Below are positions 1 through 64,000 of a stretch of DNA of 64,000 nt, piece by piece. The notes beneath the pieces are model-generated. The model ran no database searches. It was not told the DNA's origin and worked only from the letters and a program-made list of their open reading frames with translations. How positions within the stretch are numbered: position 1 is the stretch's first letter; each line of letters begins with the position of its first letter. The stretch lies in IMG/VR virus record IMGVR_UViG_3300028393_001967, one strand, 5' to 3'. A program made the position numbers and the translations under genes. The DNA is from a virus.

Positions 1-246
1 AACAGTCTGCAAGATCCTAAACAAGTTCTGGCACACCTATATACTTGGCATATGGGTGATATGTTTGGCGGGCAAATGATCAAGAAGATTATCAACGCTC
101 CACACAGTCATTTAGAATTTGAAAATGCAATGGCACTGATTTCAACTATGCGTCCCTTGTTGACTGATGACCTAGCCGATGAAGCAAACGTGGCCTTTGA
201 TTGGGCAATTAAAATACTAGGCGAATATGACGACAGTTTGGAATAA
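1..246 (+). CDS. Heme oxygenase, 5'-truncated by the window edge
   Basis: Frame 1 is open from base 1: ...LAHLYTWHMGDMFGGQMIKK matches the HO distal helix motif (HxYxxYLGDLSGGQ); DEAxxAF near the C-terminus; adjacent to a bilin reductase. Confidence 0.85.
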   Translation, partial: NSLQDPKQVLAHLYTWHMGDMFGGQMIKKIINAPHSHLEFENAMALISTMRPLLTDDLADEANVAFDWAIKILGEYDDSLE

Positions 247-892
247 AATTTCAGCACTGGCAAAAGATATCGAATCCAAGTTTCAAGCTACAGGCGAGTC
301 ATTACCTGTTGATCACGACTACGGTTGGTATAACGCATTGTACTCTAGTCCTAAATATCGTAGGGCTCACGTGGAAATTGTAGACTTCCGCGACACCCAT
401 AACATTTACATTTTGCACAGTACCATTTTTCCGCATTTCAATGATCCCAGTCCCATTTGGGGATTTGATGCAGTATGCGGCCCAAACAAGATAACAGGCG
501 CATTCCACGATTATAGCATTACTGGAGATCCTACTAATTTTATGTATCTATGGTTTAAAGCACAGGTAAACGGTCTTGAATGGAACAAACCTAGACAACT
601 TCCCGAATGGGCACAACAAATCTTTAGTCCCGCAATAGTTGCCGCAGGAAATCTGCAGGATGAGGCAGAGATTGACCAACTTTGTAATACAGCACTAACT
701 ACCTTAGATTTTTATCTTAAGAATGTAGGATTGGAGCAGCAAGATGTAGCTGATTATCATATGGCACAGAATCGATATTGCCATTATCAAAAACAAAATC
801 CACACGTAATTAAAAGTATGATTTCAATGGGAGTCCCTGAGAAAACAATGACCAATTTTGTTCACAAAGTATTGTTTCCAGAGATTGACTAA
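227..892 (+). CDS. Ferredoxin-dependent bilin reductase (PcyA/PcyX-like)
   Basis: Motifs YRRAHVE, ILHxxIFP, PIWGFD, GAFHDYS, RQLPEWAQQIFS and QNRYCHYQKQNPH are typical of the PcyA family. Confidence 0.85.
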   Translation: MTTVWNKISALAKDIESKFQATGESLPVDHDYGWYNALYSSPKYRRAHVEIVDFRDTHNIYILHSTIFPHFNDPSPIWGFDAVCGPNKITGAFHDYSITGDPTNFMYLWFKAQVNGLEWNKPRQLPEWAQQIFSPAIVAAGNLQDEAEIDQLCNTALTTLDFYLKNVGLEQQDVADYHMAQNRYCHYQKQNPHVIKSMISMGVPEKTMTNFVHKVLFPEID

Positions 893-902
893 ATATTAAA
901 TT

Positions 903-2540
903 ATGCGTATAATTGAATTATTAACAGAAACTGAAGACCCTTTGGATAATACCCAACAACATATACCGCCAGCGCCAGATCAACAAATTGGTGCAGATCC
1001 AGAAACTCAATCAAAAGTTAATAATTCAGTCAAACCTGTGAATAAAAAATTGAAGACGGATGACGGCCCATATAACTTTGATGGCAAAGAATACGCAAAT
1101 ATAATGGCAAGTAAGAAAATTGCCATTGATATTCAAAATGCACTCAAAAAAGATTTTCCAAATATTGTGGTTGGGGTAGATAGTGCCAAAGATGGTAAAC
1201 TAGTTCCATCTATTCGTATTAAAAATGTTTTACCAAAAGATGCAGGTAAAAAAATATTAGCATCTATGTATGCCCTACATCCAGCTGATCCAGTGTCATC
1301 AACGGTTACTGGAACATATCAAACTGATACGTATTCATTCACAGTTGATAATCAAATTTTTACAATCATACTTGCTGGTAAAGGTAGTAAAAGTGGCGGT
1401 GCACAAGTTGGTATCCAACAACTACGTCCTAATAAGTTGGGACTAGTGGGAGACAACACTAAGGCTCAAGTAGTTGAGTTGGTCAAAAAATCATTGGTAA
1501 AAGTAGTAGGCAAGGATCCAAAACTTTTAGAAGCATTGCGTCAATTAGTGGATGTTGCTGCTGGAACACGCGATGTTATTGATCCAGACCTTAACGATCA
1601 TATCAAAGACAGTATCAATCTAATCAGTCAAGATTTTGGTGAAGTATTAACACCAATCAAAATGTCAGTTAATGACAGCGATATCATTAATTTTCCAGAA
1701 CAATCAAATCAACCTTTGATTGACGCAAAAGTTAATGGTAAAATGATTGCTGTTAAAAGTCTTGGCGGCAGTGGCAATAGTTTTTCTGTTATTCAAGAGT
1801 TGATTGACGAATACGAAAAAGAAATGAACAAAGATCCCAAGCAAGTTGCTGGTGAACGAGCACGTATGCTTAAATTAGTGAAAGAATTTAACAAATCTAA
1901 AGGCGATGTCAAGGATAATTTAATTCGCGTAGCACAACTAGCTCCAACTAAGGAAGCATTGGCACTAAACAATTTGGTAGGATTTAAACCTAACAATTAC
2001 GAAGAAATGTTAAAAGCAGCGGACATTATTATGAAATCTATATCTGCTGAGGCAACAAGTAGCGAAGATTTGTACAAAAAATATTTGGAAGCAGTATTAC
2101 CAATTAGTACATCTGGTGCAAGAATGACTGGCGGGAAATCCCCCAAAGTACAAGCCATTGGTATGCCAAGTGATTGGAAACACTACACTGGATTAAAAGA
2201 TATTAAAGATTTAAAAGTCAAGGCTAGTGGAAAGAAATATTTTGATTCCAACTTTGTTAAAGCAGCAGCTGATCAATTAACTTATTTGCTAGGCTGGAGT
2301 TTTAGAATGGATGCAGCCGAAGGTGGGAAAGATTCAGAAGAAATGAGTAAATTAATTACTGATATCATGACCAAGAAAGAAGCTGTTGCTGCAAAAATTT
2401 CAATAACTCCAGAAGGTGGTATTGTGGTCAGAGTTACACCATTCAGTGATTTGAAATTTGGCTATCAATATCATGCAGGAACAAGTCGTCCTTCTCAAAA
2501 TGCTCCTGGTTTTTCAATTCATTTTGTAGATACCAATTGA
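903..2540 (+). CDS. Putative virion-packaged protein with PD-(D/E)XK nuclease-like motif
   Basis: TAAATA box upstream; N-terminus MRIIELLTE; DFGE...FPEQSNQPLID...IAVKS resembles a restriction-endonuclease-fold active site. Confidence 0.45.
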   Translation: MRIIELLTETEDPLDNTQQHIPPAPDQQIGADPETQSKVNNSVKPVNKKLKTDDGPYNFDGKEYANIMASKKIAIDIQNALKKDFPNIVVGVDSAKDGKLVPSIRIKNVLPKDAGKKILASMYALHPADPVSSTVTGTYQTDTYSFTVDNQIFTIILAGKGSKSGGAQVGIQQLRPNKLGLVGDNTKAQVVELVKKSLVKVVGKDPKLLEALRQLVDVAAGTRDVIDPDLNDHIKDSINLISQDFGEVLTPIKMSVNDSDIINFPEQSNQPLIDAKVNGKMIAVKSLGGSGNSFSVIQELIDEYEKEMNKDPKQVAGERARMLKLVKEFNKSKGDVKDNLIRVAQLAPTKEALALNNLVGFKPNNYEEMLKAADIIMKSISAEATSSEDLYKKYLEAVLPISTSGARMTGGKSPKVQAIGMPSDWKHYTGLKDIKDLKVKASGKKYFDSNFVKAAADQLTYLLGWSFRMDAAEGGKDSEEMSKLITDIMTKKEAVAAKISITPEGGIVVRVTPFSDLKFGYQYHAGTSRPSQNAPGFSIHFVDTN

Positions 2541-2565
2541 CACATATTTGATTTTGTGTTATAAT
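2537..2565 (+). promoter_or_regulatory. Sigma70-type promoter, leaderless to the MTase
   Basis: TTGACA-17 nt-TATAAT with ATG 5 nt downstream. Confidence 0.8.
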
Positions 2566-2570
2566 AAGGT

Positions 2571-3536
2571 ATGAACACACTATACCAAGGCAATTTTTTA
2601 GACTTTGATGCTAATATCAAAGATAACTCAATTGATCTACTACTAACAGATCCTCCTTACAATATCAGCGAGAACGGTGCAAAGCCAGTTTGGATTGATA
2701 AGGCTACGGGCAAGAATAAAAGCACTATCCATAATCAACAATTTTCAGAAAAGTTTGATGAAAATTGGGATAGTGTAAGCCACGATGAATTCTTAATTCA
2801 AATTGAAACTTGGGCAAAGTTTTGGTTTAAAAAACTACGCAAGGGTGGCACATTTGCTATCTTTATCAGCGACCAATACATTTCATATCTTTGGAAGATT
2901 ATGGAAGCGGAGGGATTTGAACCCAAACGAATTTGGACTTGGAAAAAACCTGCCGCTGTTCCCTTTAATCGAAAAGTAAATCCAGTGAGTGCGTGTGAGT
3001 ATGTACTATTTGGTATTAAACCAGGTGGCAAACGTACATTCAACTCTGATGCAGAACGGGGCAGTTTGGTTGAACGCTATGCGGCTGCGGACAAAGTCAG
3101 CAGTATTGTGTACAAGTTATTCAAAAACAGTTTACCTAGCGACGATATTAATGAAATTTTTGCACAGGCTGCAAAACAAGCAGAAACGATGCTTAAAGCA
3201 CGTAAAACTACAAATAATGTAGTAGAGTGTGTGATTCCTAATACACTTACATATAGTGGCGGGTTAGGCAAAAATAAGATACATCCTACTGAAAAACCAG
3301 TGGAAATCCTGGAATATTTCATTGAATTGTTGTCTAATAAGGGTGATCTAGTGTTAGATACGTTTGGTGGTAGTGGTAGCACTAGTATTGCCGCAACCAA
3401 TATGGAACGTGATTCAATCGTTTTTGAACAAGATGAGGTAATGTTTGAAAAAATGAAGGCCAGGATTGAAGCACACGAAGGCAATCCATCCGTAGCATTA
3501 TTTGGGAATTCTGATGCCCAAAACCCTGCTATTTAG
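2571..3536 (+). CDS. DNA N6-adenine/N4-cytosine methyltransferase (beta class)
   Basis: DPPY near the N-terminus; HPTEKP; DTFGGSGST SAM-binding motif near the C-terminus. Confidence 0.92.
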   Translation: MNTLYQGNFLDFDANIKDNSIDLLLTDPPYNISENGAKPVWIDKATGKNKSTIHNQQFSEKFDENWDSVSHDEFLIQIETWAKFWFKKLRKGGTFAIFISDQYISYLWKIMEAEGFEPKRIWTWKKPAAVPFNRKVNPVSACEYVLFGIKPGGKRTFNSDAERGSLVERYAAADKVSSIVYKLFKNSLPSDDINEIFAQAAKQAETMLKARKTTNNVVECVIPNTLTYSGGLGKNKIHPTEKPVEILEYFIELLSNKGDLVLDTFGGSGSTSIAATNMERDSIVFEQDEVMFEKMKARIEAHEGNPSVALFGNSDAQNPAI

Positions 3537-3561
3537 GATTAAGTAGATACTAAATAGTAAT

Positions 3562-3930
3562 ATGGATATATTACTATTAATGTTCCTTTTGATTGTCAAG
3601 CATTCGTATGCTGACTTTACTATCCAAACTTATCAGCAAACGGTACGTAAGGGGATTTACCGCGATCCCATTGGTATTAGCCATAGTATGGATCACGTAT
3701 GGACGACACTAATAGCATTACTGATTTTTAGTTTTATCCACCCGCTGAATCCATATACGGCATTGGCAATTGCTGCTGTTGAAGGCATTGTTCACTATCA
3801 TATTGATTGGGTTAAAGTTAGATTTGGAAGTAAAGACCAAACTAAACCTATATTTTGGACACAGTTTGGGTTGGATCAATTAGCCCATTATCTTTGCTAC
3901 TTGGTAATGACTTGGTATATATTAGTATAA
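3562..3930 (+). CDS. Membrane protein, DUF3307-like
   Basis: KHxxADF...H...HYHIDWVK...GLDQLAH pattern and hydrophobic segments. Confidence 0.7.
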   Translation: MDILLLMFLLIVKHSYADFTIQTYQQTVRKGIYRDPIGISHSMDHVWTTLIALLIFSFIHPLNPYTALAIAAVEGIVHYHIDWVKVRFGSKDQTKPIFWTQFGLDQLAHYLCYLVMTWYILV

Positions 3931-3988
3931 CTACATAGTTAATCTAAAATTTTATTCTATTAAATATGAGTATAGAATAGGAATTACG

Positions 3989-4477
3989 ATGAAACTACGT
4001 ATATTAATAGCAGGTTTGACAGTGGCGTTAGTCACGTCATTATCACACGCCGAATTAATTCAACAATTTAAAGACCCAACGTTCAGTGGTAACGGATGGG
4101 CTAGCCAAGTTCTCACAGTAGAACAGATGCGTAATAGTGCACAGAATTCGCTGGATTCTAAAGCAGCATCAGATGCCTCGGCCGCAGCAGCCGCAGCCTC
4201 AAATACACCATTAGCCAAATTTATGGCCCTGTTTACTGGGCAAGTATACAGCCAGTTGGCAACTCAACTGACAAATAACTTGTTCAAAGAATGTACAACA
4301 GGTGCGTGTGCTAACGGTAGTTTTATGGTAACTGATAGTCAACAAATACAATGGACAAAATTAAACGGCCAAGTTACATTGAATGTATACGATGGTAAAA
4401 CGGTTAACGGTTCATTTGTTGCAAACGCAAGTCCTACACAGTCAATTTCTGTGCCAATTTCAAGTTTTAGTTTTTAA
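3989..4477 (+). CDS. csgF: Curli assembly protein CsgF-like
   Basis: Signal peptide then ELIQQFKDPTFSGNG (CsgF N-terminal FxNPxFGG motif); directly upstream of csgG. Confidence 0.75.
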   Translation: MKLRILIAGLTVALVTSLSHAELIQQFKDPTFSGNGWASQVLTVEQMRNSAQNSLDSKAASDASAAAAAASNTPLAKFMALFTGQVYSQLATQLTNNLFKECTTGACANGSFMVTDSQQIQWTKLNGQVTLNVYDGKTVNGSFVANASPTQSISVPISSFSF

Positions 4478-4487
4478 GGAGCAATAG

Positions 4488-5318
4488 ATGAAAACATTTA
4501 AATTAGCTACTATTGCATTAGTATTAGCATCATTATTTGGTTGTTCTACAGTTCGTCCGTTAGGAGAAATTGGTATTAAAGATCAGCCTAAAGAAAGCGC
4601 AAGTATTGTTAAACAGATTGATACATTACCAGCACCATCAGGTCCTAAAGTTGCGGTGGCAGTTTACAGTTTTAAAGATCTAACTGGTCAGCGTAAACCA
4701 AGTGCAACATTGAGTTTGTTTAGCACAGCAGTTACACAAGGCGCAGAAGCCTATTTGATTAAGAGTTTACAGGAAGCAGGCAACCGTCAATGGTTCACTG
4801 TTGTAGAACGTGCCAACTTAGACAATCTTTTAAAAGAGCGTCAAATGATTAAACAAACTCGTGAAATTTACGATGGCGCCAATGCTAAAATTCTCCCACC
4901 GCTTACACTAGCTGGCGTTATTTTAGAAGGCGGTATTGTTGACTATAACAGCAACGTATTAACAGGTGGGACTGGATTTGCTGTTTTGGGAATTGGGCCA
5001 TATACCCAATATACACAAGATCAAGTAGTAATTAGTATGAGATTAGTCAGTGTGCAAACTGGCGAAATTTTAACATCAGTTACTATTGAAAAGAACTTAT
5101 TAAGTACGCAAGATGGTGCGACTGCAATGAAGTTCTATGACCAAGGAACGAAATCGTTTGAATTTGATTCTAGTCAAACATTCAACGAGCCTGGAAACTA
5201 TGCCTTACGATCTGCAATTGAACAAGGAATTGTTGAATTAGTAAAGAAAGGCGAGCAGTTGGGATTGTGGGGCTACAAGACCGCAAATCCTAAAAATGAG
5301 GAAACACTAACCAAATAA
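4488..5318 (+). CDS. csgG: Curli secretion channel CsgG
   Basis: Lipobox LFGC; VAVYSFKDLTGQRK, FSTAVTQG, WFTVVERANLDNLLKERQ and EGGIVDY. Confidence 0.92.
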   Translation: MKTFKLATIALVLASLFGCSTVRPLGEIGIKDQPKESASIVKQIDTLPAPSGPKVAVAVYSFKDLTGQRKPSATLSLFSTAVTQGAEAYLIKSLQEAGNRQWFTVVERANLDNLLKERQMIKQTREIYDGANAKILPPLTLAGVILEGGIVDYNSNVLTGGTGFAVLGIGPYTQYTQDQVVISMRLVSVQTGEILTSVTIEKNLLSTQDGATAMKFYDQGTKSFEFDSSQTFNEPGNYALRSAIEQGIVELVKKGEQLGLWGYKTANPKNEETLTK

Positions 5319-5338
5319 ACACCCTCGGAGCAAACACT

Positions 5339-6151
5339 ATGATTAAAAAATTATTAACAACACTAATCGCAGGTATTTTCGTTAGTTCTGTTTACGCACA
5401 AACTGCGCCAACAGCACCAACACAATCATCTGCACCCACTATTACAACTGAAGCAACTACAAGGTTCGCAGCAGGTGTAACTGCATCTTTAAATGCAAGT
5501 ACAACGAACATTATCTATCTACAGCAAACTGGTATTGCACCTACTATCAGTATTAACCAAGATGGTAACAGCAACCGCGCTGGCACTGATGCCAGCGGAA
5601 CAATTAACAGTATGATATTAAACGGTAATAACCAAGTTGTTACTATTGATCAAACTGGTAACAACAACGTTATCAATACTATGAAGATTACAGGTAACGA
5701 TGCAAATGTTTATTTAGAACAGTTAGGTAACAACAATTCATCAAACGTAAGCTGTGGTTTGGTAATAAGCTGCGCTGGACAGGCAACTTTAAATCAAAAT
5801 GCATTATTAGATTTAAGATTTACTGGCAATAGCAATACTGCAAATTACACAGGTAATGGCACTGCATTACAGGCCGCTGTATATGTTAAAGGCAATGGAA
5901 ATACACTTAATTTAGAGCAATCAAGTTCTACAGGTCAAGGACAACAAATGTTGATCAACTTGACTAATAGCGACAACAATACTGTAAATGTTCTACAATC
6001 TAGCGCAAGTATCAGCAGTTTGGCATTGGCACAAAATGGTACTGGCGGAACAACTTTCAATGTTAGTCAAACTGGAACATATTCTAATGTCTCTAATATC
6101 ACTGCTACATCAGCAGGTGGTAGTTTCAACGTTATTCAACGTAGTCGTTAA
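5339..6151 (+). CDS. Curlin-repeat secreted protein (CsgA/CsgB-like)
   Basis: Signal peptide; repeated (I/L)xQxGxxN units; N/Q/G/S/T-rich. Confidence 0.75.
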   Translation: MIKKLLTTLIAGIFVSSVYAQTAPTAPTQSSAPTITTEATTRFAAGVTASLNASTTNIIYLQQTGIAPTISINQDGNSNRAGTDASGTINSMILNGNNQVVTIDQTGNNNVINTMKITGNDANVYLEQLGNNNSSNVSCGLVISCAGQATLNQNALLDLRFTGNSNTANYTGNGTALQAAVYVKGNGNTLNLEQSSSTGQGQQMLINLTNSDNNTVNVLQSSASISSLALAQNGTGGTTFNVSQTGTYSNVSNITATSAGGSFNVIQRSR

Positions 6152-6163
6152 TAAGGGGAAGGC

Positions 6164-7300
6164 GTGAAACGATGGGCCATATTGTTATGGTTGTTCACTA
6201 CGGCGGCGGTTGCTGATATTGGATCAATTGTTGATCTAACAGGCACCGCTGTAATTAAGCGCGGTAAAGAGGCCATCACAGTTATAAAAGGCACGCCTGT
6301 TGAAATCAACGATCGAGTAGAAACAAAAAATGGTGTTGTCAATATCAAATTTAAAGACGACACCACTGTTAAAGTTACAGAAAATTCCAGCCTCGTAATA
6401 GACGACTTTGTTTACGATCCCAAAAATACCGCTGGTGGCAAACTTGGTCTCAAGGCCGCCGCTGGTACTGTACGCTATGTATCAGGCAACATTGCACATA
6501 ATAATCCCAATAGTGTAAAAATTAATACACCAACTGCTGCTATTGCCGTTCGTGGTACAGACTTCGTTATGGCTGTAGATGAAACTGGTAAAAGTATGAT
6601 TATGCTTATGCCCACTTGTGAAACAGATCAGAGCGTTAACTTAAAAGGCTTAACTTGCGGTAGTGGTAAAATTGATGTAGATAGCGGATCTACAATTATT
6701 CGATTAGATAAACCATATCAAGCCACAGTTGTAGAAACTGCCAGTACTCCACCAAGTCCTCCTGTTATTGTTAATTTGAGTAATACACCAATAGGTAATA
6801 ATTTAATTATTCGTCCTCCGTCAACAATGTCTGGACAAAGCATTCAACAGGCAGCACGAGCGGCCGCACAAAAAACTGGTGATGTTAAGAAAGAAGATGA
6901 TAAGAAAGACACTAAGGAACCCAGTGTGGCCGAATCAAAAGCAACGGACGATCAACGTAAAGATAATCAAGAAAAAACCGCTGCTGCTCAGGCTGCAGAA
7001 GATCGAGCATTGGCCGTACTGACTGAACTAAAAGATAAAAATGTTAAAGTTACTGATAAAGCCTATGAAAACGAACACGTTGTTGGTATATATAAAAACG
7101 ATAATCCTAACTTAAACCAATTAGGATGGGGTTATATGAGTATGAGTCCAAACGGTAATAACTTTACAGCCATAAGTTTAACTAACGATAATAGAGTATT
7201 AGTGGTAGTAACACAAGATCGACAAACAGATGCTTACAACTTTGCAGGCAGTAATAATAAACCGCAGGGTAGCATCATAATTAATCAGAGTTATAAATGA
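6164..7300 (+). CDS. FecR-domain periplasmic protein
   Basis: Signal peptide; D-x-V-x-T...F-x-D-x-T...ENS...TPTAAIAVRGTDF signature. Confidence 0.85.
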   Translation: MKRWAILLWLFTTAAVADIGSIVDLTGTAVIKRGKEAITVIKGTPVEINDRVETKNGVVNIKFKDDTTVKVTENSSLVIDDFVYDPKNTAGGKLGLKAAAGTVRYVSGNIAHNNPNSVKINTPTAAIAVRGTDFVMAVDETGKSMIMLMPTCETDQSVNLKGLTCGSGKIDVDSGSTIIRLDKPYQATVVETASTPPSPPVIVNLSNTPIGNNLIIRPPSTMSGQSIQQAARAAAQKTGDVKKEDDKKDTKEPSVAESKATDDQRKDNQEKTAAAQAAEDRALAVLTELKDKNVKVTDKAYENEHVVGIYKNDNPNLNQLGWGYMSMSPNGNNFTAISLTNDNRVLVVVTQDRQTDAYNFAGSNNKPQGSIIINQSYK

Positions 7301-9336
7301 AAAAGTTGTTATCATTCCTTTTTATGTTAATGATGTGCTTAACTGCGCAGGCAACTGGATTGTCTGACTTAAAATTTGGGCAAGCACAGATTGCTGACAG
7401 TCAATGGAACGTGCAGGCTTGTACACAAACAACAACTTGTCAAATCTATAGTAAGAATCCAGGTACAGCATATAAAATTCCTTGGACAAATGGACAGTTA
7501 AGTTGGGCAGCAGGCGACTATGTTGCCTTTGCGGCAACAGGCAATAGTGCCAATCCATTTAATGCTGTTCAATATGCAGCCAACGGAACACAAAAAGCAG
7601 TGATGGGAACTGGTCATATTGTTAATATGGGCTCTGACTATTTCTTCTTTGTTGGTAACGACAACAATACCGGTCAGTTGTTTAGTATGACTCAGGGGTT
7701 TAATAATACTAGTGGGGTAACGTGGACTGGAACATTAAATCCTACAGTGGCACAAGTTAATGCATATGCTGCTAATGGTAGTACAACCCCACTAGCCGCT
7801 GGGCAGAGGGCCGCGCCGACACCAGCCCCGCCAGTTAACAATACTACACCAGCAGGAACTATGCCTGGCGGATATATTGGAAGAATATTGAACAATGTTC
7901 CAGGACAAAGTCAGAACTATTCATTTACATATACTCCCGGACAAACAGGTAGCCAATATGTACAATTGGCTTTTAGACAAGATCCTGCCTTTTGGACTGT
8001 GACCAATGTTACACTAACCGCCGGCGGTAGTTCAACTAACTTGCTACAAAATGGAAACTTTGCTACAGGCGGTACAATCACAGCGCAGACTAACAATGGG
8101 CCAATGGATGTCAATACTCCAACATATTGGGGTGTAGCATATCAATCAGGTATATATCCTGGCGCAGCAGGCAGTTGGAGTCCAGGCCAGTGGTATGATG
8201 GTGCTGTAGGAAGTTTTGATGCTATATATCAAGGCGTTAATTTAACTGTGGGCGTTACTTATACCGTAACTGTAACTGTGCGTGGAGATAATACCAGCAA
8301 TAACAATTTAAATGGTGAAGTACAATTAGGCGTTTATGCAGCACCTTGTGGCAGTCTTACACTTAGTCCAGATCAATGTACGCTACCAAGTAATAGTGGT
8401 TACACTACATTAGCAACACCAAGTGAAGGTGCAAGTGCAGGTAACACAGCACCAACACCAACAGGAAGCAGTACATCCAATGTTGTTACATCAAGTTCTA
8501 GTATAGGTAGTACGACTACTATATCAAATCCTTATACATTTGGTAATCAAACGTTTACAGTGACTGGTACTGGTACTCCAACAACAACCACAACATCTAC
8601 GACTCCTGTAACAACTACATACTGGAGTGATGGTACTACAACTATATCAAACGGTACCACTACAACTACTAGTAACACTACTTGGAATTATACAGTCACT
8701 GGTCCAAATACTCCGCCTATGAGTCCAAATGTTGGAACAAATAGAAATAGCGTCTATATTACACAAACTAATGCAGGTGCTAATAACAACATAACAACTA
8801 ACCAAAGCGGGCACGGTAATTATGAAAGTGTTAGCCTAGGTGGGTCCAACAATATTGTTAGGTTAGGACAAGGATATACATTTAGTACTTCAGGTGTTGC
8901 CACTGAATCTAATACTGCCAGTAACCACGATCTATCAACCTTAACAGTATCTGGCAATTTTAACGGAATTATCAACTCTCAAGTGGGTGCTAGTAATAGC
9001 GCCATTATCAGTGCTACAGGAAACTATAATTCATTACTAGCCACTCAAACTGGTAACAACAATCAAGTTTATAGTACAATAAGTGGAAATAATAATTCTT
9101 TATCCTTTGGACAAAATGGAAACAGCAATATTGCCGCCGCAAATTTGTACGGAAATAATAATGTGGCCACAGTTACTCAAACTGGTAATAATCACGGCGT
9201 AGTATTAAGTCTTGTTAATGCAGGTGGAGCCAACAATGTAAGTGTTGTTCAAACTGGCATAGGCGATGCTTATAGTTTGCAACAAATTTGCACAAATCCA
9301 GCAGGTTGTTCAGTTTCAGTAATTAGAAACAAATAA
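7297..9336 (+). CDS. Large secreted protein with a carbohydrate-binding-like domain, Thr-rich linker and C-terminal curlin repeats
   Basis: Signal peptide; NLLQNGNF; TTTT tracts; QTGNNN/QNGNSN repeats. Confidence 0.65.
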   Translation: MKKLLSFLFMLMMCLTAQATGLSDLKFGQAQIADSQWNVQACTQTTTCQIYSKNPGTAYKIPWTNGQLSWAAGDYVAFAATGNSANPFNAVQYAANGTQKAVMGTGHIVNMGSDYFFFVGNDNNTGQLFSMTQGFNNTSGVTWTGTLNPTVAQVNAYAANGSTTPLAAGQRAAPTPAPPVNNTTPAGTMPGGYIGRILNNVPGQSQNYSFTYTPGQTGSQYVQLAFRQDPAFWTVTNVTLTAGGSSTNLLQNGNFATGGTITAQTNNGPMDVNTPTYWGVAYQSGIYPGAAGSWSPGQWYDGAVGSFDAIYQGVNLTVGVTYTVTVTVRGDNTSNNNLNGEVQLGVYAAPCGSLTLSPDQCTLPSNSGYTTLATPSEGASAGNTAPTPTGSSTSNVVTSSSSIGSTTTISNPYTFGNQTFTVTGTGTPTTTTTSTTPVTTTYWSDGTTTISNGTTTTTSNTTWNYTVTGPNTPPMSPNVGTNRNSVYITQTNAGANNNITTNQSGHGNYESVSLGGSNNIVRLGQGYTFSTSGVATESNTASNHDLSTLTVSGNFNGIINSQVGASNSAIISATGNYNSLLATQTGNNNQVYSTISGNNNSLSFGQNGNSNIAAANLYGNNNVATVTQTGNNHGVVLSLVNAGGANNVSVVQTGIGDAYSLQQICTNPAGCSVSVIRNK

Positions 9337-9389
9337 AAATCCAACAATAAATATCTGTAGCTATAATAGCAATACATAACGGAGAAAAT

Positions 9390-9971
9390 ATGACAGGAAT
9401 AGATTTGTTAATCAGTGGTAATGCCGAGGCACTAAAGGAAGAAGTTAAAAAGATTAGTTTGGTTAATCAAGCCAAAGAAATGCCCAGTGCTGAATATCGA
9501 GGATACTTGTCTGAAGAAGCAGGGATGGAGCATTATAAATTGTTGGCGTTTATTTCCAGTGCATATGCTGGACAAACAATTTATGAAATTGGTACTGCTA
9601 TGGGAAACAGCTCATTAGCACTAAGTTATAGTCCAACTACAAAAATTATTTCCTATGATATTTTGGATACCAAATGTGTTATTACATTGCCAAAAAATGT
9701 TGAATATAGAATTGGCGATTTTAGATTAGATCCTGAAGTATTGAAGTCACCATTTATTTTTATTGATGTTGATCCGCACGACGGAATCCAAGAACAAGAA
9801 TTCCACGAATTCTTTCTAGATAATAATTATAAAGGTATTGTAATGTGGGATGATATCCTAGCTTGGGGATTAAAAGATTGGTGGCCAACTTTAAATCACC
9901 CATCTGTTACAAAGATTGACATTTCAGCAGCAGGTCATCTTTCTGGTACTGGTTTAACTATCTATAATTAA
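9390..9971 (+). CDS. Class I SAM methyltransferase-like protein
   Basis: YEIGTAMGNS, FIFIDVDPHDG and GIVMWDD. Confidence 0.6.
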   Translation: MTGIDLLISGNAEALKEEVKKISLVNQAKEMPSAEYRGYLSEEAGMEHYKLLAFISSAYAGQTIYEIGTAMGNSSLALSYSPTTKIISYDILDTKCVITLPKNVEYRIGDFRLDPEVLKSPFIFIDVDPHDGIQEQEFHEFFLDNNYKGIVMWDDILAWGLKDWWPTLNHPSVTKIDISAAGHLSGTGLTIYN

Positions 9972-9973
9972 AA

Positions 9974-10633
9974 ATGGCTAAACCAACCATTGCCCTGTTC
10001 TTGAATCATCCAGAATGTTCTAAAGATTGTGTGGATGGAATGACAGTTGCGTTATCTTCCCATTACAAAATAAAAACTTTTGGGGTAAGCGAGTGTAATC
10101 CTAACACATTTGAAAATGTAGACATTGTAGCATTTCCAGGTGGTATTGGTGATGCCAGCAGTTATGATAAGTTTTTCCGTCGTCGAGCACAAAATGCAGT
10201 TGCAGATTATGTTGCTGACGGTGGACGATATTTAGGAATATGTATGGGGGCTTATTGGGCAGGCTCCCATTATTTTGACTTATTAGACGGTGTAGAACCT
10301 GTACAATATATCAAACGCCCCAACAGTGATATCAAACGCAGTTATAGTACAATCGCACCCGTAACTTGGAATGGTGTTGAAGAAAATATATTCTTTTATG
10401 ATGGTTGTGCATTGATTGGTGACAACAAAAAGTTCGATACCGTAGCCACATATGCCAATGGCGATGCTGCCGCAATTATACAGGGTCGCATAGGACTGAT
10501 TGGGCCTCATCCCGAAAGTCTCAAATATTGGTTTGAAAAGCCGCGTCAATACTTAAATCCCTATTGGCACCAAGGCACACATCATTCACTGTTATTAAAA
10601 TTTGTGGATAAATTGATAAAACAGTATAAATAG
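9974..10633 (+). CDS. BPL_N / class I glutamine-amidotransferase-like protein
   Basis: [16 protein letters not shown] nucleophile elbow and GPHPE. Confidence 0.8.
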
Positions 10634-10653
10634 TTATCAAGGAGGATCTAGCC

Positions 10654-10812
10654 ATGAAACAAAAGAAATTAGTTTCCAAATTGTACAGGGCTTGTTTCCG
10701 ACACGATGAAGATGCAATTGCCAAACTACGTAAAGAACAGTTTCGCAAGATACTAAAGCACCGCGCCGAAGGCAAATCATTTGATGCAAAATGGACAATA
10801 GTGCAAATTTAA
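10654..10812 (+). CDS. Small basic late protein (52 aa, absent from the ORF track)
   Basis: TATAAATA at 10625, [30 protein letters not shown]... Confidence 0.7.
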
Positions 10813-10862
10813 CGTAACAGAACTGTAATGTTCTAAAAATGTATAGGGCGATAAATATGGAT

Positions 10863-11657
10863 ATGACAAAAACCAAAACTTATCGCTCTATTTTTGTGAG
10901 TGACGTGCACCTTGGTACCAAAGATTGCCAAGCCGACAAACTCAATAACTTCCTTAAACATAATTCTTGTGATACACTATACCTTGTAGGAGATATAATT
11001 GATGCCTGGAGAATACAACAAAACAAATGGCGCTGGAAACAGAGCCACACTAATGTGGTGCGTCGTGTGCTCGGTCATGCTAAACGTGGCACTCGCGTCG
11101 TGTATATTGCAGGCAATCATGATGAATTCTTGCGTCCAATGATTCCATATGGGTTTAGTTTTGGACTCATTGAAATTCACAACCAAATAGAACATATTGG
11201 TGCCGATGGTAAACATTATCTAGTTACCCACGGTGATCTATTTGATGGTATTACAAGACTAGCACCTTGGCTAGCATTTTTAGGGGACAAGGCATATGAC
11301 ATTATTCTCACTCTTAACAGCAGATTTAATTGGGTGCGCCATCGTTTGGGTTTTGGCTACTGGAGTCTGTCTCAGTATCTTAAGCATCGTGTTAAGAAAG
11401 CCGTGGATTTTATGTTTAAGTTTGAGCTTACTCTTGTTGGATATTGCCGCAAGAGAGGTTTTGATGGTGTCATTTGCGGACATATTCACCACGCTGAAAT
11501 AAAAGAGATTGATGGCATTGCTTATATGAACGACGGTGACTGGGTAGAAAGTTGTACTGCCCTAGTTGAACACCACGACGGCCGTTGGGAGATAATTACA
11601 TGGACTACGGAGAAAGATGATGTGGTTATTGATACTAATAGCAGTACACATAAATAA
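10863..11657 (+). CDS. Metallophosphoesterase, PlcP/LpxH2-like phospholipase C
   Basis: SDVHLG, LVGDIID, GNHDE, HGDLFD, GVICGHIH and NDGDWVESCTALVEH. Confidence 0.85.
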   Translation: MTKTKTYRSIFVSDVHLGTKDCQADKLNNFLKHNSCDTLYLVGDIIDAWRIQQNKWRWKQSHTNVVRRVLGHAKRGTRVVYIAGNHDEFLRPMIPYGFSFGLIEIHNQIEHIGADGKHYLVTHGDLFDGITRLAPWLAFLGDKAYDIILTLNSRFNWVRHRLGFGYWSLSQYLKHRVKKAVDFMFKFELTLVGYCRKRGFDGVICGHIHHAEIKEIDGIAYMNDGDWVESCTALVEHHDGRWEIITWTTEKDDVVIDTNSSTHK

Positions 11658-11793
11658 TCCATCTGATCAACCAGGTCGAATAGAACTTCAATTTTCAGAC
11701 CAGTTGACTTGCGAACGCAGTCTTAGTACAATAAAATGGAACTTAAAGTTCAAAAATTTTAAAATAGAGGGCTCATGCCAAAAACAATCTTAA
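11617..11793 (+). CDS. Small exported protein with two Cys (58 aa, absent from the ORF track)
   Basis: GGAG RBS; MMWLLILIAVH... overlaps both neighbours in operon fashion. Confidence 0.55.
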   Translation: MMWLLILIAVHINNPSDQPGRIELQFSDQLTCERSLSTIKWNLKFKNFKIEGSCQKQS

Positions 11794-12665
11794 TTTTAAC
11801 CAAATTAGATCGTAACGAATACGAATCTAACAAACTAGTAGAAAGTTTTGAATCCAAGGGTATTAATGCTATGATGGCACACCCTGATGATTTTGACATC
11901 ATTGTTGACCGTGATATACACAAGGGTTTAAAATACAAGGGTGAGGATATGGAACTTCCAAGCCTGGCCCTAGTAAGACTGGGTGCTGGCATACTACCAT
12001 TTCAGTTGGCCGTTGTACGTCATTTAGAACAAGCAGGCATTCCTTGTGTTAATGGTAGTGTTGCTATTGAAACAGTTAAAGACAAACTACGCACAAGTCA
12101 AATTCTAAGTCGGCACAGTATTCCCATCCCTAACACTATGATGGTGCGTATGCCTATTGACGACAATCTTGTTAAAGACAACATTGGTTTTCCCTGTGTA
12201 GTCAAAGTTGTTACTGGCAGCTACGGTGAAGGAGTGTACCTTTGTGAGCGACAAAGAGACTACAAAAAACTAATGGAATTTATTGACAATCTAGGTAACA
12301 AGAAAACTATGATTGTACAAGAATATCTAGGAGAACGTGTAGGGGAAGATCTACGAGTACTGGTAATAGGAGGCAAAGTTATTGGTGCTATGAAACGTAC
12401 AGCTCCTGAAGGAGATTTTCGGGCCAACATTACCGGCGGCGGCACTGGGGAAAGTTATCCCGTAACGGAGGAAATTGATTTCCTTGCTAGAGAAACTGCC
12501 AGAGCGCTAAATTTAGATATTGCAGGCATTGATTTGTTGTTTGACAGTAGGGGCTTTAGGGTTTGCGAAGCAAACAGTAATCCTGGGTTCAGTGGTTTTG
12601 AACGTTATTGTGGGGTCAATGTTGCTGACATAATTACAGAATATGTAAAGTTCAAAGTTCAATGA
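11775..12665 (+). CDS. rimK: RimK-family ATP-grasp ligase
   Basis: DKL, GSYGEGV, VQEY, DLRVLVIGG, FRANITGGG, GIDLL and EANSNPGF. Confidence 0.88.
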   Translation: MPKTILILTKLDRNEYESNKLVESFESKGINAMMAHPDDFDIIVDRDIHKGLKYKGEDMELPSLALVRLGAGILPFQLAVVRHLEQAGIPCVNGSVAIETVKDKLRTSQILSRHSIPIPNTMMVRMPIDDNLVKDNIGFPCVVKVVTGSYGEGVYLCERQRDYKKLMEFIDNLGNKKTMIVQEYLGERVGEDLRVLVIGGKVIGAMKRTAPEGDFRANITGGGTGESYPVTEEIDFLARETARALNLDIAGIDLLFDSRGFRVCEANSNPGFSGFERYCGVNVADIITEYVKFKVQ

Positions 12666-13669
12666 AAACAATATTAGTCATCACTGATAACTTACCGGAG
12701 CAAATAAATGGCGTGGTCACGACCTACACGAATATTGAGACACTTGCGGTTTTGGATGGTTATAAGTTTGTGGTGTTGCATCCCGGGTGGTTCCGCTACA
12801 TTGATTGCCCTAAATATCACGAGGTCAAACTTGCCTGGCCACGCCATATGGGGAAGAAGATTAAAGAGATTGCTCCGGATTATATACACATCGCGACAGA
12901 AGGTCCTCTTGGTGTGTGGGCTAGAAAGTATCTTTCATTGGCTGGTATTAGGCACAATACCGCTTATCATACTAAATTTCCTGAAGGTTTAAAAAAGCTG
13001 TTTGGTATCCCTGAAACATTTACTTGGCGTTTTGTTCGTTGGTTTCACAAACATAGTGGTAAAGTATTGACCACCACAGACAGTATGGTTAAAGAATTAG
13101 AAGCACACGGTTTTAAAGGCGAAGTTGTTCCTTGGACACGTGGGGTTGATCGTGAAATCTTTAAACCAGAACTTAGGGAAGATTTTCCTAGCAAATATTT
13201 GTTATGTGTTAGCCGTGTCAGCAAGGAAAAGAATTTAGAAGCGTTCTTGGAATTAGATTATCCTGGCTATCAAAAGATTATGGTAGGTGATGGTCCTATG
13301 TTGGAAACATATAAGAAGCGATATCCTGATGTTACATTTACTGGATTCAAAACTGGAGTGGACCTAGCTCGTTATTATGCCAATGCTGAAGTATTTGTAT
13401 TCCCTAGCAAGTGGGAAACATTTGGTATTGTTATGATTGAAGCAATGGCCTGCGGAACTCCAGTTGCTGCTTATCCCTGTCAAGGTCCAGAAGATGTTGT
13501 TGAGCCTGGCGTTACTGGATTTTTGGAAGAAGATTTGGCCACCGCGGTTTATCGTTGTTTAGGATTGAATAGGGATCGAGTATTACAGGGTAGTCAAATA
13601 TGGTCTTGGCCTCGAGCTTGGGAAATATTTAGAGACAACTTAATAGAAATAAAACCGGCCACAGAATAA
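12662..13669 (+). CDS. GT4 glycosyltransferase (Agt/MgtA-like glycolipid synthase)
   Basis: NGVV, IHIATEGPLG, YHTKFPE, RGVD, FVFPSKWETFGIVMIEAMACGTPV. Confidence 0.88.
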   Translation: MKTILVITDNLPEQINGVVTTYTNIETLAVLDGYKFVVLHPGWFRYIDCPKYHEVKLAWPRHMGKKIKEIAPDYIHIATEGPLGVWARKYLSLAGIRHNTAYHTKFPEGLKKLFGIPETFTWRFVRWFHKHSGKVLTTTDSMVKELEAHGFKGEVVPWTRGVDREIFKPELREDFPSKYLLCVSRVSKEKNLEAFLELDYPGYQKIMVGDGPMLETYKKRYPDVTFTGFKTGVDLARYYANAEVFVFPSKWETFGIVMIEAMACGTPVAAYPCQGPEDVVEPGVTGFLEEDLATAVYRCLGLNRDRVLQGSQIWSWPRAWEIFRDNLIEIKPATE

Positions 13670-13725
13670 GATCTTGTATTTGGTAATAGGATCTTATGAT
13701 CCTATTTTTACGACTAAATATTCCT

Positions 13726-14409
13726 ATGAGAGCCAACGAATTTATTATTGAATTGCATTTACCACCCGACGTCGACGAAGGTTGGAAAGACTGGGTAGCA
13801 GGTGCTGCTATGGGTGCGGCTGCATTAGGTGGTGCACAAGATGCTAATGCTAAACAGCCAGCAAAACAACCACAGGCACAACACCAACAAGTGCAAAAAG
13901 TTGCCGCTAAAAAATTACTACCACCACAACAAATGGATCCGGCAACAAATCCAGAAACTCAAAGAATAGCAAATACCATCAATCAACCAGTTGCTGCTAC
14001 ATTGATTAAGACTGCACAGAAAGCAGGCATTGTTGGATCTGAACTAGCACAGATGGTAGCACAGGCAGCACACGAAACTGCCAATTTTACCACAATGCAT
14101 CAGAAGATTAAAAATCCCCACGACCCTTGGGAAATTGGGCGCGGATACTTTCAACTGACACACAAGTTTATGTACAAGGCCGCAAGTCAAGCAATTTTCA
14201 AAGATGATAGATTGATAAAGAATCCTGAACTTGCCGCTGACCCAAAAGTAGCCGCACAAGTGGCAGTATGGTATTGGAAAACGCAAGTCAAAGCACCAGA
14301 TCCTATGGACACAGCAGCAGTAACTAAAAAAATCAACGGTGGCAATACTGGATTACAAGATAGGCACAATAAGTTTGCTGCCATTATGCGTCTAATGAAA
14401 CGAGCATAA
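13726..14409 (+). CDS. GH19 chitinase/lysozyme-like protein with internal-protein-type N-terminus
   Basis: AQAAHET, GRGYFQLT, AVWYW and TKKINGG; starts MRANEFIIE after CTAAATA. Confidence 0.8.
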   Translation: MRANEFIIELHLPPDVDEGWKDWVAGAAMGAAALGGAQDANAKQPAKQPQAQHQQVQKVAAKKLLPPQQMDPATNPETQRIANTINQPVAATLIKTAQKAGIVGSELAQMVAQAAHETANFTTMHQKIKNPHDPWEIGRGYFQLTHKFMYKAASQAIFKDDRLIKNPELAADPKVAAQVAVWYWKTQVKAPDPMDTAAVTKKINGGNTGLQDRHNKFAAIMRLMKRA

Positions 14410-14410
14410 A

Positions 14411-15220
14411 ATGAAAGCAATAGAATTTATTTTTGAAACTCAGGAAGCAATCGAAAAACTTCCATCTGCTGAATATACCGGTGGTAAAAAGTCATTGTAT
14501 GTACCCACACAGTTCAAATCAGATGTCACTAAAGAGTTACCAGGCGGCAGCGGATTCTTATACACTATAGGGCCTGGACATTATGGTACCGATATACAAA
14601 TATGGGATCCCAAAGGACAAGATTATATCAATGCAACAACACCGCCAGTTAAAAAGCCGAGAGAGTCTGATGGTGCTTATAAAGAACGAGTTCAATATTG
14701 GAATAATGCCAACAAACGAGCGTTGAAAACTCCAGGGCAATTGATTGGTAAACTTTTAATTACACCTGCAGATACAAGGACAAGCCATTTCCCATTACCT
14801 AACGCAGTAAGAGTTGATACTATCACAGTTGATGAAGACTATCGCGGTCGAGGAATTGCCAAGGCATTGTATGGCATTGTGTTAACTATCATGAAATTGC
14901 CGCTGGTTGCGGGCAGTATGCAAACACCTGGTGGTCGTAAAAATTGGGTCAGCCTTGCCAGTATACCTGGTGTTGAAATGAAAGGGTATGTAGGTTTAGA
15001 AACTTATGATCTAAATTCTCGTAATATTGATATAGTCATGGGGCAACTGGGCGGCGAACATATTGGCCGGGCCAAAGATGGAGAAGCGTTTTTTGCGTTT
15101 GATGTACGGCCTACAACAACTGGGCAGGAATTAGAAGCCCACGTTAAGACATCCTTATCTAAGATATATGGCAGTGGTCAATATAATTCTGGACTATACG
15201 CAACTTGGAGCGGGGCATGA
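14411..15220 (+). CDS. GNAT-fold protein, putative virion internal protein
   Basis: VDEDYRGRGIAKALY acetyl-CoA motif; N-terminus MKAIEFIFE. Confidence 0.65.
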   Translation: MKAIEFIFETQEAIEKLPSAEYTGGKKSLYVPTQFKSDVTKELPGGSGFLYTIGPGHYGTDIQIWDPKGQDYINATTPPVKKPRESDGAYKERVQYWNNANKRALKTPGQLIGKLLITPADTRTSHFPLPNAVRVDTITVDEDYRGRGIAKALYGIVLTIMKLPLVAGSMQTPGGRKNWVSLASIPGVEMKGYVGLETYDLNSRNIDIVMGQLGGEHIGRAKDGEAFFAFDVRPTTTGQELEAHVKTSLSKIYGSGQYNSGLYATWSGA

Positions 15221-15624
15221 GAATAAACGAACTATTCACAGGCGGTCACAAATGGCAGTGGGATTACAATAGTCATACGGAAGCCGAGGCCACGTTCGTT
15301 GTAGGTGAAATACAATATAAGTTCTATGCATATACATCTGAACAAGGTGTGTGGGAAGTAGAGTTCAAAGTAATGGAAGGTGGTAATCCGCGTAACAGAT
15401 TTGGTATTACTGGTACCGGTAATGCTGCTATAGTTATGTCCACAGTCACTGATATAATGCGAGAATTTCTGGAAATGCACAAGGGTGATATAACAACACT
15501 TACCTTTACTGCTGATGAAAGTTCTCGTCAAGCATTATATGCTAGAATGGTCAAGCGTTTATTACCATCTTGGACACTTACACAAAAACATAAACAATTT
15601 GTTTTAACTGCTCCGACCGTTTGA
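15217..15624 (+). CDS. Hypothetical protein, putative virion internal protein
   Basis: ATGA overlap with the upstream gene; N-terminus MRINELF. Confidence 0.65.
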   Translation: MRINELFTGGHKWQWDYNSHTEAEATFVVGEIQYKFYAYTSEQGVWEVEFKVMEGGNPRNRFGITGTGNAAIVMSTVTDIMREFLEMHKGDITTLTFTADESSRQALYARMVKRLLPSWTLTQKHKQFVLTAPTV

Positions 15625-15639
15625 AGGTCTTTCCAAAAT

Positions 15640-16180
15640 CTTCATTTGCGACCTTGTTGGTTCTACTGTACACTGTATAGACATATACACATAGTACAGC
15701 GAAACACAAGGTTTGCAGGCCAGTTAACTTTCTGCAGGGTAAGCATCTGATGTGTGTGCCGATGCCCAATTCTTTTCGTTCGCAAAAGACTTCTAACTCA
15801 CTACCTCAAGCCACGATTTGAGATGCCTAATAAACGCCAGTCCCACGACTGTTCACGTTTGAGTTGTCGTAAAAAGGTTGTCAAATAGCAATATTAGAAT
15901 AAGGGTGCGTCAGTGCCTTTAGAATTTCAATACATTATATGCGTCCAATGACACGGAGGACGCTTAAAAATCGCCGCAGGTCTGGTAAGGGTCGAGCCAA
16001 ATAATGTGAAGTTTATAAACACCTGCTGTCTAAATGAACGAAAGCAACTCAGATGAGAACCTTCTTTATGGCACCACTAACCTGGTGTCATACTCACTCT
16101 ACAATCTAGATGAATTTAAATTCAGTTCAATAATTGCCCGAGCGTGAGCGATAGGGCGGTTGAACTTGTTCAACCTTTAT
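15640..16180. other. ~540-nt non-coding, hairpin-rich region (structured RNA or origin)
   Basis: No credible ORF; multiple inverted repeats. Confidence 0.45.
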
Positions 16181-16197
16181 TGATACTAAATATTTGT

Positions 16198-18255
16198 ATG
16201 TTTAAAAAACTCTTACTCAATCCTTGGACTGCTTTAATTACCCTTGCTATAATATTATCCGTTAGATTTTATGATCCTTCCTTTGTAGAATCTGTTAGAT
16301 TACGCTACTTTGATCAGTTGGTGACTAGTCAAGACAAAGTGGATATTCCCGTTAATGTCGTACACATCGATGAATCAGCTTTAGACAAATATGGGCAATG
16401 GCCTTTCCCCCGAGATTATTATGCCAACATCATTAAGGATTTGTATGCCCGTGATGCAGGGCTAGTTGTATTCAATGTACTAATGCCAGAAGCAGACAGA
16501 TTTAAACAAGATTCAGTATTAGCTAGAACTTTACAAACACATCCAACTATATTGCCTACATTGGGCAGTCAAAAACAAAAGAACACAGATCACGGCAGCG
16601 CCATACAAGTGATTGGGTTGGATCCTGCTGGCCGAGTAGTTGAGTACCCAGGACTTATTTCCAATGTTGAACCACTTGAATCATTGGCAGCAGGCGTTGG
16701 TATTGTAAACACATTTCCTGAAGTGGATGGCGTTGTTCGCCGTATGCCGCTTGTTATACTGAGCAATGGATCTTTACATCCTAGCCTAGCATTGGAAACT
16801 ATGCGTGTGGCTGCTGGTGACATTAAGATACAGGCTAAGATTGACGAAGAAGGAATTGCAGCCCTACGTATTCCCAAAGTTGGAAAGATCCCTACAGATG
16901 GATTAAGCCGTGTTTGGGTTGATTGGAGTCAAACTCCTAAAGAATATAGCCTAACTGAATTACCTAAATCATTTAATCACGAAATTGTCATTGTGGGTCT
17001 TAGTGCTGCTGGTCTAGTTAATCCTGTAGCAACATCCAAAGGCGAGATATGGCCACAAAACTTGCAGGCCGCTGCTATTGGAACAATCCTTAGTGGCAAA
17101 ACTATCCTACGTCCAGATTGGGCGGACACTGCGGAATTGGCTGCATTGTTTGTAATCAGTGTTATTTTATTATTTTTAACGAGGTGGACCTATGTCGGAC
17201 TTTCAGCAATGGTTATATTGGCAGTCAGTGGTGCTATTTTACCTTACTATCTTTATAGTCATTGGTTATTCCTTTTCGATGCCACTGCCTTAACAGCAGG
17301 TATCGTATTAGTATCGCTACACGCTTATGGTGTTAAGTTTGTAAGCGAGTTCTTACAAAAACAACAAATTAAGAAACAGTTTGGCAGTTATCTAAGTCCA
17401 GACTTGGTTGCTAAACTGGTTAAAGATCCTAGCCTATTAAAACTGGGTGGAACAGAACAAGATCTTACTATCCAGTTTAGCGACGTTCGCGGCTTTACTA
17501 GCATCAGCGAGCACTATGGCAAGGACGTTCAAGGGCTTACTAAAATTATGAATCGTTATATGACTGTAATGACACGAGTAATTTTAGAAAACGAAGGCAC
17601 ATTGGACAAGTACATTGGTGATGCTACGATGAGTTTTTGGAATGCCCCATTAGACAATCACAAGCACGCCAAAGACAGTGTTAGAGCAGCATTAGAAATG
17701 CTAGATGCAGTAAAGGTGTTTAATGATGAAATTGCTAAAGAAGGTGTACCACCTTTTGGTCTTGGTATTGGTTGCAACACTGGCGTTGTCGTTGTTGGTA
17801 ATATGGGCGGCGAGCAACGTTTTGATTATACTTGTCTCGGCGATGCTGTTAATTTGGCTTCCAGACTTGAAGGCCAAAGCAAGAACTACGGCGTACTCCT
17901 TGTTATCGGACCAGAAACAGCAGCCAGATTAGATGATGAATTCTTTGCTATTGAACTTGACTGTATAGCAGTTAAAGGCAAGACGGAAGGAGTAACAATC
18001 TTTACTGCTTTCCGTAATCCAGATGCTGGTGCAATGGTGGATTATATTTCTTCCCGTGAGCGTCACGAACTAATGTTGGCTCACTATCGTAAACAACAGT
18101 GGGAACAGGCTATCAAACTTTGCAATGAACTACAAGGTGAGTTTGATGGACAGTTGGATCATTACTATGAACTATGGCTAGAGCGTATTGAAGAAATGCG
18201 AGCCAAAGGATTACCAGAAGATTGGGATGGCGTGTTTAGAGCGACGAGCAAATAA
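16198..18255 (+). CDS. CHASE2-domain class III adenylate/guanylate cyclase
   Basis: GQWPFPR and DGVVRR (CHASE2); TM helices; FSDVRGFT, DKYIGDA, GIGCNTG and GDAVNLASRLE. Confidence 0.93.
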   Translation: MFKKLLLNPWTALITLAIILSVRFYDPSFVESVRLRYFDQLVTSQDKVDIPVNVVHIDESALDKYGQWPFPRDYYANIIKDLYARDAGLVVFNVLMPEADRFKQDSVLARTLQTHPTILPTLGSQKQKNTDHGSAIQVIGLDPAGRVVEYPGLISNVEPLESLAAGVGIVNTFPEVDGVVRRMPLVILSNGSLHPSLALETMRVAAGDIKIQAKIDEEGIAALRIPKVGKIPTDGLSRVWVDWSQTPKEYSLTELPKSFNHEIVIVGLSAAGLVNPVATSKGEIWPQNLQAAAIGTILSGKTILRPDWADTAELAALFVISVILLFLTRWTYVGLSAMVILAVSGAILPYYLYSHWLFLFDATALTAGIVLVSLHAYGVKFVSEFLQKQQIKKQFGSYLSPDLVAKLVKDPSLLKLGGTEQDLTIQFSDVRGFTSISEHYGKDVQGLTKIMNRYMTVMTRVILENEGTLDKYIGDATMSFWNAPLDNHKHAKDSVRAALEMLDAVKVFNDEIAKEGVPPFGLGIGCNTGVVVVGNMGGEQRFDYTCLGDAVNLASRLEGQSKNYGVLLVIGPETAARLDDEFFAIELDCIAVKGKTEGVTIFTAFRNPDAGAMVDYISSRERHELMLAHYRKQQWEQAIKLCNELQGEFDGQLDHYYELWLERIEEMRAKGLPEDWDGVFRATSK

Positions 18256-18618
18256 TTAATCGTCGCCGGCAGCTGATTGTATTTCGGTTTTAGTTGCTCG
18301 GCGTTTGCCAATTGGTTGAACAGCAGCATCATCGCGCTTCTTAGTTTGATTAATATCTTTTTCAGCTTCAATACGTTCACGTTCAATGGTCTTACCACGT
18401 AGTTCCATAACAGTTTCTACTTTTTGATTAAGACGTATAAGATCGTTATCCAGCATACGAATACGGTCAATAAGTGCAATAAGAGTTCCGTTGGCTGCAC
18501 CAATAACTGGTTTAATTTCGGTAGTTACCCAAGTCCAAACATAGTAAATCATGTACCCAACACCAAACGCTGCTACAATAGGAAATCCATATTTGTTTAT
18601 TAAATCTACTGGATCCAT
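18256..18618 (-). CDS. Small membrane protein with coiled coil (YvrJ-like)
   Basis: INKYGFPIVAA followed by a TM segment; paralogous to the ORF at 18718. Confidence 0.6.
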   Translation of the reverse strand: MDPVDLINKYGFPIVAAFGVGYMIYYVWTWVTTEIKPVIGAANGTLIALIDRIRMLDNDLIRLNQKVETVMELRGKTIERERIEAEKDINQTKKRDDAAVQPIGKRRATKTEIQSAAGDD

Positions 18619-18717
18619 GATTACCCCTTAAATGTTATGGCAATATACATACCATAGACGGCGACGATCATAGAAATTCCAACTATGATTTGCATAATTA
18701 TACTATCATTAATCATA

Positions 18718-18993
18718 TTAATCCTTCCTTTGATCTGCTTGTTCTGCTCTACTAATTCTATCGTAATCGGGCTGTAAACCTAGTGCGTGGCTTACTTTAA
18801 CGTCAATACGTTGTAGTTGGTTGGTCATTGTATCAACTCGTGCATCAAGCCCTTTGATGATACCGCCCATGCCGTTTACGCTGCTAGTAACACCAGCTAG
18901 AATGAATTTTAGTGTAAGGAAAACGAAATAACCAGCAGCCATTGCGCCAGCAATTGGAAAACCTAATTCTGCTACTAATTTGAAGAAATCCAT
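18718..18993 (-). CDS. Small membrane protein with coiled coil (YvrJ-like)
   Basis: MDFFKLVAELGFPIAGA; GGGAG RBS and TAAATA upstream on the minus strand. Confidence 0.6.
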   Translation of the reverse strand: MDFFKLVAELGFPIAGAMAAGYFVFLTLKFILAGVTSSVNGMGGIIKGLDARVDTMTNQLQRIDVKVSHALGLQPDYDRISRAEQADQRKD

Positions 18994-19092
18994 TAATCTA
19001 CTCCCAGTGTATCTGTATTTACTATGTAGATAATCAAAAAAATATACGCACTTAATTGACAAAATCTTAAATATATGTTATACTTAGACATA

Positions 19093-19167
19093 CTGGCCGT
19101 AGCACAATGGATAGTGCAGTAGCCTTCTAAGCTATTGATCCAGGTTCAATTCCTGGCGGCCGGACCA
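19093..19167 (+). tRNA. tRNA-Arg(UCU)
   Basis: Cloverleaf; loop CTTCTAA; CCA; own TTGACA-17-TATACT promoter. Confidence 0.92.
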
Positions 19168-19173
19168 TACAAA

Positions 19174-20121
19174 ATGAAAATACTAATAATAAGAAATCCC
19201 CAAAACGATCCCCACGCACCCAATTATCCTAATGGATTAAAGGGCGGCGCTTGCTATCAAAGCGATATGTTATTACACGGGCTTAGACAACGTTTTGGGG
19301 ACGAAGTTGTTGAAGTGGAACGTAGTTGGTGGATGTACTCGGAAGATTTTGGTCCTGGCAAATTATCCGAAGATGTACACAAAGGATTTACCATTTATCG
19401 TACACTAGGTGACGATAGCGGAGTAGATAGAACAGATATTGATTCAAAGATTGTCAATCATTATTTTGACGTCGTCATTTTTGGTTATGTGCATTACGGT
19501 ATCAATCCATACTTTTGGAATCTAGTAAAAAATCATTATCAGTCAAACGAAATTTTATATATTGATGGTGATGATAAATGGTCCGCTGTTAGACACGATT
19601 TGTCTAAAGAGTGTGTATACTTTAAACGTGAACTTTTTGAACCATCTGACAACTTATTTCCTATCAGCTTTGCTATGCCTGATGAAAAAATAGACACAGT
19701 TCCCAACGACAACAAAACCTGTATTGTTAGTCATATGGATCCTAGGGATAAAAGCACATACATCTATACTACCGAGCCATCATATTACCAGCAATATGCA
19801 GATGGCTTGTTTGGTATAACAATGAAAAAAGGTGGATGGGATTGTATGCGTCATTATGAAATATTAGCTAATAATTCTATTCCATTATTTTTAGATATTG
19901 AACAATGTCCGTCTCCCAGTGTAATGCATACCTTGCCTAAAGATCAATTGGTAAAGGTGATAGAACTAATTAGGGCAAATGGAATAGATTGGTTTGCAAC
20001 TAGCGACGGTTTTGATTGCTGGCAAGAAATTAACGATAAAGTGCAAACTCATTTTAAACAGTATTGTACTACTAGTGCGTTAGCAGATTACGTGTTAGAC
20101 ACGGTTAGGAAATTGAAATGA
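19174..20121 (+). CDS. Glycosyltransferase-like hypothetical protein
   Basis: IDGDD, YFKREL and GGWDCMRHYEILAN; context of the glycosylation island. Confidence 0.55.
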   Translation: MKILIIRNPQNDPHAPNYPNGLKGGACYQSDMLLHGLRQRFGDEVVEVERSWWMYSEDFGPGKLSEDVHKGFTIYRTLGDDSGVDRTDIDSKIVNHYFDVVIFGYVHYGINPYFWNLVKNHYQSNEILYIDGDDKWSAVRHDLSKECVYFKRELFEPSDNLFPISFAMPDEKIDTVPNDNKTCIVSHMDPRDKSTYIYTTEPSYYQQYADGLFGITMKKGGWDCMRHYEILANNSIPLFLDIEQCPSPSVMHTLPKDQLVKVIELIRANGIDWFATSDGFDCWQEINDKVQTHFKQYCTTSALADYVLDTVRKLK

Positions 20122-20945
20122 AAATTGTTGATACATTTATGTTTTGTAACGAGTATGACTTACTTGAATTACGTTTATCAGAACATTACAATCACGTAGA
20201 CAAGTTTATCATCATTGAATGTGATAGAACATTTACTGGCTTGTATAAAGGATTTAATTTGGAAACACAGTTGGCACGTTATACAACTTGGTGGGATAAA
20301 GTTGAATATATTAAAGTAAGCAATTGCCCCTCCACGCCCAATGCTTGGGCCAACGAAACTTGGCAACGTAGTCATATGAATACAGCGTGGCAAGATTTAG
20401 GTAAAGACGATGTAATTCTAATTAGTGATTTAGATGAAATTTTTAGACCAGAAGCAATTGATTTTATACGCAATAGTGATTACGATTTGTATCTTTTATA
20501 TATGCCTGGATTTTATCTAAAGTTAAACTATATGGACACTGAAGGTCATTATAGTACTTGGGGTCGTGCTATTCGAGGTTATCAAACTGACGGCGAACAG
20601 ATGCGTTATATCAAAGACTTTCCAGGTGCTCGTAAAGTTTCGGTACACCATGCGGGGTGGCATTTTGGTTGGTTAGGCGATGTCAAATGGATTCAGAATA
20701 AAATCAATAGTTTTGCACACGCAGCAGAATTACAAGCAATTGCTCATACTATTGATATTGATGCACATATTCAAAATCACGAAGATCCACAACGTAGATC
20801 AAAGTCGTGGTATCCTGTAAAGTTTGACGGATACTTTCCTAAAACTATTTTAAATAATTTAGAAAAGTATCGTTCTTGGATTTTACCTATTGCTGATAAA
20901 ACTGTACAGGATTATCATACACGCAGTATTTTAGACCTTGATTAA
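20118..20945 (+). CDS. GT17-family glycosyltransferase
   Basis: DTFMFCNEYDLLELRL, ISDLDEI, GWHFGW and KINSFAH. Confidence 0.82.
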   Translation: MKIVDTFMFCNEYDLLELRLSEHYNHVDKFIIIECDRTFTGLYKGFNLETQLARYTTWWDKVEYIKVSNCPSTPNAWANETWQRSHMNTAWQDLGKDDVILISDLDEIFRPEAIDFIRNSDYDLYLLYMPGFYLKLNYMDTEGHYSTWGRAIRGYQTDGEQMRYIKDFPGARKVSVHHAGWHFGWLGDVKWIQNKINSFAHAAELQAIAHTIDIDAHIQNHEDPQRRSKSWYPVKFDGYFPKTILNNLEKYRSWILPIADKTVQDYHTRSILDLD

Positions 20946-21521
20946 TTTAATAAGAACATCGTCTTCACGACCATTCTTTAATAATTTATAAACTTTGATA
21001 CTGGCAATACCTTTTAACACAGGTATAATATCTTCACGTAGCTGATCTGCCACAGTACTACTTGATACATCTTCAATAATATAAATGCCACCAGACTTTA
21101 AACTGTCCCAGGCCAATTTAATTGTTTCAAACTGTGTTACGTGATTATGATCGCCATCATCAATAATAGCATCAAAATCTTTTGGTAAATTGTTGTATGT
21201 ATTAGCATCTGTACTAGAACTGTTCCACAAGCCGTGGATATTGGAATCGGCTTTTAGTTCTTCTACAAATGGCCTGTTATCCCAATAGTCAGGCAAAATG
21301 TCGACTCCCCACAATTCGTAAGAATTAAAAAATCGTCTCCAGGCCCATTGACTACCACCCGAATGAACTCCAATCTCAAGCAACTTAATATGTGAATAAC
21401 CACTAAAGATTTCATCATACAAATTTGCGTAAGAGTGAAATGTATTTTTGTCCGTAAACACACCGCAATAATCACCGTATAGGGATACACCCTCATTTAA
21501 TATTTCATTTAAATCTGCCAT
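20931..21521 (-). CDS. SAM methyltransferase-like protein
   Basis: LLEIGVHSGGS, IIDDGDH and GGIYIIED. Confidence 0.78.
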   Translation of the reverse strand: MADLNEILNEGVSLYGDYCGVFTDKNTFHSYANLYDEIFSGYSHIKLLEIGVHSGGSQWAWRRFFNSYELWGVDILPDYWDNRPFVEELKADSNIHGLWNSSSTDANTYNNLPKDFDAIIDDGDHNHVTQFETIKLAWDSLKSGGIYIIEDVSSSTVADQLREDIIPVLKGIASIKVYKLLKNGREDDVLIKLIKV

Positions 21522-21529
21522 TTTATTTC

Positions 21530-22237
21530 CTAATTAATAGTTCTATTTAACACATCTTGCCAATCAATAATTTTATCCATTGTCCAAGAATCACAATGTG
21601 TAGCATATCCAGGGACAGGTGTAATCAGCCCTCGTTTATTTCCCAGTTCAGTAAATAGTTGCGAATCATGAGTCCAATGGTCATCACCGCCGCACCATTG
21701 ATAAAATATATCTTTGTCCTGCTTTAAGTAGTGCACACTAGAAGCAAATGTCATTGTAGTTGAAGGTGTTGTCCTCCAATGACAACTTTCAGTTTGAATA
21801 AGGTAACAGGCATTATTTGCTTGTTCCTTCCAATATTTGTCTGGATGGTCATATAGGCTTACATAAGCAGCTCGATTGAGACCTTGCTCTAATATTAAAT
21901 CAGCACCCTCGTGATGAATGTAATCATCTTCTACAAAATATACTTGTGCAGCATCTGGTAATTTTAATGCCCGTTCTAAACTATATAAAAACGAACCTGC
22001 ATTGTGACCAAATGAAGTCCTTTGTAGATCTAAATTAGGATATAATGCATTGAGTTGATCCCATACTTGATCGTCCACTCCATCAGCAATAATACTAATA
22101 TCTTGTTCTGCAAACACACTGGTGAAGTTTTTAAGTACTTGCCACTTATCAAACCAATTGGGTCTGCTGGGACTTTTTCTAGGAGTCCCATCGCTGCCCA
22201 ACATATTGTTAAAACTAAATCTATAATATATTTTCAT
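21530..22237 (-). CDS. GT-A fold glycosyltransferase-like protein
   Basis: YFVEDDYIH and YVSLYDHPDKY. Confidence 0.6.
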   Translation of the reverse strand: MKIYYRFSFNNMLGSDGTPRKSPSRPNWFDKWQVLKNFTSVFAEQDISIIADGVDDQVWDQLNALYPNLDLQRTSFGHNAGSFLYSLERALKLPDAAQVYFVEDDYIHHEGADLILEQGLNRAAYVSLYDHPDKYWKEQANNACYLIQTESCHWRTTPSTTMTFASSVHYLKQDKDIFYQWCGGDDHWTHDSQLFTELGNKRGLITPVPGYATHCDSWTMDKIIDWQDVLNRTIN

Positions 22238-22917
22238 TTTTTATATCTTTCTGGAGGATATTCTTGTTGGTAATGGTCTACCCCAGATTCATACATACCA
22301 TAAAATTTTGCACCATTGTGGCCCCACCAGGCTTCCATATCGCACGTATAGTTAAAATTGTTATTAGTTTGTCGTTCGTAGTTTACTGTACTTGGCAAAA
22401 CTAGTGCTTGGCATCGTCTGATAAAACTTGCCTTTGTCCAACCCAAATTGCCACTGAGGTGATGCCACGGATAACTGTGATAGTTACAGCCCACACCGTC
22501 GTACCCTTCATTTAATTTGGCAACACATTCTTGCCAGTGATCAATTGCCCAGTAGTCTAACAACCAGCGCCAATGTTTTGCTCTAATGTCAGTTACTTTA
22601 CCAATATGGGTCACACCTTTTAAATGAAGATAAAGAATGGGGTATTCATCCGTTGTTATATCAACAACTTCTTTCATTAAGATGCCTGTAGGTACGTCAT
22701 GTTCTTTTGGATCAATACCTTCTTTAAAGACCCATACAAATTTTCCTCGATGATTCCATTTTTCTTTTAAGTCATCAAAACTACTTTCATTGTAGTGCAT
22801 ATTCATATAGATTTCAGATTGAGCCATTAATCCACTATCTTCAATTTGTGATAATTGTTCTTCAGCAATGTCTTGCCACCCTGGAAGATCAACTAAATGG
22901 TAAAATATTTTTATCAT
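22234..22917 (-). CDS. Hypothetical protein of the glycosylation island
   Basis: ILYLHLKGVT and HLSGNLGW; coupled stop/start. Confidence 0.55.
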   Translation of the reverse strand: MIKIFYHLVDLPGWQDIAEEQLSQIEDSGLMAQSEIYMNMHYNESSFDDLKEKWNHRGKFVWVFKEGIDPKEHDVPTGILMKEVVDITTDEYPILYLHLKGVTHIGKVTDIRAKHWRWLLDYWAIDHWQECVAKLNEGYDGVGCNYHSYPWHHLSGNLGWTKASFIRRCQALVLPSTVNYERQTNNNFNYTCDMEAWWGHNGAKFYGMYESGVDHYQQEYPPERYKK

Positions 22918-23594
22918 TTTTTAACTTTTGCCAATGCTAGGTAATGTCCATATGCTTCTGAAAAACCTACAGGCTCCATATCAAATTGATAGAATATTTG
23001 CTGTATTAACTGTTCATCAAAAACGTGATGATGCAAACATCTATTTTCTATATTTTTAAGAGACCTATTGACAAAGTTTAAAAATGTACCAGCACCCTGA
23101 TCTTTAGATAAATCGTGCAACTTTAATATTTCTTCTAAATGAGTTAAATCGTCCTCACCTACATCATTATTATAATCATCAATAAGGTGTTGCAATGTAG
23201 TAGTAGGCCTTCGGTGATCAAAACAATGCGCTTTCATTGGCAAAATTAAAAATATAGATCCGCCAGGTTTGACTACACGGATCCATTCTGTTAAGGCTTT
23301 AAAAGGATTGGCAATGTGTTCTAGATTATTTGATGATAAGATTAAATCATAACTATTGTCCTCAATGGGATGAAGATCTGTACCTTCGCAAATATACAAA
23401 TCTCCAGTTTTACCATCTGCGTATTTGTATTGACCCTTTCCTTCAGTTTGAGAATGTTGCCAAACAGTTTCTGCACTAAAGTTTACGCCATCTACAGATC
23501 CAACTGATCTATAAATTCCGTGTGTGCCAAATTCTCCACTTGGACCGCCAATCTCTAATGCTTTCATTCCTTGACAATATTCTTCGTAAGTCAT
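22914..23594 (-). CDS. SAM methyltransferase (type 11-like)
   Basis: LEIGGPS, YDLILSSNNLEHIANP and RVVKPGG. Confidence 0.8.
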   Translation of the reverse strand: MTYEEYCQGMKALEIGGPSGEFGTHGIYRSVGSVDGVNFSAETVWQHSQTEGKGQYKYADGKTGDLYICEGTDLHPIEDNSYDLILSSNNLEHIANPFKALTEWIRVVKPGGSIFLILPMKAHCFDHRRPTTTLQHLIDDYNNDVGEDDLTHLEEILKLHDLSKDQGAGTFLNFVNRSLKNIENRCLHHHVFDEQLIQQIFYQFDMEPVGFSEAYGHYLALAKVKK

Positions 23595-23687
23595 ATATTT
23601 CCTTTATGATATTTAATATTTAGGTTGCGAACCTGAAAAATTTATTGTACACTAATGATAATCATAAGTAAACAAAAGGGTATATAA

Positions 23688-24569
23688 ATGCAAGCATTAT
23701 TTACAGGGGCATTGGGAGATTTCCTCGGTGCCGAAAGTTTTATGACAGAAGCTGAAAAAGATTCGGTTACTACAATTCTATGGGCGACCCGCAATCGTTC
23801 TGAAATTCAAGCAGCAGTTGATTTAAAAGTAATCTTTCCAAATTTACAAGAAGAAAAAATATTGTTTGATGATTGGGGAACTGACCGTCCAACACGACCT
23901 TGGCAAGAGGGTGACAAATTTATGTCTATTGGAATGAAGGGAGATTTAAATCTCAAGTGCAAGTTAAATCTTAGTCAAGAAGAATTGGACGCAATTAACG
24001 ACTATAGTTTGGATGCCACACTACAGAAAATTTTTACAGGACATCGTTGGCAAAGCAGCAGATTTACATCAAGAAGTATCTGGCCAGATGTTGGCAGATT
24101 TAATTTACCAGAACGTTATGTGGTAATACATCCGTGGAGTGATGCTGAAATCTGTGGTCGAGAATTTAACAATGCAGATTGGCAAAATATTTTTACATTT
24201 TTAAATACAATTGGCGCAACTGGCGTTGTAGTGAATCAAAGCAGCACCCCTGCCCCTGTTCATCCATTATTAATTGATCTTACAAATCAAACTTCTTTAA
24301 AAGAAACGTTTAGCATTATTACTCAAGCTGAATCTTGTATTTTATGTTCAAGCAGCCTAGCCTGCTTTGCATCAAAAATATTTCCAAAACATAAAATTTG
24401 GATTAAAGGTGGACATCAATATATTTTTACAGATTGGGCTACATATTTTTATCACGGCCCATTTAACAATCCTTCTGATGTTACTTTCAAAGATTTTGAA
24501 ATTTTAAAAACATATCGAATATCAAATCAATCAGCAATGCTTGATCAGGGACTGCTAACACTTTTATAA
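23688..24569 (+). CDS. GT9 (heptosyltransferase)-like protein
   Basis: GALGD, YVVIHP and IDLTNQTSLKE. Confidence 0.55.
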   Translation: MQALFTGALGDFLGAESFMTEAEKDSVTTILWATRNRSEIQAAVDLKVIFPNLQEEKILFDDWGTDRPTRPWQEGDKFMSIGMKGDLNLKCKLNLSQEELDAINDYSLDATLQKIFTGHRWQSSRFTSRSIWPDVGRFNLPERYVVIHPWSDAEICGREFNNADWQNIFTFLNTIGATGVVVNQSSTPAPVHPLLIDLTNQTSLKETFSIITQAESCILCSSSLACFASKIFPKHKIWIKGGHQYIFTDWATYFYHGPFNNPSDVTFKDFEILKTYRISNQSAMLDQGLLTLL

Positions 24570-24574
24570 TAACT

Positions 24575-25429
24575 ATGAAAAATAATTTAACCATTGCTAT
24601 TATTGATAGCGAATACCACGCATTAGCTTCCAAAGCTATTGATAAAACATTGGAAGTTACTGATGCTAAATCTGTTGTAGTGTTAAGCGATAAAGATTTT
24701 TATCCTGGAAGCACTTTTGTAAAGATTGATGCGCTTTCAGATAAAGCTGGTTATGATCGACTTGTATTAAAAGAACTTGGAAAACATATTACAACTGATC
24801 ATTTTCTTGTTATACAATATGATGGTATGGCCACTGATGCAAGTAAATGGCAAGATGATTTTTTAAAGTACGATTATATTGGTGCTCCTTGGCCTTGGGG
24901 TGATCCAGCATACAGTGTGGGCAATGGTGGCTTTAGTCTACGCAGTAGAAAATTGGCTGAGTTGTGTTTAGATGACCGATTAGTTCACAATCCACCAGAA
25001 GTTGGCCCAGATAATCATATGGAAGATAAACACATTGCCGTTTTTTACAAACAATGGTTGATGAGCGAGGGAATCAATTACGCATCAGTACCATTGGCTC
25101 GACAATTTTCAGCAGAAATTCCAGGAGGCAAATTTGATACCTTTGGATTCCACGGTACACTTTGTTTGCCATTTTATCTAAATGATGAACACTTAGCTTT
25201 TTACATTGATAATCTAACTACAAAGATGCTGACTAATGAAGCTCACATTCGTATTATGTATGGACTATTCCGTGCAGAGCGTTACGAGCATTTAGAACAG
25301 TTTATGGATAAAACTACATCGATCAATCCCAATTTTAAACAAGTCTTGTTAAATCAATTTCCAAGAGATGCCCATCACTATCCAGAAATTTCATTGTCTG
25401 ATATTGAAACTTTGTTGATAAACTACTAA
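24575..25429 (+). CDS. DUF5672-like protein
   Basis: IQYDG, YDYIGAPW, GNGGFSLRS and FGFHG. Confidence 0.8.
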   Translation: MKNNLTIAIIDSEYHALASKAIDKTLEVTDAKSVVVLSDKDFYPGSTFVKIDALSDKAGYDRLVLKELGKHITTDHFLVIQYDGMATDASKWQDDFLKYDYIGAPWPWGDPAYSVGNGGFSLRSRKLAELCLDDRLVHNPPEVGPDNHMEDKHIAVFYKQWLMSEGINYASVPLARQFSAEIPGGKFDTFGFHGTLCLPFYLNDEHLAFYIDNLTTKMLTNEAHIRIMYGLFRAERYEHLEQFMDKTTSINPNFKQVLLNQFPRDAHHYPEISLSDIETLLINY

Positions 25430-25430
25430 T

Positions 25431-26213
25431 ATGAAACGTAAATTACTAATTATTTTAAGAACTTGCCAACGTGTCAATATGGTGCACGACAATGGCAGTG
25501 GCAGATATATCAAAGTCAGCAAACACGAATTGATCAATGTGTGTATGAGCAGTCTTGTAGACAGTATCAATCGAGTAACCGACCACGACATTGAATTGGT
25601 TGTTCTTGATGACCACAGTATTCCTGAAGCAGTTACAGATATCAAAACCATCATGGGCAAGTGTAAGTTTCCATCAGAATTTATTTCACTCGATGTTACC
25701 GGAAATGCCGAATCATTAGCACAAGTATATGGGCTCGTAGAGCAACGTGCAACGGACTTATGGTATCACGTGGAAGATGATTACTTGCACTTTCCCACTG
25801 CTATACAAGATATGATTGACAGTGTGAGCTTGTTCGAAGAAATGACTAACAAGATGATTGCAATCAATCCGCACGACGATGCTTGGCGCTATAAGAAGGA
25901 AATTTATCCCAGTTTTATTTTGCACGGACCCCAAAGGCATTATAGAACTGTTAAACATACTACTTATACTTGTTTAGCTAGTAAACAAATTTACAATAAA
26001 TATCGTCAGCATTTTCAAGATGTTGTAACGCTAACAAGGCAGAGAGCAGATTGGGTAGAAGATAAAACAATTAATTTGGTTTGGAGCAAAGAAGATGTTA
26101 TGTTATTCAGCCCAATACCAGGACTAGCTTTACACATTATGGACGAAAGTGGCATGGATCCGTATATTGATGTAGCATCACTTTGGGACAGTGTTCCAGA
26201 ACTTTGGAGTTAA
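25431..26213 (+). CDS. GT2-like glycosyltransferase
   Basis: VVLDDHS and YHVEDDYLH. Confidence 0.6.
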   Translation: MKRKLLIILRTCQRVNMVHDNGSGRYIKVSKHELINVCMSSLVDSINRVTDHDIELVVLDDHSIPEAVTDIKTIMGKCKFPSEFISLDVTGNAESLAQVYGLVEQRATDLWYHVEDDYLHFPTAIQDMIDSVSLFEEMTNKMIAINPHDDAWRYKKEIYPSFILHGPQRHYRTVKHTTYTCLASKQIYNKYRQHFQDVVTLTRQRADWVEDKTINLVWSKEDVMLFSPIPGLALHIMDESGMDPYIDVASLWDSVPELWS

Positions 26214-26217
26214 AATT

Positions 26218-27051
26218 ATGATTAGTGTTCATTTAGGCGGAAGGATTGGAAATCATTTATGGATGTATGCTGTTGCTAGAACAGTAGCAGAGCATTGTGG
26301 TTTTGATTATCACATTCCTAGAGATTTTTTAGGTAAAGATATTTTTAATGCAGATCTTGGTGTAGAACATTGCCAAGTAGATCGAGTATATACTGAGCGC
26401 AATGGATGGGAGCAGTTTTACGAACCACAAATTTGGAACATTGAAGATAATACAAAACTTCACGGTTGGTGGCAAACTGAAAAATATATTATCAATAACA
26501 AACGCAACATTCAGCAATGGTTTACTCAGAAAGACCCTAACGTAGGGTTATTAGATCAACTTCAAATAGATGACGATACTTGTGTTATTAACTTCCGTGG
26601 AGAAGATTATAAAGGTGTTCATTTCTTATATTTGCCAGAACAGTATTATAGAGATTCAATTAATGAAATGCGTAAGATAAACCCCAATATGAAATTTGTG
26701 GTTATTACCAATGATGTTGCTGAAGCTAATAGACTATTCCCCGAATTCCCTGCATATCATTTTGGTCAAAAGGATGACTTTTATATTGTTAGTCAAGCCA
26801 AATATCTAATTATTGTAAACTCTACATTCAGCTGGTGGGCAGCTTGGCTCAATGATCGCAGTAAATTTACCATTGCTCCCAAATATTGGTTTAGATATAA
26901 TATTGATAACGGCTGGTGGTGCGGTAACGACATAATTACACACGGTTGGCATTATATGCAAAAGAGCGGCAAGTTGCAGTCGTCAAATGAATGTTTGCGT
27001 GAACAGTCCTTGCAGGATCTTAAAGACTTCCCGCACAATCGTGATTACTAA
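26218..27051 (+). CDS. GT11 alpha-1,2-fucosyltransferase-like protein
   Basis: GRIGNHLWMYA, GWWQTEKY, NFRGEDY and NSTFSWWAAWL. Confidence 0.85.
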   Translation: MISVHLGGRIGNHLWMYAVARTVAEHCGFDYHIPRDFLGKDIFNADLGVEHCQVDRVYTERNGWEQFYEPQIWNIEDNTKLHGWWQTEKYIINNKRNIQQWFTQKDPNVGLLDQLQIDDDTCVINFRGEDYKGVHFLYLPEQYYRDSINEMRKINPNMKFVVITNDVAEANRLFPEFPAYHFGQKDDFYIVSQAKYLIIVNSTFSWWAAWLNDRSKFTIAPKYWFRYNIDNGWWCGNDIITHGWHYMQKSGKLQSSNECLREQSLQDLKDFPHNRDY

Positions 27052-27078
27052 ATTGTTGTATTTTTACAACAAAAAGTG

Positions 27079-27220
27079 TTGACAACTGTACAGCACTCAT
27101 ATACAATAGAGACTTGTTAGTTAGAAAACACCAGTTTTTAACCAGTGTTTAGAAAAAAGACTAAATAAATTGTCAAAAACATAAAAAGTGCTTGACAACA
27201 GGCATAAATAAATGTACAAT
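27079..27220 (+). promoter_or_regulatory. Tandem sigma70 promoters of the tRNA operon
   Basis: TTGACA-17-TACAAT at 27079 and 27192, each with an A-tract UP element; TAAATA boxes also present. Confidence 0.8.
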
Positions 27221-27274
27221 TAACACATACACTAGAAACAGTGTATAATTTTTAAAGAGAAAACGGAAACTAAA

Positions 27275-27418
27275 ATGCAATCGCAACAAAGACATTTACA
27301 ACTAGGGACAGCAAAACAGCTGGGCAATTGCCCCGCCGTATTGTGGTCTGCGTTTAATATGTCAAGTTATGATCGCACACCAGAGATTACGATCGGGGTC
27401 CGGGAGGACTTAATGTAA
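27275..27418 (+). CDS. Putative attenuator leader peptide (47 aa, all 20 amino acids)
   Basis: MQSQQRHLQLGTAKQLGNCPAVLWSAFNMSSYDRTPEITIGVREDLM; its 3' codons form the antiterminator strand. Confidence 0.65.
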   Translation: MQSQQRHLQLGTAKQLGNCPAVLWSAFNMSSYDRTPEITIGVREDLM

Positions 27419-27444
27419 ATGTAAGTTTACACTAACTCCACAGG

Positions 27445-27479
27445 ACCCCAGGATTAAGAACCCTGGGGTTTTTTGTTTT
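27445..27479 (+). terminator. Intrinsic terminator (attenuator) upstream of the tRNA cluster
   Basis: ACCCCAGG-loop-CCTGGGGT followed by TTTTTGTTTT. Confidence 0.85.
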
Positions 27480-27593
27480 AGCGTTGGTATAGTGTGAAGA
27501 ACAGGTAACGAGGACCTGGCCCCGCACTTAAAACATGGGGCAAACGGGCGGTGGCGAGGATGGCTTATCTTCTTGTAGATAAAAAAATTCGTC

Positions 27594-27721
27594 ATATTAA
27601 AGCAAATTGTTGCACGGGCATCCCTTTGACGGGTGTTGTCGAAGCATAGCTAAACAGTTTGTTTTAATATACACATTGAGCTGACAGGGGCTGTGATGCC
27701 GCAGACAGTGTGTTTAATTAA
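27594..27721 (+). repeat. Two overlapping conserved-stem hairpin elements (family members A and B)
   Basis: ATATTAAAGCAAATTGTT...AACAGTTTGTTTTAATAT and ATACACATTG...CAGTGTGT. Confidence 0.55.
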
Positions 27722-27729
27722 ATAAGTGT

Positions 27730-27945
27730 ATGTCTAATAAACAAAAAGAATATGCTGGTAGGCTATTAAAAATAGCATCCCAGCAGGCACATCACAAACT
27801 ACCCAATGGTTCAAAAGAAGAACTATTGATTTATCAACTGGGTTTTGTTGTTGGAATTTTGTCTAGATATGCACCCAATGATATTACCATTCATCAAGAC
27901 ATTAAAATTCTTGAAGAATATTTAGGTATCAATATTAAAGAATAA
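27730..27945 (+). CDS. Hypothetical late protein
   Basis: TAAATA upstream; 71-aa ORF. Confidence 0.6.
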   Translation: MSNKQKEYAGRLLKIASQQAHHKLPNGSKEELLIYQLGFVVGILSRYAPNDITIHQDIKILEEYLGINIKE

Positions 27946-27947
27946 TT

Positions 27948-28036
27948 GGAGTGTGTTCCCTGTTGCCGGCTGTAACCCGGTAGCCTTTATTAAGCAGGGT
28001 GGCTGGCAAGTGGTTCGATTCCATCACGCTTCACCA
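27948..28036 (+). ncRNA. tRNA-like RNA with Tyr(GUA) anticodon arm but no D-arm
   Basis: 8-bp acceptor GGAGTGTG/CACGCTTC, ACCA end, T-loop TTCGATT, arm GCCGG-CTGTAAC-CCGGT. Confidence 0.7.
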
Positions 28037-28042
28037 ATTTAC

Positions 28043-28118
28043 ATCGCGGTGGACTTCTGGGTTAGGTCACTAGGCTTTCATCCTAGCTAGGCGGGTTCGA
28101 TTCCCGTCCGCGATACCA
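28043..28118 (+). tRNA. tRNA-Glu(UUC)
   Basis: Cloverleaf; loop CTTTCAT; CCA. Confidence 0.9.
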
Positions 28119-28126
28119 AAGATAAT

Positions 28127-28212
28127 GGATGTGTAGGAAAACTGGTAACCCCAGAAGACTGTAAATCTTCCGCCTTACGGCACTGTTGGTTCGACTCCAA
28201 CCGCATCCACCA
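28127..28212 (+). tRNA. tRNA-Tyr(GUA)
   Basis: Loop CTGTAAA; V-arm; CCA. Confidence 0.92.
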
Positions 28213-28220
28213 AAAGTAAT

Positions 28221-28295
28221 GGGCTGATAGTGATAATGGGAGCACAGGGGCTTTGCAAGCCTTTAGTCGGGGTTCGATCCCCCGTCGGTCCACCA
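28221..28295 (+). tRNA. tRNA-Ala(UGC)
   Basis: Loop TTTGCAA; G3:U70; CCA. Confidence 0.92.
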
Positions 28296-28302
28296 AGTTT
28301 AT

Positions 28303-28387
28303 GGATAGTAGTGTCGCTGGGCGCGAGCTGGTTTGCTAAACCGGTCTACTGGAAACGGTAACAGTTCGATTCTGTTGCTATCCACCA
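28303..28387 (+). tRNA. tRNA-Ser(GCU), 8/4 fold
   Basis: 8-bp acceptor, 4-bp T-stem, V-arm; loop TTGCTAA. Confidence 0.75.
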
Positions 28388-28394
28388 AGTTAAT

Positions 28395-28469
28395 GGTCTC
28401 GTCATATAGTGGTTATTATACCGGCCTGTCTAGTCGGATATCGGGGTTCGATTCCCCGCGGGATCGCCA
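28395..28469 (+). tRNA. tRNA-Asp(GUC)
   Basis: Loop CTGTCTA; GCCA end. Confidence 0.9.
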
Positions 28470-28478
28470 AGTTTTTAT

Positions 28479-28553
28479 TGCCGCGTAACTCAGAGGCAGA
28501 GTAATCGCTTGATAAGCGATAAGTCGACATTTCGAAATTGTCCGTGGCAACCA
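28479..28553 (+). tRNA. tRNA-Ile(GAU)
   Basis: Loop TTGATAA; T-stem with a mismatch; CCA. Confidence 0.85.
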
Positions 28554-28558
28554 ATTAT

Positions 28559-28634
28559 GCTCAGTTCGTCTATCGGTTTAGGACGCTGCCCTTTCAAGGC
28601 GGAAAGACGGGTTCGATTCCCGTACTGAGCACCA
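28559..28634 (+). tRNA. tRNA-Glu(UUC)
   Basis: Loop CTTTCAA; CCA. Confidence 0.92.
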
Positions 28635-28644
28635 TGTTTTTTGT

Positions 28645-28718
28645 TGGCGCATTGTGTAATGGTAGCACAACAGACTTTGACTCTGTTAGTCTAGGTTCGA
28701 TCCCTAGTGCGCCTGCCA
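28645..28718 (+). tRNA. tRNA-Gln(UUG)
   Basis: Loop CTTTGAC; GCCA end. Confidence 0.92.
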
Positions 28719-28725
28719 AGTTTAT

Positions 28726-28800
28726 ATCGCGTTCGTATAGTGGAAAATACACGATCCTACGAAGTTCGGAACGGTGGTTCGATTCCATCACGCGATACCA
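28726..28800 (+). tRNA. tRNA-Arg(ACG)
   Basis: Loop CTACGAA; CCA. Confidence 0.9.
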
Positions 28801-28809
28801 AAAATTTAT

Positions 28810-28885
28810 TCCATCTTAGTATTCTCGGTGAGTACCCCCGGCTGTTAACCGGAAGAGGTTGGTTCGAATCCAACAGATGGAGCCA
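28810..28885 (+). tRNA. tRNA-Asn(GUU)
   Basis: Loop CTGTTAA; GCCA end. Confidence 0.9.
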
Positions 28886-28987
28886 ATATCGAAATACACT
28901 GATTGTTTAGGAGTGGGGGATACGAACCACGTTAAACAAATAAGTCTACAAAAGCCTAAGCAATAGCGCAACAGTATATTTCAATAT
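28886..28987 (+). repeat. Conserved-stem hairpin element C
   Basis: ATATCGAAATACACTG...CAGTATATTTCAATAT. Confidence 0.6.
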
Positions 28988-28988
28988 T

Positions 28989-29063
28989 GGGGGCAGCAGT
29001 GGGCTGCGGCGTTCCCTTGCAAGGATCGTGACTAGAAGGATTCGATTTCCTCGGCCTCCACCA
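28989..29063 (+). tRNA. Atypical tRNA-Ala(UGC)
   Basis: G3:U70; loop CTTGCAA; minimal D-loop; extended anticodon stem; CCA. Confidence 0.7.
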
Positions 29064-29072
29064 AAGATAAAT

Positions 29073-29149
29073 GCACTGGTACCAGAGAGGCCTAATGGCA
29101 TGGATTGCAAATCCGTTGTTCGGGGGTTCGAATCCCTCCCAGTGCTCCA
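29073..29149 (+). tRNA. tRNA-Cys(GCA)
   Basis: Loop TTGCAAA; U73; CCA. Confidence 0.92.
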
Positions 29150-29156
29150 AGTTTAT

Positions 29157-29230
29157 GCGGGTATGATGTAATGGTAACCTGAAACCTTGCCAAGGTTTAT
29201 TCGCGAGTTCGATTCTCGCTATCCGCTCCA
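29157..29230 (+). tRNA. tRNA-Gly(GCC)
   Basis: Loop TTGCCAA; TCCA end. Confidence 0.92.
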
Positions 29231-29232
29231 AT

Positions 29233-29382
29233 TTTTGAGATAGACGATGGGATTGAGTCCCTTGTATTCTAGCGCATTGTGCTGATGCGTGACACACCAG
29301 TAGAACTGTACAAGGTCAATATAAACTCTCCCATTCGAGACAAGCCAATGAGTCCTTCAGAAAGATAGTTGGTCTCTCAAAA
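29233..29382 (+). ncRNA. ~150-nt structured RNA of unknown class
   Basis: Closing stem TTTTGAGA/TCTCAAAA; inner stems ATGGGA/TCCCAT and CCTTGTA/TACAAGG. Confidence 0.5.
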
Positions 29383-29391
29383 ACCTATAAT

Positions 29392-29467
29392 GCAACCTTA
29401 GCAAATGTGGTCATTGCGGTCGCCTGAAGAGCGATGGAAGCAGGTTCGATCCCTGCAGGTTGCACCA
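29392..29467 (+). tRNA. tRNA-Phe(GAA)
   Basis: Loop CTGAAGA; CCA. Confidence 0.9.
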
Positions 29468-29472
29468 ATTAT

Positions 29473-29547
29473 GTATCCCTAGTGTTAACGGCAGCACGAC
29501 AGTCTCCAAAACTGCTAGTCAAGGTTCGAATCCTTGGGGGTATGCCA
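29473..29547 (+). tRNA. tRNA-Trp(CCA)
   Basis: Loop CTCCAAA; GCCA end. Confidence 0.9.
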
Positions 29548-29554
29548 ATTTTAT

Positions 29555-29633
29555 CTGTGTGTAATGTCAGCCAGGTCAGACGGCTCGCCTTGGAAGTGAG
29601 AGGTCGCAGGTTCGAATCCTGCCACACAGACCA
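29555..29633 (+). tRNA. tRNA-Pro(UGG)
   Basis: Loop CTTGGAA; CCA. Confidence 0.9.
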
Positions 29634-29637
29634 ATTC

Positions 29638-29712
29638 GCCCTTTTATCCTTAATGGTAGAGGTCCTGTTTTGTAAGCAGGGTGTGTGGGTTCGATTCCTG
29701 CAAGGGGCACCA
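29638..29712 (+). tRNA. tRNA-Thr(UGU)
   Basis: Loop TTTGTAA; CCA. Confidence 0.9.
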
Positions 29713-29719
29713 AACAAAT

Positions 29720-29806
29720 GGAAGATAGGGACGCTGGGCGTCAACCGGTTTCGAAGTCCGGCCCACTCTGCAAAGGGTGACTGTTCGATTCAGTTATCTT
29801 CCTCCA
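29720..29806 (+). tRNA. tRNA-Ser(CGA), 8/4 fold
   Basis: GGAAGATA/TATCTTCC acceptor; ACTG/CAGT T-stem; V-arm with GCAA loop. Confidence 0.75.
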
Positions 29807-29815
29807 ACAGTTTAT

Positions 29816-29905
29816 GGAAGCGTGGCAGAGCCCGGTTTATTGTACCTGACTTGAAATCAGACGTGTCGTAAGGCACCGTGAGTTCGAATCTCACCGCTTC
29901 CGCCA
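29816..29905 (+). tRNA. tRNA-Ser(UGA)
   Basis: Canonical class II; loop CTTGAAA; GCCA end. Confidence 0.92.
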
Positions 29906-29910
29906 TATAT

Positions 29911-30000
29911 GGAAAATAGAAGTGCTGGGCACTAAGCAACTTGGAAAGTTGTTCCACTTGTGATGAGCAGGTGACAGTTCGATTCTGTTATTTTCCTCCA
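29911..30000 (+). tRNA. tRNA-Ser(GGA), 8/4 fold
   Basis: GGAAAATA/TATTTTCC acceptor; ACAG/CTGT T-stem; loop TTGGAAA. Confidence 0.75.
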
Positions 30001-30012
30001 CTAAATAAGTGT

Positions 30013-30756
30013 ATGAGAATACAGGAACTATTGGTTGAAACTGCCGAAGATGATCGAGCTATCTTGAGTCTTGCAGACGCCATTTACAATTATCTTCAGT
30101 CCTACGCTGATACAGAGTTGGACTATGATGAAACTGGCGTGATACACATAGGACGTATAGGTGATCTTTTTGATACTCCTATTGAGATACTGAATAGTGT
30201 GAGACTGGAAATAACACCAGATGAAGCTATAGTGGATTTGGCACGTAGACTATACGGTCGTGCTACTCCAGCAGATAGTCATTTTGGACAATGGGACCCT
30301 ATGAACAAGGCCATAAGCCTAAATGCTGATTATTTGAGTTCTAAACGTATGCGTAATGTTATTGCACACGAACTAAGACACGCTATGGATGATGCTAAAA
30401 GTCTAAATAGGGCTAATCAAAGTACACGTTATCGTACAGCAAGAAGTGTTCAGCATCAAGCAGATCAAGATGGCGCTTATCAAGCACAGCCTGCGGAGAT
30501 CAACGCTAGATTCGTTGAAGCATTAAATTTACTAGTGCCCGTGATTGCCAAACTGAGCACATTGGATTCTACTAGTTTTAGAACTAAGATGACTGCATAT
30601 CTAAACCGTGCATTTGAACTTAAAGACATTGCAGATTATTATCCAGAAAAAACAGCAAATGCTCACTATAGAAGACTGCTTCAAAGAGCTTGGGACTTTA
30701 TCAACAAAGAACTGGCTCACGTGAAATCCCAGTCCTCTGATACTGCTGACACATAA
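30013..30756 (+). CDS. HExxH zincin-like protein, putative virion internal protein
   Basis: CTAAATA upstream; MRIQELLVE; VIAHELRH...PAEINAR. Confidence 0.65.
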   Translation: MRIQELLVETAEDDRAILSLADAIYNYLQSYADTELDYDETGVIHIGRIGDLFDTPIEILNSVRLEITPDEAIVDLARRLYGRATPADSHFGQWDPMNKAISLNADYLSSKRMRNVIAHELRHAMDDAKSLNRANQSTRYRTARSVQHQADQDGAYQAQPAEINARFVEALNLLVPVIAKLSTLDSTSFRTKMTAYLNRAFELKDIADYYPEKTANAHYRRLLQRAWDFINKELAHVKSQSSDTADT

Positions 30757-30761
30757 TTTTT

Positions 30762-30835
30762 AGGTCCTTAGTTTAATGGCAGAACACTGCTTTGACTTGG
30801 CGAAGATGAAAGTTCGATTCTTTCAGGACCTACCA
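30762..30835 (+). tRNA. tRNA-Val(GAC)
   Basis: Loop TTGACTT; weak anticodon stem; CCA. Confidence 0.8.
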
Positions 30836-30891
30836 AACTCTCCCTTACATACGGAGTACAATAGGACAAGTAGTATGTAAACTAATACAGG

Positions 30892-30920
30892 TTGACAACT
30901 GACCATGATAGTTGTATAAT
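30892..30920 (+). promoter_or_regulatory. Sigma70 promoter of the tRNA-Lys unit
   Basis: TTGACA-17-TATAAT. Confidence 0.85.
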
Positions 30921-30951
30921 AGATACTTAAACAAACAAAAGAGGTAACACA

Positions 30952-30981
30952 ATGAAACGTACTAAAGGTGCTAAAATGTAG
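30952..30981 (+). CDS. Lys-rich leader peptide MKRTKGAKM
   Basis: AAGAGG RBS; 3 AAA codons in 9; followed by a switchable hairpin and two tRNA-Lys genes. Confidence 0.6.
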   Translation: MKRTKGAKM

Positions 30982-31046
30982 TGTCAACCGTTGACCCCGT
31001 ATATGGTCTAAGGTTGGCACTTTAAAGACAATTTAATATGCACAAC

Positions 31047-31121
31047 CCACTCTAAACTTTGAAGGTGAAGTCCTGCCTCTTAAGCAGAGAGAACTGAGTT
31101 CGAGTCTCAGAGAGTGGACCA
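31047..31121 (+). tRNA. tRNA-Lys(CUU)
   Basis: Loop CTCTTAA; CCA. Confidence 0.85.
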
Positions 31122-31125
31122 TATA

Positions 31126-31200
31126 CGGGGTATAATTCAATGGCTAGAATAACCGGCTTTTACCCGGTCTATCAGGGTTCGAGTCCCTGTGCCCCGACCA
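31126..31200 (+). tRNA. tRNA-Lys(UUU)
   Basis: Loop CTTTTAC; CCA. Confidence 0.92.
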
Positions 31201-31276
31201 TATAAAAACACATTATACCAACTGACAATACCGTAACTGGGAAACTAAGGTTGTGTTTTAGTGTGTTTCTATATGG
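31198..31276 (+). repeat. Conserved-stem hairpin element D
   Basis: CCATATAAAAACACATTA...TAGTGTGTTTCTATATGG. Confidence 0.7.
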
Positions 31277-31326
31277 TCTTAACAGGAGTAATTACCCTGA
31301 TCCATAATCGGGAGTCATGACCCGAT

Positions 31327-31429
31327 GAACTCGTAGTGATGGAATGGTCAAACATAGGCCTCTTATAGGGCCGGTGGAGTTAAATGCCCACTTGCAGGTT
31401 TCGAAATCCTGCCTACAATGAGTTCGCCA
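31327..31429 (+). ncRNA. tRNA-like RNA with extended bulged acceptor stem and abnormal anticodon loop
   Basis: GAACTC-GTAG/CTAC-AAT-GAGTTC-GCCA; D-loop with GG; V-arm; 9-nt T-loop. Confidence 0.6.
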
Positions 31430-31522
31430 TATATAAACATACTAAAAATACCGTTATATCACAGTTGGTGCGTAGTGCCAACCAAGCGGACAGTTGAGTG
31501 ATAGTAGTATGTTTATATATGG
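31427..31522 (+). repeat. Conserved-stem hairpin element E
   Basis: CCATATATAAACATACTA...TAGTATGTTTATATATGG, a perfect 18-bp inverted repeat. Confidence 0.75.
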
Positions 31523-31596
31523 TGATGTAGCATAGCGGCCAATGCAGCTCCTTCATACGGAAAAGATCGTGAGTTCGAGTCTCACCATCACCACCA
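31521..31596 (+). tRNA. tRNA-Met/Ile2(CAU)
   Basis: Loop TTCATAC; mismatched anticodon stem; CCA. Confidence 0.85.
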
Positions 31597-31654
31597 AGTT
31601 TCATAATGGTTTGAACTCTAAATAGATAAGTACAGTTATAACTCCAAGGCTAAT

Positions 31655-32095
31655 ATGCTGCACCTAATTACTTCTGACACAGATAATTTTTTCAACTTCT
31701 TAAATGAAGATCCTGTTCGACCTTCTATTCCTACAATGAGTAGAATTGGTGCTAATCGAGATATCTTTGTATATCGTGACGAAGAAGGTAGTGTTAAGGC
31801 AATCACTTGTGTAAGTTATCAAGACTTTGTTCCAACAACGGAACAAGAATTGTTTACAGTAAATACTGAACCCAGTGTTGCAGTGTTTTACACCATTTGG
31901 AGTTATGCTCCTGGTGCTGGCCGTTCGTTGATTTTTAAAGCAGTTGAACACATTAAGGAAAACAAGCCATCAATAAAAAGGTTTGTTACATTGAGTCCAC
32001 CAACTGATATGGCACGTAAGTTTCATATTAAAAATGGTGCAAATGTTTTCCGTAGTAATGAAGAAACTGTTAACTACGAATACATTACTGTTTAA
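31655..32095 (+). CDS. GNAT-fold hypothetical protein (malonyl-CoA decarboxylase-like motifs)
   Basis: AVFYTIWS..GAGR.LI...RFVTLSP; TAAATA upstream. Confidence 0.5.
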   Translation: MLHLITSDTDNFFNFLNEDPVRPSIPTMSRIGANRDIFVYRDEEGSVKAITCVSYQDFVPTTEQELFTVNTEPSVAVFYTIWSYAPGAGRSLIFKAVEHIKENKPSIKRFVTLSPPTDMARKFHIKNGANVFRSNEETVNYEYITV

Positions 32096-32096
32096 T

Positions 32097-32171
32097 GGGC
32101 TTTTGGTGAAATGGATATCATAGCGGTCTTCGAAACCGTTGGTGGGAGTTCGATCCTCTCAAGGCCCGCCA
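32097..32171 (+). tRNA. tRNA-Arg(UCG)
   Basis: Loop CTTCGAA; GCCA end. Confidence 0.9.
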
Positions 32172-32174
32172 CAA

Positions 32175-32339
32175 TTAAAGATTGTTGATCCAACGTAGTG
32201 CAGAATTTACGTTGGTAAAGTATTTCATTTCGAAATATGTAGAATCATATGTGTCCTTAACAACGATGCAACATACCCCGTCTAACAAGCATAGATGAAA
32301 TTGTAGACCACTTGGAGTAACGTTGTCATATGTTCTCAT
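32175..32339 (-). CDS. Small hypothetical late protein antisense to the tRNA operon
   Basis: GATAAATA late box just upstream on the minus strand; MRTYDNV... Confidence 0.55.
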   Translation of the reverse strand: MRTYDNVTPSGLQFHLCLLDGVCCIVVKDTYDSTYFEMKYFTNVNSALRWINNL

Positions 32340-32351
32340 AAAAATATTTAT

Positions 32352-32426
32352 CTCGCTGTAGTACAATGGATAGTACCACTCACTCCTAACGAGTTAATAG
32401 GGGTTCGATTCCCTTCGGCGAGACCA
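32352..32426 (+). tRNA. tRNA-Arg(CCU)
   Basis: Loop CTCCTAA; CCA. Confidence 0.88.
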
Positions 32427-32448
32427 AATCAAATTAGACTTTTTAGGT

Positions 32449-32519
32449 GTGACTATGTTGTAATGGTAGCAACCTAGACTGTGACTCTGGTAGTACGGGT
32501 TCGAATCCCGTTAGTCACC
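32449..32519 (+). tRNA. tRNA-His(GUG) without encoded G-1 or CCA
   Basis: Loop CTGTGAC; C73; flanked by ACTTTTTAGG/CCTAAAAAGT. Confidence 0.88.
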
Positions 32520-32533
32520 CCTAAAAAGTTTAT

Positions 32534-32610
32534 GCCCCGTTACGCTAATTGGTAGTGCGGATTCTCTCAAAAGGAGTTGGATGTCTGTTCGAATCAGACA
32601 CGGGGTACCA
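32534..32610 (+). tRNA. tRNA-Leu(CAA), short variable region
   Basis: Loop CTCAAAA; A73; CCA; no V-arm. Confidence 0.8.
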
Positions 32611-32622
32611 TATAAATACACA

Positions 32623-33126
32623 ATGAAACTGCTAGACTTATTACTCGAATCCAATATAGATTCCCTATTAGAAGAATTTTGGGCACAATGTACACCTGTG
32701 CAATTACAATATTATTTTGTACAGGACAACTGCTATGGTGCTAGCCAGGACCTAATGCAGTTTTTAGATAAACAAAAAGGTATTCGTAATGCAGAGATTG
32801 TTCCTATTGGTAGAATAGTAAATGGTAAAAAGTCTATGGGCTGGTTTAGGGCCGATGTAGCAGATACAAGCCTAGATGCATTTACACGAGATGATGTTGC
32901 CAAACTACGTAGTCAAGGTTTAGATCCACGTAAATCTCAAGATCGAGTTGCCTATATAACTAACAACAACCTAACTGAAGAGTTTTGTTGGATTCCACAT
33001 AGTTGGGTAGAAATACGTGGACGTATACTAGATCCCAGCGGTTTCTACAAAGATGGCAAGAGCGGACAGTTTGATCGTATGGTCAAAGATAAAACTAATC
33101 TCACATCTAGATATCAATATTTCTAA
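32623..33126 (+). CDS. Hypothetical protein, putative virion internal protein
   Basis: TATAAATA at 32611; MKLLDLLLE; NCY...HSWVE...ILDP suggests a transglutaminase-like C/H/D triad. Confidence 0.6.
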   Translation: MKLLDLLLESNIDSLLEEFWAQCTPVQLQYYFVQDNCYGASQDLMQFLDKQKGIRNAEIVPIGRIVNGKKSMGWFRADVADTSLDAFTRDDVAKLRSQGLDPRKSQDRVAYITNNNLTEEFCWIPHSWVEIRGRILDPSGFYKDGKSGQFDRMVKDKTNLTSRYQYF

Positions 33127-33127
33127 T

Positions 33128-33202
33128 CTGGCGTTCGTATAGTGGAAAATACAGGAAGCTTCTACCTTCTAAACAGCGGTTCGATTCCGTTACGCCAGAC
33201 CA
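33128..33202 (+). tRNA. tRNA-Arg(UCU), second copy
   Basis: Loop CTTCTAC; CCA. Confidence 0.9.
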
Positions 33203-33212
33203 TATAACCTTA

Positions 33213-33297
33213 GCCCTGGTGGTGGAATTGGTAGACACGCAGCGTTGAGGTCGCTGTGCCGAAAGGCTTGGGAGTTCGAGTCTCCCCCAGGGCACCA
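33213..33297 (+). tRNA. tRNA-Leu(GAG)
   Basis: Class II; loop TTGAGGT; CCA. Confidence 0.93.
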
Positions 33298-33354
33298 AAA
33301 TTAATGATACAAAAAGACATTGACATTCATAGTTAAATACGTATAATAATATAT

Positions 33355-33467
33355 GCGGCTGTGAGTGGAATATAGCAGACCTCCCGCTTGACCCATAGTC
33401 AAGAATGGGGACGGGGCAAGGACATAGTCATTTGCTTTTGCGGGTGCAAGACCTGCCAGCCGTACCA
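33355..33467 (+). ncRNA. tRNA-Leu-like RNA whose anticodon loop is replaced by a hairpin/pseudoknot
   Basis: GCGGCTG/CAGCCGT-ACCA; insert CTTGAC-CCATA-GTCAAG-AATGGG; own promoter at 33320. Confidence 0.7.
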
Positions 33468-33520
33468 GATTTTAAATACTTGTTGACAAGGTGCAATAAG
33501 TAGTGTATAGTAAGTATTAA

Positions 33521-33610
33521 GGAACGGTCCCATAATGGTATTGGAGCGGATTGCTAATCCGTCGAGTGATGAAAGTCGCTTTCTGAGTTCGAGTCTCAGT
33601 CGTTCCGCCA
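33521..33610 (+). tRNA. tRNA-Ser(GCU)
   Basis: Class II; loop TTGCTAA; GCCA end. Confidence 0.9.
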
Positions 33611-33631
33611 TAAAATTTATAAAGAGAAAAA

Positions 33632-33856
33632 ATGAAACCTAATAAGACTTTCAAAATGCGTAGTACAACAAAGACATTAATGGGTTCAATCGTTGATCCA
33701 GTGCAACGTAATCAATTCAAGAATATGATGATCCAAGCACAATTGGCAAGTGAAGTTGTTGTTAAACGTGAACCACGTAATGATAACAAACCTCGTGGTA
33801 ATGCAGGTTATGTAACAAATGATACTGGCACTGCCAGTACTTCATCAGAAGAATAA
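33632..33856 (+). CDS. Small basic hypothetical protein
   Basis: AGAGA RBS; phage-like codon usage. Confidence 0.65.
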   Translation: MKPNKTFKMRSTTKTLMGSIVDPVQRNQFKNMMIQAQLASEVVVKREPRNDNKPRGNAGYVTNDTGTASTSSEE

Positions 33857-33863
33857 AGAATAT

Positions 33864-33936
33864 TGGCATATAGCTCAGTTGGTAGAGCAACGGACTGTTA
33901 ATCCGTGGGTCCCTGGTTCGAGCCCAGGTTTGCCAG
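33864..33936 (+). tRNA. tRNA-Asn(GUU), second copy, no encoded CCA
   Basis: Host-like body TAGCTCAGTTGGTAGAGC; loop CTGTTAA. Confidence 0.9.
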
Positions 33937-33945
33937 CCCTACATC

Positions 33946-34019
33946 GCTCTTATAGTTTAATGGAAGAACACTGTCTTGGTATGACAGGAATTGCAGTTCG
34001 ATTCTGCATTAGAGCACCA
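33946..34019 (+). tRNA. tRNA-Thr(GGU)
   Basis: Loop TTGGTAT; CCA. Confidence 0.88.
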
Positions 34020-34030
34020 TACTTAAACAT

Positions 34031-34507
34031 ATGAACAAATTTACAGACTTTCCAGAACAACCTCGCATTATGACCAATGATGAAGGTGAAAAATACTTTA
34101 ACAATATGGTCAGTCAAATTAATGATTTCAAACCTAATGAAATTATTGCTGTGGCACGTAGCGGATTTAGTTATGCTATGTGGACAGCGCAAATTCTTAA
34201 ATTACCACTAGGTGCATATTGGTCAGAACGTGGTGAATTGATTACTGGCTCTGATCCAGAACGTATTGTGTTTGTTGATGACAACATTTTGTCAGGTACA
34301 ACATACAAGGACACTAAACTGTTTATGAGTCGTTACTATCCCAATACTGAATGGCGTTGGGCAGTACTGTTTAGTGATTGGCTTACACCTGAACTTGTTC
34401 GCAATGAAATTATTCAAGGTGTTCGTTTACCTTACTTTGCTGAAGAACCCATGTGGGGCAGTAAGAAAGTAAGTGTTGATTACGGAGTAAGATTCCGAGA
34501 TGAGTAA
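34031..34507 (+). CDS. Type I phosphoribosyltransferase
   Basis: IIAVARSG and PRPP loop IVFVDDNILSGTT. Confidence 0.8.
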   Translation: MNKFTDFPEQPRIMTNDEGEKYFNNMVSQINDFKPNEIIAVARSGFSYAMWTAQILKLPLGAYWSERGELITGSDPERIVFVDDNILSGTTYKDTKLFMSRYYPNTEWRWAVLFSDWLTPELVRNEIIQGVRLPYFAEEPMWGSKKVSVDYGVRFRDE

Positions 34508-34916
34508 AATTGCTTTTGATTTGGATGGCGTATTAGTTCCAGACTATCACCATATTCCCAACTTAACAATGCAAGAGTTTTATCTACAGACTTTGTATGC
34601 CAAACCCCTGTTTAGTCCAGTTGGCGAGTTTGATATTGTAACTGCACGTTCAGCAGAATATAGGCCCATTACTGAAAAGTGGATTGAACAGTTGGCCACA
34701 CGACCACAAACTGTTATAATGAAAACTGACGATGCTGAAACAGCCGCAGATTTTAAATATCGTATCTGTGTAGAACAAGGTTACACATTGTACATTGAAA
34801 GTGATCCGGCAATTGTTGAAGCAATGCGTAAATTAATTTATGATAATGATTATGCCAATCTTGTAAATTGTAATGTAGTACATTTTGCAGGATTTATTGC
34901 GAGTAGCTTAAAATGA
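34500..34916 (+). CDS. HAD-superfamily phosphatase
   Basis: IAFDLDGVL, IVTAR, K and YIESD. Confidence 0.75.
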   Translation: MSKIAFDLDGVLVPDYHHIPNLTMQEFYLQTLYAKPLFSPVGEFDIVTARSAEYRPITEKWIEQLATRPQTVIMKTDDAETAADFKYRICVEQGYTLYIESDPAIVEAMRKLIYDNDYANLVNCNVVHFAGFIASSLK

Positions 34917-36319
34917 TTATTGATTGCTTTATGTTTTTCAACGAGTTTGATATGCTAGAAGGTCGACTTGAATATCTGTTTGACACTGTTGACTATTTTG
35001 TTATTGTAGAAAACGATCTCACTCATAGCGGAAATAAAAAGCCAATGAATTATGCAAATAATACAGAGCGTTATCGAAAATTTCAAAAGAAGATTATATA
35101 TCTTCCATTGAGTACTGATCATAGTAAGTATGACTGGAAAAGAGTGCCGCCGGTTGGTAGTTTGGATGTAACATCGTATTATGCATCTATGGCAATGGAT
35201 GTTGATCAACGTAATTATATTGCACAAGGTTTAAAACAGTTTAAACCCACTGATATTATTATGATCAGTGACTTGGACGAAATCCCAACCAAGAAAGCCA
35301 TTAAACAAGCAATACAACATATTAACAGTGGCGTGGAAGCGGTTGCATTTGTGCAAGATATGTTTTATTACAATCTTAAACAGAAGCAAACTAATCCTTG
35401 GGCAGGAACAATACTGACTACTAATAAATCAGTTGCTGAAAAAAGCCCGCAATGGTTTAGAAGAAAACGATGGGAGTTGCCTAAAATAATGGATGCTGGA
35501 TGGCATCTAAGTTATTGGATGACTCCTGAGCAAATACAACATAAGATTATGAACTTTGCTCATCAAGAATATAATATTCCTGATATTATTAATCTTGGAA
35601 ATATTGCAGAACGCATCAGAACTGGCAAAGATTTATTTGGTAGAGAAACGTCTACAACATCATACACTGAATTTATTCCTGTAGATAGAAGTAGTTTGAA
35701 TCCTGATTTGCTTTCAGTATTTGCTAAGTTTGAACCTAACCTGAATTATATTCCTCATTACTATGAAAATGTAGAAGGGTGGTTTAATCCTGGAGACATT
35801 GCGTTCTATAAAGAGATAATTGACAAGTTCAGTGGTCCTGCTCACTTTGTTGAGATTGGAAGTTACAAGGGAAAAAGTTCTAGCTTCATGGCTGTGGAAA
35901 TTGCCAACAGTGGCAAGAATATTAATTTTGACTGTGTTGATACTTGGGCAGGCAGTCCTGAACATCAAGCTGGTGGCAATCTAGAAGATCCAGATGTTGT
36001 TAACGACAAAATGTTTGACATCTTCAAACAGAATATGGAGCCTGTAAAAAGTTATTATAAAGCCAAACGTATGTCCAGTTTGGAAGCTGCTACTACTTAT
36101 TTGGATAAAAGTTTAGACTTTGTATTCATTGATGCAGATCACAGTTACGAAGCAGTTAGAGCAGATATCATAGCTTGGTGGCCAAAGGTAAAAAATGGCG
36201 GCATCATTAGTGGCCACGACTATCATATGGGTGCGCCAGGTGTTATGAACGCATCAAACGAACTGTTTGGTTATGTAAGAGTTACTGGCAGTTGTTGGTG
36301 GGTTGAGAAAAAAGTATGA
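34913..36319 (+). CDS. GT17 glycosyltransferase fused to a SAM methyltransferase
   Basis: FNEFDMLEGRL, ISDLDEIP and GWHLSY; then VEIGSYKGKSS, FVFIDADHSY and GGIISGHDY. Confidence 0.85.
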   Translation: MIIDCFMFFNEFDMLEGRLEYLFDTVDYFVIVENDLTHSGNKKPMNYANNTERYRKFQKKIIYLPLSTDHSKYDWKRVPPVGSLDVTSYYASMAMDVDQRNYIAQGLKQFKPTDIIMISDLDEIPTKKAIKQAIQHINSGVEAVAFVQDMFYYNLKQKQTNPWAGTILTTNKSVAEKSPQWFRRKRWELPKIMDAGWHLSYWMTPEQIQHKIMNFAHQEYNIPDIINLGNIAERIRTGKDLFGRETSTTSYTEFIPVDRSSLNPDLLSVFAKFEPNLNYIPHYYENVEGWFNPGDIAFYKEIIDKFSGPAHFVEIGSYKGKSSSFMAVEIANSGKNINFDCVDTWAGSPEHQAGGNLEDPDVVNDKMFDIFKQNMEPVKSYYKAKRMSSLEAATTYLDKSLDFVFIDADHSYEAVRADIIAWWPKVKNGGIISGHDYHMGAPGVMNASNELFGYVRVTGSCWWVEKKV

Positions 36320-37860
36320 CAACTATTCAATTAAAGAAGAAACTTAATTTTGGTGGCCGTCGGGTGGGACTAATCATCCCGCCTAGTCCCTTTCTGCTTG
36401 ACGAACGTGTCTTTGTAAGTCTAGGAATTTTGCGAGTTGCTGCTAGCCTTGAACAACAAGGAGTTGATGTTGGTGTTGTAGATCTCAGTGGTGTAAGTAA
36501 CTATTTGGAAGCACTTGATAGTTACGTTGAAACAGCAGACATCGAGTGGATTGGTATTACCTGCACTACTCCACAATTGCCAGCAGCAGTAAGGGTAGCT
36601 ACCCGTATTAGAAAAATACGGCCTAATCTACGTATTGTGCTTGGAGGCCCGCACGTTACACTAACTTACAGCGCAGTTAAGGTAGAAGAAAAAGCCGGAG
36701 TAATTGATGGTCGTGCTCGTAAAGCAGCGAGATTACTTGAAAGTTATTTTGATGTATTGGTATCAGGAGATGGAGAACTAGCAGTATTCGAATGTTTCAA
36801 ATCTGATTGTCCTAAAATGGTAGACGGTGACGATATGCGTGGTGATTTCTTTATGTCTAATGAACAGTATGAAGAACTTCCCCGCCCTGCAAGACATTTG
36901 GTTGATTTGAATACGTATCATTACAGCATTGAAGGGTTCCCCGCAACAAGTTTGATTGCACAGTTGGGATGTCCATTTAACTGCGGTTTTTGTGGAGGAC
37001 GAAATAGTAGAAGCCTACGTATTATTCGCACCCGCAGTGAATGGAGCATTGTTGACGAAGTGCGTTGGTTATATGAAACATATGGTTATACTGGTTTTAT
37101 GTTTTATGATGATGAACTAAACGTCAATAAAAGTTTTGTCAAATTGATGAACGACATTTATGACTTGCAACAGGAATTAGGTGTCGAGTTTAGACTACGT
37201 GGATTTATTAAAGCAGAATTGTTTACTGAAGAACAAGCGGAAGCAATGTACAGAGCTGGTTTCCGATGGATACTGAGCGGATTTGAATCCGCTGACCCTC
37301 GTATGCTGATCAACATTGACAAGATGGCCACACTGGAAGACAATACTCGTGTTGTTGAAATTGCTCACAAGTATGGACTAAAAGTCAAAGCATTGATGAG
37401 TGTTGGTCATCCTGGTGAAAGCGAAGAAAGTATTATGTGTATTCGTGACTGGCTGATCAAAATGAAAATTGATGACTTTGATTGTACAGTGATCACTACA
37501 TATCCAGGCACCCCATACTATGACCTAGCAGTACCTGATCCAGTAGAAAAAGGTGTTTGGACATACACGCATCGTAAAACAGGCGACAAGTTACACTCTT
37601 ATGAATTAGATCATACTGTAACGGCCGATTACTACAAAGGCGACCCTAATGGTGGTTACACTGCCTATGTGTTTACTGACAATTTGAGTGCCAAAAAGAT
37701 TGTGGAACTTCGCGACCTAGTAGAAAAAGACGTTCGAGCAGCATTAAACATTCCTTTTAATCCAGGTGGTGTAGCAGTAAAGTTTGAGCATAGTATGGGA
37801 CAGGGATTACCAGATTCCATATATCGCGAGTCTTTGGCTCTTGACATAGCAACTAAATGA
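36316..37860 (+). CDS. B12-binding radical SAM protein
   Basis: N-terminal cobalamin-binding-like domain (LGGPHVT); CPFNCGFC; FYDDE. Confidence 0.9.
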   Translation: MTTIQLKKKLNFGGRRVGLIIPPSPFLLDERVFVSLGILRVAASLEQQGVDVGVVDLSGVSNYLEALDSYVETADIEWIGITCTTPQLPAAVRVATRIRKIRPNLRIVLGGPHVTLTYSAVKVEEKAGVIDGRARKAARLLESYFDVLVSGDGELAVFECFKSDCPKMVDGDDMRGDFFMSNEQYEELPRPARHLVDLNTYHYSIEGFPATSLIAQLGCPFNCGFCGGRNSRSLRIIRTRSEWSIVDEVRWLYETYGYTGFMFYDDELNVNKSFVKLMNDIYDLQQELGVEFRLRGFIKAELFTEEQAEAMYRAGFRWILSGFESADPRMLINIDKMATLEDNTRVVEIAHKYGLKVKALMSVGHPGESEESIMCIRDWLIKMKIDDFDCTVITTYPGTPYYDLAVPDPVEKGVWTYTHRKTGDKLHSYELDHTVTADYYKGDPNGGYTAYVFTDNLSAKKIVELRDLVEKDVRAALNIPFNPGGVAVKFEHSMGQGLPDSIYRESLALDIATK

Positions 37861-37920
37861 TGCTATAATTAATACATAGCAGCAAATGATGGAGTTGGCT
37901 GCTAACAAGTTCTTTAAAAA
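37841..37920 (+). promoter_or_regulatory. Sigma70 promoter plus boxB-like hairpin and rrn-type boxA
   Basis: TTGACA-17-TATAAT; TAGCAGC...GCTGCTA; GTTCTTTAAAAA at 37909. Confidence 0.7.
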
Positions 37921-37935
37921 GATATAGTAAATTTT

Positions 37936-38019
37936 GCGAGAGTGGTGGAATGGTATACACAGCAGACTTAAAATCTGCCGCTGAAAGGCATACGGGTTCG
38001 AGTCCCGTCTCTCGCACCA
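37936..38019 (+). tRNA. tRNA-Leu(UAA)
   Basis: Class II; loop CTTAAAA; CCA. Confidence 0.93.
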
Positions 38020-38096
38020 TATATAAACACATTAAAACACGCCCCTAGTAGCAGTAGCGAATCAAGGGTGGAAGGTTGAGTGTGTTTATATATGGT
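38016..38096 (+). repeat. Conserved-stem hairpin element F
   Basis: ACCATATATAAACACATT...AGTGTGTTTATATATGGT. Confidence 0.75.
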
Positions 38097-38100
38097 TTTA

Positions 38101-38225
38101 GTTAGGAAGGTGGGATTAAAGGTGTCCATCCTCTAAGGAGTAGGGCCTGTATGTAATACAGGAAGTATTAGGTACCCCGTAACTGGTAAGGCCGACATCC
38201 CTTTTAGCGTAAAAGCACACCTAAC
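38101..38225 (+). ncRNA. ~125-nt structured RNA of unknown class
   Basis: Closing GTTAGG/CCTAAC; GGGAT/ATCCC; CCTGTAT-GTA-ATACAGG. Confidence 0.45.
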
Positions 38226-38234
38226 ATTTTATTT

Positions 38235-38311
38235 GTCCCGTTCATCTAGTGGCCAAGGATAGTATCCTTTTCGGGATATTCACAGAGGTTCGACTCCTCT
38301 ACGGGACGCCA
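38235..38311 (+). tRNA. tRNA-Glu-like gene with an 8-nt anticodon loop
   Basis: Glu-type body; arm GTATC-CTTTTCGG-GATAT; GCCA end. Confidence 0.7.
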
Positions 38312-38324
38312 TATAGTTTTTATT

Positions 38325-38416
38325 GCCAGCGAGACTTGGAAGTCAGAGAGGTCTTATAAGCCTTTTAGCGCCAGATTAGCGTTCTTGAGTGGGTCCGATT
38401 CCCACCGCTGGTACCA
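38325..38416 (+). tRNA. Atypical tRNA with UAU anticodon (Ile-like), long V-arm
   Basis: 1-nt acceptor/D linker; 4-nt D-loop; 6-bp anticodon stem; loop CTTATAA; CCA. Confidence 0.7.
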
Positions 38417-38418
38417 AG

Positions 38419-38651
38419 TTTTGTAGTGTTAGCAAGAGAATGTCACGCTATACGGTATTCTTCGAAGGTACTGTATAGTAGAAGGCAAGCGGGTTCGATG
38501 CCCGGCTGGTCGCTTGAGTGGGACCGGCGATAGATGGAATCCACGCTGGACCGGTATCCCAAGTAACAAGTCCTGGAAGAACTCGACGTAAGGAAGTCCG
38601 GCTCTGTACGTCTAAACACTAGTGATAAACCTGAGGACACTAGACTACAAA
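38419..38651 (+). ncRNA. ~230-nt structured RNA of unknown class
   Basis: Closing stem TTTGTAGT/ACTACAAA; long UUCG hairpin; T-loop-like CGGG-TTCGATG-CCCG. Confidence 0.55.
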
Positions 38652-38720
38652 TTCATTATTTCGTTCTTGCTATTGACGCACAATAAATATTGTGTTATAA
38701 TAGTTTTTTAGTTAGTATTT

Positions 38721-38803
38721 GCGCTGGTGGTGGAATGGTAGACACGCTGGTCTTAGAAGCCAGTGCCTAGTGCGTGAGAGTTCGAGTCTCTCCCGGCGCA
38801 CCA
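38721..38803 (+). tRNA. tRNA-Leu(UAG)
   Basis: Class II; loop CTTAGAA; CCA. Confidence 0.93.
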
Positions 38804-38834
38804 CAATTTTGTTTAACATTTATAGAAAGTACTT

Positions 38835-39062
38835 ATGATTCAACCTAAATTGGTCCGCACAATGAACGACACTGAAAAATGTGTTGAGATGATTGGTAAT
38901 CGTTTTGATCTTGTTCTTGTTGCGGCAATTCGCACTCGTGAATTGAAACGTGGCAGTCGTCCTCTAGTGGACAATAACAACAACAGTTCCGCTATTGTTA
39001 CTGCTCTTAAGGAAATTGAAAATGGCAAAGTTGGTATTGAATATTTGAGGAAAGTACGATGA
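38835..39062 (+). CDS. rpoZ: RNA polymerase omega subunit homologue
   Basis: CVEMIGNRFDLVLVAAIRTREL...IVTALKEIENGKV matches the omega consensus NRFxLVxxAAxRARQL...ALxEI. Confidence 0.85.
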   Translation: MIQPKLVRTMNDTEKCVEMIGNRFDLVLVAAIRTRELKRGSRPLVDNNNNSSAIVTALKEIENGKVGIEYLRKVR

Positions 39063-39244
39063 GTAAGGGCAGTCGACCACGACCATTTAGTGTTAGCCAA
39101 GAAGAACTTGGTAATAAGTTTGATGCAATTTTTGGAGAGAAACTTAAGAAACCACAATATGTTCCTCCCCCATTGCCAGAAATTGAAAAACAAGAAAGTA
39201 AAATTAGTTGGGTAACATCAACTAATGATAGCAATAAGGAATAA
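39059..39244 (+). CDS. Hypothetical protein
   Basis: ATGA overlap; MSKGSRPRPFSV. Confidence 0.6.
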   Translation: MSKGSRPRPFSVSQEELGNKFDAIFGEKLKKPQYVPPPLPEIEKQESKISWVTSTNDSNKE

Positions 39245-39245
39245 T

Positions 39246-39416
39246 ATGTCAGAAGAAATTCAAGTAGAACAGGTAGAACCCACTGCTAAAAAGTGTGGTT
39301 GCGGTCGTAGCCCATTGGGCGTATGCATTGGTTGGCACGCACTAGGTGAAGACGAATTCCGTCAAGCACTTGCTGTATATGAATCTAATGTTATTCCTAA
39401 GAATGATTTGATTTAA
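39246..39416 (+). CDS. CDGSH-type Fe-S/Zn-finger-like small protein
   Basis: CGCGRSPLGVCIGWH resembles CxCxxS...CDGSH; AAGGA RBS. Confidence 0.65.
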   Translation: MSEEIQVEQVEPTAKKCGCGRSPLGVCIGWHALGEDEFRQALAVYESNVIPKNDLI

Positions 39417-39421
39417 ACACG

Positions 39422-39495
39422 GCCCTACTAGTACAATGGTAGTACACTGGTTTTGTAATCCTGTGATGGCAGTTCGATTCTGTCGTGGGGCACCA
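39422..39495 (+). tRNA. tRNA-Thr(UGU), second copy
   Basis: Loop TTTGTAA; two mismatches in the anticodon stem; CCA. Confidence 0.8.
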
Positions 39496-39496
39496 A

Positions 39497-39705
39497 GGGA
39501 AACCCGGTTTACACTTTTACCGTTATAAAAGTGGGTGGGGCAGTCACCATAGAGAGCGCCGGGTGTGCAGTGCATTGACCATTAGTTCCCCATTTAAGGG
39601 ATACTAGAACGCATTGGGTGAGGACTAACGCCTTTCCAGAAGAAGAAATGTTATGGACGGGGCAACCACCCAGTTCAGGGCTCTTGTGGTGAGAGTAGCT
39701 GGACA
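39497..39705 (+). ncRNA. ~200-nt GC-rich structured RNA of unknown class
   Basis: Hairpins CACTTTTA/TAAAAGTG, CAGTGC/GCATTG and TAGTTCCC/GGGATACTA; no ORF. Confidence 0.45.
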
Positions 39706-39839
39706 CTTTATTATAATGCATTGACTATGCGGACTTCATCCCAGTAGTAGCAATACTGCCCAAATCGTCTTTAAAGGTGCCTGTGGGTCGACTTAGTCAA
39801 AGCAGGTGAACATTTGTCGTTAGTGTGTTATAATAAAGT
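39705..39839 (+). repeat. Conserved-stem hairpin element G
   Basis: ACTTTATTATAATGCATTGAC...GTTAGTGTGTTATAATAAAGT with G:U pairs. Confidence 0.7.
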
Positions 39840-39841
39840 AT

Positions 39842-39915
39842 GCGGGATTAGTTTAATGGTAAAACAGCAGATTTCCAATCTTCGGTCAAGAGTTCGATTC
39901 TCTTATCCCGCTCCA
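39842..39915 (+). tRNA. tRNA-Gly(UCC)
   Basis: Loop TTTCCAA; TCCA end. Confidence 0.9.
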
Positions 39916-39930
39916 AGATTAAGATAGGTA

Positions 39931-40443
39931 ATGATGAAAGAAAAGTTTAAGCAAGCATTCATGGATACAGCCCGGCGGTTCGCAGAACTTAGCCACGCTC
40001 GTAGACTAAAAGTTGGTGCTATTGTAGTCAAAGATGATCGCATCATTAGCATTGGTTACAATGGTATGCCCGCAGGTTGGGATAACAACTGTGAAGACCA
40101 AGTATGGGATAGTGGTGCAGGTGGCTGGTTAGATCCAGAAGAGTTTGATGCCAAGTATCCATATGAAGGTTGGCACGAAGGTGCTCAACGTGATGTACGT
40201 TACGGATTAAAAACTAAACCAGAGGTATTACATGCTGAATCAAACGCGATTGCGAAATTGGCTAAGTGTGGTGAGTCCGGATTGGGGGCAACCTTATTCG
40301 TTACTCACAGTCCTTGTATTCAGTGTGCTAAACTTATTTTACAGTCTGGCATTAGTAACGTTTATTATAATGAAAATTATAGAGATGATTCAGGCTTGAC
40401 ATTCCTTGAGAAGTCAGGTATAATAGTAGAACAAGTTAAGTAA
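39931..40443 (+). CDS. dCMP deaminase
   Basis: KVGA, GYNG, HAESNAI and SPCIQC. Confidence 0.92.
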   Translation: MMKEKFKQAFMDTARRFAELSHARRLKVGAIVVKDDRIISIGYNGMPAGWDNNCEDQVWDSGAGGWLDPEEFDAKYPYEGWHEGAQRDVRYGLKTKPEVLHAESNAIAKLAKCGESGLGATLFVTHSPCIQCAKLILQSGISNVYYNENYRDDSGLTFLEKSGIIVEQVK

Positions 40444-40450
40444 GATTTTT

Positions 40451-40525
40451 GCGTCGTTAGTTCAGCGGTAGAACTCCATCCTTACACGGTGGCTGTCGGC
40501 GGTTCGATCCCGTCACGACGTACCA
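40451..40525 (+). tRNA. tRNA-Val(UAC)
   Basis: Loop CTTACAC; CCA. Confidence 0.9.
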
Positions 40526-40532
40526 GTTTATT

Positions 40533-40609
40533 CGGAGTGTAGCTCAGTCTGGTAGAGCACTGCGTTTGGGACGCAGGGGCCCAAGGTTCGAATCCTTGTA
40601 CTCCGACCA
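40533..40609 (+). tRNA. tRNA-Pro(UGG), second copy
   Basis: Loop TTTGGGA; CCA. Confidence 0.93.
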
Positions 40610-40611
40610 AG

Positions 40612-40804
40612 AACGTTCTGTCTAATCAGCAGATAGTATGACCCGTACGATGAGAAGTGCTGTGATAAGCAAGGGTGGTAGTCTTCTTACCAAAAGGCCG
40701 CTAGCAATGCGAGAACGGTCCCTGTCGGGGAGCGGGTGGAAGGTACGTGTGATGACTCCAAAGGTCTGATGTACTATAATTACCGCCGGGGGATGCAGAG
40801 CATT
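40612..40804 (+). ncRNA. ~190-nt structured RNA of unknown class
   Basis: Closing GTTCTGT/GCAGAGC; ACCCGT/GCGGGT; GC-rich; no ORF. Confidence 0.45.
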
Positions 40805-40830
40805 TATTTTAAAATATTTTTAAAAAAGTG

Positions 40831-40901
40831 TTGACAAACAGTAAGAAGTTTGCTACAATATATACATACACTAAGCAATTAGCGTATACGTTCTTTAAAA
40901 A
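40831..40901 (+). promoter_or_regulatory. rRNA-like promoter plus boxB-like hairpin and boxA
   Basis: A-tract, TTGACA-17-TACAAT, TACACTAA-GCAA-TTAGCGTA, then GTTCTTTAAAAA at 40890. Confidence 0.75.
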
Positions 40902-40916
40902 ATCGAGTATAAGAAG

Positions 40917-41031
40917 TTCTTATACAACTGCCCACTAAGGCGTAGGCCACGCTGATATGGTTAGAGCATAGCATTGTCTATTGGCAATGTCCACAGGTTC
41001 AAATCCTGTAGGTGTGCAGTTGTATAAGAAT
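40917..41031 (+). ncRNA. tRNA-like cloverleaf without CCA, mounted on a 15-bp stem
   Basis: TTCTTATACAACTGC/GCAGTTGTATAAGAA; T-arm ACAGG-TTCAAAT-CCTGT; D-loop with GG. Confidence 0.55.
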
Positions 41032-41032
41032 T

Positions 41033-41926
41033 TAAGGGTAGTTTAATATCCTGTAGGCGGTTCGCCGTCGACGAAGAATAACTGTGGTGACACAGCCAAA
41101 GGAGGTATGCCTACATAACTCCGCTAGTAATAGTTCGTTTAGACAAGCCTGCTCACTGTCGCGAGACAGCGATCACTGATAAGACCGGTGGTTGTAACAA
41201 TGACGCTGGATGTTGTGGAAAGAACCTTTGCTTACAAGCCCGCAAGGGGAACTTGAGTAGATGGAAAGTAACAGGTGGTGCTGACTTCACAACTAAACCA
41301 GTCCAGTTAATTAGTATGAGAAAGGGTAGTGTATTTGTCCGAAGGGTTGCACCTAAGGGCTTGTATGCAGTTTGAGTGGTTAGTGGAGGCTGTCAGCAAT
41401 GGCGGGGTCGACACAGATCGCAAAAGACGACTGAGTAGTTCGCAAGACAAAAGGTACGTGGTGTGTTGTATTATGTAGTCCAAAAGATTATGTAGCAACT
41501 GAGTCAGCACATCGCAGTAGGTTTACAGTAGCACAATGGTAGTGCAATTCCCTTTTAAGGAATAGGCTGTTGGTTCAAATCCAACCTTATATAAAATGCA
41601 AAGACTGACTCGGTCGTATGTGAAAGACATCTAATACTTGGCTCGTAAGAGAACTAAGTCTAATTAAACTCGCAAGGTGAGATTAGTTTATACAGGATGT
41701 TTCGTAAGGTGTTAGCGCACTTGAATGGCTCGCAAGGTCAACGGAATGGAAAGTGTAGAATAGCATACGGCGACGTGACTACTGCCTGTCACTAAAAACG
41801 GCGATGTTGACAACAGACTAGGATACCTAGCAATAGGGCTTAGTGGAAGTCGGAAGAAAGTAGACTCGCAAGGTTTACAATAATGTCCGAGGTGTTGTTC
41901 GGTAAGGATGTATTCTCAGTCCTCCA
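41033..41926 (+). ncRNA. Giant (~900-nt) structured ncRNA, GOLLD-like, with embedded tRNA-Lys-like domain
   Basis: No + strand ORF; raised GC; many GNRA tetraloop hairpins (CGCAAG x5, GCGAGA, TAGCAATA); tRNA-cluster context. Confidence 0.7.
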
Positions 41927-42019
41927 TTATATTAAAGTACATTTAATTTATACATAGTGTAGATATTAAGGCAGTGACACCGCTGTGATTAGAAACGTCA
42001 TAAGTGTGCTTCAATATAA
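41927..42019 (+). repeat. Conserved-stem hairpin element H
   Basis: TTATATTAAAGTACATTTA...TAAGTGTGCTTCAATATAA. Confidence 0.65.
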
Positions 42020-42049
42020 ATTCGTTTTGCAAGTTTTCTCAAAACTTGA

Positions 42050-42288
42050 CTGTGAGTGTGTGGAGATGAGAGATTGCCTATCAATCTACTCTTAAAAAGT
42101 ATATTGGAAACAACTCCGCGATTTAGTGTACCGAGATGAATTGGCTTAATTGCTTTGTTTATTGATGCTCGGAAATATTAGATCCACTGTTTATTGTTTT
42201 TTGCTTTAGTAAAGGTTGCCTTAAAACCAACTTGGTCTAATGTCAATTGCACATTGTCCTGCAATTAACTTGCCATACGCTCACTGTA
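42050..42288 (+). ncRNA. ~240-nt RNA with closing stem and dispersed (A/U)UUG repeats
   Basis: GTGAGTGT/ACGCTCAC ends; more than 10 WTTG units. Confidence 0.5.
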
Positions 42289-42316
42289 TTTTAAATCAAA
42301 TGAAAGGAACTCGATT

Positions 42317-42883
42317 ATGAAATTAACACTTCGCAAAGCAAACGCTCTACAAAACACAATCCAAGAACACATCAAGACTATCGAAGTCACTGCCACAGTT
42401 TCATTGAACGAGTTTCAAACTCCTTCTGTTGAGTTGGTAACCGCCCGTAACACATTAGTTACTAATGATGGTAAACGTGCTGCCTTGACCAAGACCCTGT
42501 ATGGCATTCGTGCTCAAGTTGGTCGTGCCAATGTTGAGTCTGGTGTTAGCGATTTGCTGGCAGATGCCGCATACGTTGACAAGCGTTTGGTACAATTGAA
42601 GGTGTTGACTGACAGCAAGGTAGTTGAGACTGATGCAGTTATCGACGGCAAGTTGGAAAAGATCCGCACACAAGAAAAGACTAGCCGTATGTATGGCTAT
42701 GCTGACACTGTTGATACTGGTGTTCTAACAGCAGAACAAATTGAAGGTTACAAGGCAGCAATGCGTGACTTGAAGAAACAAAAGCAAACAATCAACGACA
42801 AGGTGTTGGAACTTAATGTTCGCACTGAAATTGAATTGAGTGCTGAAACTGTTGCACTGCTACAAGCAGAACAGTTGGTATAA
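42317..42883 (+). CDS. Coiled-coil protein, DIP1984/septicolysin-like
   Basis: MKLTLRKANALQ...GRAN...LELNVRTEIEL pattern; AAAGGA RBS; strongly biased codons. Confidence 0.5.
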   Translation: MKLTLRKANALQNTIQEHIKTIEVTATVSLNEFQTPSVELVTARNTLVTNDGKRAALTKTLYGIRAQVGRANVESGVSDLLADAAYVDKRLVQLKVLTDSKVVETDAVIDGKLEKIRTQEKTSRMYGYADTVDTGVLTAEQIEGYKAAMRDLKKQKQTINDKVLELNVRTEIELSAETVALLQAEQLV

Positions 42884-42889
42884 ATATAC

Positions 42890-42963
42890 AGCGGGTAGGG
42901 TGGTCACCACACCGGTCTCATAAGCCAGGTGCATCGGCAGTTCGAATCTGTCACCCGCATCCA
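42890..42963 (+). tRNA. Atypical initiator-like tRNA-Met(CAU) with 3-nt D-loop
   Basis: 1:72 mismatch; GCGGGT/ACCCGC; loop CTCATAA; CCA; TATAAATA box just upstream. Confidence 0.7.
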
Positions 42964-42982
42964 TTAACATCTACCAGATGCT

Positions 42983-43738
42983 ATGTTTTTAGATGATTTT
43001 TATTCTTCAATCACTCCTGAAATGGCCAAAACTGTGTTTGGCGAAAAAGCCCACTTTCATTGGGGAGCTCAAAGTCAGTCGGCTAATCCTTTTGATCAAG
43101 CAGTAATTGATATATTTCCTTATATTAAAAAAGGATCAAAGGTATTAGATTGTGGTTGTGGGTGGGGAGGTCCGGGAAGAATGTTCCAGGAACAATTAAA
43201 TTGTGATGTAACTGGAGTAACTATTTCCAAAGTCCAAGCAGACTACTCTAATCAATTTTTTCCTACATATCACGCTGATCTACACAATTTTAAATCTGAT
43301 CAGCATTACGACGTGGCTATATTTTTCGAAAGCTATTTTCACTTGGAACACGGTGATCAAGTTTTGAAAAACTTACAAAATAATGTTGATCAAATTATAA
43401 TCAAAGATTTTACTGTAGATGTTGATGGGAGTAGGGCATTGCCAGCTTGGTACGGGAAATGTAGAAGTAAGGATCAATTTTTTTCAGAAATTGAATCAGC
43501 AGGTTTTACAGTAAAAGAATTTAAAAATCCACTGATTGAAAACTATTATCAAGATACGATGGATCATTGGATTGAAGGTTTAAAAAAACTTAATCTATCT
43601 AGATTGCCTATGTTAATGAACACCGTTCAAAATTTATGCATTCATTATCAAACCATGAAAAATTTAGATGACTATACCAGTAATCACAAAGATTGTCGGT
43701 ATGCTTGTACCATACACGCAATAAAGAATGTATCATAA
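42983..43738 (+). CDS. SAM methyltransferase (sterol/tocopherol MT-like)
   Basis: HFHWG, VLDCGCGWGG and VTGVTISKVQ. Confidence 0.82.
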   Translation: MFLDDFYSSITPEMAKTVFGEKAHFHWGAQSQSANPFDQAVIDIFPYIKKGSKVLDCGCGWGGPGRMFQEQLNCDVTGVTISKVQADYSNQFFPTYHADLHNFKSDQHYDVAIFFESYFHLEHGDQVLKNLQNNVDQIIIKDFTVDVDGSRALPAWYGKCRSKDQFFSEIESAGFTVKEFKNPLIENYYQDTMDHWIEGLKKLNLSRLPMLMNTVQNLCIHYQTMKNLDDYTSNHKDCRYACTIHAIKNVS

Positions 43739-43756
43739 TTTTTGATACCAATTTGA

Positions 43757-43785
43757 TTGACATAGATATTAAATAAATATATACT
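43757..43785 (+). promoter_or_regulatory. Sigma70 promoter of the tmRNA (with embedded TAAATA)
   Basis: TTGACA-17-TATACT. Confidence 0.8.
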
Positions 43786-43791
43786 GTAAGT

Positions 43792-44262
43792 TAAGACTGT
43801 ATGAAGTCGATTGAAAAGGATTCTGGACGCGGGTTCGACTCCCGCCAGGTCCACCATAAGGAAGTTTGATGATTTTACAAGATTTAGAATATATTTTCAA
43901 GCCGCAAGTTGACGAAGGTACAACCAAGTTGTACTTTATGTTGATAGATGGTGAGCATACGATGATGGAACGACACAATGCTAGTGATATTGAATCATTA
44001 GTTCCAATGTTAGATTCATTTCAATATGCTGGTACAGAAATTCGTATTCCTCGTTTTATAAAGTAAGTTTTCTTATGATGGGCCTGCCATGGTTTCGACA
44101 GGGTCAAGAGTAATGAAATGGACAGTCCGGCAATGTAGAAGCCGTTAGGGTTGGGGTTTCCCGGCCGAAGACACAAAACCTATAAATGCAAACGATTCAG
44201 TTTACGCATTGGCCGCCTAAACGCAGCCTGGGGTAAGACATACCTCGCAACAGAAACTCAAA
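43792..44262 (+). ncRNA. ssrA: Circularly permuted (two-piece) tmRNA, tag (A)ANDSVYALAA
   Basis: Acceptor piece ends ...GGTTCGACTCCCGCCAGGTCCACCA (43856); coding piece starts GGGCCTG (44080; G3:U70); tag at 44188-44220. Confidence 0.92.
43869..44066 (+). CDS. Small acidic protein encoded inside the tmRNA intervening segment
   Basis: AAGGAAG RBS; 65-codon ORF filling the spacer. Confidence 0.6.
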   Translation: MILQDLEYIFKPQVDEGTTKLYFMLIDGEHTMMERHNASDIESLVPMLDSFQYAGTEIRIPRFIK

Positions 44263-44263
44263 G

Positions 44264-44287
44264 TAGGCTCTCCGGAGCCTATTTTTA
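44264..44287 (+). terminator. Intrinsic terminator after ssrA
   Basis: TAGGCTC-TCCG-GAGCCTA-TTTTT. Confidence 0.85.
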
Positions 44288-44386
44288 TGACTATAGAAGT
44301 CATAGGAATTTTCAATTGAAAAATGCTATTTTTAGGTTGATTCCTATAGTAAATAAAAGTACAATATTATTTTACAAGGAGACTGT

Positions 44387-44836
44387 ATGTCTATTACAAT
44401 TAAAAATCTTGAAAGCGCATTGGCGGGTGAGAGTCAAGCACACATCAAGTATCGTTACTTTGCAAAGATTGCAAGGGAAGAAGGTTACGAAGATGTTGCA
44501 CGACATTTTGAGCATACTGCTGACCAAGAGTTGCTACACGCTTGGGGTCATTTGGAATTACTAATTGGTAAACCAAATACTCGAGAATGTTTGGAAAAAG
44601 CCATTGAAGGTGAAACATATGAGTTTACTACAATGTATCCAGACTTCAAACGTGCAGCAGAACTTGAAGGCAATACCAAAGCCGCTTTTGAAGCCAATCA
44701 CCAAATTGAAGAAAGTAAAGAACACGCTGAACAATTTGCTGCTGTATTGGCCAAAGCTGAAAAACGCTTTGCAGCATTGCAAAAAGTTGAGCAACGTCAC
44801 GCCGCCGCATATCAATCTGTATTGGAGAAACTATAA
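44387..44836 (+). CDS. Rubrerythrin
   Basis: NLESALAGESQA, ELLHA, GETYEFTTMYP and ESKEHA diiron motifs. Confidence 0.92.
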   Translation: MSITIKNLESALAGESQAHIKYRYFAKIAREEGYEDVARHFEHTADQELLHAWGHLELLIGKPNTRECLEKAIEGETYEFTTMYPDFKRAAELEGNTKAAFEANHQIEESKEHAEQFAAVLAKAEKRFAALQKVEQRHAAAYQSVLEKL

Positions 44837-44970
44837 TGGAACACGTTTGCATTGTCTGTGGTCACATTCACGATGAGGAAACTGAAGGCGTTTGGGATAC
44901 ACTTCCAGATGATTTTACCTGCCCAGAGTGTGGTGTAGGTAAAGAAGACTACGAAGATATAGTAGTATAA
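44836..44970 (+). CDS. Rubredoxin (44 aa, absent from the ORF track)
   Basis: MEHVCIVCGHIHDE...LPDDFTCPECGVGKEDY. Confidence 0.9.
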   Translation: MEHVCIVCGHIHDEETEGVWDTLPDDFTCPECGVGKEDYEDIVV

Positions 44971-45069
44971 AAATAACCAAATCACTTTACAGGAGATAAT
45001 TTCTCCTGTATAATAAATACATACAGCAAAGAGATAGACTCCGAGCGACATTATTCAAAGGATTTTTGA

Positions 45070-46089
45070 ATGTCTAAACAATATGATACCCTTGTCCTAA
45101 TCGGACGTTTTCAACCGTTTCACACAGCACATTTGATGCTGGCACATAGAGCCACTGCTAAATGTAAACAATTGATCTTTATTTGCGGCAGCGCTAATCA
45201 GCCACGCACTTACAAGAATCCCTTTACCTTTCACGAACGTAGCGTAATGATCAAGTACGCAACTAGTGGACTTGACTTGCAGGTTCAAGTTGAACCCAAT
45301 CCAGATACAATTTACAATGACCAAGCGTGGGCAGTTCGTGTTCAAGCATTGGTTGCTAAACATACCAAACCGGGTGATAACATTGGTATTATTGGGCACA
45401 AGAAAGATCCAAGTTCGTTTTACTTAGATATGTTCCCGCAATGGGGTTTTGAAGAAGTAGAACTGCTTGAACCACTTGATGCTACTGACATTCGCGAGTT
45501 GTATTTCAAACGTGATGTCAATATGAACTTTATTAAGAATGTTGTACCGCCGAGTACTTTTGATTTCTTAATGGCGTTTTCACTTACCGCAGAGTACGAA
45601 CAAGTGATCCGTGAACGTGAATTCATTATTGAACACAAAAAGCAATATGCTGGATTGAAGTATCCTCCAATCTTTAGTACTGCCGACGCTGTGGTCATTT
45701 GCAGTGGTCACGTACTAATGATCAAACGCCGTGCTGAACCAGGTCGCGGCCTTTGGGCACTGCCTGGCGGTTATGTCAATGCTAATACAGACAAAAGTGT
45801 TGAGGCCGCTATGTTGCGTGAACTACGTGAAGAAACACAGATCAAGGTTCCTGCTCCAGTACTTAAAGGTAGTATTGTTCGTAGCAGAGTATTTGATGCA
45901 ATTGACCGTAGTCCACGAGGTCGTATAATTACACACGCTTTCCACATTGTTCTACCTGATGGCGAACTTCCAAAAGTCAAAGGTAGTGATGATGCAGAAA
46001 AGGCTAGATGGGTGCCTATTGCAGAGGTCCGGTCGGATCAATGCTTTGAAGACCATTACGAAATCCTACAGCATTTTGTAGGTGCATAA
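45070..46089 (+). CDS. nadM: Bifunctional NMN adenylyltransferase / Nudix ADP-ribose hydrolase
   Basis: GRFQPFHTAH; KNPFT; Nudix box GG...AMLRELREET; GSDDA. Confidence 0.93.
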   Translation: MSKQYDTLVLIGRFQPFHTAHLMLAHRATAKCKQLIFICGSANQPRTYKNPFTFHERSVMIKYATSGLDLQVQVEPNPDTIYNDQAWAVRVQALVAKHTKPGDNIGIIGHKKDPSSFYLDMFPQWGFEEVELLEPLDATDIRELYFKRDVNMNFIKNVVPPSTFDFLMAFSLTAEYEQVIREREFIIEHKKQYAGLKYPPIFSTADAVVICSGHVLMIKRRAEPGRGLWALPGGYVNANTDKSVEAAMLRELREETQIKVPAPVLKGSIVRSRVFDAIDRSPRGRIITHAFHIVLPDGELPKVKGSDDAEKARWVPIAEVRSDQCFEDHYEILQHFVGA

Positions 46090-46130
46090 GCGATAGACGC
46101 GAATGCTTTTAACTTTAAAGGAACTTTAAA

Positions 46131-47525
46131 ATGAAATTATCTAAAAATCTTATCCTGAACACAGACAGTTATAAAGTGTCAATGTTCAAACAATACCCAC
46201 TAGGAACCACCAATGTATATTCGTACATTGAGTCACGAGGCGGCCGTTATGATAGAACTGTATTCTTCGGACTACAGGCTTTTATCAAGGAATACCTACT
46301 CAGCCCAATTACCCAGGCTGACATCGACATCGCTGACGAAATCCTCACCGCTCACGGCGAGCCCTTTAACAGGGAAGGATGGGAGTACATTCTTACCGCT
46401 CACAACGGATATTTGCCAGTTGTTATCAGAGCGGTACCCGAAGGCACTGTTGTTCCAGTCTCAAACGTACTTGCGACAATTGAAAACACCGATCCTAAAT
46501 GTTTCTGGTTGACTACTTGGTTGGAAACTGCTTTGCTTCGTGCTATTTGGTACGGTACTACTGTGTCAACGCAAAGTAAGTACATCAAAAACATTATTAC
46601 AGACTATTTGGAGAAATCTGGTGATCCTACATCTATTAGTTTTAAGCTCCATGATTTTGGTGCTCGTGGCGTTAGCAGCATGGAATCCGCTGGCATCGGC
46701 GGAGCCGCCCACCTTGTCAACTTCATGGGCACTGATACTATCACTGGCATTTTGTATGCTCGTGAGTATTACGGCGCTGAAATCGCTGGATTTAGTATCC
46801 CTGCCGCAGAGCACAGCACTGTCACAAGTTGGGGTCGTCCAGACGAAGTAAAAGCCTATAGCAATATGGTTCAACAATTTGGCAAGCCTGGTGCATTGTT
46901 GGCAGTGGTGTCGGACAGTTACGACATTTACCAAGCCTGCCGCTTGTGGGGCACTGAGTTGAAACAACAGGTAATTGACAGCGGTGCTACTGTCGTTATT
47001 CGTCCTGACAGTGGCGATCCTGTTGAAGTACTGCCAAAGATGTTTCAAATCCTAGGCGAAACATTTGGATATACCACAAACGCCAAAGGCTACAAAGTAC
47101 TGAACAATGTTCGTGTACTTTGGGGTGACGGTATCAACCAGTTGAGCATTCGCAGTATTCTTACAAAGATTGTTGACTTTGGTGGCTGGAGTGCAGACAA
47201 CATTGCTTTTGGTATGGGTGGTGCATTGCTACAGCAATTGGATCGTGATACACAAAAGTTTGCGATGAAATGTAGCGCGGCACTGATTAAAGGTGAATGG
47301 GTTGATGTGTTCAAAGACCCCGTTACTGACAAGGTCAAAGCGTCCAAGAAAGGTCGTGTAACTTTGTGGACCAGCGGTGGTGAATTCCAAACCAGTGTTG
47401 AACAACCAAAAGGTTGGACAGATCGGGGCACTGTATGGACTGAAGCATTGGGAGAAGTTTACCGTGATGGTCGACTGATCAAAGAAATTACCTTTGACGA
47501 AGTTCGAGCAAATAGTATGAAGTAA
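46131..47525 (+). CDS. nadV: Nicotinamide phosphoribosyltransferase
   Basis: TDSYK, LHDFGARG, PAAEHS, VSDSYD, IRPDSGDP and FGMGG. Confidence 0.95.
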   Translation: MKLSKNLILNTDSYKVSMFKQYPLGTTNVYSYIESRGGRYDRTVFFGLQAFIKEYLLSPITQADIDIADEILTAHGEPFNREGWEYILTAHNGYLPVVIRAVPEGTVVPVSNVLATIENTDPKCFWLTTWLETALLRAIWYGTTVSTQSKYIKNIITDYLEKSGDPTSISFKLHDFGARGVSSMESAGIGGAAHLVNFMGTDTITGILYAREYYGAEIAGFSIPAAEHSTVTSWGRPDEVKAYSNMVQQFGKPGALLAVVSDSYDIYQACRLWGTELKQQVIDSGATVVIRPDSGDPVEVLPKMFQILGETFGYTTNAKGYKVLNNVRVLWGDGINQLSIRSILTKIVDFGGWSADNIAFGMGGALLQQLDRDTQKFAMKCSAALIKGEWVDVFKDPVTDKVKASKKGRVTLWTSGGEFQTSVEQPKGWTDRGTVWTEALGEVYRDGRLIKEITFDEVRANSMK

Positions 47526-47531
47526 ACTATA

Positions 47532-47558
47532 CAAGGGACTAGACAGTCCCTTGTTTTT
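47532..47558 (+). terminator. Intrinsic terminator
   Basis: CAAGGGACT-AGAC-AGTCCCTTG-TTTTT. Confidence 0.8.
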
Positions 47559-47602
47559 AACGTATAATTTTATATATCAACAACACACATAGAAAGTCAC
47601 AG

Positions 47603-48682
47603 ATGCCATATTTTCTAAAAAGCGGTAATACATTCCGAGTATCTTCGAAAGAAGCGTTGGATCTTCATGATCAACTACCTGCTGGTAACTATACCATCAA
47701 AGCAGATATGCAGGGAAATTTGTTCCTTGAAACTATTGATTCTTTTGAAATCAAAGGCAAGCGTTACGGCGACTTGAATAGTAACTGTGACCGCATCATC
47801 AATACTTTTATGAGCCGTAGTGCAAGTACTGGCGTGATGCTTACTGGCGAGAAAGGTTCTGGTAAGAGCCTACTGGCCAAGGCATTGAGTATTCAAACTG
47901 CTACACAAGGTATTCCAACCATTGTTATCAATCAGCCTTGGACTGGTGACAAGTTCAATCAACTTATTCAAAACATCGAACAACCTTGTATGGTATTGTT
48001 TGATGAGTTTGAAAAAGTCTATGACACCAATGATCAAGAAGCAATGCTGACCCTGCTGGATGGCGTATTCCCCAGCAAGAAATTGTTTGTTATTACCTGT
48101 AACGACAAATGGCGTGTTGATAGCCATATGCGTAATCGTCCAGGTCGCATCTTCTATATGTTGGACTACAAAGGTCTGACACAGGACTTTATCATTGAAT
48201 ACTGCGAAGATAACTTGAATGACAAGAGCCACATTCAGCGCATCTGTTCTATCACAAGTCTGTTCAGTCAATTCAACTTTGATATGTTGAAGGCCTTGGT
48301 TGAAGAAATGAATCGCTACAATGAGCCTCCAGAAGCGGCCCTGCGTATGCTTAACGTCAAGCCAGAGTTTGACAGTGGTAACAAGTACGATGTTTCGCTG
48401 ACTGTCAAAGGTGTGCTGGTAGAGAACGACAACATTGATAACAAACAATGGAAAGGCAATCCACTACAGGCCGATGTTGATATCACTTTCAAAGTGATCA
48501 CTCCAGCAGTGAGCCCAGATGAGGATGATTACTACGAGTGGGAACAGGCTGAGTTCAAGCCCAGTGATCTGCAAAAGATTGATCCACAAAAAGGTACATT
48601 CATCTTTATGAACAAAGATGGTGAAGCGTTGACATTGGTTAAGGTGCAAGAAAAACATCACTACTATATGGATGCTTTTTAA
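47603..48682 (+). CDS. AAA+ ATPase
   Basis: GEKGSGKS, VLFDEFEK and NRPGRI. Confidence 0.88.
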   Translation: MPYFLKSGNTFRVSSKEALDLHDQLPAGNYTIKADMQGNLFLETIDSFEIKGKRYGDLNSNCDRIINTFMSRSASTGVMLTGEKGSGKSLLAKALSIQTATQGIPTIVINQPWTGDKFNQLIQNIEQPCMVLFDEFEKVYDTNDQEAMLTLLDGVFPSKKLFVITCNDKWRVDSHMRNRPGRIFYMLDYKGLTQDFIIEYCEDNLNDKSHIQRICSITSLFSQFNFDMLKALVEEMNRYNEPPEAALRMLNVKPEFDSGNKYDVSLTVKGVLVENDNIDNKQWKGNPLQADVDITFKVITPAVSPDEDDYYEWEQAEFKPSDLQKIDPQKGTFIFMNKDGEALTLVKVQEKHHYYMDAF

Positions 48683-48845
48683 TAGAACAGCGAGCAACCC
48701 ACAAATCTCAGTATGAGTCGCAAGGTACCGCGGTAAATCCTTGGGCAAGTAATAGTACAACTCTTAGTGGTGACACTCCGGAACAGACGGAGCGTAGATT
48801 AAAATATCTCTTGACTGGAGAGGCAATTTTTGTTATAATACACTT

Positions 48846-49127
48846 ATGAAAATTGTTAAACTTAATCGCAGATACACAGCATACAAGAGTGGTTTTACCC
48901 ACGCCTTACGTTTCACTACCTGGGGCAAAAGTGCTGGTGAAATTGAACAGTTTTTAACAAAACGTTACGGGCATCAATATTCATGGCAACGAGAGCGAGG
49001 CCAGTGGAGTTCAAATTTTGGATCTCCACCACGTGGTGAAACTGTACGACCATATTGGATCAACCTCAAGAATGAAGCGGATATTTCAATGATTCTTTTG
49101 AGCGGAAATTATAAGGTCAACCGTTGA
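48846..49127 (+). CDS. Hypothetical early protein
   Basis: TTGACT-17-TATAAT immediately upstream. Confidence 0.6.
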   Translation: MKIVKLNRRYTAYKSGFTHALRFTTWGKSAGEIEQFLTKRYGHQYSWQRERGQWSSNFGSPPRGETVRPYWINLKNEADISMILLSGNYKVNR

Positions 49128-49184
49128 CAACAGTTTTATTTCTTGTTATAATACACACATACTAAACAACTTAGGAGTTTTTAA

Positions 49185-50057
49185 ATGGCAAAAGCAAACA
49201 CTAAACCGTCAGCAGTTTCTAACATTCTCGAGTTTGATACAGAAGCTATCAAAGCTCGTGAAGCAGAAGTTGCACAGGAAACAGATGAACAAATTATGGA
49301 TCGTCTGCGTGAACGGTTTGAGATCTTGGACAGTATGACACGTGCCGTGAAAGAAGGCAATGTTCGTGCTATGATTGTTAGTGGCCCTCCAGGCGTTGGT
49401 AAGTCGTTTGGTGTTGAAACTGTGCTGGAAAAAGCAGACTTGTTTAATAAGTTGGCTGAAAAGAAACCCAAGTACGAAGTTGTTAAAGGTGCAATGAGTG
49501 CAATTGGTCTGTATGCTAAACTGTACGAATTCAGCGCACACGGTAACGTGGTCGTGTTTGATGACTGTGACAGCATTTTGCAAGAAGACCTTAGTTTGAA
49601 TATTTTGAAAGGTGCATTGGACTCTAGTTCACGTCGCTTTATTAGTTGGAATACTGACAGCCGTATTTTGCGTAGCGAAGGTATTCCAGATCGCTTTGAG
49701 TTTAAAGGTGCGGCAATTTTCATTACCAACATTAAGTTTGAACACGTTCGCTCCAAGAAACTACGTGACCACTTGGACGCACTTGAGTCACGTTGCCACT
49801 ACATTGATTTGCAGATGGATACTACCCGTGAAAAGATCCTGCGTATCAAACAAATTATCTCCGATGGTATGTTGGAAAAATATGATTTTGATAACATCGA
49901 CATTGTGCGTGATGAACTGGTTGATTTCATTGTAACTAACCAAACTAAATTGCGTGAACTTAGTTTGCGTATGGTTCTTAAGTTGGCAGATTTGCGTAAG
50001 AGCTTTCCCAGCAATTGGCAGGCAATGGCCCGTACAACTTGTATGAAACGAGGCTAA
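49185..50057 (+). CDS. P-loop ATPase (AAA-like)
   Basis: GPPGVGKS, VVFDDCD, FITN and ALESR; sigma70 promoter and AGGAG RBS. Confidence 0.82.
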   Translation: MAKANTKPSAVSNILEFDTEAIKAREAEVAQETDEQIMDRLRERFEILDSMTRAVKEGNVRAMIVSGPPGVGKSFGVETVLEKADLFNKLAEKKPKYEVVKGAMSAIGLYAKLYEFSAHGNVVVFDDCDSILQEDLSLNILKGALDSSSRRFISWNTDSRILRSEGIPDRFEFKGAAIFITNIKFEHVRSKKLRDHLDALESRCHYIDLQMDTTREKILRIKQIISDGMLEKYDFDNIDIVRDELVDFIVTNQTKLRELSLRMVLKLADLRKSFPSNWQAMARTTCMKRG

Positions 50058-50058
50058 T

Positions 50059-50367
50059 ATGTGGGACTTACTAACTGGTCGAACAATGCAAAGACTGGTG
50101 GTACTTTCCACTATCTTTTGGATATTGACTACCTTAGATTTGCATTGGGACGATACTCGCTGGTGGGCAGTATTTGTACTACTGTTAGTATTTGAATACA
50201 TTTCAGGTGTGGAAGGCGAAATGCGTGGTACTAACAATATGCTCAGTATGTCACGTGATAAATTGATAAGTCTTAAAGACTTTATGGATTCCGTGGGTGC
50301 AGGCAATGTTCATTCTATCGATGAACTTAATAAAATTTTAAAGAAAGATGATACCGAAAATGAATGA
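50059..50367 (+). CDS. Hypothetical membrane protein
   Basis: Two hydrophobic segments. Confidence 0.6.
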   Translation: MWDLLTGRTMQRLVVLSTIFWILTTLDLHWDDTRWWAVFVLLLVFEYISGVEGEMRGTNNMLSMSRDKLISLKDFMDSVGAGNVHSIDELNKILKKDDTENE

Positions 50368-50608
50368 TACTGAAATTACCCAATGCACTTGGCTTGGCAA
50401 TAGTACTAAAATGGCCTCGGCCTGTTGCAAGCCAACAGTTGAAGGTCGTAGTTATTGTGAAGAACACGTTTGGCTTGTTTATCAACAAGGTACTGCTGTT
50501 CGTAAACGCAAGAAGGATATCGAACGTGCAGAAGCATATTGGGATATTGAAAGTGAATTCAATGATGCCGTAAATGAATTAGTTGCATCTGGTGAGATTG
50601 AACTATGA
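50360..50608 (+). CDS. GcrA-like Cys/His domain protein
   Basis: CTWLG...CCKPTVEGRSYCEEH..VYQ resembles the GcrA C-terminal CxWPxG...CG...YCxxH motif. Confidence 0.5.
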   Translation: MNDTEITQCTWLGNSTKMASACCKPTVEGRSYCEEHVWLVYQQGTAVRKRKKDIERAEAYWDIESEFNDAVNELVASGEIEL

Positions 50609-50844
50609 ACGAACGAATTCGACAACTTGCTCTACAGGCTGGATTCAACCCGCCTAATAATTTAGTTGAAGGTCAAAATGGTCCGGGTGTTGTAACAGAA
50701 AAAGATAAGTTGGCAAAGTTCGCCGAGTTGATTGTCAGGGAATGTGCCCGTGTATGTTTATCTCAGCGTGATCCTGCCAATCTTAACTACAAACCCAGTG
50801 AACGATTCGCAGAAGCAGTGAAACAACATTTTGGAGTACAGTAA
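50605..50844 (+). CDS. Hypothetical protein (MNERI...KFAELIVREC...HFG family)
   Basis: Paralogous to 58606-58920. Confidence 0.65.
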   Translation: MNERIRQLALQAGFNPPNNLVEGQNGPGVVTEKDKLAKFAELIVRECARVCLSQRDPANLNYKPSERFAEAVKQHFGVQ

Positions 50845-51026
50845 TGAAACTATCGGTTGTGGTTGAGCAAGATGGAAAAAGTAAAACAATCTGCACTTGG
50901 GAACACGAACATTGTGTTCTAACAGGCGAGGTTAAAGATGTTACTGAAGAAGTATTAACAGAGATTAACCGTAGAATTAAAGAACATTTTGGAGTTGAAG
51001 AATGAAACAAATTAAGGATTTAGAAA

Positions 51027-51491
51027 ATGCCTAAGTGTTATCAATTGATTGGTGTGCCAGGTGCAGGTAAAAGCACTTGGGTTGCTAATCAAGAATGGGC
51101 TAAAGATTGTGCATACATTTCTACTGACCATCACGTGGAACGACAAGCTGAACTTGAAGGTAAGACCTATAACGAAGTGTTCAAAGACTTTATGCCCATT
51201 GCTGTAAAGTTGATGGCAGACGATGTTGTCAAGGCCCGTGAAGCAGGCAAGGATATCATCTGGGACCAAACTAGCACTAGCATTGCTAGTCGTACTCGCA
51301 AGTTTAATATGTTGCCTGACTATGAACATATTGCAGTGGTGTTTAAAACACCTGATGAAGAAGAATTGAATCGTCGTTTGGCAAGCCGCCCGGGTAAGAA
51401 TATCCCCAAGCACGTTATGCAATCAATGATTGCAGGTTGGGACGAACCTGAATTAGATGAAGGCTTCAAAGAAATTTGGTATGCATCATGA
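51027..51491 (+). CDS. Polynucleotide-kinase-like P-loop protein (AAA_33)
   Basis: GVPGAGKST, ISTD, IIWDQT and RxxxR lid. Confidence 0.8.
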   Translation: MPKCYQLIGVPGAGKSTWVANQEWAKDCAYISTDHHVERQAELEGKTYNEVFKDFMPIAVKLMADDVVKAREAGKDIIWDQTSTSIASRTRKFNMLPDYEHIAVVFKTPDEEELNRRLASRPGKNIPKHVMQSMIAGWDEPELDEGFKEIWYAS

Positions 51492-51633
51492 TTCGGTATA
51501 TTACCAATTATGATGAATCAGTAAATCTTCCCTACGAACCAGGCTTGTTGGAATGGTTGGTGGTACAATATCCATATTCAAAATATCATATTGTAGAAGT
51601 AAAGTTTGAAACTGACTCAAGGGAAACTGCTGT

Positions 51634-51903
51634 ATGAGCACTGCTAAAACTGTAAAAGCACCAATTGAACATAAGGACAAATTGGGCCGTATTATCAAGG
51701 TTGGTGATGCTGTTTGCTATCCTTACCACAATAATTTGGAGTTTGGTACCATTAAAAAACTTAATAACAAAATGGTTAAAGTTTGGGAAGTTGGTGCTCA
51801 CAGTAAATGGTATACTGGTGCCAACAAATATCCACAAGATGTGGTCATTGTAGAAGGTCCTGAAGTAACTCTTTACTTGCTTAAAATGAATATGAAGTCT
51901 TGA
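51634..51903 (+). CDS. Hypothetical protein (SH3/KOW-like)
   Basis: DKLGRIIKVGDAV; similar to 56915-57151. Confidence 0.6.
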   Translation: MSTAKTVKAPIEHKDKLGRIIKVGDAVCYPYHNNLEFGTIKKLNNKMVKVWEVGAHSKWYTGANKYPQDVVIVEGPEVTLYLLKMNMKS

Positions 51904-51956
51904 CATTTGTTCAAGATTACTGTATAATTAGTTTATCTTAACTTAATGAGGTTTTT

Positions 51957-52658
51957 ATGAAAAAGTTTCTTGCAGTATTGGCAATTAGTTTGGCTTTTGC
52001 CTGTGCAGTCGATGCCAAGCCAGGTGGAGGAGGTGGAGGAGGTGGCCACGCTAGTTCAGGCGGTGGACATAGTTCAGTTAGTTCAGGCGGATCTAAAGGT
52101 AGTTTCAGTGCTCCTTCAGCCGCGCCCCGGCCAGTTGCGCCACCTACTGCCAATAAAGGCAGTTTTAGTGCGCCCCCTGCCGCTGCTCCAAGGCAGACTA
52201 CTACAACTACATCAACTACCACAATGACACGTAGGACTACTGGCGGTGGTTATGCAGGTGCACCTATGATGTACGGCGGTATGGGTATGGGGTTTGGCTA
52301 CAGTAACGGACTATTGACTGGTTTGATTATTGGTAATATGATGCATCCTCATAACACTGTTGTTTATTCAGGTGGTGGTTATAATGGTAATGCATTGCTT
52401 TACCCAGATGGTCGAGTAGTTAACCAGCAAGGTTATCAAGTTGGCACATACCAAAATGGACAATTTGTTCCTATGCAAAATGGTGCTATGGTAGCACAGG
52501 CTGCTCCTGCAGATGCTTTGCAGTATCAAAGTTCACAACCCGCTCAACAAGTTGTCTATGTTGAAAAACCTGGTCCTAGTGTTGGCGAAATCGTGCTTAT
52601 GATTTTCCTTGGTATTGGTTGTGTTTTGCTGTTTATTTTTATTATTGGAGTTCTATAA
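51957..52658 (+). CDS. Gly-rich exported/membrane protein
   Basis: Signal peptide, poly-G/S/T tracts, C-terminal TM segment; sigma70 promoter at 51900. Confidence 0.7.
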   Translation: MKKFLAVLAISLAFACAVDAKPGGGGGGGGHASSGGGHSSVSSGGSKGSFSAPSAAPRPVAPPTANKGSFSAPPAAAPRQTTTTTSTTTMTRRTTGGGYAGAPMMYGGMGMGFGYSNGLLTGLIIGNMMHPHNTVVYSGGGYNGNALLYPDGRVVNQQGYQVGTYQNGQFVPMQNGAMVAQAAPADALQYQSSQPAQQVVYVEKPGPSVGEIVLMIFLGIGCVLLFIFIIGVL

Positions 52659-52973
52659 ATGAGTTTTCTTATTGTTTTGTTTTTCTTATTGTTTTTTGTG
52701 GCTATTATTGTGGCCGTTATTCGAAGGAGTGAGCCTGTGATGTATAATGATTTTGACGATGAAGAAGTAACGCATACTACCGTTACAACTACTACCACAA
52801 CTACTGAGCAACCTGCTCCGTTGGTTGCCACAGTTGGTGTTATTAATTCTTATCAAAAGTCGGGTAGTGCACAATGGTATGTAATTGATCCAGTGGACAA
52901 AGAAGAAACCGCCGTGGATGCTAACGACGACTATTACCGTGATGCTGGTGGAAAGATTTGGGATTTGCAGTAA
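52659..52973 (+). CDS. Membrane-anchored hypothetical protein
   Basis: N-terminal TM segment and Thr tract. Confidence 0.6.
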   Translation: MSFLIVLFFLLFFVAIIVAVIRRSEPVMYNDFDDEEVTHTTVTTTTTTTEQPAPLVATVGVINSYQKSGSAQWYVIDPVDKEETAVDANDDYYRDAGGKIWDLQ

Positions 52974-53533
52974 TGCCGTGGATACAAAATGTTGCACTGA
53001 GCGACATTAAACGAGGGTTACATATTAACCCAGGTGAGAACTCTATGTTGATCCAGATATGCGATCCAGATATGGAATATCCCGCCCCCTTGTATACCTT
53101 TAAGGAAGTCCATCAATTTAAATTTTTGGACATTGAAGAAAATGACAAATGCTTGGATGAGTCAATGCGATGCAGTCACAAACAGGCTGCTGAGTTGGCT
53201 CAACTGTTGCAACACGCATTGGCTAACCATATGAACGTTATCGTTCATTGCCACGCAGGTGTTTGTCGTAGTGGTGCAGTTTGTGAAGTTGGTGTTATGA
53301 TGGGCTTTGATGACACTGAAGTTTTCCGTAGCCCTAACCTGTGTGTCAAACATCGTATGATGAAGCACTTGGGTTGGACCTATGATGAGAATGAGCCCCA
53401 CACTATCAACGGTGTAACAACTGAGTTTGGGATCATTCTCCCTAAGGAAATCGACTGGGCCAATGATAATGAAAAAGTTTTCACATTGGCCAAAGAAAGA
53501 AAAGCTCGTAGAGAACGAGAAGGCGATATCTAA
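52973..53533 (+). CDS. Tyrosine/dual-specificity phosphatase-like protein
   Basis: VHCHAGVCRS (CX5R). Confidence 0.82.
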   Translation: MPWIQNVALSDIKRGLHINPGENSMLIQICDPDMEYPAPLYTFKEVHQFKFLDIEENDKCLDESMRCSHKQAAELAQLLQHALANHMNVIVHCHAGVCRSGAVCEVGVMMGFDDTEVFRSPNLCVKHRMMKHLGWTYDENEPHTINGVTTEFGIILPKEIDWANDNEKVFTLAKERKARREREGDI

Positions 53534-54417
53534 TGAGTATCTCATTGATGAGTGTTAGCAATATCAATCACGAGCTTACAGAGTTTTCTATCAATAAAAG
53601 CTGTGAGGCAAAGAAGTTTGATGAAGTGTTGGTATTTTCAGATCGGGTCCTGCCCAATTTGAAGTATCAACACACCTATCACGATATTGCAACTTCCATC
53701 GCACCGTATGATACGACTACGATGAAGCCAGTACCGCTAACATTGGATATATACTGTGACTTCTTGTTTAAGCATATGGGCCCATATATCAACACTGAAC
53801 ACGTGATCAGTATTCAGTATGATGGGTTTTGCGTCAATCAAGATGAATGGACTGACGAGTTCTTGGATTATGACTACATTGGATCTCCTACTCATAAAAA
53901 GTGGTATCCATTGGCCAATAGTTTGATACAACACGAAGTCTATGATAGTTCGCCCAATGGATGGTACAATGGTGGTGGTGGCTGTAGTCTGCGTAGTAAG
54001 AAACTTATTACTGCACTACAGGATCCTGAGATCAGTGTATTCATTTCAGATAAGAATTATCAACGTTGTGAAGATTGGAGTATCTCTGTTCGATACAGGG
54101 AGTATTTGGAAAAAGCACACGGTATTAAATTTGCCCCGCTTGATCTGTCATTGAAGTTTAGTACTGAATTACTTACAGGATTGAACTTTAGTTTTGGATT
54201 TCACGGTTGGGAAAACATACCCTTGTTTTTTACAGAAGAAGAATGTATTTGGTATATTGAGAATTTACAAAAAGAAAATCTCAAACGTGGTCATTATATG
54301 ACACGCAGATTTGCGGCAATGTGTTGGATCCAAAACTATCACCAAGCGTTGGCACATTTAGATCACGTATTAAATGAAATAGATCAAAATATTAGGAATA
54401 ATAATTATTCAAGATGA
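53533..54417 (+). CDS. DUF5672-like protein
   Basis: IQYDG, YDYIG, NGGGGCSLRS and FGFHG; paralogue of 24575. Confidence 0.78.
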   Translation: MSISLMSVSNINHELTEFSINKSCEAKKFDEVLVFSDRVLPNLKYQHTYHDIATSIAPYDTTTMKPVPLTLDIYCDFLFKHMGPYINTEHVISIQYDGFCVNQDEWTDEFLDYDYIGSPTHKKWYPLANSLIQHEVYDSSPNGWYNGGGGCSLRSKKLITALQDPEISVFISDKNYQRCEDWSISVRYREYLEKAHGIKFAPLDLSLKFSTELLTGLNFSFGFHGWENIPLFFTEEECIWYIENLQKENLKRGHYMTRRFAAMCWIQNYHQALAHLDHVLNEIDQNIRNNNYSR

Positions 54418-54426
54418 AAGTAATAA

Positions 54427-54678
54427 ATGTTTGAAGTGATTGGTAAAGAAGAAACATTCAAAGTTTTAACACTGACTGAGGCGATGAATCTTGCCAAGCA
54501 CATGAATGAGTTTGTGACTATCAAAGGTCAAGACTTTGAAATTGTAGGTATGTTTGGTGTAGACAGTATTCGTGATGGTGTTTGTCCAGATGGTGTTAAA
54601 TACGATTGGAACAAAACCAGCCGAATAGGCGCATCAAAAAGAAATGAAAGGGTAATTGAAAATGAAGAAGATTATTGA
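54427..54678 (+). CDS. Hypothetical protein
   Basis: 83-aa ORF in operon context. Confidence 0.6.
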   Translation: MFEVIGKEETFKVLTLTEAMNLAKHMNEFVTIKGQDFEIVGMFGVDSIRDGVCPDGVKYDWNKTSRIGASKRNERVIENEEDY

Positions 54679-55336
54679 GATTAGAGCTGCCGAAGGTGGC
54701 GAAGATAGTAAACTGTTTGTACGAGATCTGGCACAAGCCTATATCAAGTTTGCACAAAGCCGGGGCTGAACTACCCGCCTGATAGGTGAGTACCAAGGCG
54801 AACTTCATTTAGAAGTACAGGGCACTGACCTATCCGGCTTAAAGAATGAACCTGGAGGACATCGCATACAGCGTGTTCCACCCACCGAAAGGAAAGGACG
54901 TGTTCATACCAGCACAGTGACCGTGGCCATCATAGATGACACTGATCGTCCAAGAGTTGTGGCTATACCAGAAACTGATTTAAAAATCGAGTGGTACAGC
55001 GGCACTGGTGCTGGAGGTCAGCACCGTAACAAGCACCAAAATTCCTGCCGAATAACTCATATTCCCACTGGAGAAGTGGCCACTGCACAGTGCCGTAGTC
55101 GTCAAAACAGTTTGGATCAAGCTAGGACAGATATACAGCAAAGAGTTGACAAACTGACTAAAACCAGTTATAATACACACATAGCAAGTGATAGGCGGCA
55201 ACAGGTTGGGTCGGGTATGCGTGGTGATAAAATTCGTACTTACCGTTTCCAAGATGATGTTGTCAAGGATCACTTAACAGATCGTACAGCCAGTGTTAAA
55301 AAGGTATTGGCTGGTAATTTTGATTTACTTTGGTAA
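54662..55336 (+). CDS. Class I peptide release factor homologue (RF1-type PxT, lacks domain 1) with in-frame TGA at codon 36
   Basis: MKKIIEIRAAEGGEDSKLF...SRG*TTR...EPGGHRIQRVPPTERKGRVHTSTVTVA...GAGGQHRNK...RSRQ...KIRTY all in one frame. Confidence 0.88.
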
Positions 55337-55348
55337 AAGGAGTTTAAA

Positions 55349-56368
55349 ATGACTCGTAAAATGGCAACTATCCGTAAGATTGATGCACTGCGTCCTATTG
55401 AAGGCGCTGATGCAATTGAATGCGCTATCGTAGGTGGATGGACCTGCGTGGTAAAGAAGGGTGAATACACTGCTGGTGATCTGGCTGTGTACTGCGAAAT
55501 TGATTCTTGGATTCCACATAACATTGCACCATTTCTATCAAAAGGAAACTTTCCACGTGTTTTCAATGAAGTCAAGGGTGAACGTCTGCGTACTGTAAAG
55601 TTGCGTGGTCAACTGTCACAGGGCCTTCTATTGGACCGATACACTGTTCTAGACAAGGTTGGTGAGATTTACGAAGGTATGGATGTTTCTGAACTGCTTG
55701 GCATCACCAAGTATGAAGCACCCATCCCCGCAGAACTTGCAGGTGAAGTCAAAGGTATGTTCCCTTCAGTGATTCCGAAGACTGACCAAGAGCGTATTCA
55801 AAACTTGTCAGCAGAGTTGGCGGAGTGGAAGACTGAAAATCTATCTTGGGAAATTACAGAGAAACTCGATGGGTCTTCAATGACTGTTTATGTTATTGAT
55901 GGTGAAGTTGGTGTTTGCTCACGCAACCTTGACCTCAAGCGTAATGTTGATAATTCATTGTGGCGTGCCGCTATCCGGCACGACTTAGAAGAAAAGTTGA
56001 AGATTGCAGGTGGTAACATTGCAGTCCAAGGTGAACTGATTGGAAACGGCATTCAAGGTAACAAGTACCAAATGCGTGATCAAGACTTTTATGTTTACGA
56101 CATTTATGACATTGATGCAGGTCGTTACTACACTCCTGCTGAACGAGTGGCGTTTGTAACTGAACACAAGTTGAATCACTGCCCTATTTTGATCTCTAAT
56201 GATCGTTTGGGCGGCGGCGAAACTATTGAAAATCTGTTGAAGTACGCTGAAGGTAATTCAGAATTGAATCCCAAGCAAGAGCGTGAAGGACTGGTGTTCA
56301 AGTGTAACGAAAAGTCTGTGAGCTTCAAGGCAATTTCTAACAAATTTTTATTAAAGAGTGGTGAATAA
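55349..56368 (+). CDS. RNA ligase, DRB0094/Rnl2-like family
   Basis: PIEGADAIE, KLRGQLSQGL, PKTDQERIQN, EKLDGSS, QGEL, EGLVFK and FKAISN. Confidence 0.9.
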   Translation: MTRKMATIRKIDALRPIEGADAIECAIVGGWTCVVKKGEYTAGDLAVYCEIDSWIPHNIAPFLSKGNFPRVFNEVKGERLRTVKLRGQLSQGLLLDRYTVLDKVGEIYEGMDVSELLGITKYEAPIPAELAGEVKGMFPSVIPKTDQERIQNLSAELAEWKTENLSWEITEKLDGSSMTVYVIDGEVGVCSRNLDLKRNVDNSLWRAAIRHDLEEKLKIAGGNIAVQGELIGNGIQGNKYQMRDQDFYVYDIYDIDAGRYYTPAERVAFVTEHKLNHCPILISNDRLGGGETIENLLKYAEGNSELNPKQEREGLVFKCNEKSVSFKAISNKFLLKSGE

Positions 56369-56913
56369 TGAATACTTGGGTAACAAGTGATTTACATTTT
56401 GGACATAAGAACATTATGTCCTTTTGTCCTGTATCGCGGGCAAGGTTTCGTAATGACGTAGACTATATGAACGAGCAAATGGTCAAGGAATGGAACGACC
56501 TGATTGCTCCTGAAGATACAGTGTACATATTGGGTGATGTGGCATTCTTGCCTGCTCAAAAGGCAGCAGAATTTATGAACCGCTGTAACGGCACTAAGAT
56601 CTTAGTTGAAGGTAATCACGACCGTAAGACACTGAACGATCCCACATTCCGCAAGTGTTTTAAGGAAGTACACCAATACCTGCGATTGGTCTATGATGGC
56701 ACTGTTGTATGTATGTTTCATTATCCAATTCAGGAATTTGATCAACAACATCGTGGCTCTGTTCACTTACACGGTCATCTTCATGGAGGTGTTAGTGGAA
56801 TCGAGCACTACAGAGTCCTTGATGTAGGTATGGATGCAACTGGTATGATTGCGATCTCGATGGATGATGCTGTTGCACAGGCCCTAAAAGGCCAAATCAA
56901 AGGGCATCACTAA
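56368..56913 (+). CDS. Calcineurin-like phosphoesterase
   Basis: SDLHFGH, LGD, GNHD, HYP and HGHLH. Confidence 0.88.
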   Translation: MNTWVTSDLHFGHKNIMSFCPVSRARFRNDVDYMNEQMVKEWNDLIAPEDTVYILGDVAFLPAQKAAEFMNRCNGTKILVEGNHDRKTLNDPTFRKCFKEVHQYLRLVYDGTVVCMFHYPIQEFDQQHRGSVHLHGHLHGGVSGIEHYRVLDVGMDATGMIAISMDDAVAQALKGQIKGHH

Positions 56914-56914
56914 T

Positions 56915-57151
56915 ATGATCACTGATATGATCGACCGTGAGATCAAGGTAGATGACTTTGTTGTATTTTACAGCAACATCTACCGTGTCAAAAGTTTGGG
57001 AAAAGAGTATCCCGCCAATTCCGGACGAGGTCGAATTAAGATAAAGATTTGGAATGGCGGTGCTACCAGTCGCCCAGTTGAAAAACATTCCAAAGATGTA
57101 GCTCTTTTGGACCAAAATCAAGTATTGGTTTGGATGCTAAAACAAGGTTGA
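56915..57151 (+). CDS. Hypothetical protein
   Basis: DMIDREIKVDDFV; similar to 51634. Confidence 0.6.
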   Translation: MITDMIDREIKVDDFVVFYSNIYRVKSLGKEYPANSGRGRIKIKIWNGGATSRPVEKHSKDVALLDQNQVLVWMLKQG

Positions 57152-57209
57152 CACTCCATTAAAACTCTGCTATAATACACTCATAGCAAGTAACTAATTG
57201 GAGTAGTAT

Positions 57210-57407
57210 ATGATGATTGTAGCAAAATTCAAAGATAAGATTGTACAAATTGTCAAGGTACAAGAATCAGTTATGTTCTCCGAGGACAAGGGCTGGATCT
57301 TTATCTGCTTTGACTTTGACAAGATCAACCGTCGTCGTGAACAATTTAAATGGGTCAAGGCCAGCAAAACTCGTTTTGAGTGGGTTCGCGAATTTGTAGG
57401 AGAATAA
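57210..57407 (+). CDS. Hypothetical early protein
   Basis: TTGACA-17-TATAAT at ~57148; GGAG RBS. Confidence 0.65.
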   Translation: MMIVAKFKDKIVQIVKVQESVMFSEDKGWIFICFDFDKINRRREQFKWVKASKTRFEWVREFVGE

Positions 57408-57408
57408 T

Positions 57409-57696
57409 ATGCGTGGAAAATACAGCCCAACCGTAAACCGTGCGTACATGAATGATCAGGAATGGTGGACAAAATATTCAGGATCAGACAAACCATCTGA
57501 AGAATATGTCCAGTATGATCCTGAAGGTTACGACAGTTACGGTTACAATAAAGACGATAAGGATCGTGCTGGTAACTATGAGCACGAGTATTACAAAAAC
57601 GACAGTGCTCATCCAGGATATGCAGATTACAATATCGCATACGATGACGCAGACAGTGAATGGGGTTTTGATGGCGTGAAGCCAGTAAGGATTTAA
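57409..57696 (+). CDS. Hypothetical protein with YDxxGY repeats
   Basis: YDPEGYDSYGYNKDDKDRAG; AGGAG RBS. Confidence 0.65.
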   Translation: MRGKYSPTVNRAYMNDQEWWTKYSGSDKPSEEYVQYDPEGYDSYGYNKDDKDRAGNYEHEYYKNDSAHPGYADYNIAYDDADSEWGFDGVKPVRI

Positions 57697-57697
57697 A

Positions 57698-58609
57698 ATG
57701 AACAAAGATGAATTGAAAGAGTTTGTATTGGCTAACCCACGGTTGGTCAGTATGAAGCCTGCTGGCGATGGTATCTATGTGCTAAAGTATTCCAAGCGAG
57801 TCTTCTACGATGACTTGTGGAATGACTTTCTTGAAGAATGTCGCGGCACAATTGTGGATGCTGACTTCAATGTAGTATCACGGCCATTTACAAAGATCTA
57901 TAATTTCCGCGTAGAAGCCAATGCTCCTGTGTTGACTGATGATACTCCTGTAACTGCTTATCGTAAGGTCAACGGATTTATGGTGGCAATGACTTGGCAT
58001 AACAACGATATCCTAGTGAGCACCACTGGTTCCACTGCTAACGACTATGTTGACTATGCTAAAGAAATGATGCTGAAGCACTCCTGCTGGGCTGACTGGC
58101 AAATGGCAGTGCTGGGTGCTCGAGGTCATACTTTGATGTTTGAATGTGTGCATCCAAGCGACCCACATATCATTGTAGAAAAGACTGGGATGTATTTCTT
58201 AGGCTGGCGTGAAAATGCCTGGAACTCTCGAGTTCACGGCTTTGGTTGTGATGAGGTGTGGCGGATATTTGCTGAAGATACGTTAAAGTGTTATGCAGTA
58301 GAATCTTATCACATGACTGTGGGTGAGTTGGTAGCAGAGTCTAAAAAGGTTCGCCACGAAGGATTTGTGGCCTATACTGTGAACGGTCAAGCGTTTAAGA
58401 TCAAGAGTCCATACTACTTGACCAGCAAGTGGGTTGCTCGTAATCCTCGCACTGACAAGTTAGTGAATATGGAAGCCGACATCAAGAAAAACCTCGATGA
58501 AGAATACTATCCACTAGTTGACGCGATACGTGCTAATATAGTAGAATATACTGCAATGGATGAACAAGCACGCCTAGCCTGGGTGCGTAACTATTTGGAG
58601 ATGGTATGA
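57698..58609 (+). CDS. T4 Rnl1-like RNA ligase
   Basis: ECRG, RPFTKIYN, KVNG motif I, FE, EGFV and KIKSPYY. Confidence 0.8.
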   Translation: MNKDELKEFVLANPRLVSMKPAGDGIYVLKYSKRVFYDDLWNDFLEECRGTIVDADFNVVSRPFTKIYNFRVEANAPVLTDDTPVTAYRKVNGFMVAMTWHNNDILVSTTGSTANDYVDYAKEMMLKHSCWADWQMAVLGARGHTLMFECVHPSDPHIIVEKTGMYFLGWRENAWNSRVHGFGCDEVWRIFAEDTLKCYAVESYHMTVGELVAESKKVRHEGFVAYTVNGQAFKIKSPYYLTSKWVARNPRTDKLVNMEADIKKNLDEEYYPLVDAIRANIVEYTAMDEQARLAWVRNYLEMV

Positions 58610-58920
58610 ACGAACGAATTAAAAAACTTGCTGAACAGGCAGGCGTAAGTATTTTACTAGGTGACTTGACGGATGAAGATACCGGCAAAGTAGAGCGATC
58701 TAGACTAGAAATATTCGCCGAGTTGTTGATTAGTGAATGCTGTGCGGCATTGTGGACTGAAGAATGCCGCACAAGTGATTTGGCATTTGAAGAAGTTAAA
58801 CGCAACGAGGCCAAGATTAAACAACATTTTGGAATTGATCCAGACAAGATTACAATAGAGATGTTGGACAGAACGATTGCTTGGTGTGAGCAACAACAAG
58901 CGGAGAAACGGGATGAGTGA
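58606..58920 (+). CDS. Hypothetical protein (MNERI family)
   Basis: Paralogue of 50605. Confidence 0.65.
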   Translation: MNERIKKLAEQAGVSILLGDLTDEDTGKVERSRLEIFAELLISECCAALWTEECRTSDLAFEEVKRNEAKIKQHFGIDPDKITIEMLDRTIAWCEQQQAEKRDE

Positions 58921-59103
58921 AGAACCGGAACTAATTGGCTATACAGAGCGTGAACAAGTATTTGAACCCTTGTATGCTCCACCACGAGGGTATATAGTTA
59001 CACAAGCATTTATACTTTGTAAGTATTGCCGTGGTGCTATCTATCCCTGTATGGGACCAAAGTATGATGCAGTGTGTTTCGCCTGTTATGATGAGAAAAC
59101 GAA

Positions 59104-59412
59104 ATGATTAAGTGTGAAAAATGTGGATACAGTGATAATGGCACTGGCGACTGGGCTCACGTGTGCGGTCCAGTAAAGATAAAGACACCCGAACTTCACG
59201 AAGAATTTGATCGTTTTGAGGAACTTATGGTTAAAGATGAAAGTCATTTGCCCGTAAGTGAACAAAGTCTAGTGTTTCGTTTGAGAAAACGGGCAGAAAT
59301 TCGTAGACAAATTCCTGGCAGAAAAAGCGTAGAAGAGGGAAAATCAGATCGTATTGCTGATTTATTGGAAGAAGCAGCAGATGAAATTGAGAGACTCCTA
59401 TTGAAAAGTTAG
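59104..59412 (+). CDS. Hypothetical protein
   Basis: CxxC...HVC; RLRKRAEIRRQI...ADLLEEAADEIERL. Confidence 0.65.
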   Translation: MIKCEKCGYSDNGTGDWAHVCGPVKIKTPELHEEFDRFEELMVKDESHLPVSEQSLVFRLRKRAEIRRQIPGRKSVEEGKSDRIADLLEEAADEIERLLLKS

Positions 59413-59479
59413 TCGCTCCATTTGACATCACAATCATTTATAGTTTATTATAATAAATACTAATGTTAAAGGGGAGACT

Positions 59480-60196
59480 ATGTTTGATTGGAGTAACCTA
59501 GAACGTGCTAAAATTATAGAAGGGCTATACAGTCTTGCACCACGCATTACTGATAAGACAATTTCGGCTTACGAATTCCACAAAACAGTTACCAACTATC
59601 TCAAAAGAACATATCCCGTTAAAACTTCTATAAGTTGGGATGAGAAAATTAAATCTCATATCACATTTGTGGGCGGCGCATATTATAGCGACTACGATGA
59701 AGAAGATAAGAAATGTATAGAAATAACATTTGTCTATCATCCCATTCACGATGATTTCAAAATAACCAAAAAACGATTTAAAGGTATTTGTGGCACCATT
59801 GCTGACACACTACTACACGAAATCATCCATATGAGACAATATCGTCGTCGTGGATTTAAATCTTTGCCCAATTATGCTAGTACAGCGGCATCTACTAAAC
59901 TGCGTGAAGAACAAGCCTATTTAGGTTGTACGGATGAGATTGATGCATATGGATTTAACATTGCTTGCGAACTTTTGGAAAAGTATAAAAGTGATCAAAG
60001 ACTTGTGATCAAACATTTAGATTTGGATTTGAGCAAATGCAGAAAAAATGGCGGCAGTTGGAAAATGTATTTGAAAGCATTTGGGCACGACCACAATCAC
60101 GAAATTATAAAAAGAGTAAAGAAAAAAGTAATACGCTATCTTCCCCGAGCAATAGAGGGAAAGCCTTTCAAGAGTCGCGACTGGATCTGTCATTGA
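59480..60196 (+). CDS. HExxH zincin-like protein
   Basis: LLHEIIHMRQ...YLGCTDEIDAY. Confidence 0.65.
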   Translation: MFDWSNLERAKIIEGLYSLAPRITDKTISAYEFHKTVTNYLKRTYPVKTSISWDEKIKSHITFVGGAYYSDYDEEDKKCIEITFVYHPIHDDFKITKKRFKGICGTIADTLLHEIIHMRQYRRRGFKSLPNYASTAASTKLREEQAYLGCTDEIDAYGFNIACELLEKYKSDQRLVIKHLDLDLSKCRKNGGSWKMYLKAFGHDHNHEIIKRVKKKVIRYLPRAIEGKPFKSRDWICH

Positions 60197-60227
60197 CCTT
60201 TAAATAACACTATGCTATAATAGTGTT

Positions 60228-60464
60228 ATGACATTTATATCTAAACGAAGCACTATTCGAAGCCTTAAACCAGGTGACAGGAATTTCCGTATCAGTGACG
60301 GATTAATTACTGCTCCCCGAGCAGGATTTGAAATAAGTCAGCGATGTCCAGAAAATTATCGAGATATATTACAAGAATGCATTGGGCATGGTTGGATAAA
60401 ACCAGTTGCATATATTACAGAACGTGAATTGCTGTTTATGGGATTGAGTAAAGATGATGTTTAA
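60228..60464 (+). CDS. Hypothetical early protein
   Basis: TTGACC-17-TATAAT directly upstream. Confidence 0.6.
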   Translation: MTFISKRSTIRSLKPGDRNFRISDGLITAPRAGFEISQRCPENYRDILQECIGHGWIKPVAYITERELLFMGLSKDDV

Positions 60465-60515
60465 TTGCTTGACAAAACCTAAATAATACTATATTATAAA
60501 CTATAGGAATAATAT

Positions 60516-61235
60516 ATGACCCAGCTCTATTATAGAAAAGAAGACGGAAGACCTCTTGCCCAGGTTATCCGAGAAAGAATGAAACGTGATAATAAACGTT
60601 TCTGGGCAGGTGATAACATTAGTGAATATGTTAGCGATGTTGAAAAAGATGAACTGATCAAAGAAGCGACAGTAGCATTTGAACAAGTATTAGATACATT
60701 GTTAATTGATCGAGAAAACGATCCTAACTCGCGTGGTACTGCGAAGCGTCTTGCTAAAATGTACTATAACGAAATAATGGCAGGACGATATGAATCAGGA
60801 CCAGATTGTACAGCATTTCCTAACGACAGCGAAGATCGCTATGAAGGTATGTTGGTGGTTAGGAGTGAGCTTCGTAGTATGTGCAGTCACCATCATCAGC
60901 CTGTTACTGGTGTGGCCTACATCGGAATACTCGCCGCCCAGAAACTCATTGGATTGTCCAAATACACAAGAATCGCCCAATGGTGTGCCCGAAGAGGCAC
61001 CCTCCAAGAAGAACTATGTAATGACATTGCTAAAGAAATCTCACAAGCAACTGACAGTGAAGACGTAGCAGTCTACATACAGGCTACTCATGGCTGCTGT
61101 GAGAATAGAGGAATTATGGCACATTCTAGTTTAACACAGACAACAGTGCTCAAAGGTGCATTTAAAAATGACCAAGGCACTAAAAAAGAGTTTTTTGATA
61201 ATATCAAACTACAACAAGAGTTTGCACCACGATAA
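60516..61235 (+). CDS. folE: GTP cyclohydrolase I
   Basis: SMCSHHHQP, IGLSK, RR..LQE, HGC..RG and TTVLKGAF. Confidence 0.92.
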   Translation: MTQLYYRKEDGRPLAQVIRERMKRDNKRFWAGDNISEYVSDVEKDELIKEATVAFEQVLDTLLIDRENDPNSRGTAKRLAKMYYNEIMAGRYESGPDCTAFPNDSEDRYEGMLVVRSELRSMCSHHHQPVTGVAYIGILAAQKLIGLSKYTRIAQWCARRGTLQEELCNDIAKEISQATDSEDVAVYIQATHGCCENRGIMAHSSLTQTTVLKGAFKNDQGTKKEFFDNIKLQQEFAPR

Positions 61236-61250
61236 CACAAGGAAATTAAA

Positions 61251-61445
61251 ATGGCAAAACAACTAGGTAAACTAACTAAGGTAAATGAATCATTTACTGT
61301 CAATCGTTACGACAATGGCTTTATGATTGAAGTCGGCGGCCGCGATAGTGAAAATGATTGGAAGAACTGTAAAGTCCTTTGCAGTACTGAGGAAGAACTA
61401 TTTGCAGTGATTAAAGAAGCACTTGCAATGGATTTGGACAATTAA
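61251..61445 (+). CDS. Hypothetical protein
   Basis: AAGGA RBS; 64 aa. Confidence 0.65.
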   Translation: MAKQLGKLTKVNESFTVNRYDNGFMIEVGGRDSENDWKNCKVLCSTEEELFAVIKEALAMDLDN

Positions 61446-61455
61446 AAGGTAAAAC

Positions 61456-62178
61456 ATGAAAAAAACAAAACTTAATATTCCCCAACGGCCGTCGATGGTT
61501 CCAAAAACCACCTCACCGTTGACGCCTATGACTGCAAAACAACCAGGAGGTAAACCGCCAAGTGTTATGATTGCAGTTCCAGCAATGGAAATGGTCAATG
61601 CTGAATTTGCGCAACATCTAGCAATGGCCGCAGCCAATATGGTTGCTAATGGTATTAAAATCAATTGTGCATTTAACATTGGCTCAGTTATTACCATTGC
61701 CCGTCGTAACTTAGTTGATATCTTTTTAAAGAGTGACTTTGACCATATTTTCTGGGTAGACAGTGATATGAAATTCCCCATTGATGCGCCTATGCGTTTG
61801 TTGGCTCGTAACAAGCCAATCGTTGGTGCTAACTATCGTCGTCGTCGTTTCCCCAATCCTAACTTTACAGGTATGATGGGATCAAGTGGTCAGTTCACAG
61901 AATTTCAAACAACTGACAACAGTCCTGCAATGGAACTGATTGATGTATTACCCCACGGACTAGTAATGTGCAAACGTGAAGTTTACGAAAAGATTCCTCA
62001 ACCGCATTATCTACAAGAATATGTGCCAGCACTTAATCTTGAAATTGGTGAGGACATATTCTTCTGCCAACAGGCACAAAAGGCAGGATATGAAATTTGG
62101 TGCGATCAAGAGCTGAGCAGAGAAGTAGCACACATTGGTATTTTCCACTTTAACTACAATTTATCAGTTCCAAAATAA
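61456..62178 (+). CDS. GT2-like glycosyltransferase
   Basis: ITIARRNLV, FWVDSDM, GEDIFFC and HIG. Confidence 0.7.
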   Translation: MKKTKLNIPQRPSMVPKTTSPLTPMTAKQPGGKPPSVMIAVPAMEMVNAEFAQHLAMAAANMVANGIKINCAFNIGSVITIARRNLVDIFLKSDFDHIFWVDSDMKFPIDAPMRLLARNKPIVGANYRRRRFPNPNFTGMMGSSGQFTEFQTTDNSPAMELIDVLPHGLVMCKREVYEKIPQPHYLQEYVPALNLEIGEDIFFCQQAQKAGYEIWCDQELSREVAHIGIFHFNYNLSVPK

Positions 62179-62371
62179 ACGAAAGGGACACATAATGTTG
62201 TTCGAAAGCATAGAGATTCGTAAAGTGAAGAATGGCGTAATCGTCACTCTTCGAACTGACGAGGACGAAGATCAAGAATATGTCTATGACCGAGATAGCA
62301 AAGCTATCAAATTTGTCAAAGACCTTCTTGAAAACAAAGGTAAGGTCTCTGTATCAGAGGCCGATTAAAAT

Positions 62372-62824
62372 ATGACAGTTAAAAAATCCTACAAAGTGGG
62401 CGATAACGTTTGGATATACGGTATCAATAGAAGCAATTTAAAACCTAGTAAAGGCCGCGTAATCAAAGTCGTGGATTTAACTGATGCTGGTTATACAGTT
62501 GGCAATCACTATGTTATCGAAATTCCCTCGCATATCGAACCTCTATTGGAAATTAGAACTTGGCATAATATTAGTCAAGATGAACTTGGTCCAGTTGGCT
62601 CTTTGAGAAATATTGGCAGCATTGAGTCCACTATCAAATTTGCTAGTACTGTGGGTTTTGTATTTGATGACGATCCCGTACTTGACACAGATGCGGAAGA
62701 CGATGGAATTAGTGACGATGACATTCACGCCGCTCTTGAAAAATCAAAACAAAGTACTGAACACACTCCGTTGGTAATGGATAAACCCAAGCGCAGACAT
62801 TATCCACGGAAGAAGAAACTTTGA
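62372..62824 (+). CDS. Hypothetical protein
   Basis: 150-aa ORF in operon context. Confidence 0.6.
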   Translation: MTVKKSYKVGDNVWIYGINRSNLKPSKGRVIKVVDLTDAGYTVGNHYVIEIPSHIEPLLEIRTWHNISQDELGPVGSLRNIGSIESTIKFASTVGFVFDDDPVLDTDAEDDGISDDDIHAALEKSKQSTEHTPLVMDKPKRRHYPRKKKL

Positions 62825-63104
62825 TTGCAGCCTTTGACGATTTAGATAAAGTAGTTCGAAGTTGGACATACAGGGAATCGGTGATTAAACCTACACTACA
62901 CCAACGTGCCACGGGTTATCGTTTACAATTTGTAGAAGAGTCCGATGATGATACCACTTGGACTACTACTAAACTTAATGACATAGTTGAGTGGGCTGCT
63001 GAAAAATTAAAGAGTTGGCCTGATGTTAATCGAATGAGTTTTGATATATGGGATTTTAAACATAGTAAAGATGCTGAAAAGTTTATAACATTGTTTCATT
63101 TGTC

Positions 63105-63401
63105 ATGGGATCAGTAAGGTATACAGTTGATGACAACCATAATGTGAAAGAAATTCATAAAGTTGTCGTCCATCGTTTTCGATTAAGTGATGTAGAAGAT
63201 CCAGATCTGTATGCTGCCGAACCTTTGCACAAATGGGAAAAGAGTGAACAGGGTCAGTTTGTCATGCAACACGCTATTGATAAACCCGAATGGCATAGGA
63301 ACGTGGATCATTTGACATACGGTTATCAGTATGCTATTGTAGCAGAATTAGAAAAGAAAAAGTTAAGTGAGTTTTATCTAAAATGGGGACAAGTTAAATG
63401 A
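63105..63401 (+). CDS. Hypothetical protein
   Basis: DVEDPDLYAAEPL...FYLKW. Confidence 0.6.
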   Translation: MGSVRYTVDDNHNVKEIHKVVVHRFRLSDVEDPDLYAAEPLHKWEKSEQGQFVMQHAIDKPEWHRNVDHLTYGYQYAIVAELEKKKLSEFYLKWGQVK

Positions 63402-64000
63402 AAGTTTTATTTCATAACAACCAACTTGATACTCGTGGCACCACAGTAGCAACTGTTGCATACGCTCGATATAATCAAGAAATATTAGGAAATGAAAGTA
63501 TTATTTGTTATGATGCTACACAACGTCCTGATGGATATTTAGGAACTGATCTCGGTGTTCGTGAGCGATTAGAATCAGAGTTCCAAATTATTGGACATCA
63601 GGGTGTTGAAGATTTGCAACGTATAATTGAAAAAGAAGCAGTTGATTTTTCTTATTTTTTAAGAAGTGGAAACATTGAGTTTTTGCCTAATAATTGTAAA
63701 ACTGGAGTACACTCTGTATTTCAAAATTACGAACCGCACGGAGACAAATATGCGTATGTATCCGAATGGTTGGCCAAAACCATGACACAACGGTCAGGCG
63801 TTGCATCACTGCCTTGGGTACCGCATATTGTAGACTTGCCAGAACCAAACGACAACTATCGTGAACAATTAGGTATTAGACCTGACCAATTTATTTTTGG
63901 AAGGCATGGCGGAAAAAATACTTTTGATTTACCATTTGTTAAAAAAGCCATTGCTGATCTAGTAAATGCTACTGATAAGTTTGTATTTTTATTTGTTGGA
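63398..64000 (+). CDS. GT-B glycosyltransferase-like protein, 3'-truncated
   Basis: MKVLFHNNQLDTRGTTVA...YNQEILGNES...GRHGG; open to the window end. Confidence 0.6.
   Translation, partial: MKVLFHNNQLDTRGTTVATVAYARYNQEILGNESIICYDATQRPDGYLGTDLGVRERLESEFQIIGHQGVEDLQRIIEKEAVDFSYFLRSGNIEFLPNNCKTGVHSVFQNYEPHGDKYAYVSEWLAKTMTQRSGVASLPWVPHIVDLPEPNDNYREQLGIRPDQFIFGRHGGKNTFDLPFVKKAIADLVNATDKFVFLFVG

Follow-up and report, generated by a model that had tools for sequence, protein, structure and literature searches.

A leader ORF containing all 20 amino acids at the head of a giant-phage tRNA array is probably a ribosome-mediated transcription attenuator

Phage tRNA genes are usually seen as constitutive cargo, which either corrects a mismatch in codon usage or replaces tRNAs lost to host defence. 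The locus described here raises the question whether such genes can instead be regulated, and by what signal. It lies in IMG/VR record IMGVR_UViG_3300028393_001967, from an uncultured freshwater giant phage; the whole stretch of 64,000 nucleotides that was analysed is called the window below. A short ORF, followed by an intrinsic terminator, precedes 43 tRNAs and a tmRNA on the same strand. The features of the leader are as follows.

27079..27107, + strand: candidate upstream sigma-70-like promoter, TTGACA-N17-TACAAT, 11/12 (promoter scan)
27192..27220, + strand: conserved sigma-70 leader promoter, TTGACA-N17-TACAAT, 11/12 (scan and alignment with relatives)
27227..27246, + strand: 5'-UTR stem-loop ATACACT / AGTGTAT, read from the sequence, function putative
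27275..27418, + strand: leader ORF (ORF A) of 47 codons for 20 amino acids, ending in TAA (27416-27418; ORF call and relatives)
27344..27382, + strand: candidate hairpin P0 within the ORF, Trp codon UGGUCUGCG with CGCACACCA (Arg-Thr-Pro codons)
27395..27449, + strand: predicted antiterminator hairpin (minimum-energy fold and relatives)
27395-27401 (GGGGTCC) with 27443-27449 (GGACCCC), + strand: antiterminator P1 (minimum-energy fold)
27403-27406 (GGAG) with 27436-27439 (CTCC), + strand: antiterminator P2 (minimum-energy fold)
27414-27420 with 27425-27431, + strand: apical P3 of the antiterminator, the top of which is the leader stop codon
27445..27479, + strand: intrinsic terminator, 8-bp G+C-rich stem, 9-nt loop, T-run TTTTTGTTTT
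27445-27452 (ACCCCAGG) with 27462-27469 (CCTGGGGT), + strand: arms of the terminator

The preliminary description of this DNA, made from the sequence alone, had recognised the 47-codon ORF with its 20 amino acids and 37 distinct codons, the terminator, and the complementarity between the end of the ORF and CTCC-ACA-GGACCCC; all of these were confirmed, and the minimum-energy fold uses the same pairs. The final 22 nt of the ORF make up the 5' arm of the antiterminator hairpin (arm 1), and ACCCC (27445-27449) is common to antiterminator and terminator. Since the terminator loop is 9 nt long, a simple scan overlooked the terminator. The tandem sigma70 promoters of the preliminary description both score 11/12. 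However, only the one at 27192-27220 is conserved: it aligns with TTGACA/TATAAT of the relatives, and a promoter of 11-12/12 stands at its position in 94/99 related loci. The site at 27220-27249 overlaps the 5'-UTR hairpin and is specific to the window. Where the window has that stem-loop, relatives carry a different inverted repeat (CAGCA..TGCTG). A start-stop mini-ORF (GGAGG-N6-ATG-TAA) was considered and rejected, its last codon often being GTA or another non-start codon in relatives.

Alignment with related phages, which the preliminary description had suggested as a check, recovered the ORF/antiterminator/terminator layout, with compensatory pairs, in over 140 viral loci of IMG/VR, where it precedes tRNA arrays on the same strand. 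A structure-based pattern search yielded at least 119 viral contigs, and about 45 further loci, with variant stems, came from a stem-independent scan that used only the DRTPE codons; about half of the matches to this codon pattern were chance matches and were discarded. Every locus with enough downstream sequence has a same-strand tRNA array 190-990 nt past the element, while tRNAs 5' of it are usually absent. We could not find relatives among 50,697 deposited phage genomes, either by DNA or by tblastn with ORF A, and the neighbour GT11 gave only distant matches among deposited phage genomes. A scan of genome contigs returned a single match, a 6-kb contig in a Polynucleobacter MAG; it hints at the host weakly at best, and could have been binned there in error.

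The two helices are mutually exclusive in the family as well as in the window. The pair of alignment columns 55 and 140 in P1 is GC in 79, AU in 26 and GU in 3 sequences, and the same column 140, when paired within the terminator, gives CG in 81, UG in 19 and UA in 10. Judged from the alignment, the shared base thus covaries with both its antiterminator and its terminator partner. Compensated variants occur also as an inserted pair, AGGGTTCC/GGAACCCT, in one relative (L170) and as altered terminator arms, ACCCTAGAA/TTCTAGGGT, in another (L227). The number of clearly independent G-C to A-U events is small and uncertain, as exchange of whole modules could mimic independence; in a tree-based test of compensatory change, 4 pairs fell on well-supported branches, of which 3 were concordant and 0 opposed, a result that was not significant. 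P1 and P2 (GGGGUCC..GGAG / CUYC..GGACCCC) are near-invariant and the apical stem is variable. The inner stems of the hairpin vary in sequence with the fold being kept (mean z -3.46, 91% below -2), and the family mean dG is -23.9 kcal/mol for the antiterminator hairpin vs -13.7 for the terminator. RNAalifold on the whole leader recovered the terminator alone, because the hairpin region aligns poorly. No Rfam covariance model, T-box or other cis-regulatory, matched the leader element at gathering score, and over 27395-27479 only chance-level matches were seen (E = 0.37-1.7).

The ORF, whose loss in relatives had been named beforehand as evidence against an attenuator, is retained in every homologue, with an invariant ATG column in 83 aligned relatives. 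The stop codon lies 21-25 nt past the start of arm 1 in 102/113 unique leaders, whichever frame is used. In fact, GGGGTCC is read in two frames across the family (Gly-Ser or Gly-Val), and the window leader carries a +1/-1 frameshift pair spanning GGGGTCC that leaves the stop position unchanged. Given the size of the ribosome footprint, a ribosome at the leader stop should cover arm 1 and leave the shared arm free. The dN/dS of the ORF is about 0.7 and codon-position entropy shows no 3-periodicity; coding is therefore argued from maintenance of the frame and not from the substitution pattern. Searches of Pfam with 86 leader peptides returned nothing below E = 0.027, each family being matched by one member only, and no PHROGs family matched the leader peptide.

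Some positions of the leader are fixed, namely the codons for W...(N/Y)DRTPE and AKQxG, and those for W...DRTPE are constrained at synonymous sites too. In most members they fold into the candidate hairpin P0, in which 72.5% of cells are paired, with weak covariation and without including arm 1; in folds of single sequences the mean z was -2.31, with UGG paired to CCA in 85% of them. P0 is possibly a pause hairpin for RNA polymerase. A sensor of any codon would have no need of fixed W...DRTPE and AKQxG codons, and the internal hairpin explains them only in part. Furthermore, the conserved Glu codon stands just 9-12 nt upstream of arm 1, so that a ribosome stalled there might mask arm 1.

What distinguishes the leader is its amino-acid content. 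All 20 amino acids are encoded in 101/113 unique leaders and in 106/146 representatives (73%) of an independent, profile-based set at <=50% identity, against a column-shuffle expectation of 20% +/- 3.4%. Windows from the phage's own genes hold 16.7 amino acid types on average, with 2.5% reaching 20, and the control ORF B has a mean of 16.6. All 20 are already present upstream of arm 1 in 94/113 leaders, and all 23 codon boxes are covered in 78/113. Cys is single-copy in 93/113 leaders, across at least 10 alignment columns; the single Cys and His codons shift between columns and are seldom lost. Completeness is thus a property of the leader family that goes beyond chance.

The preliminary description had called the leader pan-codon, with a content that included codons looking scarce in the genome. 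The amino-acid part of this held, as did diversity above the genome's own codon usage: the 37 codons compare with 28.2 +/- 2.7 in phage gene windows, and 0/5000 windows reach 37. Against stop-free shuffles, however, codon diversity was marginal (37 vs 32.9 +/- 2.3, P = 0.06), and overall it was only modestly above them (z about 1.3), for which reason we dropped the label in favour of 'pan-amino-acid/box'. Scarcity was borne out for TCG, GGG, GCG, ACG and CGG (RSCU 0.22-0.30) but not for AGA (1.31) or CTA (0.96); CCC has an RSCU of 0.61. Ahead of arm 1, rare codons are mildly enriched (mean ln RSCU -0.01 vs 0.06 in ORF B and 0.14 in gene windows). A queuosine-related bias for NAU codons was also considered, and turned out to be merely the default for an AT-rich genome.

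The region between the terminator and the tRNAs is less simple than the direct passage to about 40 tRNAs given in the preliminary description. The number of tRNAs was close to our count, but a structured RNA, an ORF and a tRNA-Tyr-like gene lie in between, and the first called tRNA starts 574 nt past the hairpin.

27490..27610, + strand: block 1, a conserved structured RNA (covariation in relatives)
27730..27945, + strand: 71-aa ORF (ORF call), occupying a site that is empty in most relatives
27947..28033, + strand: D-armless tRNA-Tyr(GUA)-like gene, with which the array truly begins (Rfam tRNA-Sec model, 23.9 bits)
28043..30835, + strand: first tRNA block, 21 tRNAs (tRNA calls)

Block 1 consists of two hairpins, in which 7-15 double changes were counted per pair, and is without a match in Rfam. 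It is the earliest conserved element of the read-through transcript, coming in relatives either after ORF B or straight after the terminator. ORF B (50-62 aa, conserved in relatives) starts about 22 nt past the terminator stem, which leaves no space for a promoter of its own; it is missing from the window and from other loci that bear the switch. No relatives were found for the 71-aa ORF, including by tblastn against the 50,697 deposited phage genomes. The tRNA-Tyr-like gene has acceptor, anticodon and T arms and is conserved in about 37 loci.

How much of the array the leader could control depends on promoters further downstream. Between the terminator and the first tRNA block no consensus promoter was found in the window, the next 12/12 promoter being at 30892, and 60/99 loci, the window included, have no promoter of >=10/12 between the terminator and the first tRNA. 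Later sub-clusters in the window are served by separate promoters (30892, 33320 and 33483); therefore the switch could gate at most the first block (about 21 tRNAs) there. A consensus promoter ends 9-40 nt before the first tRNA in 31/108 loci (about 29%). The preliminary description had named transcription of the tRNAs mainly from downstream promoters as evidence against its own reading; these promoters speak in part for that, and much tRNA transcription may bypass the switch. A 355-nt lake metatranscriptome contig identical to 27156-27510 crosses the terminator, beginning 3' of the promoter-like site at 27079-27107, and RNA-library contigs of relatives span the terminator into ORF B. These contigs are of low depth, so that 3' ends are not resolvable and DNA carry-over is possible; parts left uncovered and differences in depth between bins were given no weight.

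The arrays behind the leader family carry tRNAs for 18-20 amino acids. In one relative with a divided array (L119), a separate leader containing Leu, Glu, Asp and Tyr precedes the tRNAs Leu, Leu, Glu, Tyr, Asp and Met, and the family-type leader farther downstream is without Glu and Tyr. The split leaders of this phage track their respective tRNA blocks.

Comparative structure and content support the attenuator reading, and we consider it quite probable that the leader is a ribosome-mediated (leader-peptide) transcription attenuator which controls entry of the polymerase into the conserved RNA and the first tRNA block. A host-type early promoter would drive the leader of about 47 codons, and the 3' arm of the antiterminator doubles as the 5' arm of the terminator. 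When the ribosome keeps level with the polymerase and reaches the stop codon atop the hairpin, the 5' strand would be held, the shared arm would pair downstream and transcription would end. When the ribosome stalls early or never loads, the antiterminator would form first, and the polymerase would go on to transcribe the conserved RNA and the tRNAs, preceded in relatives by ORF B. Selection retains at least one codon for each amino acid upstream of the hairpin, and usually both boxes of Leu, Ser and Arg; with codons for all 20 amino acids kept, a shortage of any charged tRNA should raise tRNA synthesis. The outcome would be supply-and-demand feedback on the near-complete tRNA set of the phage, which probably makes more tRNA when any codon is decoded slowly. 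We infer that the leader is translated by a ribosome coupled to the polymerase and that the latter pauses at P0; the direction in which the switch responds and its physiological trigger are likewise inferred. That the leader is a 'pangram' probing the whole aminoacyl-tRNA pool, so that any limiting tRNA causes transcription of the phage's own set, seems to us somewhat favoured. The AT-rich codon demand of the phage, shut-off of host tRNA or tRNA-cleaving defence nucleases could each bring about such a limitation, and relatives with a split array would be expected to split the probe to match, as L119 does.

The proposed switch resembles known attenuators in its parts. In the leader-peptide attenuators of enterobacteria (trpL, hisL, leuL, pheL and the multivalent thrL and ilvL), codons for one to three amino acids stand in runs, and the genes under control are those for the biosynthesis of the same amino acids. 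These attenuators share with the phage leader a short promoter-proximal ORF, an antiterminator strand common with an intrinsic terminator, the choice of helix by ribosome position (efficient translation leads to termination and a stall to read-through) and possibly a pause hairpin within the leader. However, the phage leader has no runs and offers one to few codons for each of 20 amino acids, its regulated cargo is phage tRNA genes, and its stop codon lies within the antiterminator. We could not find in it a 1:2 anti-antiterminator engaging arm 1, and a leader free of ribosomes should thus read through and not terminate. T-box riboswitches contain no ORF, and each directly binds a single uncharged tRNA. 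They couple the charging status of tRNA to antitermination ahead of genes of the translation apparatus, as the phage element would; the phage element is without a specifier loop, T-box sequence or Rfam match.

The closest logic is found in the uORF attenuator of whiB7 (wblC) in mycobacteria and other Actinobacteria, where it depends on the amino acids encoded in the uORF what kinds of starvation the switch responds to (PMC10274678). That switch responds to deficits in amino acids, tRNAs and synthetases, with genes related to 18/20 amino acids; the uORF of M. smegmatis contains all amino acids but Cys, and removal of its Trp or His codons abolishes the corresponding sensing (PMC10274678). The uORF-dependent antiterminator/terminator switch is common to both, and the same multi-amino-acid sensing is proposed for the phage leader. 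Nevertheless, the whiB7 switch belongs to bacteria and governs a drug-resistance transcription factor, and no sequence or structural similarity between the two was detected. The content of its uORF is variable and Ala-enriched, that of M. tuberculosis being without several amino acids (PMC10274678); completeness is thus not conserved in whiB7, while it is kept in 73-89% of the diverged phage leaders. The bmrB leader of bmrCD is reported to be an antibiotic-responsive ribosome-mediated attenuator (PMC4191407), in which, as in the phage leader, the general translation state of the leader ORF sets read-through. Attenuators of this type respond to ribosomes stalled by drugs and regulate genes for efflux or resistance, and they differ from the phage leader in having neither amino-acid completeness nor tRNA cargo. 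New with respect to the known attenuators is the absence of codon runs, together with the match between codons for all 20 amino acids and near-complete tRNA arrays. We found no publication that describes such a phage leader switch.

Other explanations of the same features deserve attention. The hairpin could depend on a protein for antitermination, in the manner of BglG/RAT or LoaP: a phage or host protein, perhaps the product of ORF A or ORF B, would bind P1/P2 and stabilise the hairpin, and translation of the ORF would be incidental. A near-invariant P1/P2 with a free apical stem does resemble a protein-binding site, two conserved small ORFs flank the switch, and the fixed W and DRTPE positions suggest a function of the product. 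However, the hairpin by itself exceeds the terminator in stability by about 10 kcal/mol, so that no stabiliser is needed; ORF A has a dN/dS of about 0.7 and no family match, and ORF B is absent from the window and other loci that retain the switch; and the ORF end at a fixed distance within the hairpin in either frame, like the retention of all 20 amino acids, is left unexplained. We regard this possibility as unlikely. An arrest sensor that acts through the nascent peptide, as in TnaC, SpeFL or SecM, and in which a stall at W...DRTPE triggered by a small molecule or the state of the translation apparatus sets the RNA fold and completeness is secondary, appears slightly less likely still. It would account for W, D, R, T, P and E being fixed while other residues move, and between the end of the motif and arm 1 there are 9-25 nt, so that a ribosome arrested at the motif would leave arm 1 wholly or partly free. 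But the motif codons are conserved synonymously and fold into an RNA hairpin, which points to a constraint at the RNA level. Neither completeness nor the wandering single Cys and His codons would be explained, and no credible match to a known arrest peptide was found (one member vs SpeFL gave E = 0.15, which is noise).

The least likely in our estimate is that ORF A is an ordinary small protein gene with a leaky terminator, the hairpin stabilising or processing the 3' end of its mRNA and the tRNAs arising from leak-through and other promoters. The promoters directly before the first tRNA fit this explanation, a weak terminator would equally predict the RNA contigs that cross it, and the conserved positions include a helix-turn-helix-like stretch, IAKQxGxxxSxW. 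Yet synonymous sites are constrained, dN/dS is about 0.7 and no Pfam or PHROG family, helix-turn-helix included, was matched. A stabilising hairpin has no need to share an arm or to covary with the terminator. Furthermore, this explanation leaves out of account the completeness of most members, the invariable position of the element at the head of a tRNA array and the start of ORF B just past the T-run without its own promoter.

If the attenuator reading in its pangram form is true, the phage would carry a homeostat for translation capacity, and its tRNA genes would be regulated by demand, metered against the decoding of 20 amino acids. The leader would then be a natural general sensor of translation capacity, with multivalent attenuation taken to its limit. 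The leader family also illustrates clearly how selection can act on what amino acids a peptide contains rather than on its sequence. The element could reveal whether phage tRNA arrays answer anticodon nucleases, starvation or host shut-off. Being about 290 nt long and built of generic parts (sigma-70 promoter, intrinsic terminator), it may also serve as a reporter of aminoacyl-tRNA supply.

All elements of the leader-peptide attenuator that the preliminary description had proposed at the head of the phage tRNA array (27192-27479) were present at their positions:

27192-27220, sigma-70 promoter, TTGACA-N17-TACAAT
27275-27418, leader ORF of 47 codons
27395-27401 (GGGGTCC, arm 1) with 27443-27449 (GGACCCC), and 27403-27406 (GGAG) with 27436-27439 (CTCC), hairpin complementarity
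27445-27452 (ACCCCAGG) with 27462-27469 (CCTGGGGT), then TTTTTGTTTT, terminator

The leader ORF contains 20/20 amino acids and 37 distinct codons, as had been stated. In the minimum-energy fold of the region, the long hairpin was chosen and the terminator was not. The window appears to come from the genome of a freshwater giant phage that has not been cultured, and no close relative was found among deposited phages. It carries 44 tRNA genes plus a permuted tmRNA and a GOLLD RNA, and encodes RNA ligase, NAMPT, glycosyltransferases and a DNA methyltransferase:

16144-18255, phage gene combining a CHASE2 sensor domain with an adenylate/guanylate cyclase domain (Pfam E = 1e-37 and 2e-19)
41458-41922, GOLLD RNA, full length, inside the tRNA region (Rfam RF02032, 201.8 bits)
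41521-41593, tRNA-Lys(TTT), embedded in the GOLLD RNA
43764-44311, permuted (two-piece) tmRNA gene closing the tRNA region (ARAGORN; Rfam tmRNA_permuted, 119 bits), with the tag peptide ANDSVYALAA
45070-47525 and 55349-56368, NAD-salvage genes and RNA ligase, adjoining the tRNA region

The NAD-salvage genes encode a NadR-like cytidylyltransferase/NUDIX protein and a nicotinamide phosphoribosyltransferase. Such sets with RNA ligase are often tied to the repair of cleaved tRNAs and to NAD-depleting defences.

Recurrence of the ORF/antiterminator/terminator layout in relatives had been suggested as a check, and the layout proved to be that of a conserved family heading tRNA arrays. At least 119 IMG/VR contigs matched a three-arm pattern scan. 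A second scan, which used the DRTPE codons of the leader alone and was thus independent of the stems, gave about 45 further loci with variant stems; some of its matches were due to chance and were discarded. At every locus found, an ORF of about 42-53 codons runs into the hairpin, and in every locus with enough downstream sequence a same-strand tRNA array begins 190-990 nt past the element, with usually no tRNA genes 5' of it in the related loci. A sigma-70 promoter scoring 11-12/12 precedes the ORF in 94/99 loci. In some relatives (L030, L076, L088, L094, L135 and L199, among others) only about 7-10 nt separate the end of the -10 box (TATAAT or TACAAT) from the leader ATG, a spacing that would make their leader mRNA leaderless or almost leaderless; other relatives have a 5' UTR of roughly 45 nt with a stem-loop. 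When 1.84 billion representative proteins were searched with a profile, 170 clusters at 50% identity were returned. Among 185,579 bacterial and archaeal species genomes there was a single match to the pattern, locus L237 (JBBAKF010000113.1, 6.2 kb), a contig binned with a Polynucleobacter MAG and carrying a typical family member followed by the structured RNA called block 1; it may be a hint of the host or a binning artefact.

The pairing patterns of the family argue that the hairpin and the terminator are both real and mutually exclusive. Across 110 distinct elements, G-C formed the outermost pair of the hairpin in 79, A-U in 26 and G-U in 3, and the shared base was paired inside the terminator as C-G in 81, U-G in 19 and U-A in 10. 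When C becomes U in the shared arm, wobble pairing preserves both helices, and changes in either partner then fix it. Compensated variants included an extra inserted pair (AGGGTTCC/GGAACCCT) in locus L170, a terminator changed from GG/CC to AA/TT in L227, and the shortening of both terminator arms in L193. The hairpin interior varies freely in sequence, and its GGAG/CUYC stem and apical stem always fold (mean z -3.46; below -2 in 91% of elements). The hairpin had a mean stability of -23.9 kcal/mol versus -13.7 for the terminator, so the antiterminator should win without interference. In a tree built from the upstream part of the leader, the pair states are intermingled and require at least 12-13 changes; the count of independent compensatory events is uncertain because only four comparisons sit on branches with good support (3 concordant, 0 opposed).

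The leader ORF is coupled to this switch. The nucleotides of GGGGTCC are invariant and are read as Gly-Ser in most members and as Gly-Val in others; in the window, a +1/-1 indel pair lies across them and the stop position is unchanged. The stop codon is mostly UAA and sits at the top of the apical stem, 21-25 nt past the first base of arm 1 in 102/113 unique leaders. Given generally known ribosome footprint sizes, a ribosome at this stop is predicted to cover arm 1 and to spare the shared arm, which starts about 27 nt further; this placement is the geometry that an attenuator requires.

All 20 amino acids were found in 101/113 unique leaders and at least 19 in 111/113, at a mean of about 46 codons, and 78/113 also covered both codon boxes of Leu, Ser and Arg. 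For comparison, stop-free shuffles of the window ORF gave 17.5 +/- 1.2 amino acid types, and the phage's own gene windows gave 16.7 +/- 1.7 and reached 20 in 2.5%. ORF B, a small ORF 3' of the terminator in relatives, averaged 16.6 although it is longer than the leader. When residues were permuted inside alignment columns, which fully retains positional conservation, 20% +/- 3.4% of sequences were complete (maximum 30% in 1000 trials), versus 89% observed. The excess arises because single residues shift columns but rarely vanish: Cys occurs exactly once in 93/113 leaders, yet is spread over at least 10 alignment columns, and His and Tyr show the same pattern. The set is already complete 5' of arm 1 in 94/113 leaders, and the last amino acid to appear is usually a conserved Glu codon 9-12 nt ahead of arm 1. 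An independent set of 146 profile-ascertained representatives (<=50% identity) was 73% complete, and 96% had at least 19 amino acids. Constraint at the protein level is weak: leader dN/dS was about 0.7 with synonymous sites in conserved blocks constrained too, no 3-periodicity was found across leader codon positions, and the ORF had no match among Pfam and PHROG families. The W...(N/Y)DRTPE and AKQxG codons are fixed, which a sensor of any codon would not need. In most members the Trp codon and the Arg-Thr-Pro codons form a hairpin of about 41 nt (mean z -2.31; UGG-CCA pairing in 85% of folds) with weak covariation, which by analogy might be a pause hairpin in the style of the trp leader.

The downstream arrays, as far as fetched, hold tRNAs for 18-20 amino acids. 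Some apparent Tyr gaps probably reflect a gene that ARAGORN did not call, kept in about 37 related loci and lying 90 nt 5' of a canonical tRNA-Tyr:

27947-28033, D-armless tRNA-Tyr(GUA)-like gene; acceptor, anticodon and T arms present, variable region long

At locus L119 the array is split, and one contig carries two attenuators (4700-5010 (+) and 8168-8365 (+)). A 25-codon leader (MFDAMILSLSILAYLEEDWSRGLCG) with its own hairpin and terminator contains Leu, Glu, Asp and Tyr, and the tRNAs behind it are Leu, Leu, Glu, Tyr, Asp and Met; Glu and Tyr are exactly the two amino acids absent from the family-type leader ahead of the next block. This split, in a single lineage, goes the way that the model predicts.

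Two further elements follow the terminator:

L002:2979-3128 (-) and L072:5252-5422 (+), examples of ORF B, consensus ..HTLTxEQxKKLIQDKFERARxY..
27490-27610, block 1 structured RNA of about 125 nt, directly 3' of the attenuator, or of ORF B in relatives

ORF B (50-62 aa) is missing from the window and from L006, and had only weak PHROG matches of unknown function. In most relatives it starts about 22 nt past the terminator stem, with its ribosome-binding site within the tail of the T-run, and it can therefore be reached by transcription only through the terminator. Block 1 is kept in at least 51 loci and has no entry in Rfam. It contains two hairpins, with AACGAGG and GCACUUAAAACA as their conserved loops and 7-15 double compensatory changes at each pair, then an invariant AAACGGGCGG and a long-range helix whose apparent covariation was seen by eye and which is absent from the computed consensus structure.

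Transcription of the tRNAs mainly from promoters past the terminator, an objection raised in the preliminary description itself, may apply to the later sub-clusters of the window, with 11-12/12 promoters at 30892, 33320 and 33483, and to 31/108 loci with a consensus promoter ending 9-40 nt ahead of the first tRNA, but not to the window's first block. No promoter of at least 10/12 was found between the terminator and the first tRNA of the window, so the switch could gate the first block but not the whole array; from this layout it could reach the RNA at 27490-27610, a 71-aa ORF, the tRNA-Tyr-like gene and about 21 tRNAs. The RNA data are sparse. One 355-nt contig from a lake metatranscriptome matches 27156-27510 without a difference and passes the terminator by 31 nt, and RNA-library contigs of relatives run continuously from hairpin through terminator to ORF B; such contigs carry no 3'-end information and may include DNA carry-over.

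In classical leader-peptide attenuators, which govern biosynthetic operons, the leader carries runs of codons specifying one to three amino acids. The phage element belongs to the same mechanism class, and the closest functional analogue found is the whiB7 uORF of mycobacteria. The latter responds to deficits related to 18/20 amino acids; in M. smegmatis it contains 19/20, and deletion of its Trp or His codons abolished that response (PMC10274678). Unlike the phage leader, the whiB7 uORF is Ala-enriched and variable and controls a transcription factor (PMC10274678). Leader-peptide attenuation of phage tRNA genes was not described in any paper retrieved by full-text literature search. The comparative evidence favours reading the element as an attenuator. 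We consider it likely that the ribosome operates it and that completeness of the leader is maintained so that transcription of the phage tRNA genes would rise whenever any amino acid is decoded slowly.

Follow-up and report, generated by a model that had tools for sequence, protein, structure and literature searches.

What does a short reading frame that spells out all 20 amino acids do between tandem promoters and an intrinsic terminator at the head of a phage tRNA array? The question is raised by a stretch of 64,000 nucleotides (IMG/VR virus record IMGVR_UViG_3300028393_001967; hereafter the window), which was judged to be phage DNA by its gene content, is assigned to an uncultured jumbo phage, and whose relatives are found on contigs that reach 340–360 kb. 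Two tandem sigma70-type promoter-like sites are predicted on the + strand at 27192–27220 and 27220–27249 (each scoring 11/12), where the initial annotation had placed them, and a third, distal site of the same score is located at 27079–27107. They are followed on the same strand by an ORF of 47 codons (27275–27418), a terminator with its stem at 27445–27469 and a total of 43 tRNA genes called by ARAGORN plus a tmRNA, in agreement with the ~40 tRNAs estimated earlier. At least one promoter scoring 11/12 or more lies within 250 nt of the leader ATG in 58 of 61 representative homologues. Matches to the motif TAAATA, which we take to recall the late promoter of phage T4, are present at 27205 and 27162 on the + strand as possible late promoters, and the motif is found at most 150 nt upstream of the leader in 47 of 58 homologues. 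Over the whole window, TAAATA occurs 33 times on the + strand and 11 times on the − strand, often directly 5' of start codons; judged by this placement, its copies at 27718, 30001, 31618, 32612 and elsewhere are probable T4-like late promoters.

When IMG/VR was searched with nothing but the terminator sequence, 92 distinct loci with sufficient DNA on their upstream side were obtained, and in 90 of these an ORF of 33–56 codons ends 12–45 nt upstream of the terminator; at least 19 amino acids are encoded in 87 of the loci and all 20 in 78. The terminator scan, a peptide-based scan and a variant-terminator scan together yielded 131 distinct leaders of 30–53 codons with a median identity of 37.5%. 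They share one order, namely promoter, ORF, antiterminator/terminator and tRNA array, so that the layout which the initial annotation proposed to look for in relatives is conserved ahead of their tRNA arrays. A short conserved ORF sitting between a promoter and an intrinsic terminator is the arrangement of an attenuator. The array follows in every homologue with enough sequence, usually 200–1200 nt further on, and its order is freely shuffled.

Neither blastn nor tblastn gave a match to the element in GenBank phages. The pattern is also absent from the cultured Ralstonia jumbo phage RsoM2USA, which has ~42 tRNAs and shares an NAMPT gene with the window phage, no equivalent leader being seen before its tRNA clusters. 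The NAMPT gene of the window forms an NAD salvage pair with a cytidyltransferase/NUDIX gene at 45070–47525, and an adenylate/guanylate-cyclase-like protein encoded at 16144–18255 is shared with the phages Melnitz and HTVC008M. Among 185,579 prokaryote genomes there was one true match, seven others being due to chance. It is a complete leader and attenuator at the end (5700–5950) of a 6-kb contig of a Polynucleobacter MAG (L298), which is probably mis-binned phage DNA and gives a weak hint of a betaproteobacterial host.

The leader ORF has no match to a Pfam family. A recount of the window leader confirmed all 20 amino acids and 37 distinct codons, 32 of them among codons 10–45, the amino-acid set being complete at Ile38. 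His7, Cys19, Trp24 and Tyr32 are each the sole codon for their amino acid. All 20 amino acids are present in 111 of the 131 homologous leaders and an internal Met in 127, while the complete set occurs in 3.7% of phage-protein segments of 47 residues and would occur in 12% under uniform amino-acid use. Shuffling the columns of the leader alignment gave 25 ± 4 complete leaders against the 111 observed (n = 131). Because the relatives are not independent, the columns were also simulated along the tree, each under an individual profile, rate and root state, which gave 25 ± 9 complete leaders and a maximum of 55 in 300 runs. In 53 disjoint close pairs of leaders, counted in both directions, residues present as a sole copy changed at half the rate of multi-copy residues (91/712 versus 1076/4126), and 89 of the 91 changed sole-copy residues were present elsewhere in the partner, 70 of them at a distance of at least 4 columns where 35 were expected. 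Rare residues are mostly single copy in the leaders, and single-copy residues such as Cys relocate rather than disappear. Cys is spread over 16 alignment columns, none above 14%, and on the tree it shows at least 47 changes of position (a count inflated by alignment noise) and two changes of presence or absence. Even 35-codon versions retain all 20 amino acids. At least one amino acid is missing in 20 of the 131 leaders, mostly divergent ones, and the signal is weaker among the most divergent, where 6 of 16 leaders at the 40% cluster level are complete and 12 of 16 have at least 19 amino acids. Completeness is under selection in these leaders, and the pattern, as read from the alignments, is the signature of a constraint on composition and not of a protein.

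The leader had been described as a pan-codon one, of which the strict part is that one codon per amino acid is kept; codon diversity is modest and some codon classes are missing. The 37 distinct codons of the window leader compare with 32.7 expected under its own codon usage (z 2.2), the excess over uniform synonyms being smaller (z 1.2), and the homologues, given their peptides, have 34.3 distinct codons where uniform use predicts 33.5 and phage usage 31.8. Diversity above the codon-usage expectation, which had been put forward as a check, is therefore present to a modest degree. The codons TCG, AGA, CTA, GGG, CCC, GCG, ACG and CGG are indeed scarce, at 1.6–12.9 per 1000 in the window's genes against a mean of 16.4. 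Coverage of tRNA decoding classes lies above expectation in 60–62 of 64 representatives, which are not independent samples, and 28–31 of 32 coarse decoding classes are covered in most leaders. Under-covered across the leaders are CUY, GUY, ACY and CGG; the window leader is without the ACY, CUY and AUA classes. Fine isoacceptor classes are not strictly kept: of 427 singletons that changed, 249 were lost. NNU seemed to be preferred in two-fold boxes, an effect that vanished once shared ancestry was collapsed (68% versus 67%), while avoidance of NNU in four-fold boxes persisted (19% versus 38%) and may partly be due to an RNA stem within the ORF. This long irregular stem-loop is placed by the minimum-free-energy fold at 27277–27378 on the + strand and includes the hairpin 27322–27333; its mean pair probability is 0.2–0.5 across homologues, and the RNAalifold consensus did not recover it. 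According to the fold, it is possibly a pause or insulation element, and it may explain part of the codon conservation. The codon counts support the view that selection acts on amino-acid completeness together with a partial spread of isoacceptors, and not on every codon. We consider it a tentative and rather doubtful extension that the leader, with ambiguously decoded NNU codons avoided in four-fold boxes, samples nearly every host isoacceptor as a gauge for counter-defence, in which case cleavage of any one tRNA by a host anticodon nuclease would turn on the array and the structured RNA that precedes it, the latter having a part in the response.

The region 27250–27490 folds at z = −3.7 relative to shuffled sequences, and two alternative structures can be drawn in it on the + strand. 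The terminator consists of the stem at 27445–27469 with a 9-nt loop and a U-tract at 27469–27479 (−15.6 kcal/mol); the first terminator scan overlooked this hairpin because it allows loops only up to 8 nt. The antiterminator (27395–27449; −24.7 kcal/mol) is formed by pairing of 27395–27401 with 27443–27449 and a GGAG/CUCC extension, and folding places inside it an inner hairpin over the stop codon (27411–27434) which was absent from the initial annotation. Both structures use 27445–27449, five bases of the left arm of the terminator, and are mutually exclusive as had been proposed.

Compensatory pairs in relatives, which had been named as a further check, are found at two antiterminator pairs. 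At one of them the homologues have C-G in 113 cases, U-A in 14, U-G in 3 and C-A in none, with 9 parsimony changes, and at the other G-C in 82, A-U in 31, G-U in 9 and A-C in 4, with 24 parsimony changes; five other antiterminator pairs are invariant by construction of the homologue search. Since RNAalifold found no structure except the terminator in the gapped alignment, the counts of antiterminator pairs were anchored on motifs. Among the homologues the antiterminator strand falls into each of the three reading frames (36/21/7), indicating a constraint on the RNA, and a close relative with 84% peptide identity (L309) combines a C-G to U-A double change with a different frame. The antiterminator also contains a Shine-Dalgarno-like GGGAGG (27402–27407, + strand), 5 nt before the last sense codon. 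A duplex with the anti-Shine-Dalgarno sequence of −4 kcal/mol or below precedes the leader end in 62 of 64 homologues as compared to 15% of ordinary gene ends, and the start site is weak by the same threshold, which it reaches in 11 of 64. The terminal sequence may keep the ribosome in place when it has reached the stop codon, a role that can only be suggested because the same bases pair in the helix.

How the position of a ribosome could decide between the two structures was modelled by folding the window transcript without the terminator's right arm, with an assumed footprint that extends from −15 to +12 relative to the P site. With a ribosome stalled at A-site codons 2–38 the antiterminator forms with a probability of ~1, and at codons 39–47 with a probability of 0. 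The earlier claim that a stall at almost any codon frees the antiterminator therefore holds in this folding, at the assumed footprint, for codons 2–38 and not for 39–47. Ile38, the twentieth amino acid, is the last stall position that leaves the antiterminator free, the 38/39 boundary depending on the assumed footprint. The last new amino acid precedes the antiterminator strand by 7 nt or more in 81% of complete leaders, as compared to 16% of shuffled ones (a shuffle partly confounded by tail composition); the mode of this distance is 10–12 nt, approximately the ribosome's downstream edge, and residues in the leader tail nearly always recur upstream. At full-length equilibrium the mean terminator probability in the homologues is 0.36 for stalls at least 4 codons upstream and 1.0 within two codons. 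In the window the same equilibrium gives a terminator probability of ~1 for stalls at codons 8–17 and 32–38, so the model needs a kinetic head start for the antiterminator, based on a presumed order of folding. When the ribosome has reached the stop codon, the antiterminator still has, under the assumed footprint, a probability of 0.6 on average in the homologues and 0.17 in the window. For naked RNA the value is 0.64 at equilibrium and 0.97 before the right arm exists. Folding revealed no protector helix, so that untranslated RNA favours the antiterminator and any uncoupling of translation would switch the element on. Given the assumed footprint and co-transcriptional order, the geometry lets the ribosome position choose the structure, as in an attenuator.

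We propose that host RNA polymerase would start at the tandem sigma70 promoters and that a coupled ribosome would translate the leader. A ribosome that has passed codons 2–38 on time would cover 27395–27407 and block the antiterminator; the terminator would then form and transcription would stop near 27477. Upon a stall at codons 2–38, or failure to initiate, 27395–27401 would pair with the left arm of the terminator before its right arm has been transcribed, and the polymerase would continue through a structured RNA into the first block of tRNAs. The locus is most likely a ribosome-dependent transcription attenuator that gauges the supply of every aminoacyl-tRNA type, the leader peptide being a by-product as part of the same reading. 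A complete 20-amino-acid leader before a switchable stop at a tRNA array would thus probably provide more tRNA upon slow decoding of any amino acid. Translation of the ORF, its coupling to transcription and the switching are what we infer from this arrangement, as is the physiological trigger, for which destruction of host tRNAs, starvation or an overload caused by phage translation are candidates.

The first product of read-through in the window is a conserved multi-stem structured RNA of ~220 nt (27490–27713, + strand), which the initial annotation did not list. Its motif is present in 111 of 129 homologues with many compensatory pairs, and the window copy has no Rfam match. It is composed of a hairpin with an AACG(A/C)G loop, a hairpin with a CAC...AAACA loop, a GGGCGG linker and long closing stems, and by eye the CAC...AAACA loop could form a pseudoknot with the 5' end. 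The RNA might serve as a processing signal, cause antitermination in the manner of put, or act in trans. It is followed on the + strand, at 27718–27945, by a TAAATA motif and a 71-aa ORF (27730–27945) which is absent from the close relative L309. A protein of ~55 aa, absent from the window, comes directly after the terminator in 66 of 111 relatives (for example L170:3222–3395); Lys and Arg are invariant in its LIxxKxxR motif, and it has no PHROG or Atlas match.

The first tRNA block (27947–30835, + strand) contains 20 ARAGORN tRNAs and two genes missed by ARAGORN in its default setting, a tRNA-Tyr(GUA)-like gene with a shortened D-arm region (27947–28033) and a tRNA-Ala(UGC)-like gene (~28990–29062), and it covers 16 amino acids. 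No + strand consensus promoter scoring at least 10/12 was seen before the end of this block, and no terminator-like site between 27480 and 32730. The rest of the array (30892–44311, + strand) comprises 23 tRNA calls, a GOLLD RNA and a permuted tmRNA, and has its own sigma70 promoters, predicted at 30892, 33320, 33483, 37841 and 38673 on the + strand, which would serve about half of the window's tRNAs. The Lys, Met, His and Leu tRNAs are located beyond the promoter at 30892. The idea that a stall switches on the replacement tRNA set can be retained for the first ~22 tRNAs, which lie before 30892, but the rest stand behind promoters of their own. A late promoter at 27718, possible from its motif, would bypass the switch. 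With the next promoter at 30892, the switch would gate part of the array during part of the infection cycle. The GOLLD RNA (41458–41922; Rfam RF02032, 202 bits) has an embedded tRNA-Lys call, and the tmRNA (43753–44311) is of the two-piece type with a 10-residue tag ending in ALAA. The segment 38235–38416 holds one tRNA call without assignment and one tRNA whose anticodon is UAU; of 28 related arrays, 12 also contain Ile-TAT tRNAs. The window also encodes an RNA ligase (55349–56368) that could repair cut tRNAs.

Several other readings of the locus have to be weighed. The same switch might have the adjacent structured RNA, with the ~55-aa protein, as its real output while the tRNAs are mostly transcribed from their own promoters. 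The frequency with which this RNA and the small ORF follow the terminator agrees with such an output, as do the internal promoters of the window and the 14 of 60 homologues with a strong promoter between the terminator and the first tRNA. The other 46 and the window have no strong sigma70 promoter there, nothing terminator-like separates the switch from the first tRNA block, 18 homologues without the RNA motif keep leader and tRNAs, and a full set of tRNAs is what a sensor of all amino acids would suit; we therefore regard this reading as unlikely. The leader could alternatively be a generic sensor of translation rate or coupling that responds to ribosome shortage, antibiotics or a block of initiation, with its diversity being incidental. 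Absence of a protector helix is what such a sensor predicts, because naked RNA forms the antiterminator, but a timer needs no 20 amino acids and completeness has survived dozens of relocations. Generic sensing is probably an added property rather than the selected one, and as the whole explanation it is quite improbable.

That the peptide functions as a protein, or arrests the ribosome as a nascent chain of the TnaC type with an invariant Trp followed by DRTP, is suggested by the presence of Trp in 64 of 64 leaders within 2 columns, by a conserved DRTPE motif and by a dN/dS of 0.45. For an arrest peptide a fixed spacing of residues to the stall site is expected, whereas the distance from Trp to Asp varies from 6 to 13 residues, the C-terminus changes frame and the length ranges over 30–53 codons. 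The Trp and Ala/Gly/Pro codons are moreover located in the ORF's RNA stem, a Pfam match is missing, and a protein would not trade its Cys between 16 columns, which leaves only a slim chance for a function of the peptide. A small RNA that is always terminated and contains an ORF by chance, the tRNAs being independent, would account for strong promoters next to a strong terminator, and 5 of 290 small ORFs in the window also contain 20 amino acids. Against the recurrence of the ORF at 90 of the 92 loci found by the terminator alone, the completeness statistics and the antiterminator covariation, such a coincidence is very unlikely.

The attenuator reading can be placed among known leader systems. 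The leader-peptide attenuators hisL and pheL and the multivalent thrL and ilvL contain one to three repeated amino acids and a protector hairpin, which makes a leader terminate when it is not translated. The phage element resembles trp and his leaders in its short leader ORF and its exclusive antiterminator and terminator, and differs from the trp, his, thr and ilv leaders in having mostly single copies of 20 amino acids without codon runs, and in lacking the protector (1:2) helix, its naked RNA favouring antitermination. T-box riboswitches read tRNA charging by binding one uncharged tRNA, with no ribosome involved, and control genes of translation supply by antitermination. Like them, the phage element would tie tRNA supply to antitermination, direct binding of tRNA being the T-box feature; no covariance model of Rfam 15 (T-box, leaders and Weinberg motifs) matched the phage leader at gathering score. 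Constitutive phage tRNA arrays counter tRNA-cleaving defences, as in T5 against PARIS and T4 against PrrC. The window phage likewise supplies replacement tRNAs, and demand-driven control is what we propose for it.

In the trp leader a short ORF is translated, the helices are mutually exclusive, the ribosome position decides between them and ~10 nt are masked downstream of the ribosome (PMC4615214). The trp/his type, which had been taken as the model, is apt as a switch based on ribosome position, but the closest logic is that of whiB7, where the untranslated state is ON. In the whiB7/wblC uORF of Actinobacteria, efficient translation leads to the terminator, while stalling or loss of the start codon leads to the antiterminator and read-through (PMC10274678). 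This uORF senses any encoded amino acid even through one codon, the precedent being a single Trp, and encodes 19 of 20 amino acids in M. smegmatis (PMC10274678). The whiB7 uORFs are enriched in Ala (25–40%), are not kept complete, with several amino acids lacking in M. tuberculosis, and have a transcription factor as target (PMC10274678). By folding, the phage leader follows the same logic, in which translation favours the terminator and stalling or no translation the antiterminator, though no sequence relation was shown between the two. Unlike whiB7 uORFs, the phage leaders are not rich in Ala (~2.7 of 46 residues), they precede an RNA and tRNAs, and completeness itself is selected in ~45 codons of a phage. 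The searchable literature yielded no description of an all-amino-acid leader or of demand-driven control of phage tRNA arrays, and the main text of a catalogue of viral structured RNAs (PMC10690425) does not mention attenuators or leaders. What is new here is that a minimal ORF is selected to contain all 20 amino acids, that the target is a tRNA array and that the carrier is a phage.

The constraint is an unusual one, in that composition is kept while the sequence is free. As proposed, the leader would be a compact sensor of natural origin that responds to a shortage of any aminoacyl-tRNA or to toxins that cleave tRNA. Whether the near-complete tRNA sets of phages serve codon bias or the replacement of destroyed host tRNAs has long been an open question, and it becomes testable with a reporter of 300 nt. 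A feedback switch selected to test every amino acid would mean that, for such phages, the need for tRNA is unpredictable and its supply is driven by demand.

What the first reader, a model, noticed from the sequence alone, without database searches (positions are those of the whole stretch)
27594..42019. Family of at least eight conserved-stem, variable-loop hairpin RNAs interleaved with the tRNAs
Seen at 27594-27670, 27664-27721, 28886-28987, 31198-31276, 31427-31522, 38016-38096, 39705-39839 and 41927-42019. Each has 10-21-bp terminal arms with consensus TATAWAAAYACATT...AGTGTGTTTWTATA, closing 27-90-nt interiors that mostly differ. D and E share ATACCGT; F and G share CCC(T)AGTAGYAG. Arm deviations are largely G:U on the + strand, implying RNA-level pairing. 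Several stems extend into a neighbouring tRNA's CCA or 5' end. Inference: a shared protein-binding or processing handle presenting variable cargo (guide/antisense or decoy RNAs), or dedicated RNase III-like processing stems. I know of no named family matching this.
Basis: partly seen in the sequence, partly recalled or inferred. Interest (0 to 1): 0.75.

Follow-up and report, generated by a model that had tools for sequence, protein, structure and literature searches.

The report
RNase III-type stem cassettes between phage tRNAs
Between the tRNA genes of this uncultured giant lake phage lie small RNA modules that share one conserved 17-19 bp closing stem, shaped like a host RNase III cut site, and each encloses a different small RNA (several conserved and folded) of unknown function.

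Summary
D, E and F are near-identical members of one family. H, C and A are significant divergent members in a covariance-model search. G is a member by orthology: its cargo sits in canonical arms in a relative. B keeps only the upper stem.

The family is large. I found 123 distinct hairpins in IMG/VR phage contigs, and in five large relatives the arm motif occurred only as a few arm pairs. The stem is an RNA helix on the tRNA-sense strand: 94% of cells paired, 11 of 18 pairs with compensatory changes, and G.U far commoner than A.C. In 76 of 123 cases it starts exactly at the CCA of the upstream tRNA.

The interiors are not junk. They have 50% GC, several cargo classes are conserved and covary internally, and cargos are swapped between slots.

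The upper stem matches the phage T7 R1.1 / E. coli RNase III determinants: a UA/UG distal box, invariant A-U at proximal-box position 2, and a weak pair next to the predicted cut.

Most likely this is a cut-here adaptor for host RNase III that frees the neighbouring tRNAs and a stem-capped stable small RNA. Cleavage and cargo function are unproven. No Rfam family or paper describes it. This scan has noted the same family in other genomes.

The parts
31198..31276 (+). Cassette D. The stem starts at the CCA (31198-31200) of tRNA-Lys(UUU). It has an A.C mismatch at the 8th bp and a 45-nt cargo. Predicted RNase III cuts, by analogy only: 31204|31205 and 31271|31272.
   Evidence: Fold z -4.3. CM 63.7 bits. 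The cargo is identical in L011 and recurs in L240 and L239 with changed arms.
31427..31522 (+). Cassette E. An 18-bp stem runs from the CCA of an unannotated tRNA-like RNA to G1-G2 of tRNA-Met (31521). The cargo is 62 nt.
   Evidence: Fold z -5.3. CM 48.3 bits. The same slot in L011 holds an unrelated cargo.
38016..38096 (+). Cassette F. An 18-bp stem starts at the discriminator base and CCA of tRNA-Leu(UAA). The cargo is ACACGCCCCUAGUAGCAGUAGCGAAUCAAGGGUG. Predicted cuts, by analogy only: 38023|38024 and 38090|38091.
   Evidence: Fold z -6.0. CM 63.3 bits. The cargo is conserved in at least 12 contexts with covarying arms.
39705..39839 (+). Cassette G. It has a 21-bp diverged closing stem and a 93-nt multi-hairpin cargo, and it abuts tRNA-Gly (39842).
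   Evidence: Fold z -3.3. Not hit by the CM. The ortholog in L160 has canonical arms and a compensatory change in an inner hairpin.
41927..42019 (+). Cassette H, a divergent member directly after the 3' end of the GOLLD RNA.
   Evidence: CM 36.5 bits, E 5e-6. Fold z -3.7. L130 and L240 also place a cassette right after the GOLLD 3' end.
28886..28987 (-). Cassette C, after tRNA-Asn. The arms pair fully only on the minus strand, and the cargo carries an antisense T-arm. It is probably a flipped copy.
   Evidence: CM 30.1 bits on minus vs 22.0 on plus. 13/13 pairs on minus vs 11/13 on plus.
27594..27670 (+). Cassette A, a divergent member at the head of the array. It lies downstream of the terminator-like hairpin at about 27447 and has no CCA/UGG clamp.
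   Evidence: CM 27.8 bits, E 5.5e-4. Fold z -4.3. Conserved in L005 with a U.G to C-G change.
27664..27721 (+). Element B. It keeps only the upper half of the stem (ACACAUUG / CAGUGUGU). This is a partial or doubtful member.
   Evidence: Fold z -1.5. No CM hit. The L005 counterpart is an 8-bp stem with a GUAA tetraloop.
32435..32532 (+). Same architecture with different sequence: tRNA-His enclosed by a 13-bp AU-rich leader-trailer stem.
   Evidence: Inverted repeat I4. Fold z -4.3. The stem is conserved with a compensatory change in L149 and L166.
40914..41033 (+). Same architecture: a tRNA-Leu-like RNA enclosed by a closing stem of about 18 bp, upstream of GOLLD.
   Evidence: Inverted repeat I2. 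Fold z -6.3.
29903..29912 (+). A CCATATATGG junction between two tRNA-Ser genes. It has the outer ends of the stem with nothing inside, so it looks like an empty slot.
   Evidence: Read from the sequence with the tRNA ends.

Best explanation
Each element is an RNA cassette inside the long tRNA-array transcripts. A 17-19 bp AU-rich closing helix has consensus (N)CCAUAUAAAAACACAUU ... AGUGUGUUUCUAUAUGG(UA). It pairs the CCA end of the upstream RNA with the last leader bases and first bases of the downstream RNA, and it encloses a cargo RNA of about 30-120 nt.

The helix most likely serves as a recognition and cut site for the host's double-strand-specific RNase III. By analogy with T7 R1.1, staggered cuts would fall about 11 bp below the top of the stem. 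These cuts would:
- leave the upstream tRNA with a trailer of about 4 nt, for exonuclease trimming back to CCA;
- leave the downstream tRNA with a leader of about 3 nt, for RNase P;
- release the cargo capped by a 10-11 bp stem with a 2-nt 3' overhang, a form expected to be stable.

Shown: the helix, its covariation, its polarity, its anchoring at CCA, cargo conservation and cargo swapping.
Inferred: the enzyme, the cut positions and the stability of the product.
Unknown: what the cargos do.
For: 1. The helix is real and acts at the RNA level.
- 94.4% of cells are paired and 11 of 18 pairs have changes on both sides; 0 of 500 shuffles reach this.
- In 123 distinct hairpins oriented by the nearest tRNA, G.U wobbles greatly outnumber A.C at every position but one.
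- In cargo-matched sets the arms change by compensatory substitutions.

2. The match to the E. coli RNase III determinants described in PMC1540722, counted on the table:
- distal box: U-A in 121/123, then U.G in 78/123;
- proximal-box position 2: A-U in 123/123, never G-C;
- proximal-box position 3: A-U in 117/123;
- proximal-box position 4: a weak pair or mismatch (A.C 59, A-U 18, C.C 8, U.C 5), as in natural R1.1, which has a U.C pair there.
- The top of the stem, CAUU(C)/(G)AGUG, equals T7 R1.1 CAUUC-GCAA-GAGUG.

3. 76 of 123 stems start exactly at a tRNA's CCA and 35 abut the next tRNA. Cuts would therefore leave only very short trailers and leaders.

4. Other RNAs of this array have their own long AU-rich closing stems of different sequence: tRNA-His and a tRNA-Leu-like RNA. 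This argues for a structural requirement, namely double-stranded RNA.

5. Precedent: phage T5's annotated stable RNAIII lies in its tRNA cluster. It folds with a 12-bp closing stem and a 2-nt 3' overhang.
Against: - No cleavage data exist.
- The host is unknown, so E. coli rules may not apply.
- Proximal-box position 1 is A-U in 112/123, not the preferred G-C.
- 22/123 have G-C at position 4, which suppresses catalysis in E. coli.
- Arm sequence is more conserved than a purely structural signal needs. This leaves room for a sequence-specific partner or for homogenisation by recombination.
- No RNase III gene was found in five large relatives, three of them complete, so the enzyme would have to be the host's.
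- The resemblance to R1.1 covers only about 10 bp and could be partly coincidence.
Confidence: 0.55

Rival explanations
1. The intact stem is a sequence-specific handle for a phage or host protein other than RNase III, such as a Ro/Rsr-like, chaperone or packaging factor. The mature RNA keeps the whole stem, and the protein presents or uses the cargo.
For: - Arm sequence is nearly invariant at many positions across about 100 cargo classes.
- One conserved mismatch keeps a 3'-arm C in 94/123.
- About 10% of cargos carry a T-loop motif, as bacterial Y RNAs do.
- One of five large relatives encodes a TROVE protein.
Against: - TROVE is absent from four of five large relatives, and the one genome that has it had no exact arm motif.
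- No Y-RNA or other Rfam match at E <= 1.
- Arms do covary when cargo is held constant.
- Differently sequenced closing stems serve tRNA-His and a tRNA-Leu-like RNA.
Confidence: 0.15
2. The hairpin is a CCA mask. By pairing the 3' CCA of selected tRNAs, mostly Lys-UUU, Gln-UUG and Glu-UUC, it delays their maturation or charging, or shields the end from exonucleases or end-targeting toxins. The interior is secondary.
For: - 76/123 stems begin exactly at a CCA.
- 68 of those 76 upstream tRNAs have U34, and 35 are tRNA-Lys(UUU).
Against: - Tandem cassettes, and cassettes after GOLLD or other non-tRNA RNAs, lack a tRNA CCA.
- Cargos are conserved and structured.
- The tRNA bias is not corrected for shared ancestry.
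Confidence: 0.1
3. The primary role is at the DNA level. The inverted-repeat arms are recombination or mobility sites (like PeSL cassettes, MITEs or integron attC sites) that shuffle cassettes, and the RNA hairpin is a by-product.
For: - tRNA order is heavily rearranged among relatives, and breakpoints fall in the arms.
- The slot after tRNA-Lys(UUU) holds 33 cargo classes in 35 hairpins.
- 12 of 16 multi-member cargo classes occur in different contexts.
- C looks flipped.
- An empty-looking CCATATATGG junction lies at 29903-29912.
Against: - G.U is favoured over A.C on the transcribed strand, and polarity relative to the tRNAs is fixed.
- In five large relatives the arm motif occurs only as a few arm pairs rather than dispersed through the genome, with control counts of 0.
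- Cargos differ, unlike MITE copies.
- The arms contain no promoter or terminator, which PeSLs have.
Recombination at the arms probably happens but does not explain their RNA-level conservation.
Confidence: 0.08
4. These are chance AT-rich inverted repeats or neutral spacers without function.
For: Most interiors are only weakly more structured than shuffles (mean z -0.5), and 86 of 102 cargo classes were singletons in this sample.
Against: - Covariation in the stem.
- CM E-values down to 1e-12.
- More than 119 contigs carry the arm.
- Interior GC is 50%, against 40% for the window and 29% for the arms.
- Conserved cargos exist.
Confidence: 0.02

Closest known systems
Phage T7 RNase III processing signals (R1.1 and the minimal substrate uR1.1; PMC1540722)
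   Same: - A family of related hairpins at junctions of a phage polycistronic transcript.
- The stem top CAUU(C)/(G)AGUG is identical to R1.1.
- UA/UG distal box, A-U at proximal-box positions 2-3, and a weak pair next to the expected cut.
   Different: - The T7 sites separate mRNAs and end in a small loop. Here the stems sit in tRNA arrays, are clamped to CCA ends and enclose 30-120 nt cargos.
- Proximal-box position 1 differs.
- The CM built on this family finds nothing in T7.
- Cleavage was not shown here.
Phage T5 stable RNAs RNAIII and RNAIV, annotated in NC_005859 as 'stable RNA with unknown functions', and phage T4 rnaC/rnaD
   Same: - Non-tRNA stable RNAs encoded inside a phage tRNA cluster and abutting tRNAs.
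- T5 RNAIII folds with a 12-bp closing stem, a 2-nt 3' overhang and multi-hairpin cargo.
- T4 rnaC carries a T-arm, like about 10% of the cargos here.
   Different: - No sequence relationship: CM E-values are 0.44 in T5 and 0.125 in T4.
- The T5 and T4 RNAs do not share one constant stem and are not clamped to a CCA.
RNase III processing stalks of rRNA operons (leader-trailer helices around 16S and 23S rRNA; established knowledge)
   Same: A long helix formed by flanking sequences encloses a stable RNA and is cut to release it from a multi-gene stable-RNA transcript.
   Different: Here the enclosed RNAs are small, diverse and exchangeable, and one stem sequence is reused many times per genome.
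PeSL cassettes of T4-type phages (PMC2839356, PMC4122927)
   Same: A repeated conserved motif containing a stem-loop flanks exchangeable modules and coincides with shuffling breakpoints between related phages.
   Different: PeSLs are promoter-plus-terminator motifs flanking protein genes. These arms have no promoter or terminator pattern and show RNA-level covariation.

Membership tests
E. coli-type RNase III substrate (uR1.1 consensus, PMC1540722) | A continuous helix of at least 11 bp above the cut, and about two turns in all | tested here: met
   17-19 bp stems with 94.4% of cells paired.
E. coli-type RNase III substrate (uR1.1 consensus, PMC1540722) | Distal box: a U-A pair followed by a U.G pair | tested here: met
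   U-A in 121/123. The second pair is U.G in 78, C-G in 28 and U-A in 17 (rule).
E. coli-type RNase III substrate (uR1.1 consensus, PMC1540722) | Proximal-box position 2 is A-U or U-A, never G-C or C-G; position 3 is A-U | tested here: met
   Position 2 is A-U in 123/123. Position 3 is A-U in 117/123.
E. coli-type RNase III substrate (uR1.1 consensus, PMC1540722) | Proximal-box position 1 is G-C | tested here: not met
   A-U in 112/123, G-C in 5 and G.U in 5.
E. coli-type RNase III substrate (uR1.1 consensus, PMC1540722) | Proximal-box position 4 is weak (A-U or U-A; U.C in natural R1.1), not G-C | tested here: inconclusive
   A.C 59, A-U 18, C.C 8 and U.C 5, but G-C in 22 of 123.
E. coli-type RNase III substrate (uR1.1 consensus, PMC1540722) | Cleaved by RNase III, giving 2-nt 3' overhangs | not testable with these tools
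   No transcript-end data, and the host is unknown.
Any Rfam 15 family | Covariance-model match | tested here: not met
   No match on any hairpin at the gathering score or at E <= 1.
Bacterial/phage Y RNA (YrlA type) | A stem bound by Ro/Rsr, with a TROVE protein encoded in the genome, plus a tRNA-like module | tested here: not met
   TROVE is in 1 of 5 large relatives. A T-loop is in only about 10% of cargos. No Rfam Y-RNA match.
Phage T5 RNAIII/RNAIV-type stable RNAs | Sequence or profile homology | tested here: not met
   CM R1 gives E 0.44 in T5. The architecture is alike.
MITE / integron attC-type DNA element | Acts as DNA: copies dispersed or one per cassette, no preference for the transcribed strand, and an associated transposase or integrase | tested here: inconclusive
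   Polarity is fixed and G.U is favoured on the transcribed strand. In five large relatives the motif occurs only as a few arm pairs. No recombinase search was done.

The most novel reading that the evidence does not exclude
The cassettes are a universal 'expression adaptor'. It lets these phages carry and exchange an arsenal of more than 100 different functional small RNAs, for example aptamer-like decoys or modulators of host defence, tRNA metabolism or translation. Each would be released as a stem-capped stable RNA. The slot after tRNA-Lys(UUU) would be a hot spot for swapping them.
Probability: 0.35. Interest if true: 0.8.

Novelty: new variant of a known kind. Interest (0 to 1): 0.6.

Why it matters
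Stable non-tRNA RNAs in phage tRNA clusters are still annotated with no known function (T5 RNAIII and RNAIV; T4 rnaC and rnaD are named only as small stable RNAs). This family gives that old puzzle a large comparative data set.

- It has one constant stem with an explicit, testable prediction of who cuts it and where.
- It holds about a hundred cargo RNAs, several of which are conserved, covary and move between genomes.
- If the stem is confirmed as an RNase III adaptor, it would define how giant phages mature their 40-plus-gene RNA operons.
- The cargos would form a new catalogue of phage small RNAs to screen for function.
- The stem could also serve as a natural scaffold for expressing small RNAs.

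Tried and rejected
- Rfam at the gathering score and at E <= 1 on the window, on 11 related loci and on one cargo pair: only tRNA, GOLLD and tmRNA matched.
- Megablast of the region against cultured phages: only single tRNAs matched.
- No whole genome is held for this window.
- Antisense/guide test: longest complementary matches of 123 interiors to their own loci equal shuffled controls.
- rRNA mimic or antisense test against E. coli 16S, 23S and 5S: equal to controls.
- An RNAduplex scan of the whole window timed out with no result.
- Bona fide tRNAs inside family arms: none.
- RNase III gene in five large relatives: none.
- TROVE/Rsr in the same five: one.
- CM R1 on T5, T4 and T7: no significant hit.
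- The distant relative L006 has no family members.
- Literature searches for phage tRNA-array hairpins found no description. The T4 review PMC3014915 does not mention RNase III or RNase P.
- The idea that one cargo (L035 9274-9382) is a circularly permuted tRNA was considered. I dropped it because its T-arm is imperfect and there is only one example.
- The shared heptamer in D and E is not above chance.

Full report
**What is there**

The window comes from an uncultured large phage. Cultured phages match it only at single tRNAs. It carries 44 tRNA genes, a GOLLD RNA with an embedded tRNA-Lys, and a permuted tmRNA. All lie on the plus strand behind a series of consensus sigma-70 promoters.

D, E and F share arms CCATATAWAAACAYAYT / AGTRTGTTTWTATATGG. 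These arms begin at the CCA of the upstream RNA. In E they end in the first two bases of tRNA-Met.

**Size of the family**

An exact search for one arm in IMG/VR found 26 contigs.

A script scan of the fetched tRNA-bearing loci gave 204 hairpins, of which 123 were distinct after filtering. Oriented by the nearest tRNA, the consensus is (N)CCAUAUAAAAACACAUU - 29 to 123 nt - AGUGUGUUUCUAUAUGG(UA).

In five large relatives, three of them complete genomes, the arm motif occurs only as a few arm pairs, and control counts are zero. No Rfam 15 family matches any hairpin, even at E <= 1. My literature searches found no description.

**Membership of the eight elements**

A covariance model from 43 members was run over the whole window with filters off.

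| Element | Bits | Note |
|---|---|---|
| D | 63.7 | |
| F | 63.3 | |
| E | 48.3 | |
| H | 36.5 | |
| C | 30.1 | better on the minus strand (22.0 on plus) |
| A | 27.8 | |

Nothing else scored below E about 3. G is missed, but its cargo recurs in L160 inside canonical arms, with a compensatory change in an inner hairpin. G is therefore a member whose arms have drifted by paired changes. B keeps only the upper 8 bp; its counterpart in L005 is an 8-bp stem with a GUAA loop. C pairs fully only on the minus strand and carries an antisense T-arm, so it is probably a flipped copy.

**The stem is an RNA helix on the tRNA-sense strand**

On the 43-sequence alignment, 94.4% of cells are paired and 11 of 18 pairs show changes on both sides. 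No shuffle out of 500 reaches the observed values, and sliding the partner strand destroys the signal.

In the 123-member table, G.U wobbles far outnumber A.C at every position except one. At that position, the 8th bp from the CCA, a 3'-arm C is kept in 94 of 123. It faces A (59), G (22), C (8) or U (5).

When cargo is held constant, the arms change by compensatory substitutions. One example is ACACA/UGUGU changing to GUGUA/UGCAC.

**Context**

- 76 of 123 stems start exactly at the CCA of a tRNA: Lys-UUU 35, Gln-UUG 9, Glu-UUC 6, Leu-UAG 6. 68 of the 76 have U34.
- 35 abut the next tRNA: Met 14, His 5.
- Others follow another cassette in tandem, an unannotated tRNA-like RNA, or the 3' end of GOLLD, as H does here and as in L130 and L240.
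- The tRNA bias is not corrected for shared ancestry.

**Cargo**

Interiors have 50% GC, against 29% in the arms and 40% in the window. They are only modestly more structured than shuffles on average (mean z -0.5).

They fall into 102 classes in this sample, but several classes are clearly conserved RNAs:
- The GCAACUGGACGCAGGGG class occurs in 29 distinct contigs, always inside family arms. It has covarying inner helices; 18 of 31 predicted pairs have double changes.
- The F cargo recurs in at least 12 contexts, and the D cargo in three relatives.
- The only motifs enriched across classes are a T-loop (GGUUCGAAUCC, 9-12 of 102 classes against 0.4 expected) and GUAGC.
- No true tRNA sits inside family arms.

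Cargos are exchanged between slots:
- The slot after tRNA-Lys(UUU) holds 33 classes in 35 hairpins.
- 12 of 16 multi-member classes occur in different contexts.
- Alignments between the window and its closest relatives break off inside the arms of E and F.

I found no excess complementarity of cargos to their own loci, and no likeness or complementarity to E. coli rRNA.

**Mechanism**

Notes from earlier runs of this scan on other genomes pointed to T7 R1.1 and to T5 stable RNAs. I tested both leads.

*T7 R1.1.* The T7 R1.1 upper stem reads AAGGUCAUUC-GCAA-GAGUGGCCUU. The family's stem top, CAUU(C)/(G)AGUG, is identical to its top.

I used the determinants described in PMC1540722 and counted down from the U-A / U.G distal box:
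- Proximal-box position 2 is A-U in 123/123.
- Position 3 is A-U in 117/123.
- Position 4, next to the scissile bond, is the conserved weak pair. R1.1 has a U.C pair there.
- Position 1 does not fit (A-U, not G-C).
- 22 members have G-C at position 4.

By this analogy the cuts fall after CCAUAUA on the 5' arm and two bases beyond the partner of position 4 on the 3' arm. This would leave a 4-nt trailer and a 3-nt leader on the neighbouring tRNAs, and a cargo capped by 10-11 bp with a 2-nt 3' overhang. The cut positions are inference only.

*Other support.*
- tRNA-His and a tRNA-Leu-like RNA in this array have their own AU-rich closing stems of unrelated sequence. The tRNA-His stem shows a compensatory change in relatives. 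This fits a requirement for double-stranded RNA.
- T5 RNAIII, an annotated stable RNA in the T5 tRNA cluster, folds with a 12-bp closing stem and a 2-nt 3' overhang.
- The family model does not match T5, T4 or T7. These are analogues, not members.
- No RNase III gene was found in five large relatives, so the enzyme would be the host's. The host is unknown.

**Rivals**

- A sequence-specific protein handle fits the strong arm conservation. It is weakened by arm covariation and by the patchy presence of a Ro-like protein.
- A CCA-masking role fits the anchoring and the tRNA bias. It does not explain cassettes without an upstream tRNA, nor conserved cargos.
- A DNA-level recombination role probably operates as a side effect, given the swapping, the flipped C and the empty-looking CCATATATGG junction at 29903-29912. 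It does not explain strand-specific wobble pairing.
- Chance is excluded.

**Verdict**

This is a real, large and uncatalogued family of stem-clamped RNA cassettes in phage tRNA arrays. It is most likely a set of RNase III-type processing adaptors that release stable small RNAs. The general kind is known (RNase III processing hairpins; stable RNAs in phage tRNA clusters). The reusable constant stem, the CCA clamp and the exchangeable conserved cargos are new. This scan has already noted the same family in several other genomes, so this window adds members rather than a first sighting.

Noticed in passing
window 41458-41922 (upstream part from about 41033): GOLLD RNA (Rfam 201.8 bits) with an embedded tRNA-Lys(UUU) at 41521-41593. 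Its 3' end runs straight into cassette H. In L130 the GOLLD 3' end reads CACCA before the cassette.
   Followed up: partly
window 43795-44220: Permuted (two-piece) tmRNA with tag ANDSVYALAA, behind its own consensus promoter at 43757.
   Followed up: no
window 32435-32532: tRNA-His is enclosed by a 13-bp leader-trailer stem, conserved with a compensatory change in L149 and L166. It appears to encode CCU rather than CCA after the discriminator base.
   Followed up: partly
window 31277-31426: An unannotated CCA-ending tRNA-like RNA lies at 31326-31426. It has a long acceptor stem, a long variable arm and an odd 6-nt anticodon loop CUUAUA. It is preceded by a conserved ACAGGAGUAAUUACC box and a possible mini-ORF (AUG ACC CGA UGA). 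The same unit precedes cassettes in L011, L013, L035 and L112.
   Followed up: partly
window 27947-28040 and 28988-29065: Two further CCA-ending tRNA-like RNAs with T-arms that ARAGORN does not call. Rfam gives only weak tRNA-Sec and tmRNA similarity.
   Followed up: no
related loci; window 31198-31276: The slot directly after tRNA-Lys(UUU) is a hot spot: 33 different cargo classes in 35 hairpins. 68 of 76 tRNAs followed by a cassette have U at position 34. This is not corrected for shared ancestry.
   Followed up: partly
window 29231-29390, 32172-32350, 33350-33470, 38420-38640, 39496-39700, 40610-40790: ORF-free, GC-richer stretches between tRNAs that look like further structured RNAs without the family stem. 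None matches Rfam.
   Followed up: no
L001 2690-2810, L005 5586-5706 and 27 other contigs: A conserved RNA of about 85 nt (core GGAUACCURGCAACUGGACGCAGGGGCUAUCC) with several covarying helices. It is always carried inside family arms, has no Rfam match, and is absent from this window.
   Followed up: partly
T5 NC_005859 30284-30389 (L248 1285-1390, minus strand): T5 stable RNAIII folds with a 12-bp closing stem and a 2-nt 3' overhang, as expected of an RNase III product. It abuts tRNA-His.
   Followed up: partly

Follow-up and report, generated by a model that had tools for sequence, protein, structure and literature searches.

A lysine-codon mini-ORF and a masking hairpin as a candidate ribosome-operated switch upstream of paired tRNA-Lys genes in giant phages

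Among the described systems closest to the locus discussed here are the leader-peptide transcription attenuators, namely trpL, hisL, pheL, thrL, leuL and pheM of pheST, in which a small ORF in the leader, served by a ribosome-binding site of its own, carries codons cognate to the controlled pathway, and the position of the ribosome selects between mutually exclusive helices, giving negative feedback by the supply of charged tRNA. In the translational attenuation of ermC and cat, a drug-stalled ribosome on a tiny leader ORF remodels the adjacent hairpin after transcription, opening it and exposing a downstream ribosome-binding site. Other precedents come from the precursors of stable RNAs: rRNA precursors form processing stems from leader and trailer that are cut by RNase III, and leader/trailer pairing inhibits RNase P on pre-tRNAs. 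The bar minigenes of phage lambda cause peptidyl-tRNA drop-off at one fixed last codon and lack an adjacent tRNA gene or antisense element. Phage tRNA genes themselves have been viewed as constitutive codon-usage helpers, and lately also as decoys or replacements against tRNA-cutting defences. The tRNA-Lys of phage T5 counters PARIS AriB (PMC11464382), and phage tRNAs that evade anticodon nucleases are the subject of a further account (PMC10264068).

The locus considered here lies in a 64,000-nt stretch of DNA (the window; G+C 40%) from a large (giant) uncultured phage, in which ARAGORN called 45 tRNA genes and a permuted tmRNA. Within this array a mini-ORF, a masking hairpin and the genes for tRNA-Lys(CUU) and tRNA-Lys(UUU) appear to constitute one RNA device (Table 1). 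We hold it to be somewhat probable, on the strength of comparative and modelling evidence, that completed translation of the mini-ORF opens the hairpin and locks both tRNAs in an alternative fold, and that a stall at an AAA codon lets them mature. The element is self-contained, measures about 270 nt and belongs to a kind that recurs in hundreds of contigs from environmental phages; in the literature searched, no account of tRNA genes gated by a leader ORF was found.

Table 1. Positions in the window of the parts of the putative tRNA-Lys leader device
Feature	Position	Strand	Remarks
Sigma-70 consensus promoter	30892-30920	+	TTGACA 30892-30897, 17-nt spacer, TATAAT 30915-30920
Shine-Dalgarno site AAGAGG	30939-30944	+	7 nt 5' of ATG
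Mini-ORF MKRTKGAKM and stop	30952-30981	+	AAA at codons 2, 5 and 8; TAG 30979-30981
Putative sensor codon AAA	30973-30975	+	two codons 5' of stop; singled out by conservation
Hairpin 1 (masking hairpin)	30981-31020	+	left arm L 30981-30989, apex A, right arm R
A, antisense element in hairpin apex	30994-31008	+	targets the tRNA-tRNA junction
R, right arm GGTTGGCAC	31012-31020	+	pairs with L or T
AT-rich connector (weak hairpin 2)	31021-31038	+	duplicated in some relatives
T, last leader bases and base 1 of tRNA-Lys(CUU)	31039-31047	+	TGCACAACC; alternative partner of R
tRNA-Lys(CUU)	31047-31121	+	ARAGORN; C1-G72, C2-G71
J, target of A	31117-31131	+	GACCA of first tRNA, TATA spacer, CGGGGT of second tRNA
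tRNA-Lys(UUU)	31126-31200	+	ARAGORN; 31126-31197 scores 63.8 bits against RF00005

The features listed above for the trpL type recur at this locus, with the ribosome position again being the proposed selector between helices and negative feedback the proposed outcome. However, an intrinsic terminator is not among the alternatives (CUUUAAAG comes after the hairpin here, and AUUAAAG or GUAAAAG in relatives), control would fall on the tRNA genes themselves rather than on biosynthetic or synthetase genes, one fixed codon rather than a run of codons would serve as the sensor, and the output would be antisense capture of tRNA ends, acting on folding or RNase P access. A stall would also preserve the first hairpin here, whereas the stalled ribosome in trpL occupies segment 1. 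The ermC and cat leaders share with this locus the post-transcriptional remodelling of a hairpin adjoining a tiny leader ORF; unlike in those systems, tRNA genes come directly after the hairpin in place of an ORF or Shine-Dalgarno site, and run-through rather than stalling would open it. As in leader-trailer pairing, a 5' leader can pair with a segment of its own transcript that lies 3' of a stable RNA, but in contrast to such stalks the paired stretches include bases of the mature tRNAs (GACCA of the first and positions 1-6 of the second in A:J, base 1 of the first in R:T), and the pairing is masked by a hairpin and would be coupled to the translation of an ORF. The lambda bar minigenes are likewise very short phage ORFs with a Shine-Dalgarno site that act through tRNA, although the last sense codon of the present mini-ORF is not fixed. 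Like the counter-defence tRNAs of phages, the phage tRNA-Lys could supply lysine decoding upon destruction of the host tRNA-Lys; unlike it, the tRNAs of PMC11464382 and PMC10264068 are reported as constitutive resistant tRNAs without a sensing leader. An Rfam search of positions 30700-31700 (E<=5) recovered only tRNA besides chance-level matches, and features of T-box riboswitches were not found in it.

Relatives were retrieved with a pattern built from the hairpin apex and right arm alone, so that the ORF was not selected for and the junction J lay outside the pattern; as most bases of R and part of A were held fixed by it, the invariance of R and A is partly ascertainment. It superseded an earlier, looser hairpin pattern, whose mostly chance matches were screened with nhmmer, and the matches listed for it comprise 193 distinct full-length elements. 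The first alignment, of five relatives, already showed the same mini-ORF, with peptides such as MKRSGKR, MKRSAKR and MKRAKR, each followed by the stop. Many relatives of the neighbouring proteins are encoded on IMG/VR contigs that reach about 350 kb. The cultured-phage collection yielded no close relatives of the window, only tRNA-sized matches, and an exact 31-mer of the mini-ORF had no match in the viral contigs.

An ORF of 6-9 codons with Shine-Dalgarno site, ATG and TAG is retained in 190 of these 193 elements, the other three comprising two with a shifted stop and one chance match. Among the 190 listed, it spans 6 codons in 99 elements, 7 in 66, 8 in 19 and 9 in 6, and thus varies by whole codons only. 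All 190 possess a purine-rich Shine-Dalgarno-like site, which is AAGGAG in 100, AAGGA in 33 and a weak GAAAG or AGAGA in 14 of the matches listed, and is placed 5-10 nt from the ATG (6-7 nt in 163). The stop is TAG in each of them, its G being base 1 of the hairpin. Codon 2 specifies Lys in 189 (AAA 170, AAG 19, with AGG in one) and codon 3 specifies Arg in 172 of the 190, with CGT, CGA, CGC and CGG all in use; the proposed model offers no explanation for AAG at codon 2 or for Arg at codon 3. The codon two positions 5' of the stop (-2) is AAA in 190 of 190 listed relatives and never AAG; the long ORFs of the window encode Lys by AAA in 68% and AAG in 32% of cases. The last sense codon takes 16 different values among the listed relatives. 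It begins with C in about 90% of them (CGN, CTN, CAG or CCN; 30976-30978 in the window), producing a near-invariant AAAC for which the model likewise gives no reason. With AAA making up 4.3% of codons here, the probability of at least three AAA in eight codons is 0.004; it is the retention of the ORF in relatives, rather than this figure from a single sequence, that excludes the chance origin which the first-pass annotation had allowed for in view of the commonness of AAA. That annotation had also proposed the conservation of a Lys-rich micro-ORF 5' of tRNA-Lys as a check, and this is what the matches listed display, with the ORF in 190 of 193 and tRNA-Lys(CUU) behind it in 186 of 190. The mini-ORF is treated below as one that is probably translated.

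The promoter, the AAGAGG ribosome-binding site and the ORF with its three AAA codons had all been recognised before and stand where they were placed. The promoter matches the sigma-70 consensus at 12 of 12 positions, being one of four such matches within 27-45 kb, and the transcript probably starts near 30927. In 49 of 183 distinct upstream contexts of the listed relatives a promoter with at most two mismatches occurs 16-31 nt 5' of the ATG, and in the remaining contexts the module comes after another tRNA. The other three perfect matches, also on the + strand, fall within the tRNA array (33320-33347, 37841-37869 and 40396-40424), as do several 11/12 matches; given these perfect and near-perfect promoters inside it, the array seems to be divided into many transcription units. 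A further observation is that the -35 region GGTTGACA (30890-30897) is the exact complement of the hairpin left arm TGTCAACC (30982-30989). As it is located 5' of the likely transcript start, this complementarity probably has no role at the RNA level.

The hairpin begins at the G of the stop codon, as the earlier reading had it, and its 40 nt fold at -19.6 kcal/mol (z = -4.55; none of 200 shuffles equals it). Across relatives, 83.5% of cells are paired between L and R versus 21.6-51.3% when slid, and pair 54:82 covaries (UA 34, AU 24, CG 4). A divergent relative recovered by a profile search outside the pattern (L502) has GAGCC/GGCTC as its outer stem, which amounts to a compensatory change. 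This contig also holds a second, decayed copy of the leader (L502:8856-8922), with the mini-ORF and left half of the hairpin intact and the right arm and tRNA absent. The alternative pairing of the right arm, previously noted as touching tRNA-Lys(CUU), is borne out by covariation. R (31012-31019) can pair with T instead of L, 88% of cells being paired across relatives versus at most 58% when slid, and pair 82:118 occurs as three Watson-Crick types (AU 33, UA 31, GC 4), this covariation being confined to one column. The base involved, the third of R, may be T, A or G and covaries with its partners in both L and T; in R:T it pairs with the base immediately 5' of the tRNA. Thus, L:R and R:T are mutually exclusive and share an R base that covaries in both. 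Relatives with the left arm GTGTCGCTC leave this base unpaired in the hairpin, yet it matches T. All tRNAs behind the leader have CC as their first two bases, which R can capture at the expense of G71 and G72. With the ribosome placed at the stop, the predicted fold contains R:T in 175 of 178 relatives. The supposed boxA-like CACTTTAAAGA enclosed by this pairing did not survive comparison: relatives read CACATTAAAGA, CACGTAAAAGA or CACGTAAAATC at this point, and it is simply the end of the hairpin arm plus the AT-rich spacer. Hairpin 2 was also considered as a conserved structure and rejected; it folds independently in just 44 of 102 distinct versions, and is therefore treated as an AT-rich connector.

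The dominant antisense element, which is absent from the first-pass annotation, is formed by the apex A against the tRNA-tRNA junction J. In the window the two are complementary at 15 of 15 nt (100%), and in 175 relatives they form a duplex of 12-17 bp with energies of -17 to -32 kcal/mol. Over 122 distinct combinations 92.6% of cells pair, versus 27-50% when slid; non-cognate partners pair in 78% of cells and the shuffled maximum is 81%. The length of the hairpin loop and that of the intergenic spacer vary together among relatives. In one relative (L456) a C-to-A change in A is offset by a G-to-T change in J, and in two others (L509 and L435) a shorter hairpin bears the apex ACCCCAAGT, with a match in ACTTGGGG where a tRNA-Lys(UUU) standing alone begins. 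The presence of G-U pairs assigns the pairing to the + strand RNA. Both tRNA-Lys of the window end in GACCA followed by TATA, and part of the apex (31000-31008) is in addition complementary, at 9 of 9 positions, to the stretch that joins the 3' end of tRNA-Lys(UUU) to its trailer (31196-31204, GACCATATA).

The succession of tRNA-Lys(CUU) and tRNA-Lys(UUU) noted earlier holds. The former was missed in the first Rfam pass; searched alone, 31047-31118 scores 38 bits against RF00005 (gathering threshold 29). Its body combines A8 with U14 and is mismatched at 27-43. Behind the same leader, relatives carry no fewer than four different tRNA bodies, and the T loop of one type is non-canonical (GGATCGTTACC). 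Among the matches listed, the leader has tRNA-Lys(CUU) as the next tRNA in 186 of 190 relatives, and tRNA-Lys(UUU) comes 2-7 nt after it in 169 of the 190. The gene 5' of the leader may be any of 19 tRNA types, or none; this variability of the upstream neighbor indicates that the leader and both tRNAs travel as one unit. The association is with lysine in particular: in a scan of all tRNAs at the fetched loci, mini-ORFs with a Shine-Dalgarno site were found within 100 nt upstream of 116 of 386 tRNA-Lys genes, and the count for each other amino acid was 1-8, with no enrichment of cognate codons.

The placement of the conserved AAA relative to the downstream structure is equally constant. With this codon in the A site (GCT-AAA-ATG-TAG), base 1 of the hairpin lies at +12 from the first P-site base, and the structure begins at +12 in 190 of 190 hairpin leaders among the matches listed. 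The helicase boundary of the ribosome is near +11. While AAA occupies the A site the hairpin would thus be just intact, its opening starting with the step that follows; by the same boundary, a ribosome at the stop would open just 5 of the 9 outer hairpin pairs. Relatives without the hairpin carry leaders of other designs. One kind comprises mini-ORFs, for example MKRKSKTRKPMGV and MxSDKSDKMxGV (each followed by a stop), that are preceded by a Shine-Dalgarno site, enter tRNA-Lys(UUU) directly and terminate within it at bases 8-10. With the final Lys codon upstream of the tRNA set in the A site, base 1 of the tRNA falls at +12 in 23 of 26 distinct cases of these two unrelated peptide types, and at +13 in the remaining three. 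Further Lys-rich mini-ORFs that enter the 5' strand of tRNA-Lys(UUU), most of them ending at bases 8-10, include MKRSSKTRKPMGV, MKRKSKTRKSMGVW and MDSDKSEKISG... (loci L038:380-486, L059:5077-5184, L070:4018-4124, L006:1553-1658 and L356:1596-1699); in such cases the RNase P cut would strip the stop codon from the mini-ORF. In many relatives a very basic ORF of 38-43 aa (MKHKIIVKQRNPFVVLALKRKAGSHRKSNKALRR...) enters tRNA-Lys(UUU) (e.g. L024:7105-7299, L049:3704-3835 and L052:348-542). An ArfA-like interpretation of this ORF was dropped, as it has no Pfam match at E<=1.

How these designs are distributed was gauged from 107 upstream contexts of one type of tRNA-Lys(UUU), sampled by tRNA sequence alone. 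A putatively translated leader of some kind precedes it in at least 77 of them. In 45 contexts tRNA-Lys(CUU) lies upstream, 44 of these having the hairpin leader (TGGCAC motif) and the 45th being L502 with its diverged right arm; 19 contexts have an overlapping mini-ORF, with 4 more showing a weak Shine-Dalgarno site, at least 9 have a longer basic ORF entering the tRNA, and the rest are without a recognisable leader. Three unrelated designs place a Lys codon at a fixed distance 5' of a structure on which maturation of tRNA-Lys depends.

Folding was predicted with a nearest-neighbour energy model that leaves tRNA tertiary structure, pseudoknots and proteins outside its scope. When transcripts of increasing length are folded for the window, the hairpin gives the energy minimum at all lengths through 31121, the transcript end at which the acceptor stem of tRNA-Lys(CUU) is complete in the predicted hairpin-state fold; once J has been transcribed, the minimum switches to the locked fold, in which R:T and A:J are both formed. 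For the whole module the locked fold is the minimum-energy prediction in 157 of 161 relatives, being more stable than the forced-hairpin state by a median of 9.2 kcal/mol, and the acceptor stem of the second tRNA survives in only 4 of 161 predicted folds. A path search gave a barrier from the open to the locked state of 31.6 kcal/mol for the free RNA, and of 14.7 kcal/mol with a ribosome at the stop holding the ORF and the first five hairpin bases. These values suggest that the hairpin is a kinetic trap that is opened by the ribosome. The 8-nt hairpin loop could, for its part, allow J to nucleate pairing without a ribosome.

Taken together, these observations allow a mechanism to be proposed. 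The hairpin, consisting of L:R and a small apical stem, would form first during transcription and hide two antisense stretches, namely R, which complements the last leader bases and the first one or two bases of tRNA-Lys(CUU), and A, which complements the 3' end of the first tRNA, the spacer and about the first five bases of tRNA-Lys(UUU). As long as the hairpin stands, both tRNAs could fold and be excised by RNase P. A ribosome that reads through to the TAG would unwind the base of the hairpin and free R and A to capture the tRNA ends; the resulting locked fold is predicted to be the more stable one and to break the acceptor stem of the second tRNA and shorten that of the first, and maturation would therefore be blocked, the locked fold presumably being refractory to processing. 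A ribosome waiting at the -2 AAA, short of usable tRNA-Lys(UUU), would instead halt one step before the hairpin and the tRNAs would mature. Through negative feedback, lysine decoding would thereby limit how much phage tRNA-Lys is supplied. We infer this direction of control from the nearest-neighbour folds. A common logic could thus underlie the different designs, with fast lysine decoding turning tRNA-Lys output off and a stall turning it on: in the overlapping designs a ribosome that has passed the Lys codon could only unfold the tRNA, and in the hairpin design it would lock two tRNAs together. The benefit to the phage of having tRNA-Lys off by default is not obvious.

The polarity of control might also be the reverse, with A:J and R:T forming a productive processing stalk and translation of the mini-ORF promoting the release of tRNA-Lys. 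In keeping with this, the predicted minimum-energy state unites the sequences on either side of the first tRNA in a duplex of 14-21 bp, for which the rRNA stems cut by RNase III provide a precedent. However, A:J spans mature bases (ACCA in the first tRNA, positions 1-5 in the second), and 157 of 161 folds lack the acceptor stem of the second tRNA; a cut there would therefore destroy the tRNAs. Moreover, the mini-ORF of relatives without the stalk enters the acceptor strand, where a passing ribosome can only unfold the tRNA, and a reversed polarity is on the whole unlikely. We consider it similarly improbable that the leader acts as a general sensor or timer of translation, in which slowed initiation, elongation or RF1-dependent termination at UAG would keep the hairpin closed. 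On such an account the Lys codons would owe their presence to the stimulation of initiation by AAA next to AUG and of termination by a basic residue at -2, and the codon at +2 and the residue at -2 do affect expression. The 19 of 190 listed relatives with AAG at codon 2 would fit an effect of the amino acid or of A-richness, and the stop is always UAG, which is read by RF1 only. Nevertheless, this use of UAG is explained by its G being part of the first hairpin pair. The bias of mini-ORF leaders to tRNA-Lys (116 of 386, against 1-8 for each other amino acid), the exclusion of AAG from the -2 codon in all 190 listed relatives and the Lys codon shared at +12 by two unrelated peptide families before tRNA-Lys(UUU) all speak against a general sensor and in favor of one for lysine.

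Explanations by the peptide itself, or by a bar-like minigene that traps a tRNA as peptidyl-tRNA, are very improbable. The strong Shine-Dalgarno site and tiny phage ORF do recall the lambda bar minigenes, and many versions of the peptide are basic (MKRxxKR); yet the peptides are unlike between designs (MKRAKR, MKRTKGAKM and MxSDKSDKMxGV, over a range of 6-14 residues), the last sense codon, which determines the trapped tRNA in bar, has 16 values, and the antisense elements would be left unexplained. There is just as little to be expected of a transcription attenuator, in which the hairpin, or Rho acting on an untranslated leader, would stop the RNA before the tRNAs. A leader ORF combined with alternative helices is admittedly the classical layout of such systems, but a U tract is absent after the hairpin or spacer (CUUUAAAGAC here; AUUAAAG or GUAAAAG in relatives), a terminator scan found nothing at 30981-31046, and the antisense targets are situated inside and between the tRNAs, 3' of any such stop, although sequence alone says little about Rho. 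Given the lack of a terminator, the gated step would be folding or processing rather than transcription. The first-pass proposal of a lysine sensor gating the production or processing of tRNA-Lys is supported by the conserved Lys micro-ORF and by the covariation in R:T, with A:J to be added to it and the boxA to be dropped.

If the favored mechanism of a lysine-specific, ribosome-operated switch is correct, the decoding activity of a tRNA would feed back on its own maturation, and the principle of ribosome and leader peptide would extend beyond transcription and translation to the control of RNA folding or processing, both of which would be new. Likewise new would be a monitoring by giant phages of the decoding of lysine in particular, which is where PrrC and PARIS strike. 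A more tentative possibility, and one that we consider doubtful, is that the device is an inducible, RNA-only counter-defence, in which the AAA codon senses that an anticodon nuclease such as those of the PrrC, RloC or PARIS kind has cut the tRNA-Lys(UUU) of the host, and the ensuing stall releases the phage tRNA-Lys pair. The phage tRNA-Lys(CUU) would then bypass the attacked anticodon altogether, and replacement tRNAs would be provided on demand without a protein regulator. A link of the device to PrrC and PARIS is plausible in this regard (PMC11464382). Phage T5 was examined as a model case (L535:463-708; AY543070 32162-32407), as its 55-aa CDS T5.065 extends to base -1 of the PARIS-neutralising tRNA-Lys(UUU). 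It was rejected: T5.065 and T5.066 both lack the +12 Lys geometry and the hairpin, and as the Lys geometry is missing and T5.066 similarly abuts tRNA-Pro, ending 4 nt 5' of it, this is not the same device. Among the remaining RNA genes of the window are three odd ARAGORN calls, namely a tRNA with a two-base anticodon (38235-38311), a 92-nt tRNA-Ile(UAU) (38325-38416) and the permuted tmRNA (43764-44311), which encodes the tag ANDSVYALAA.
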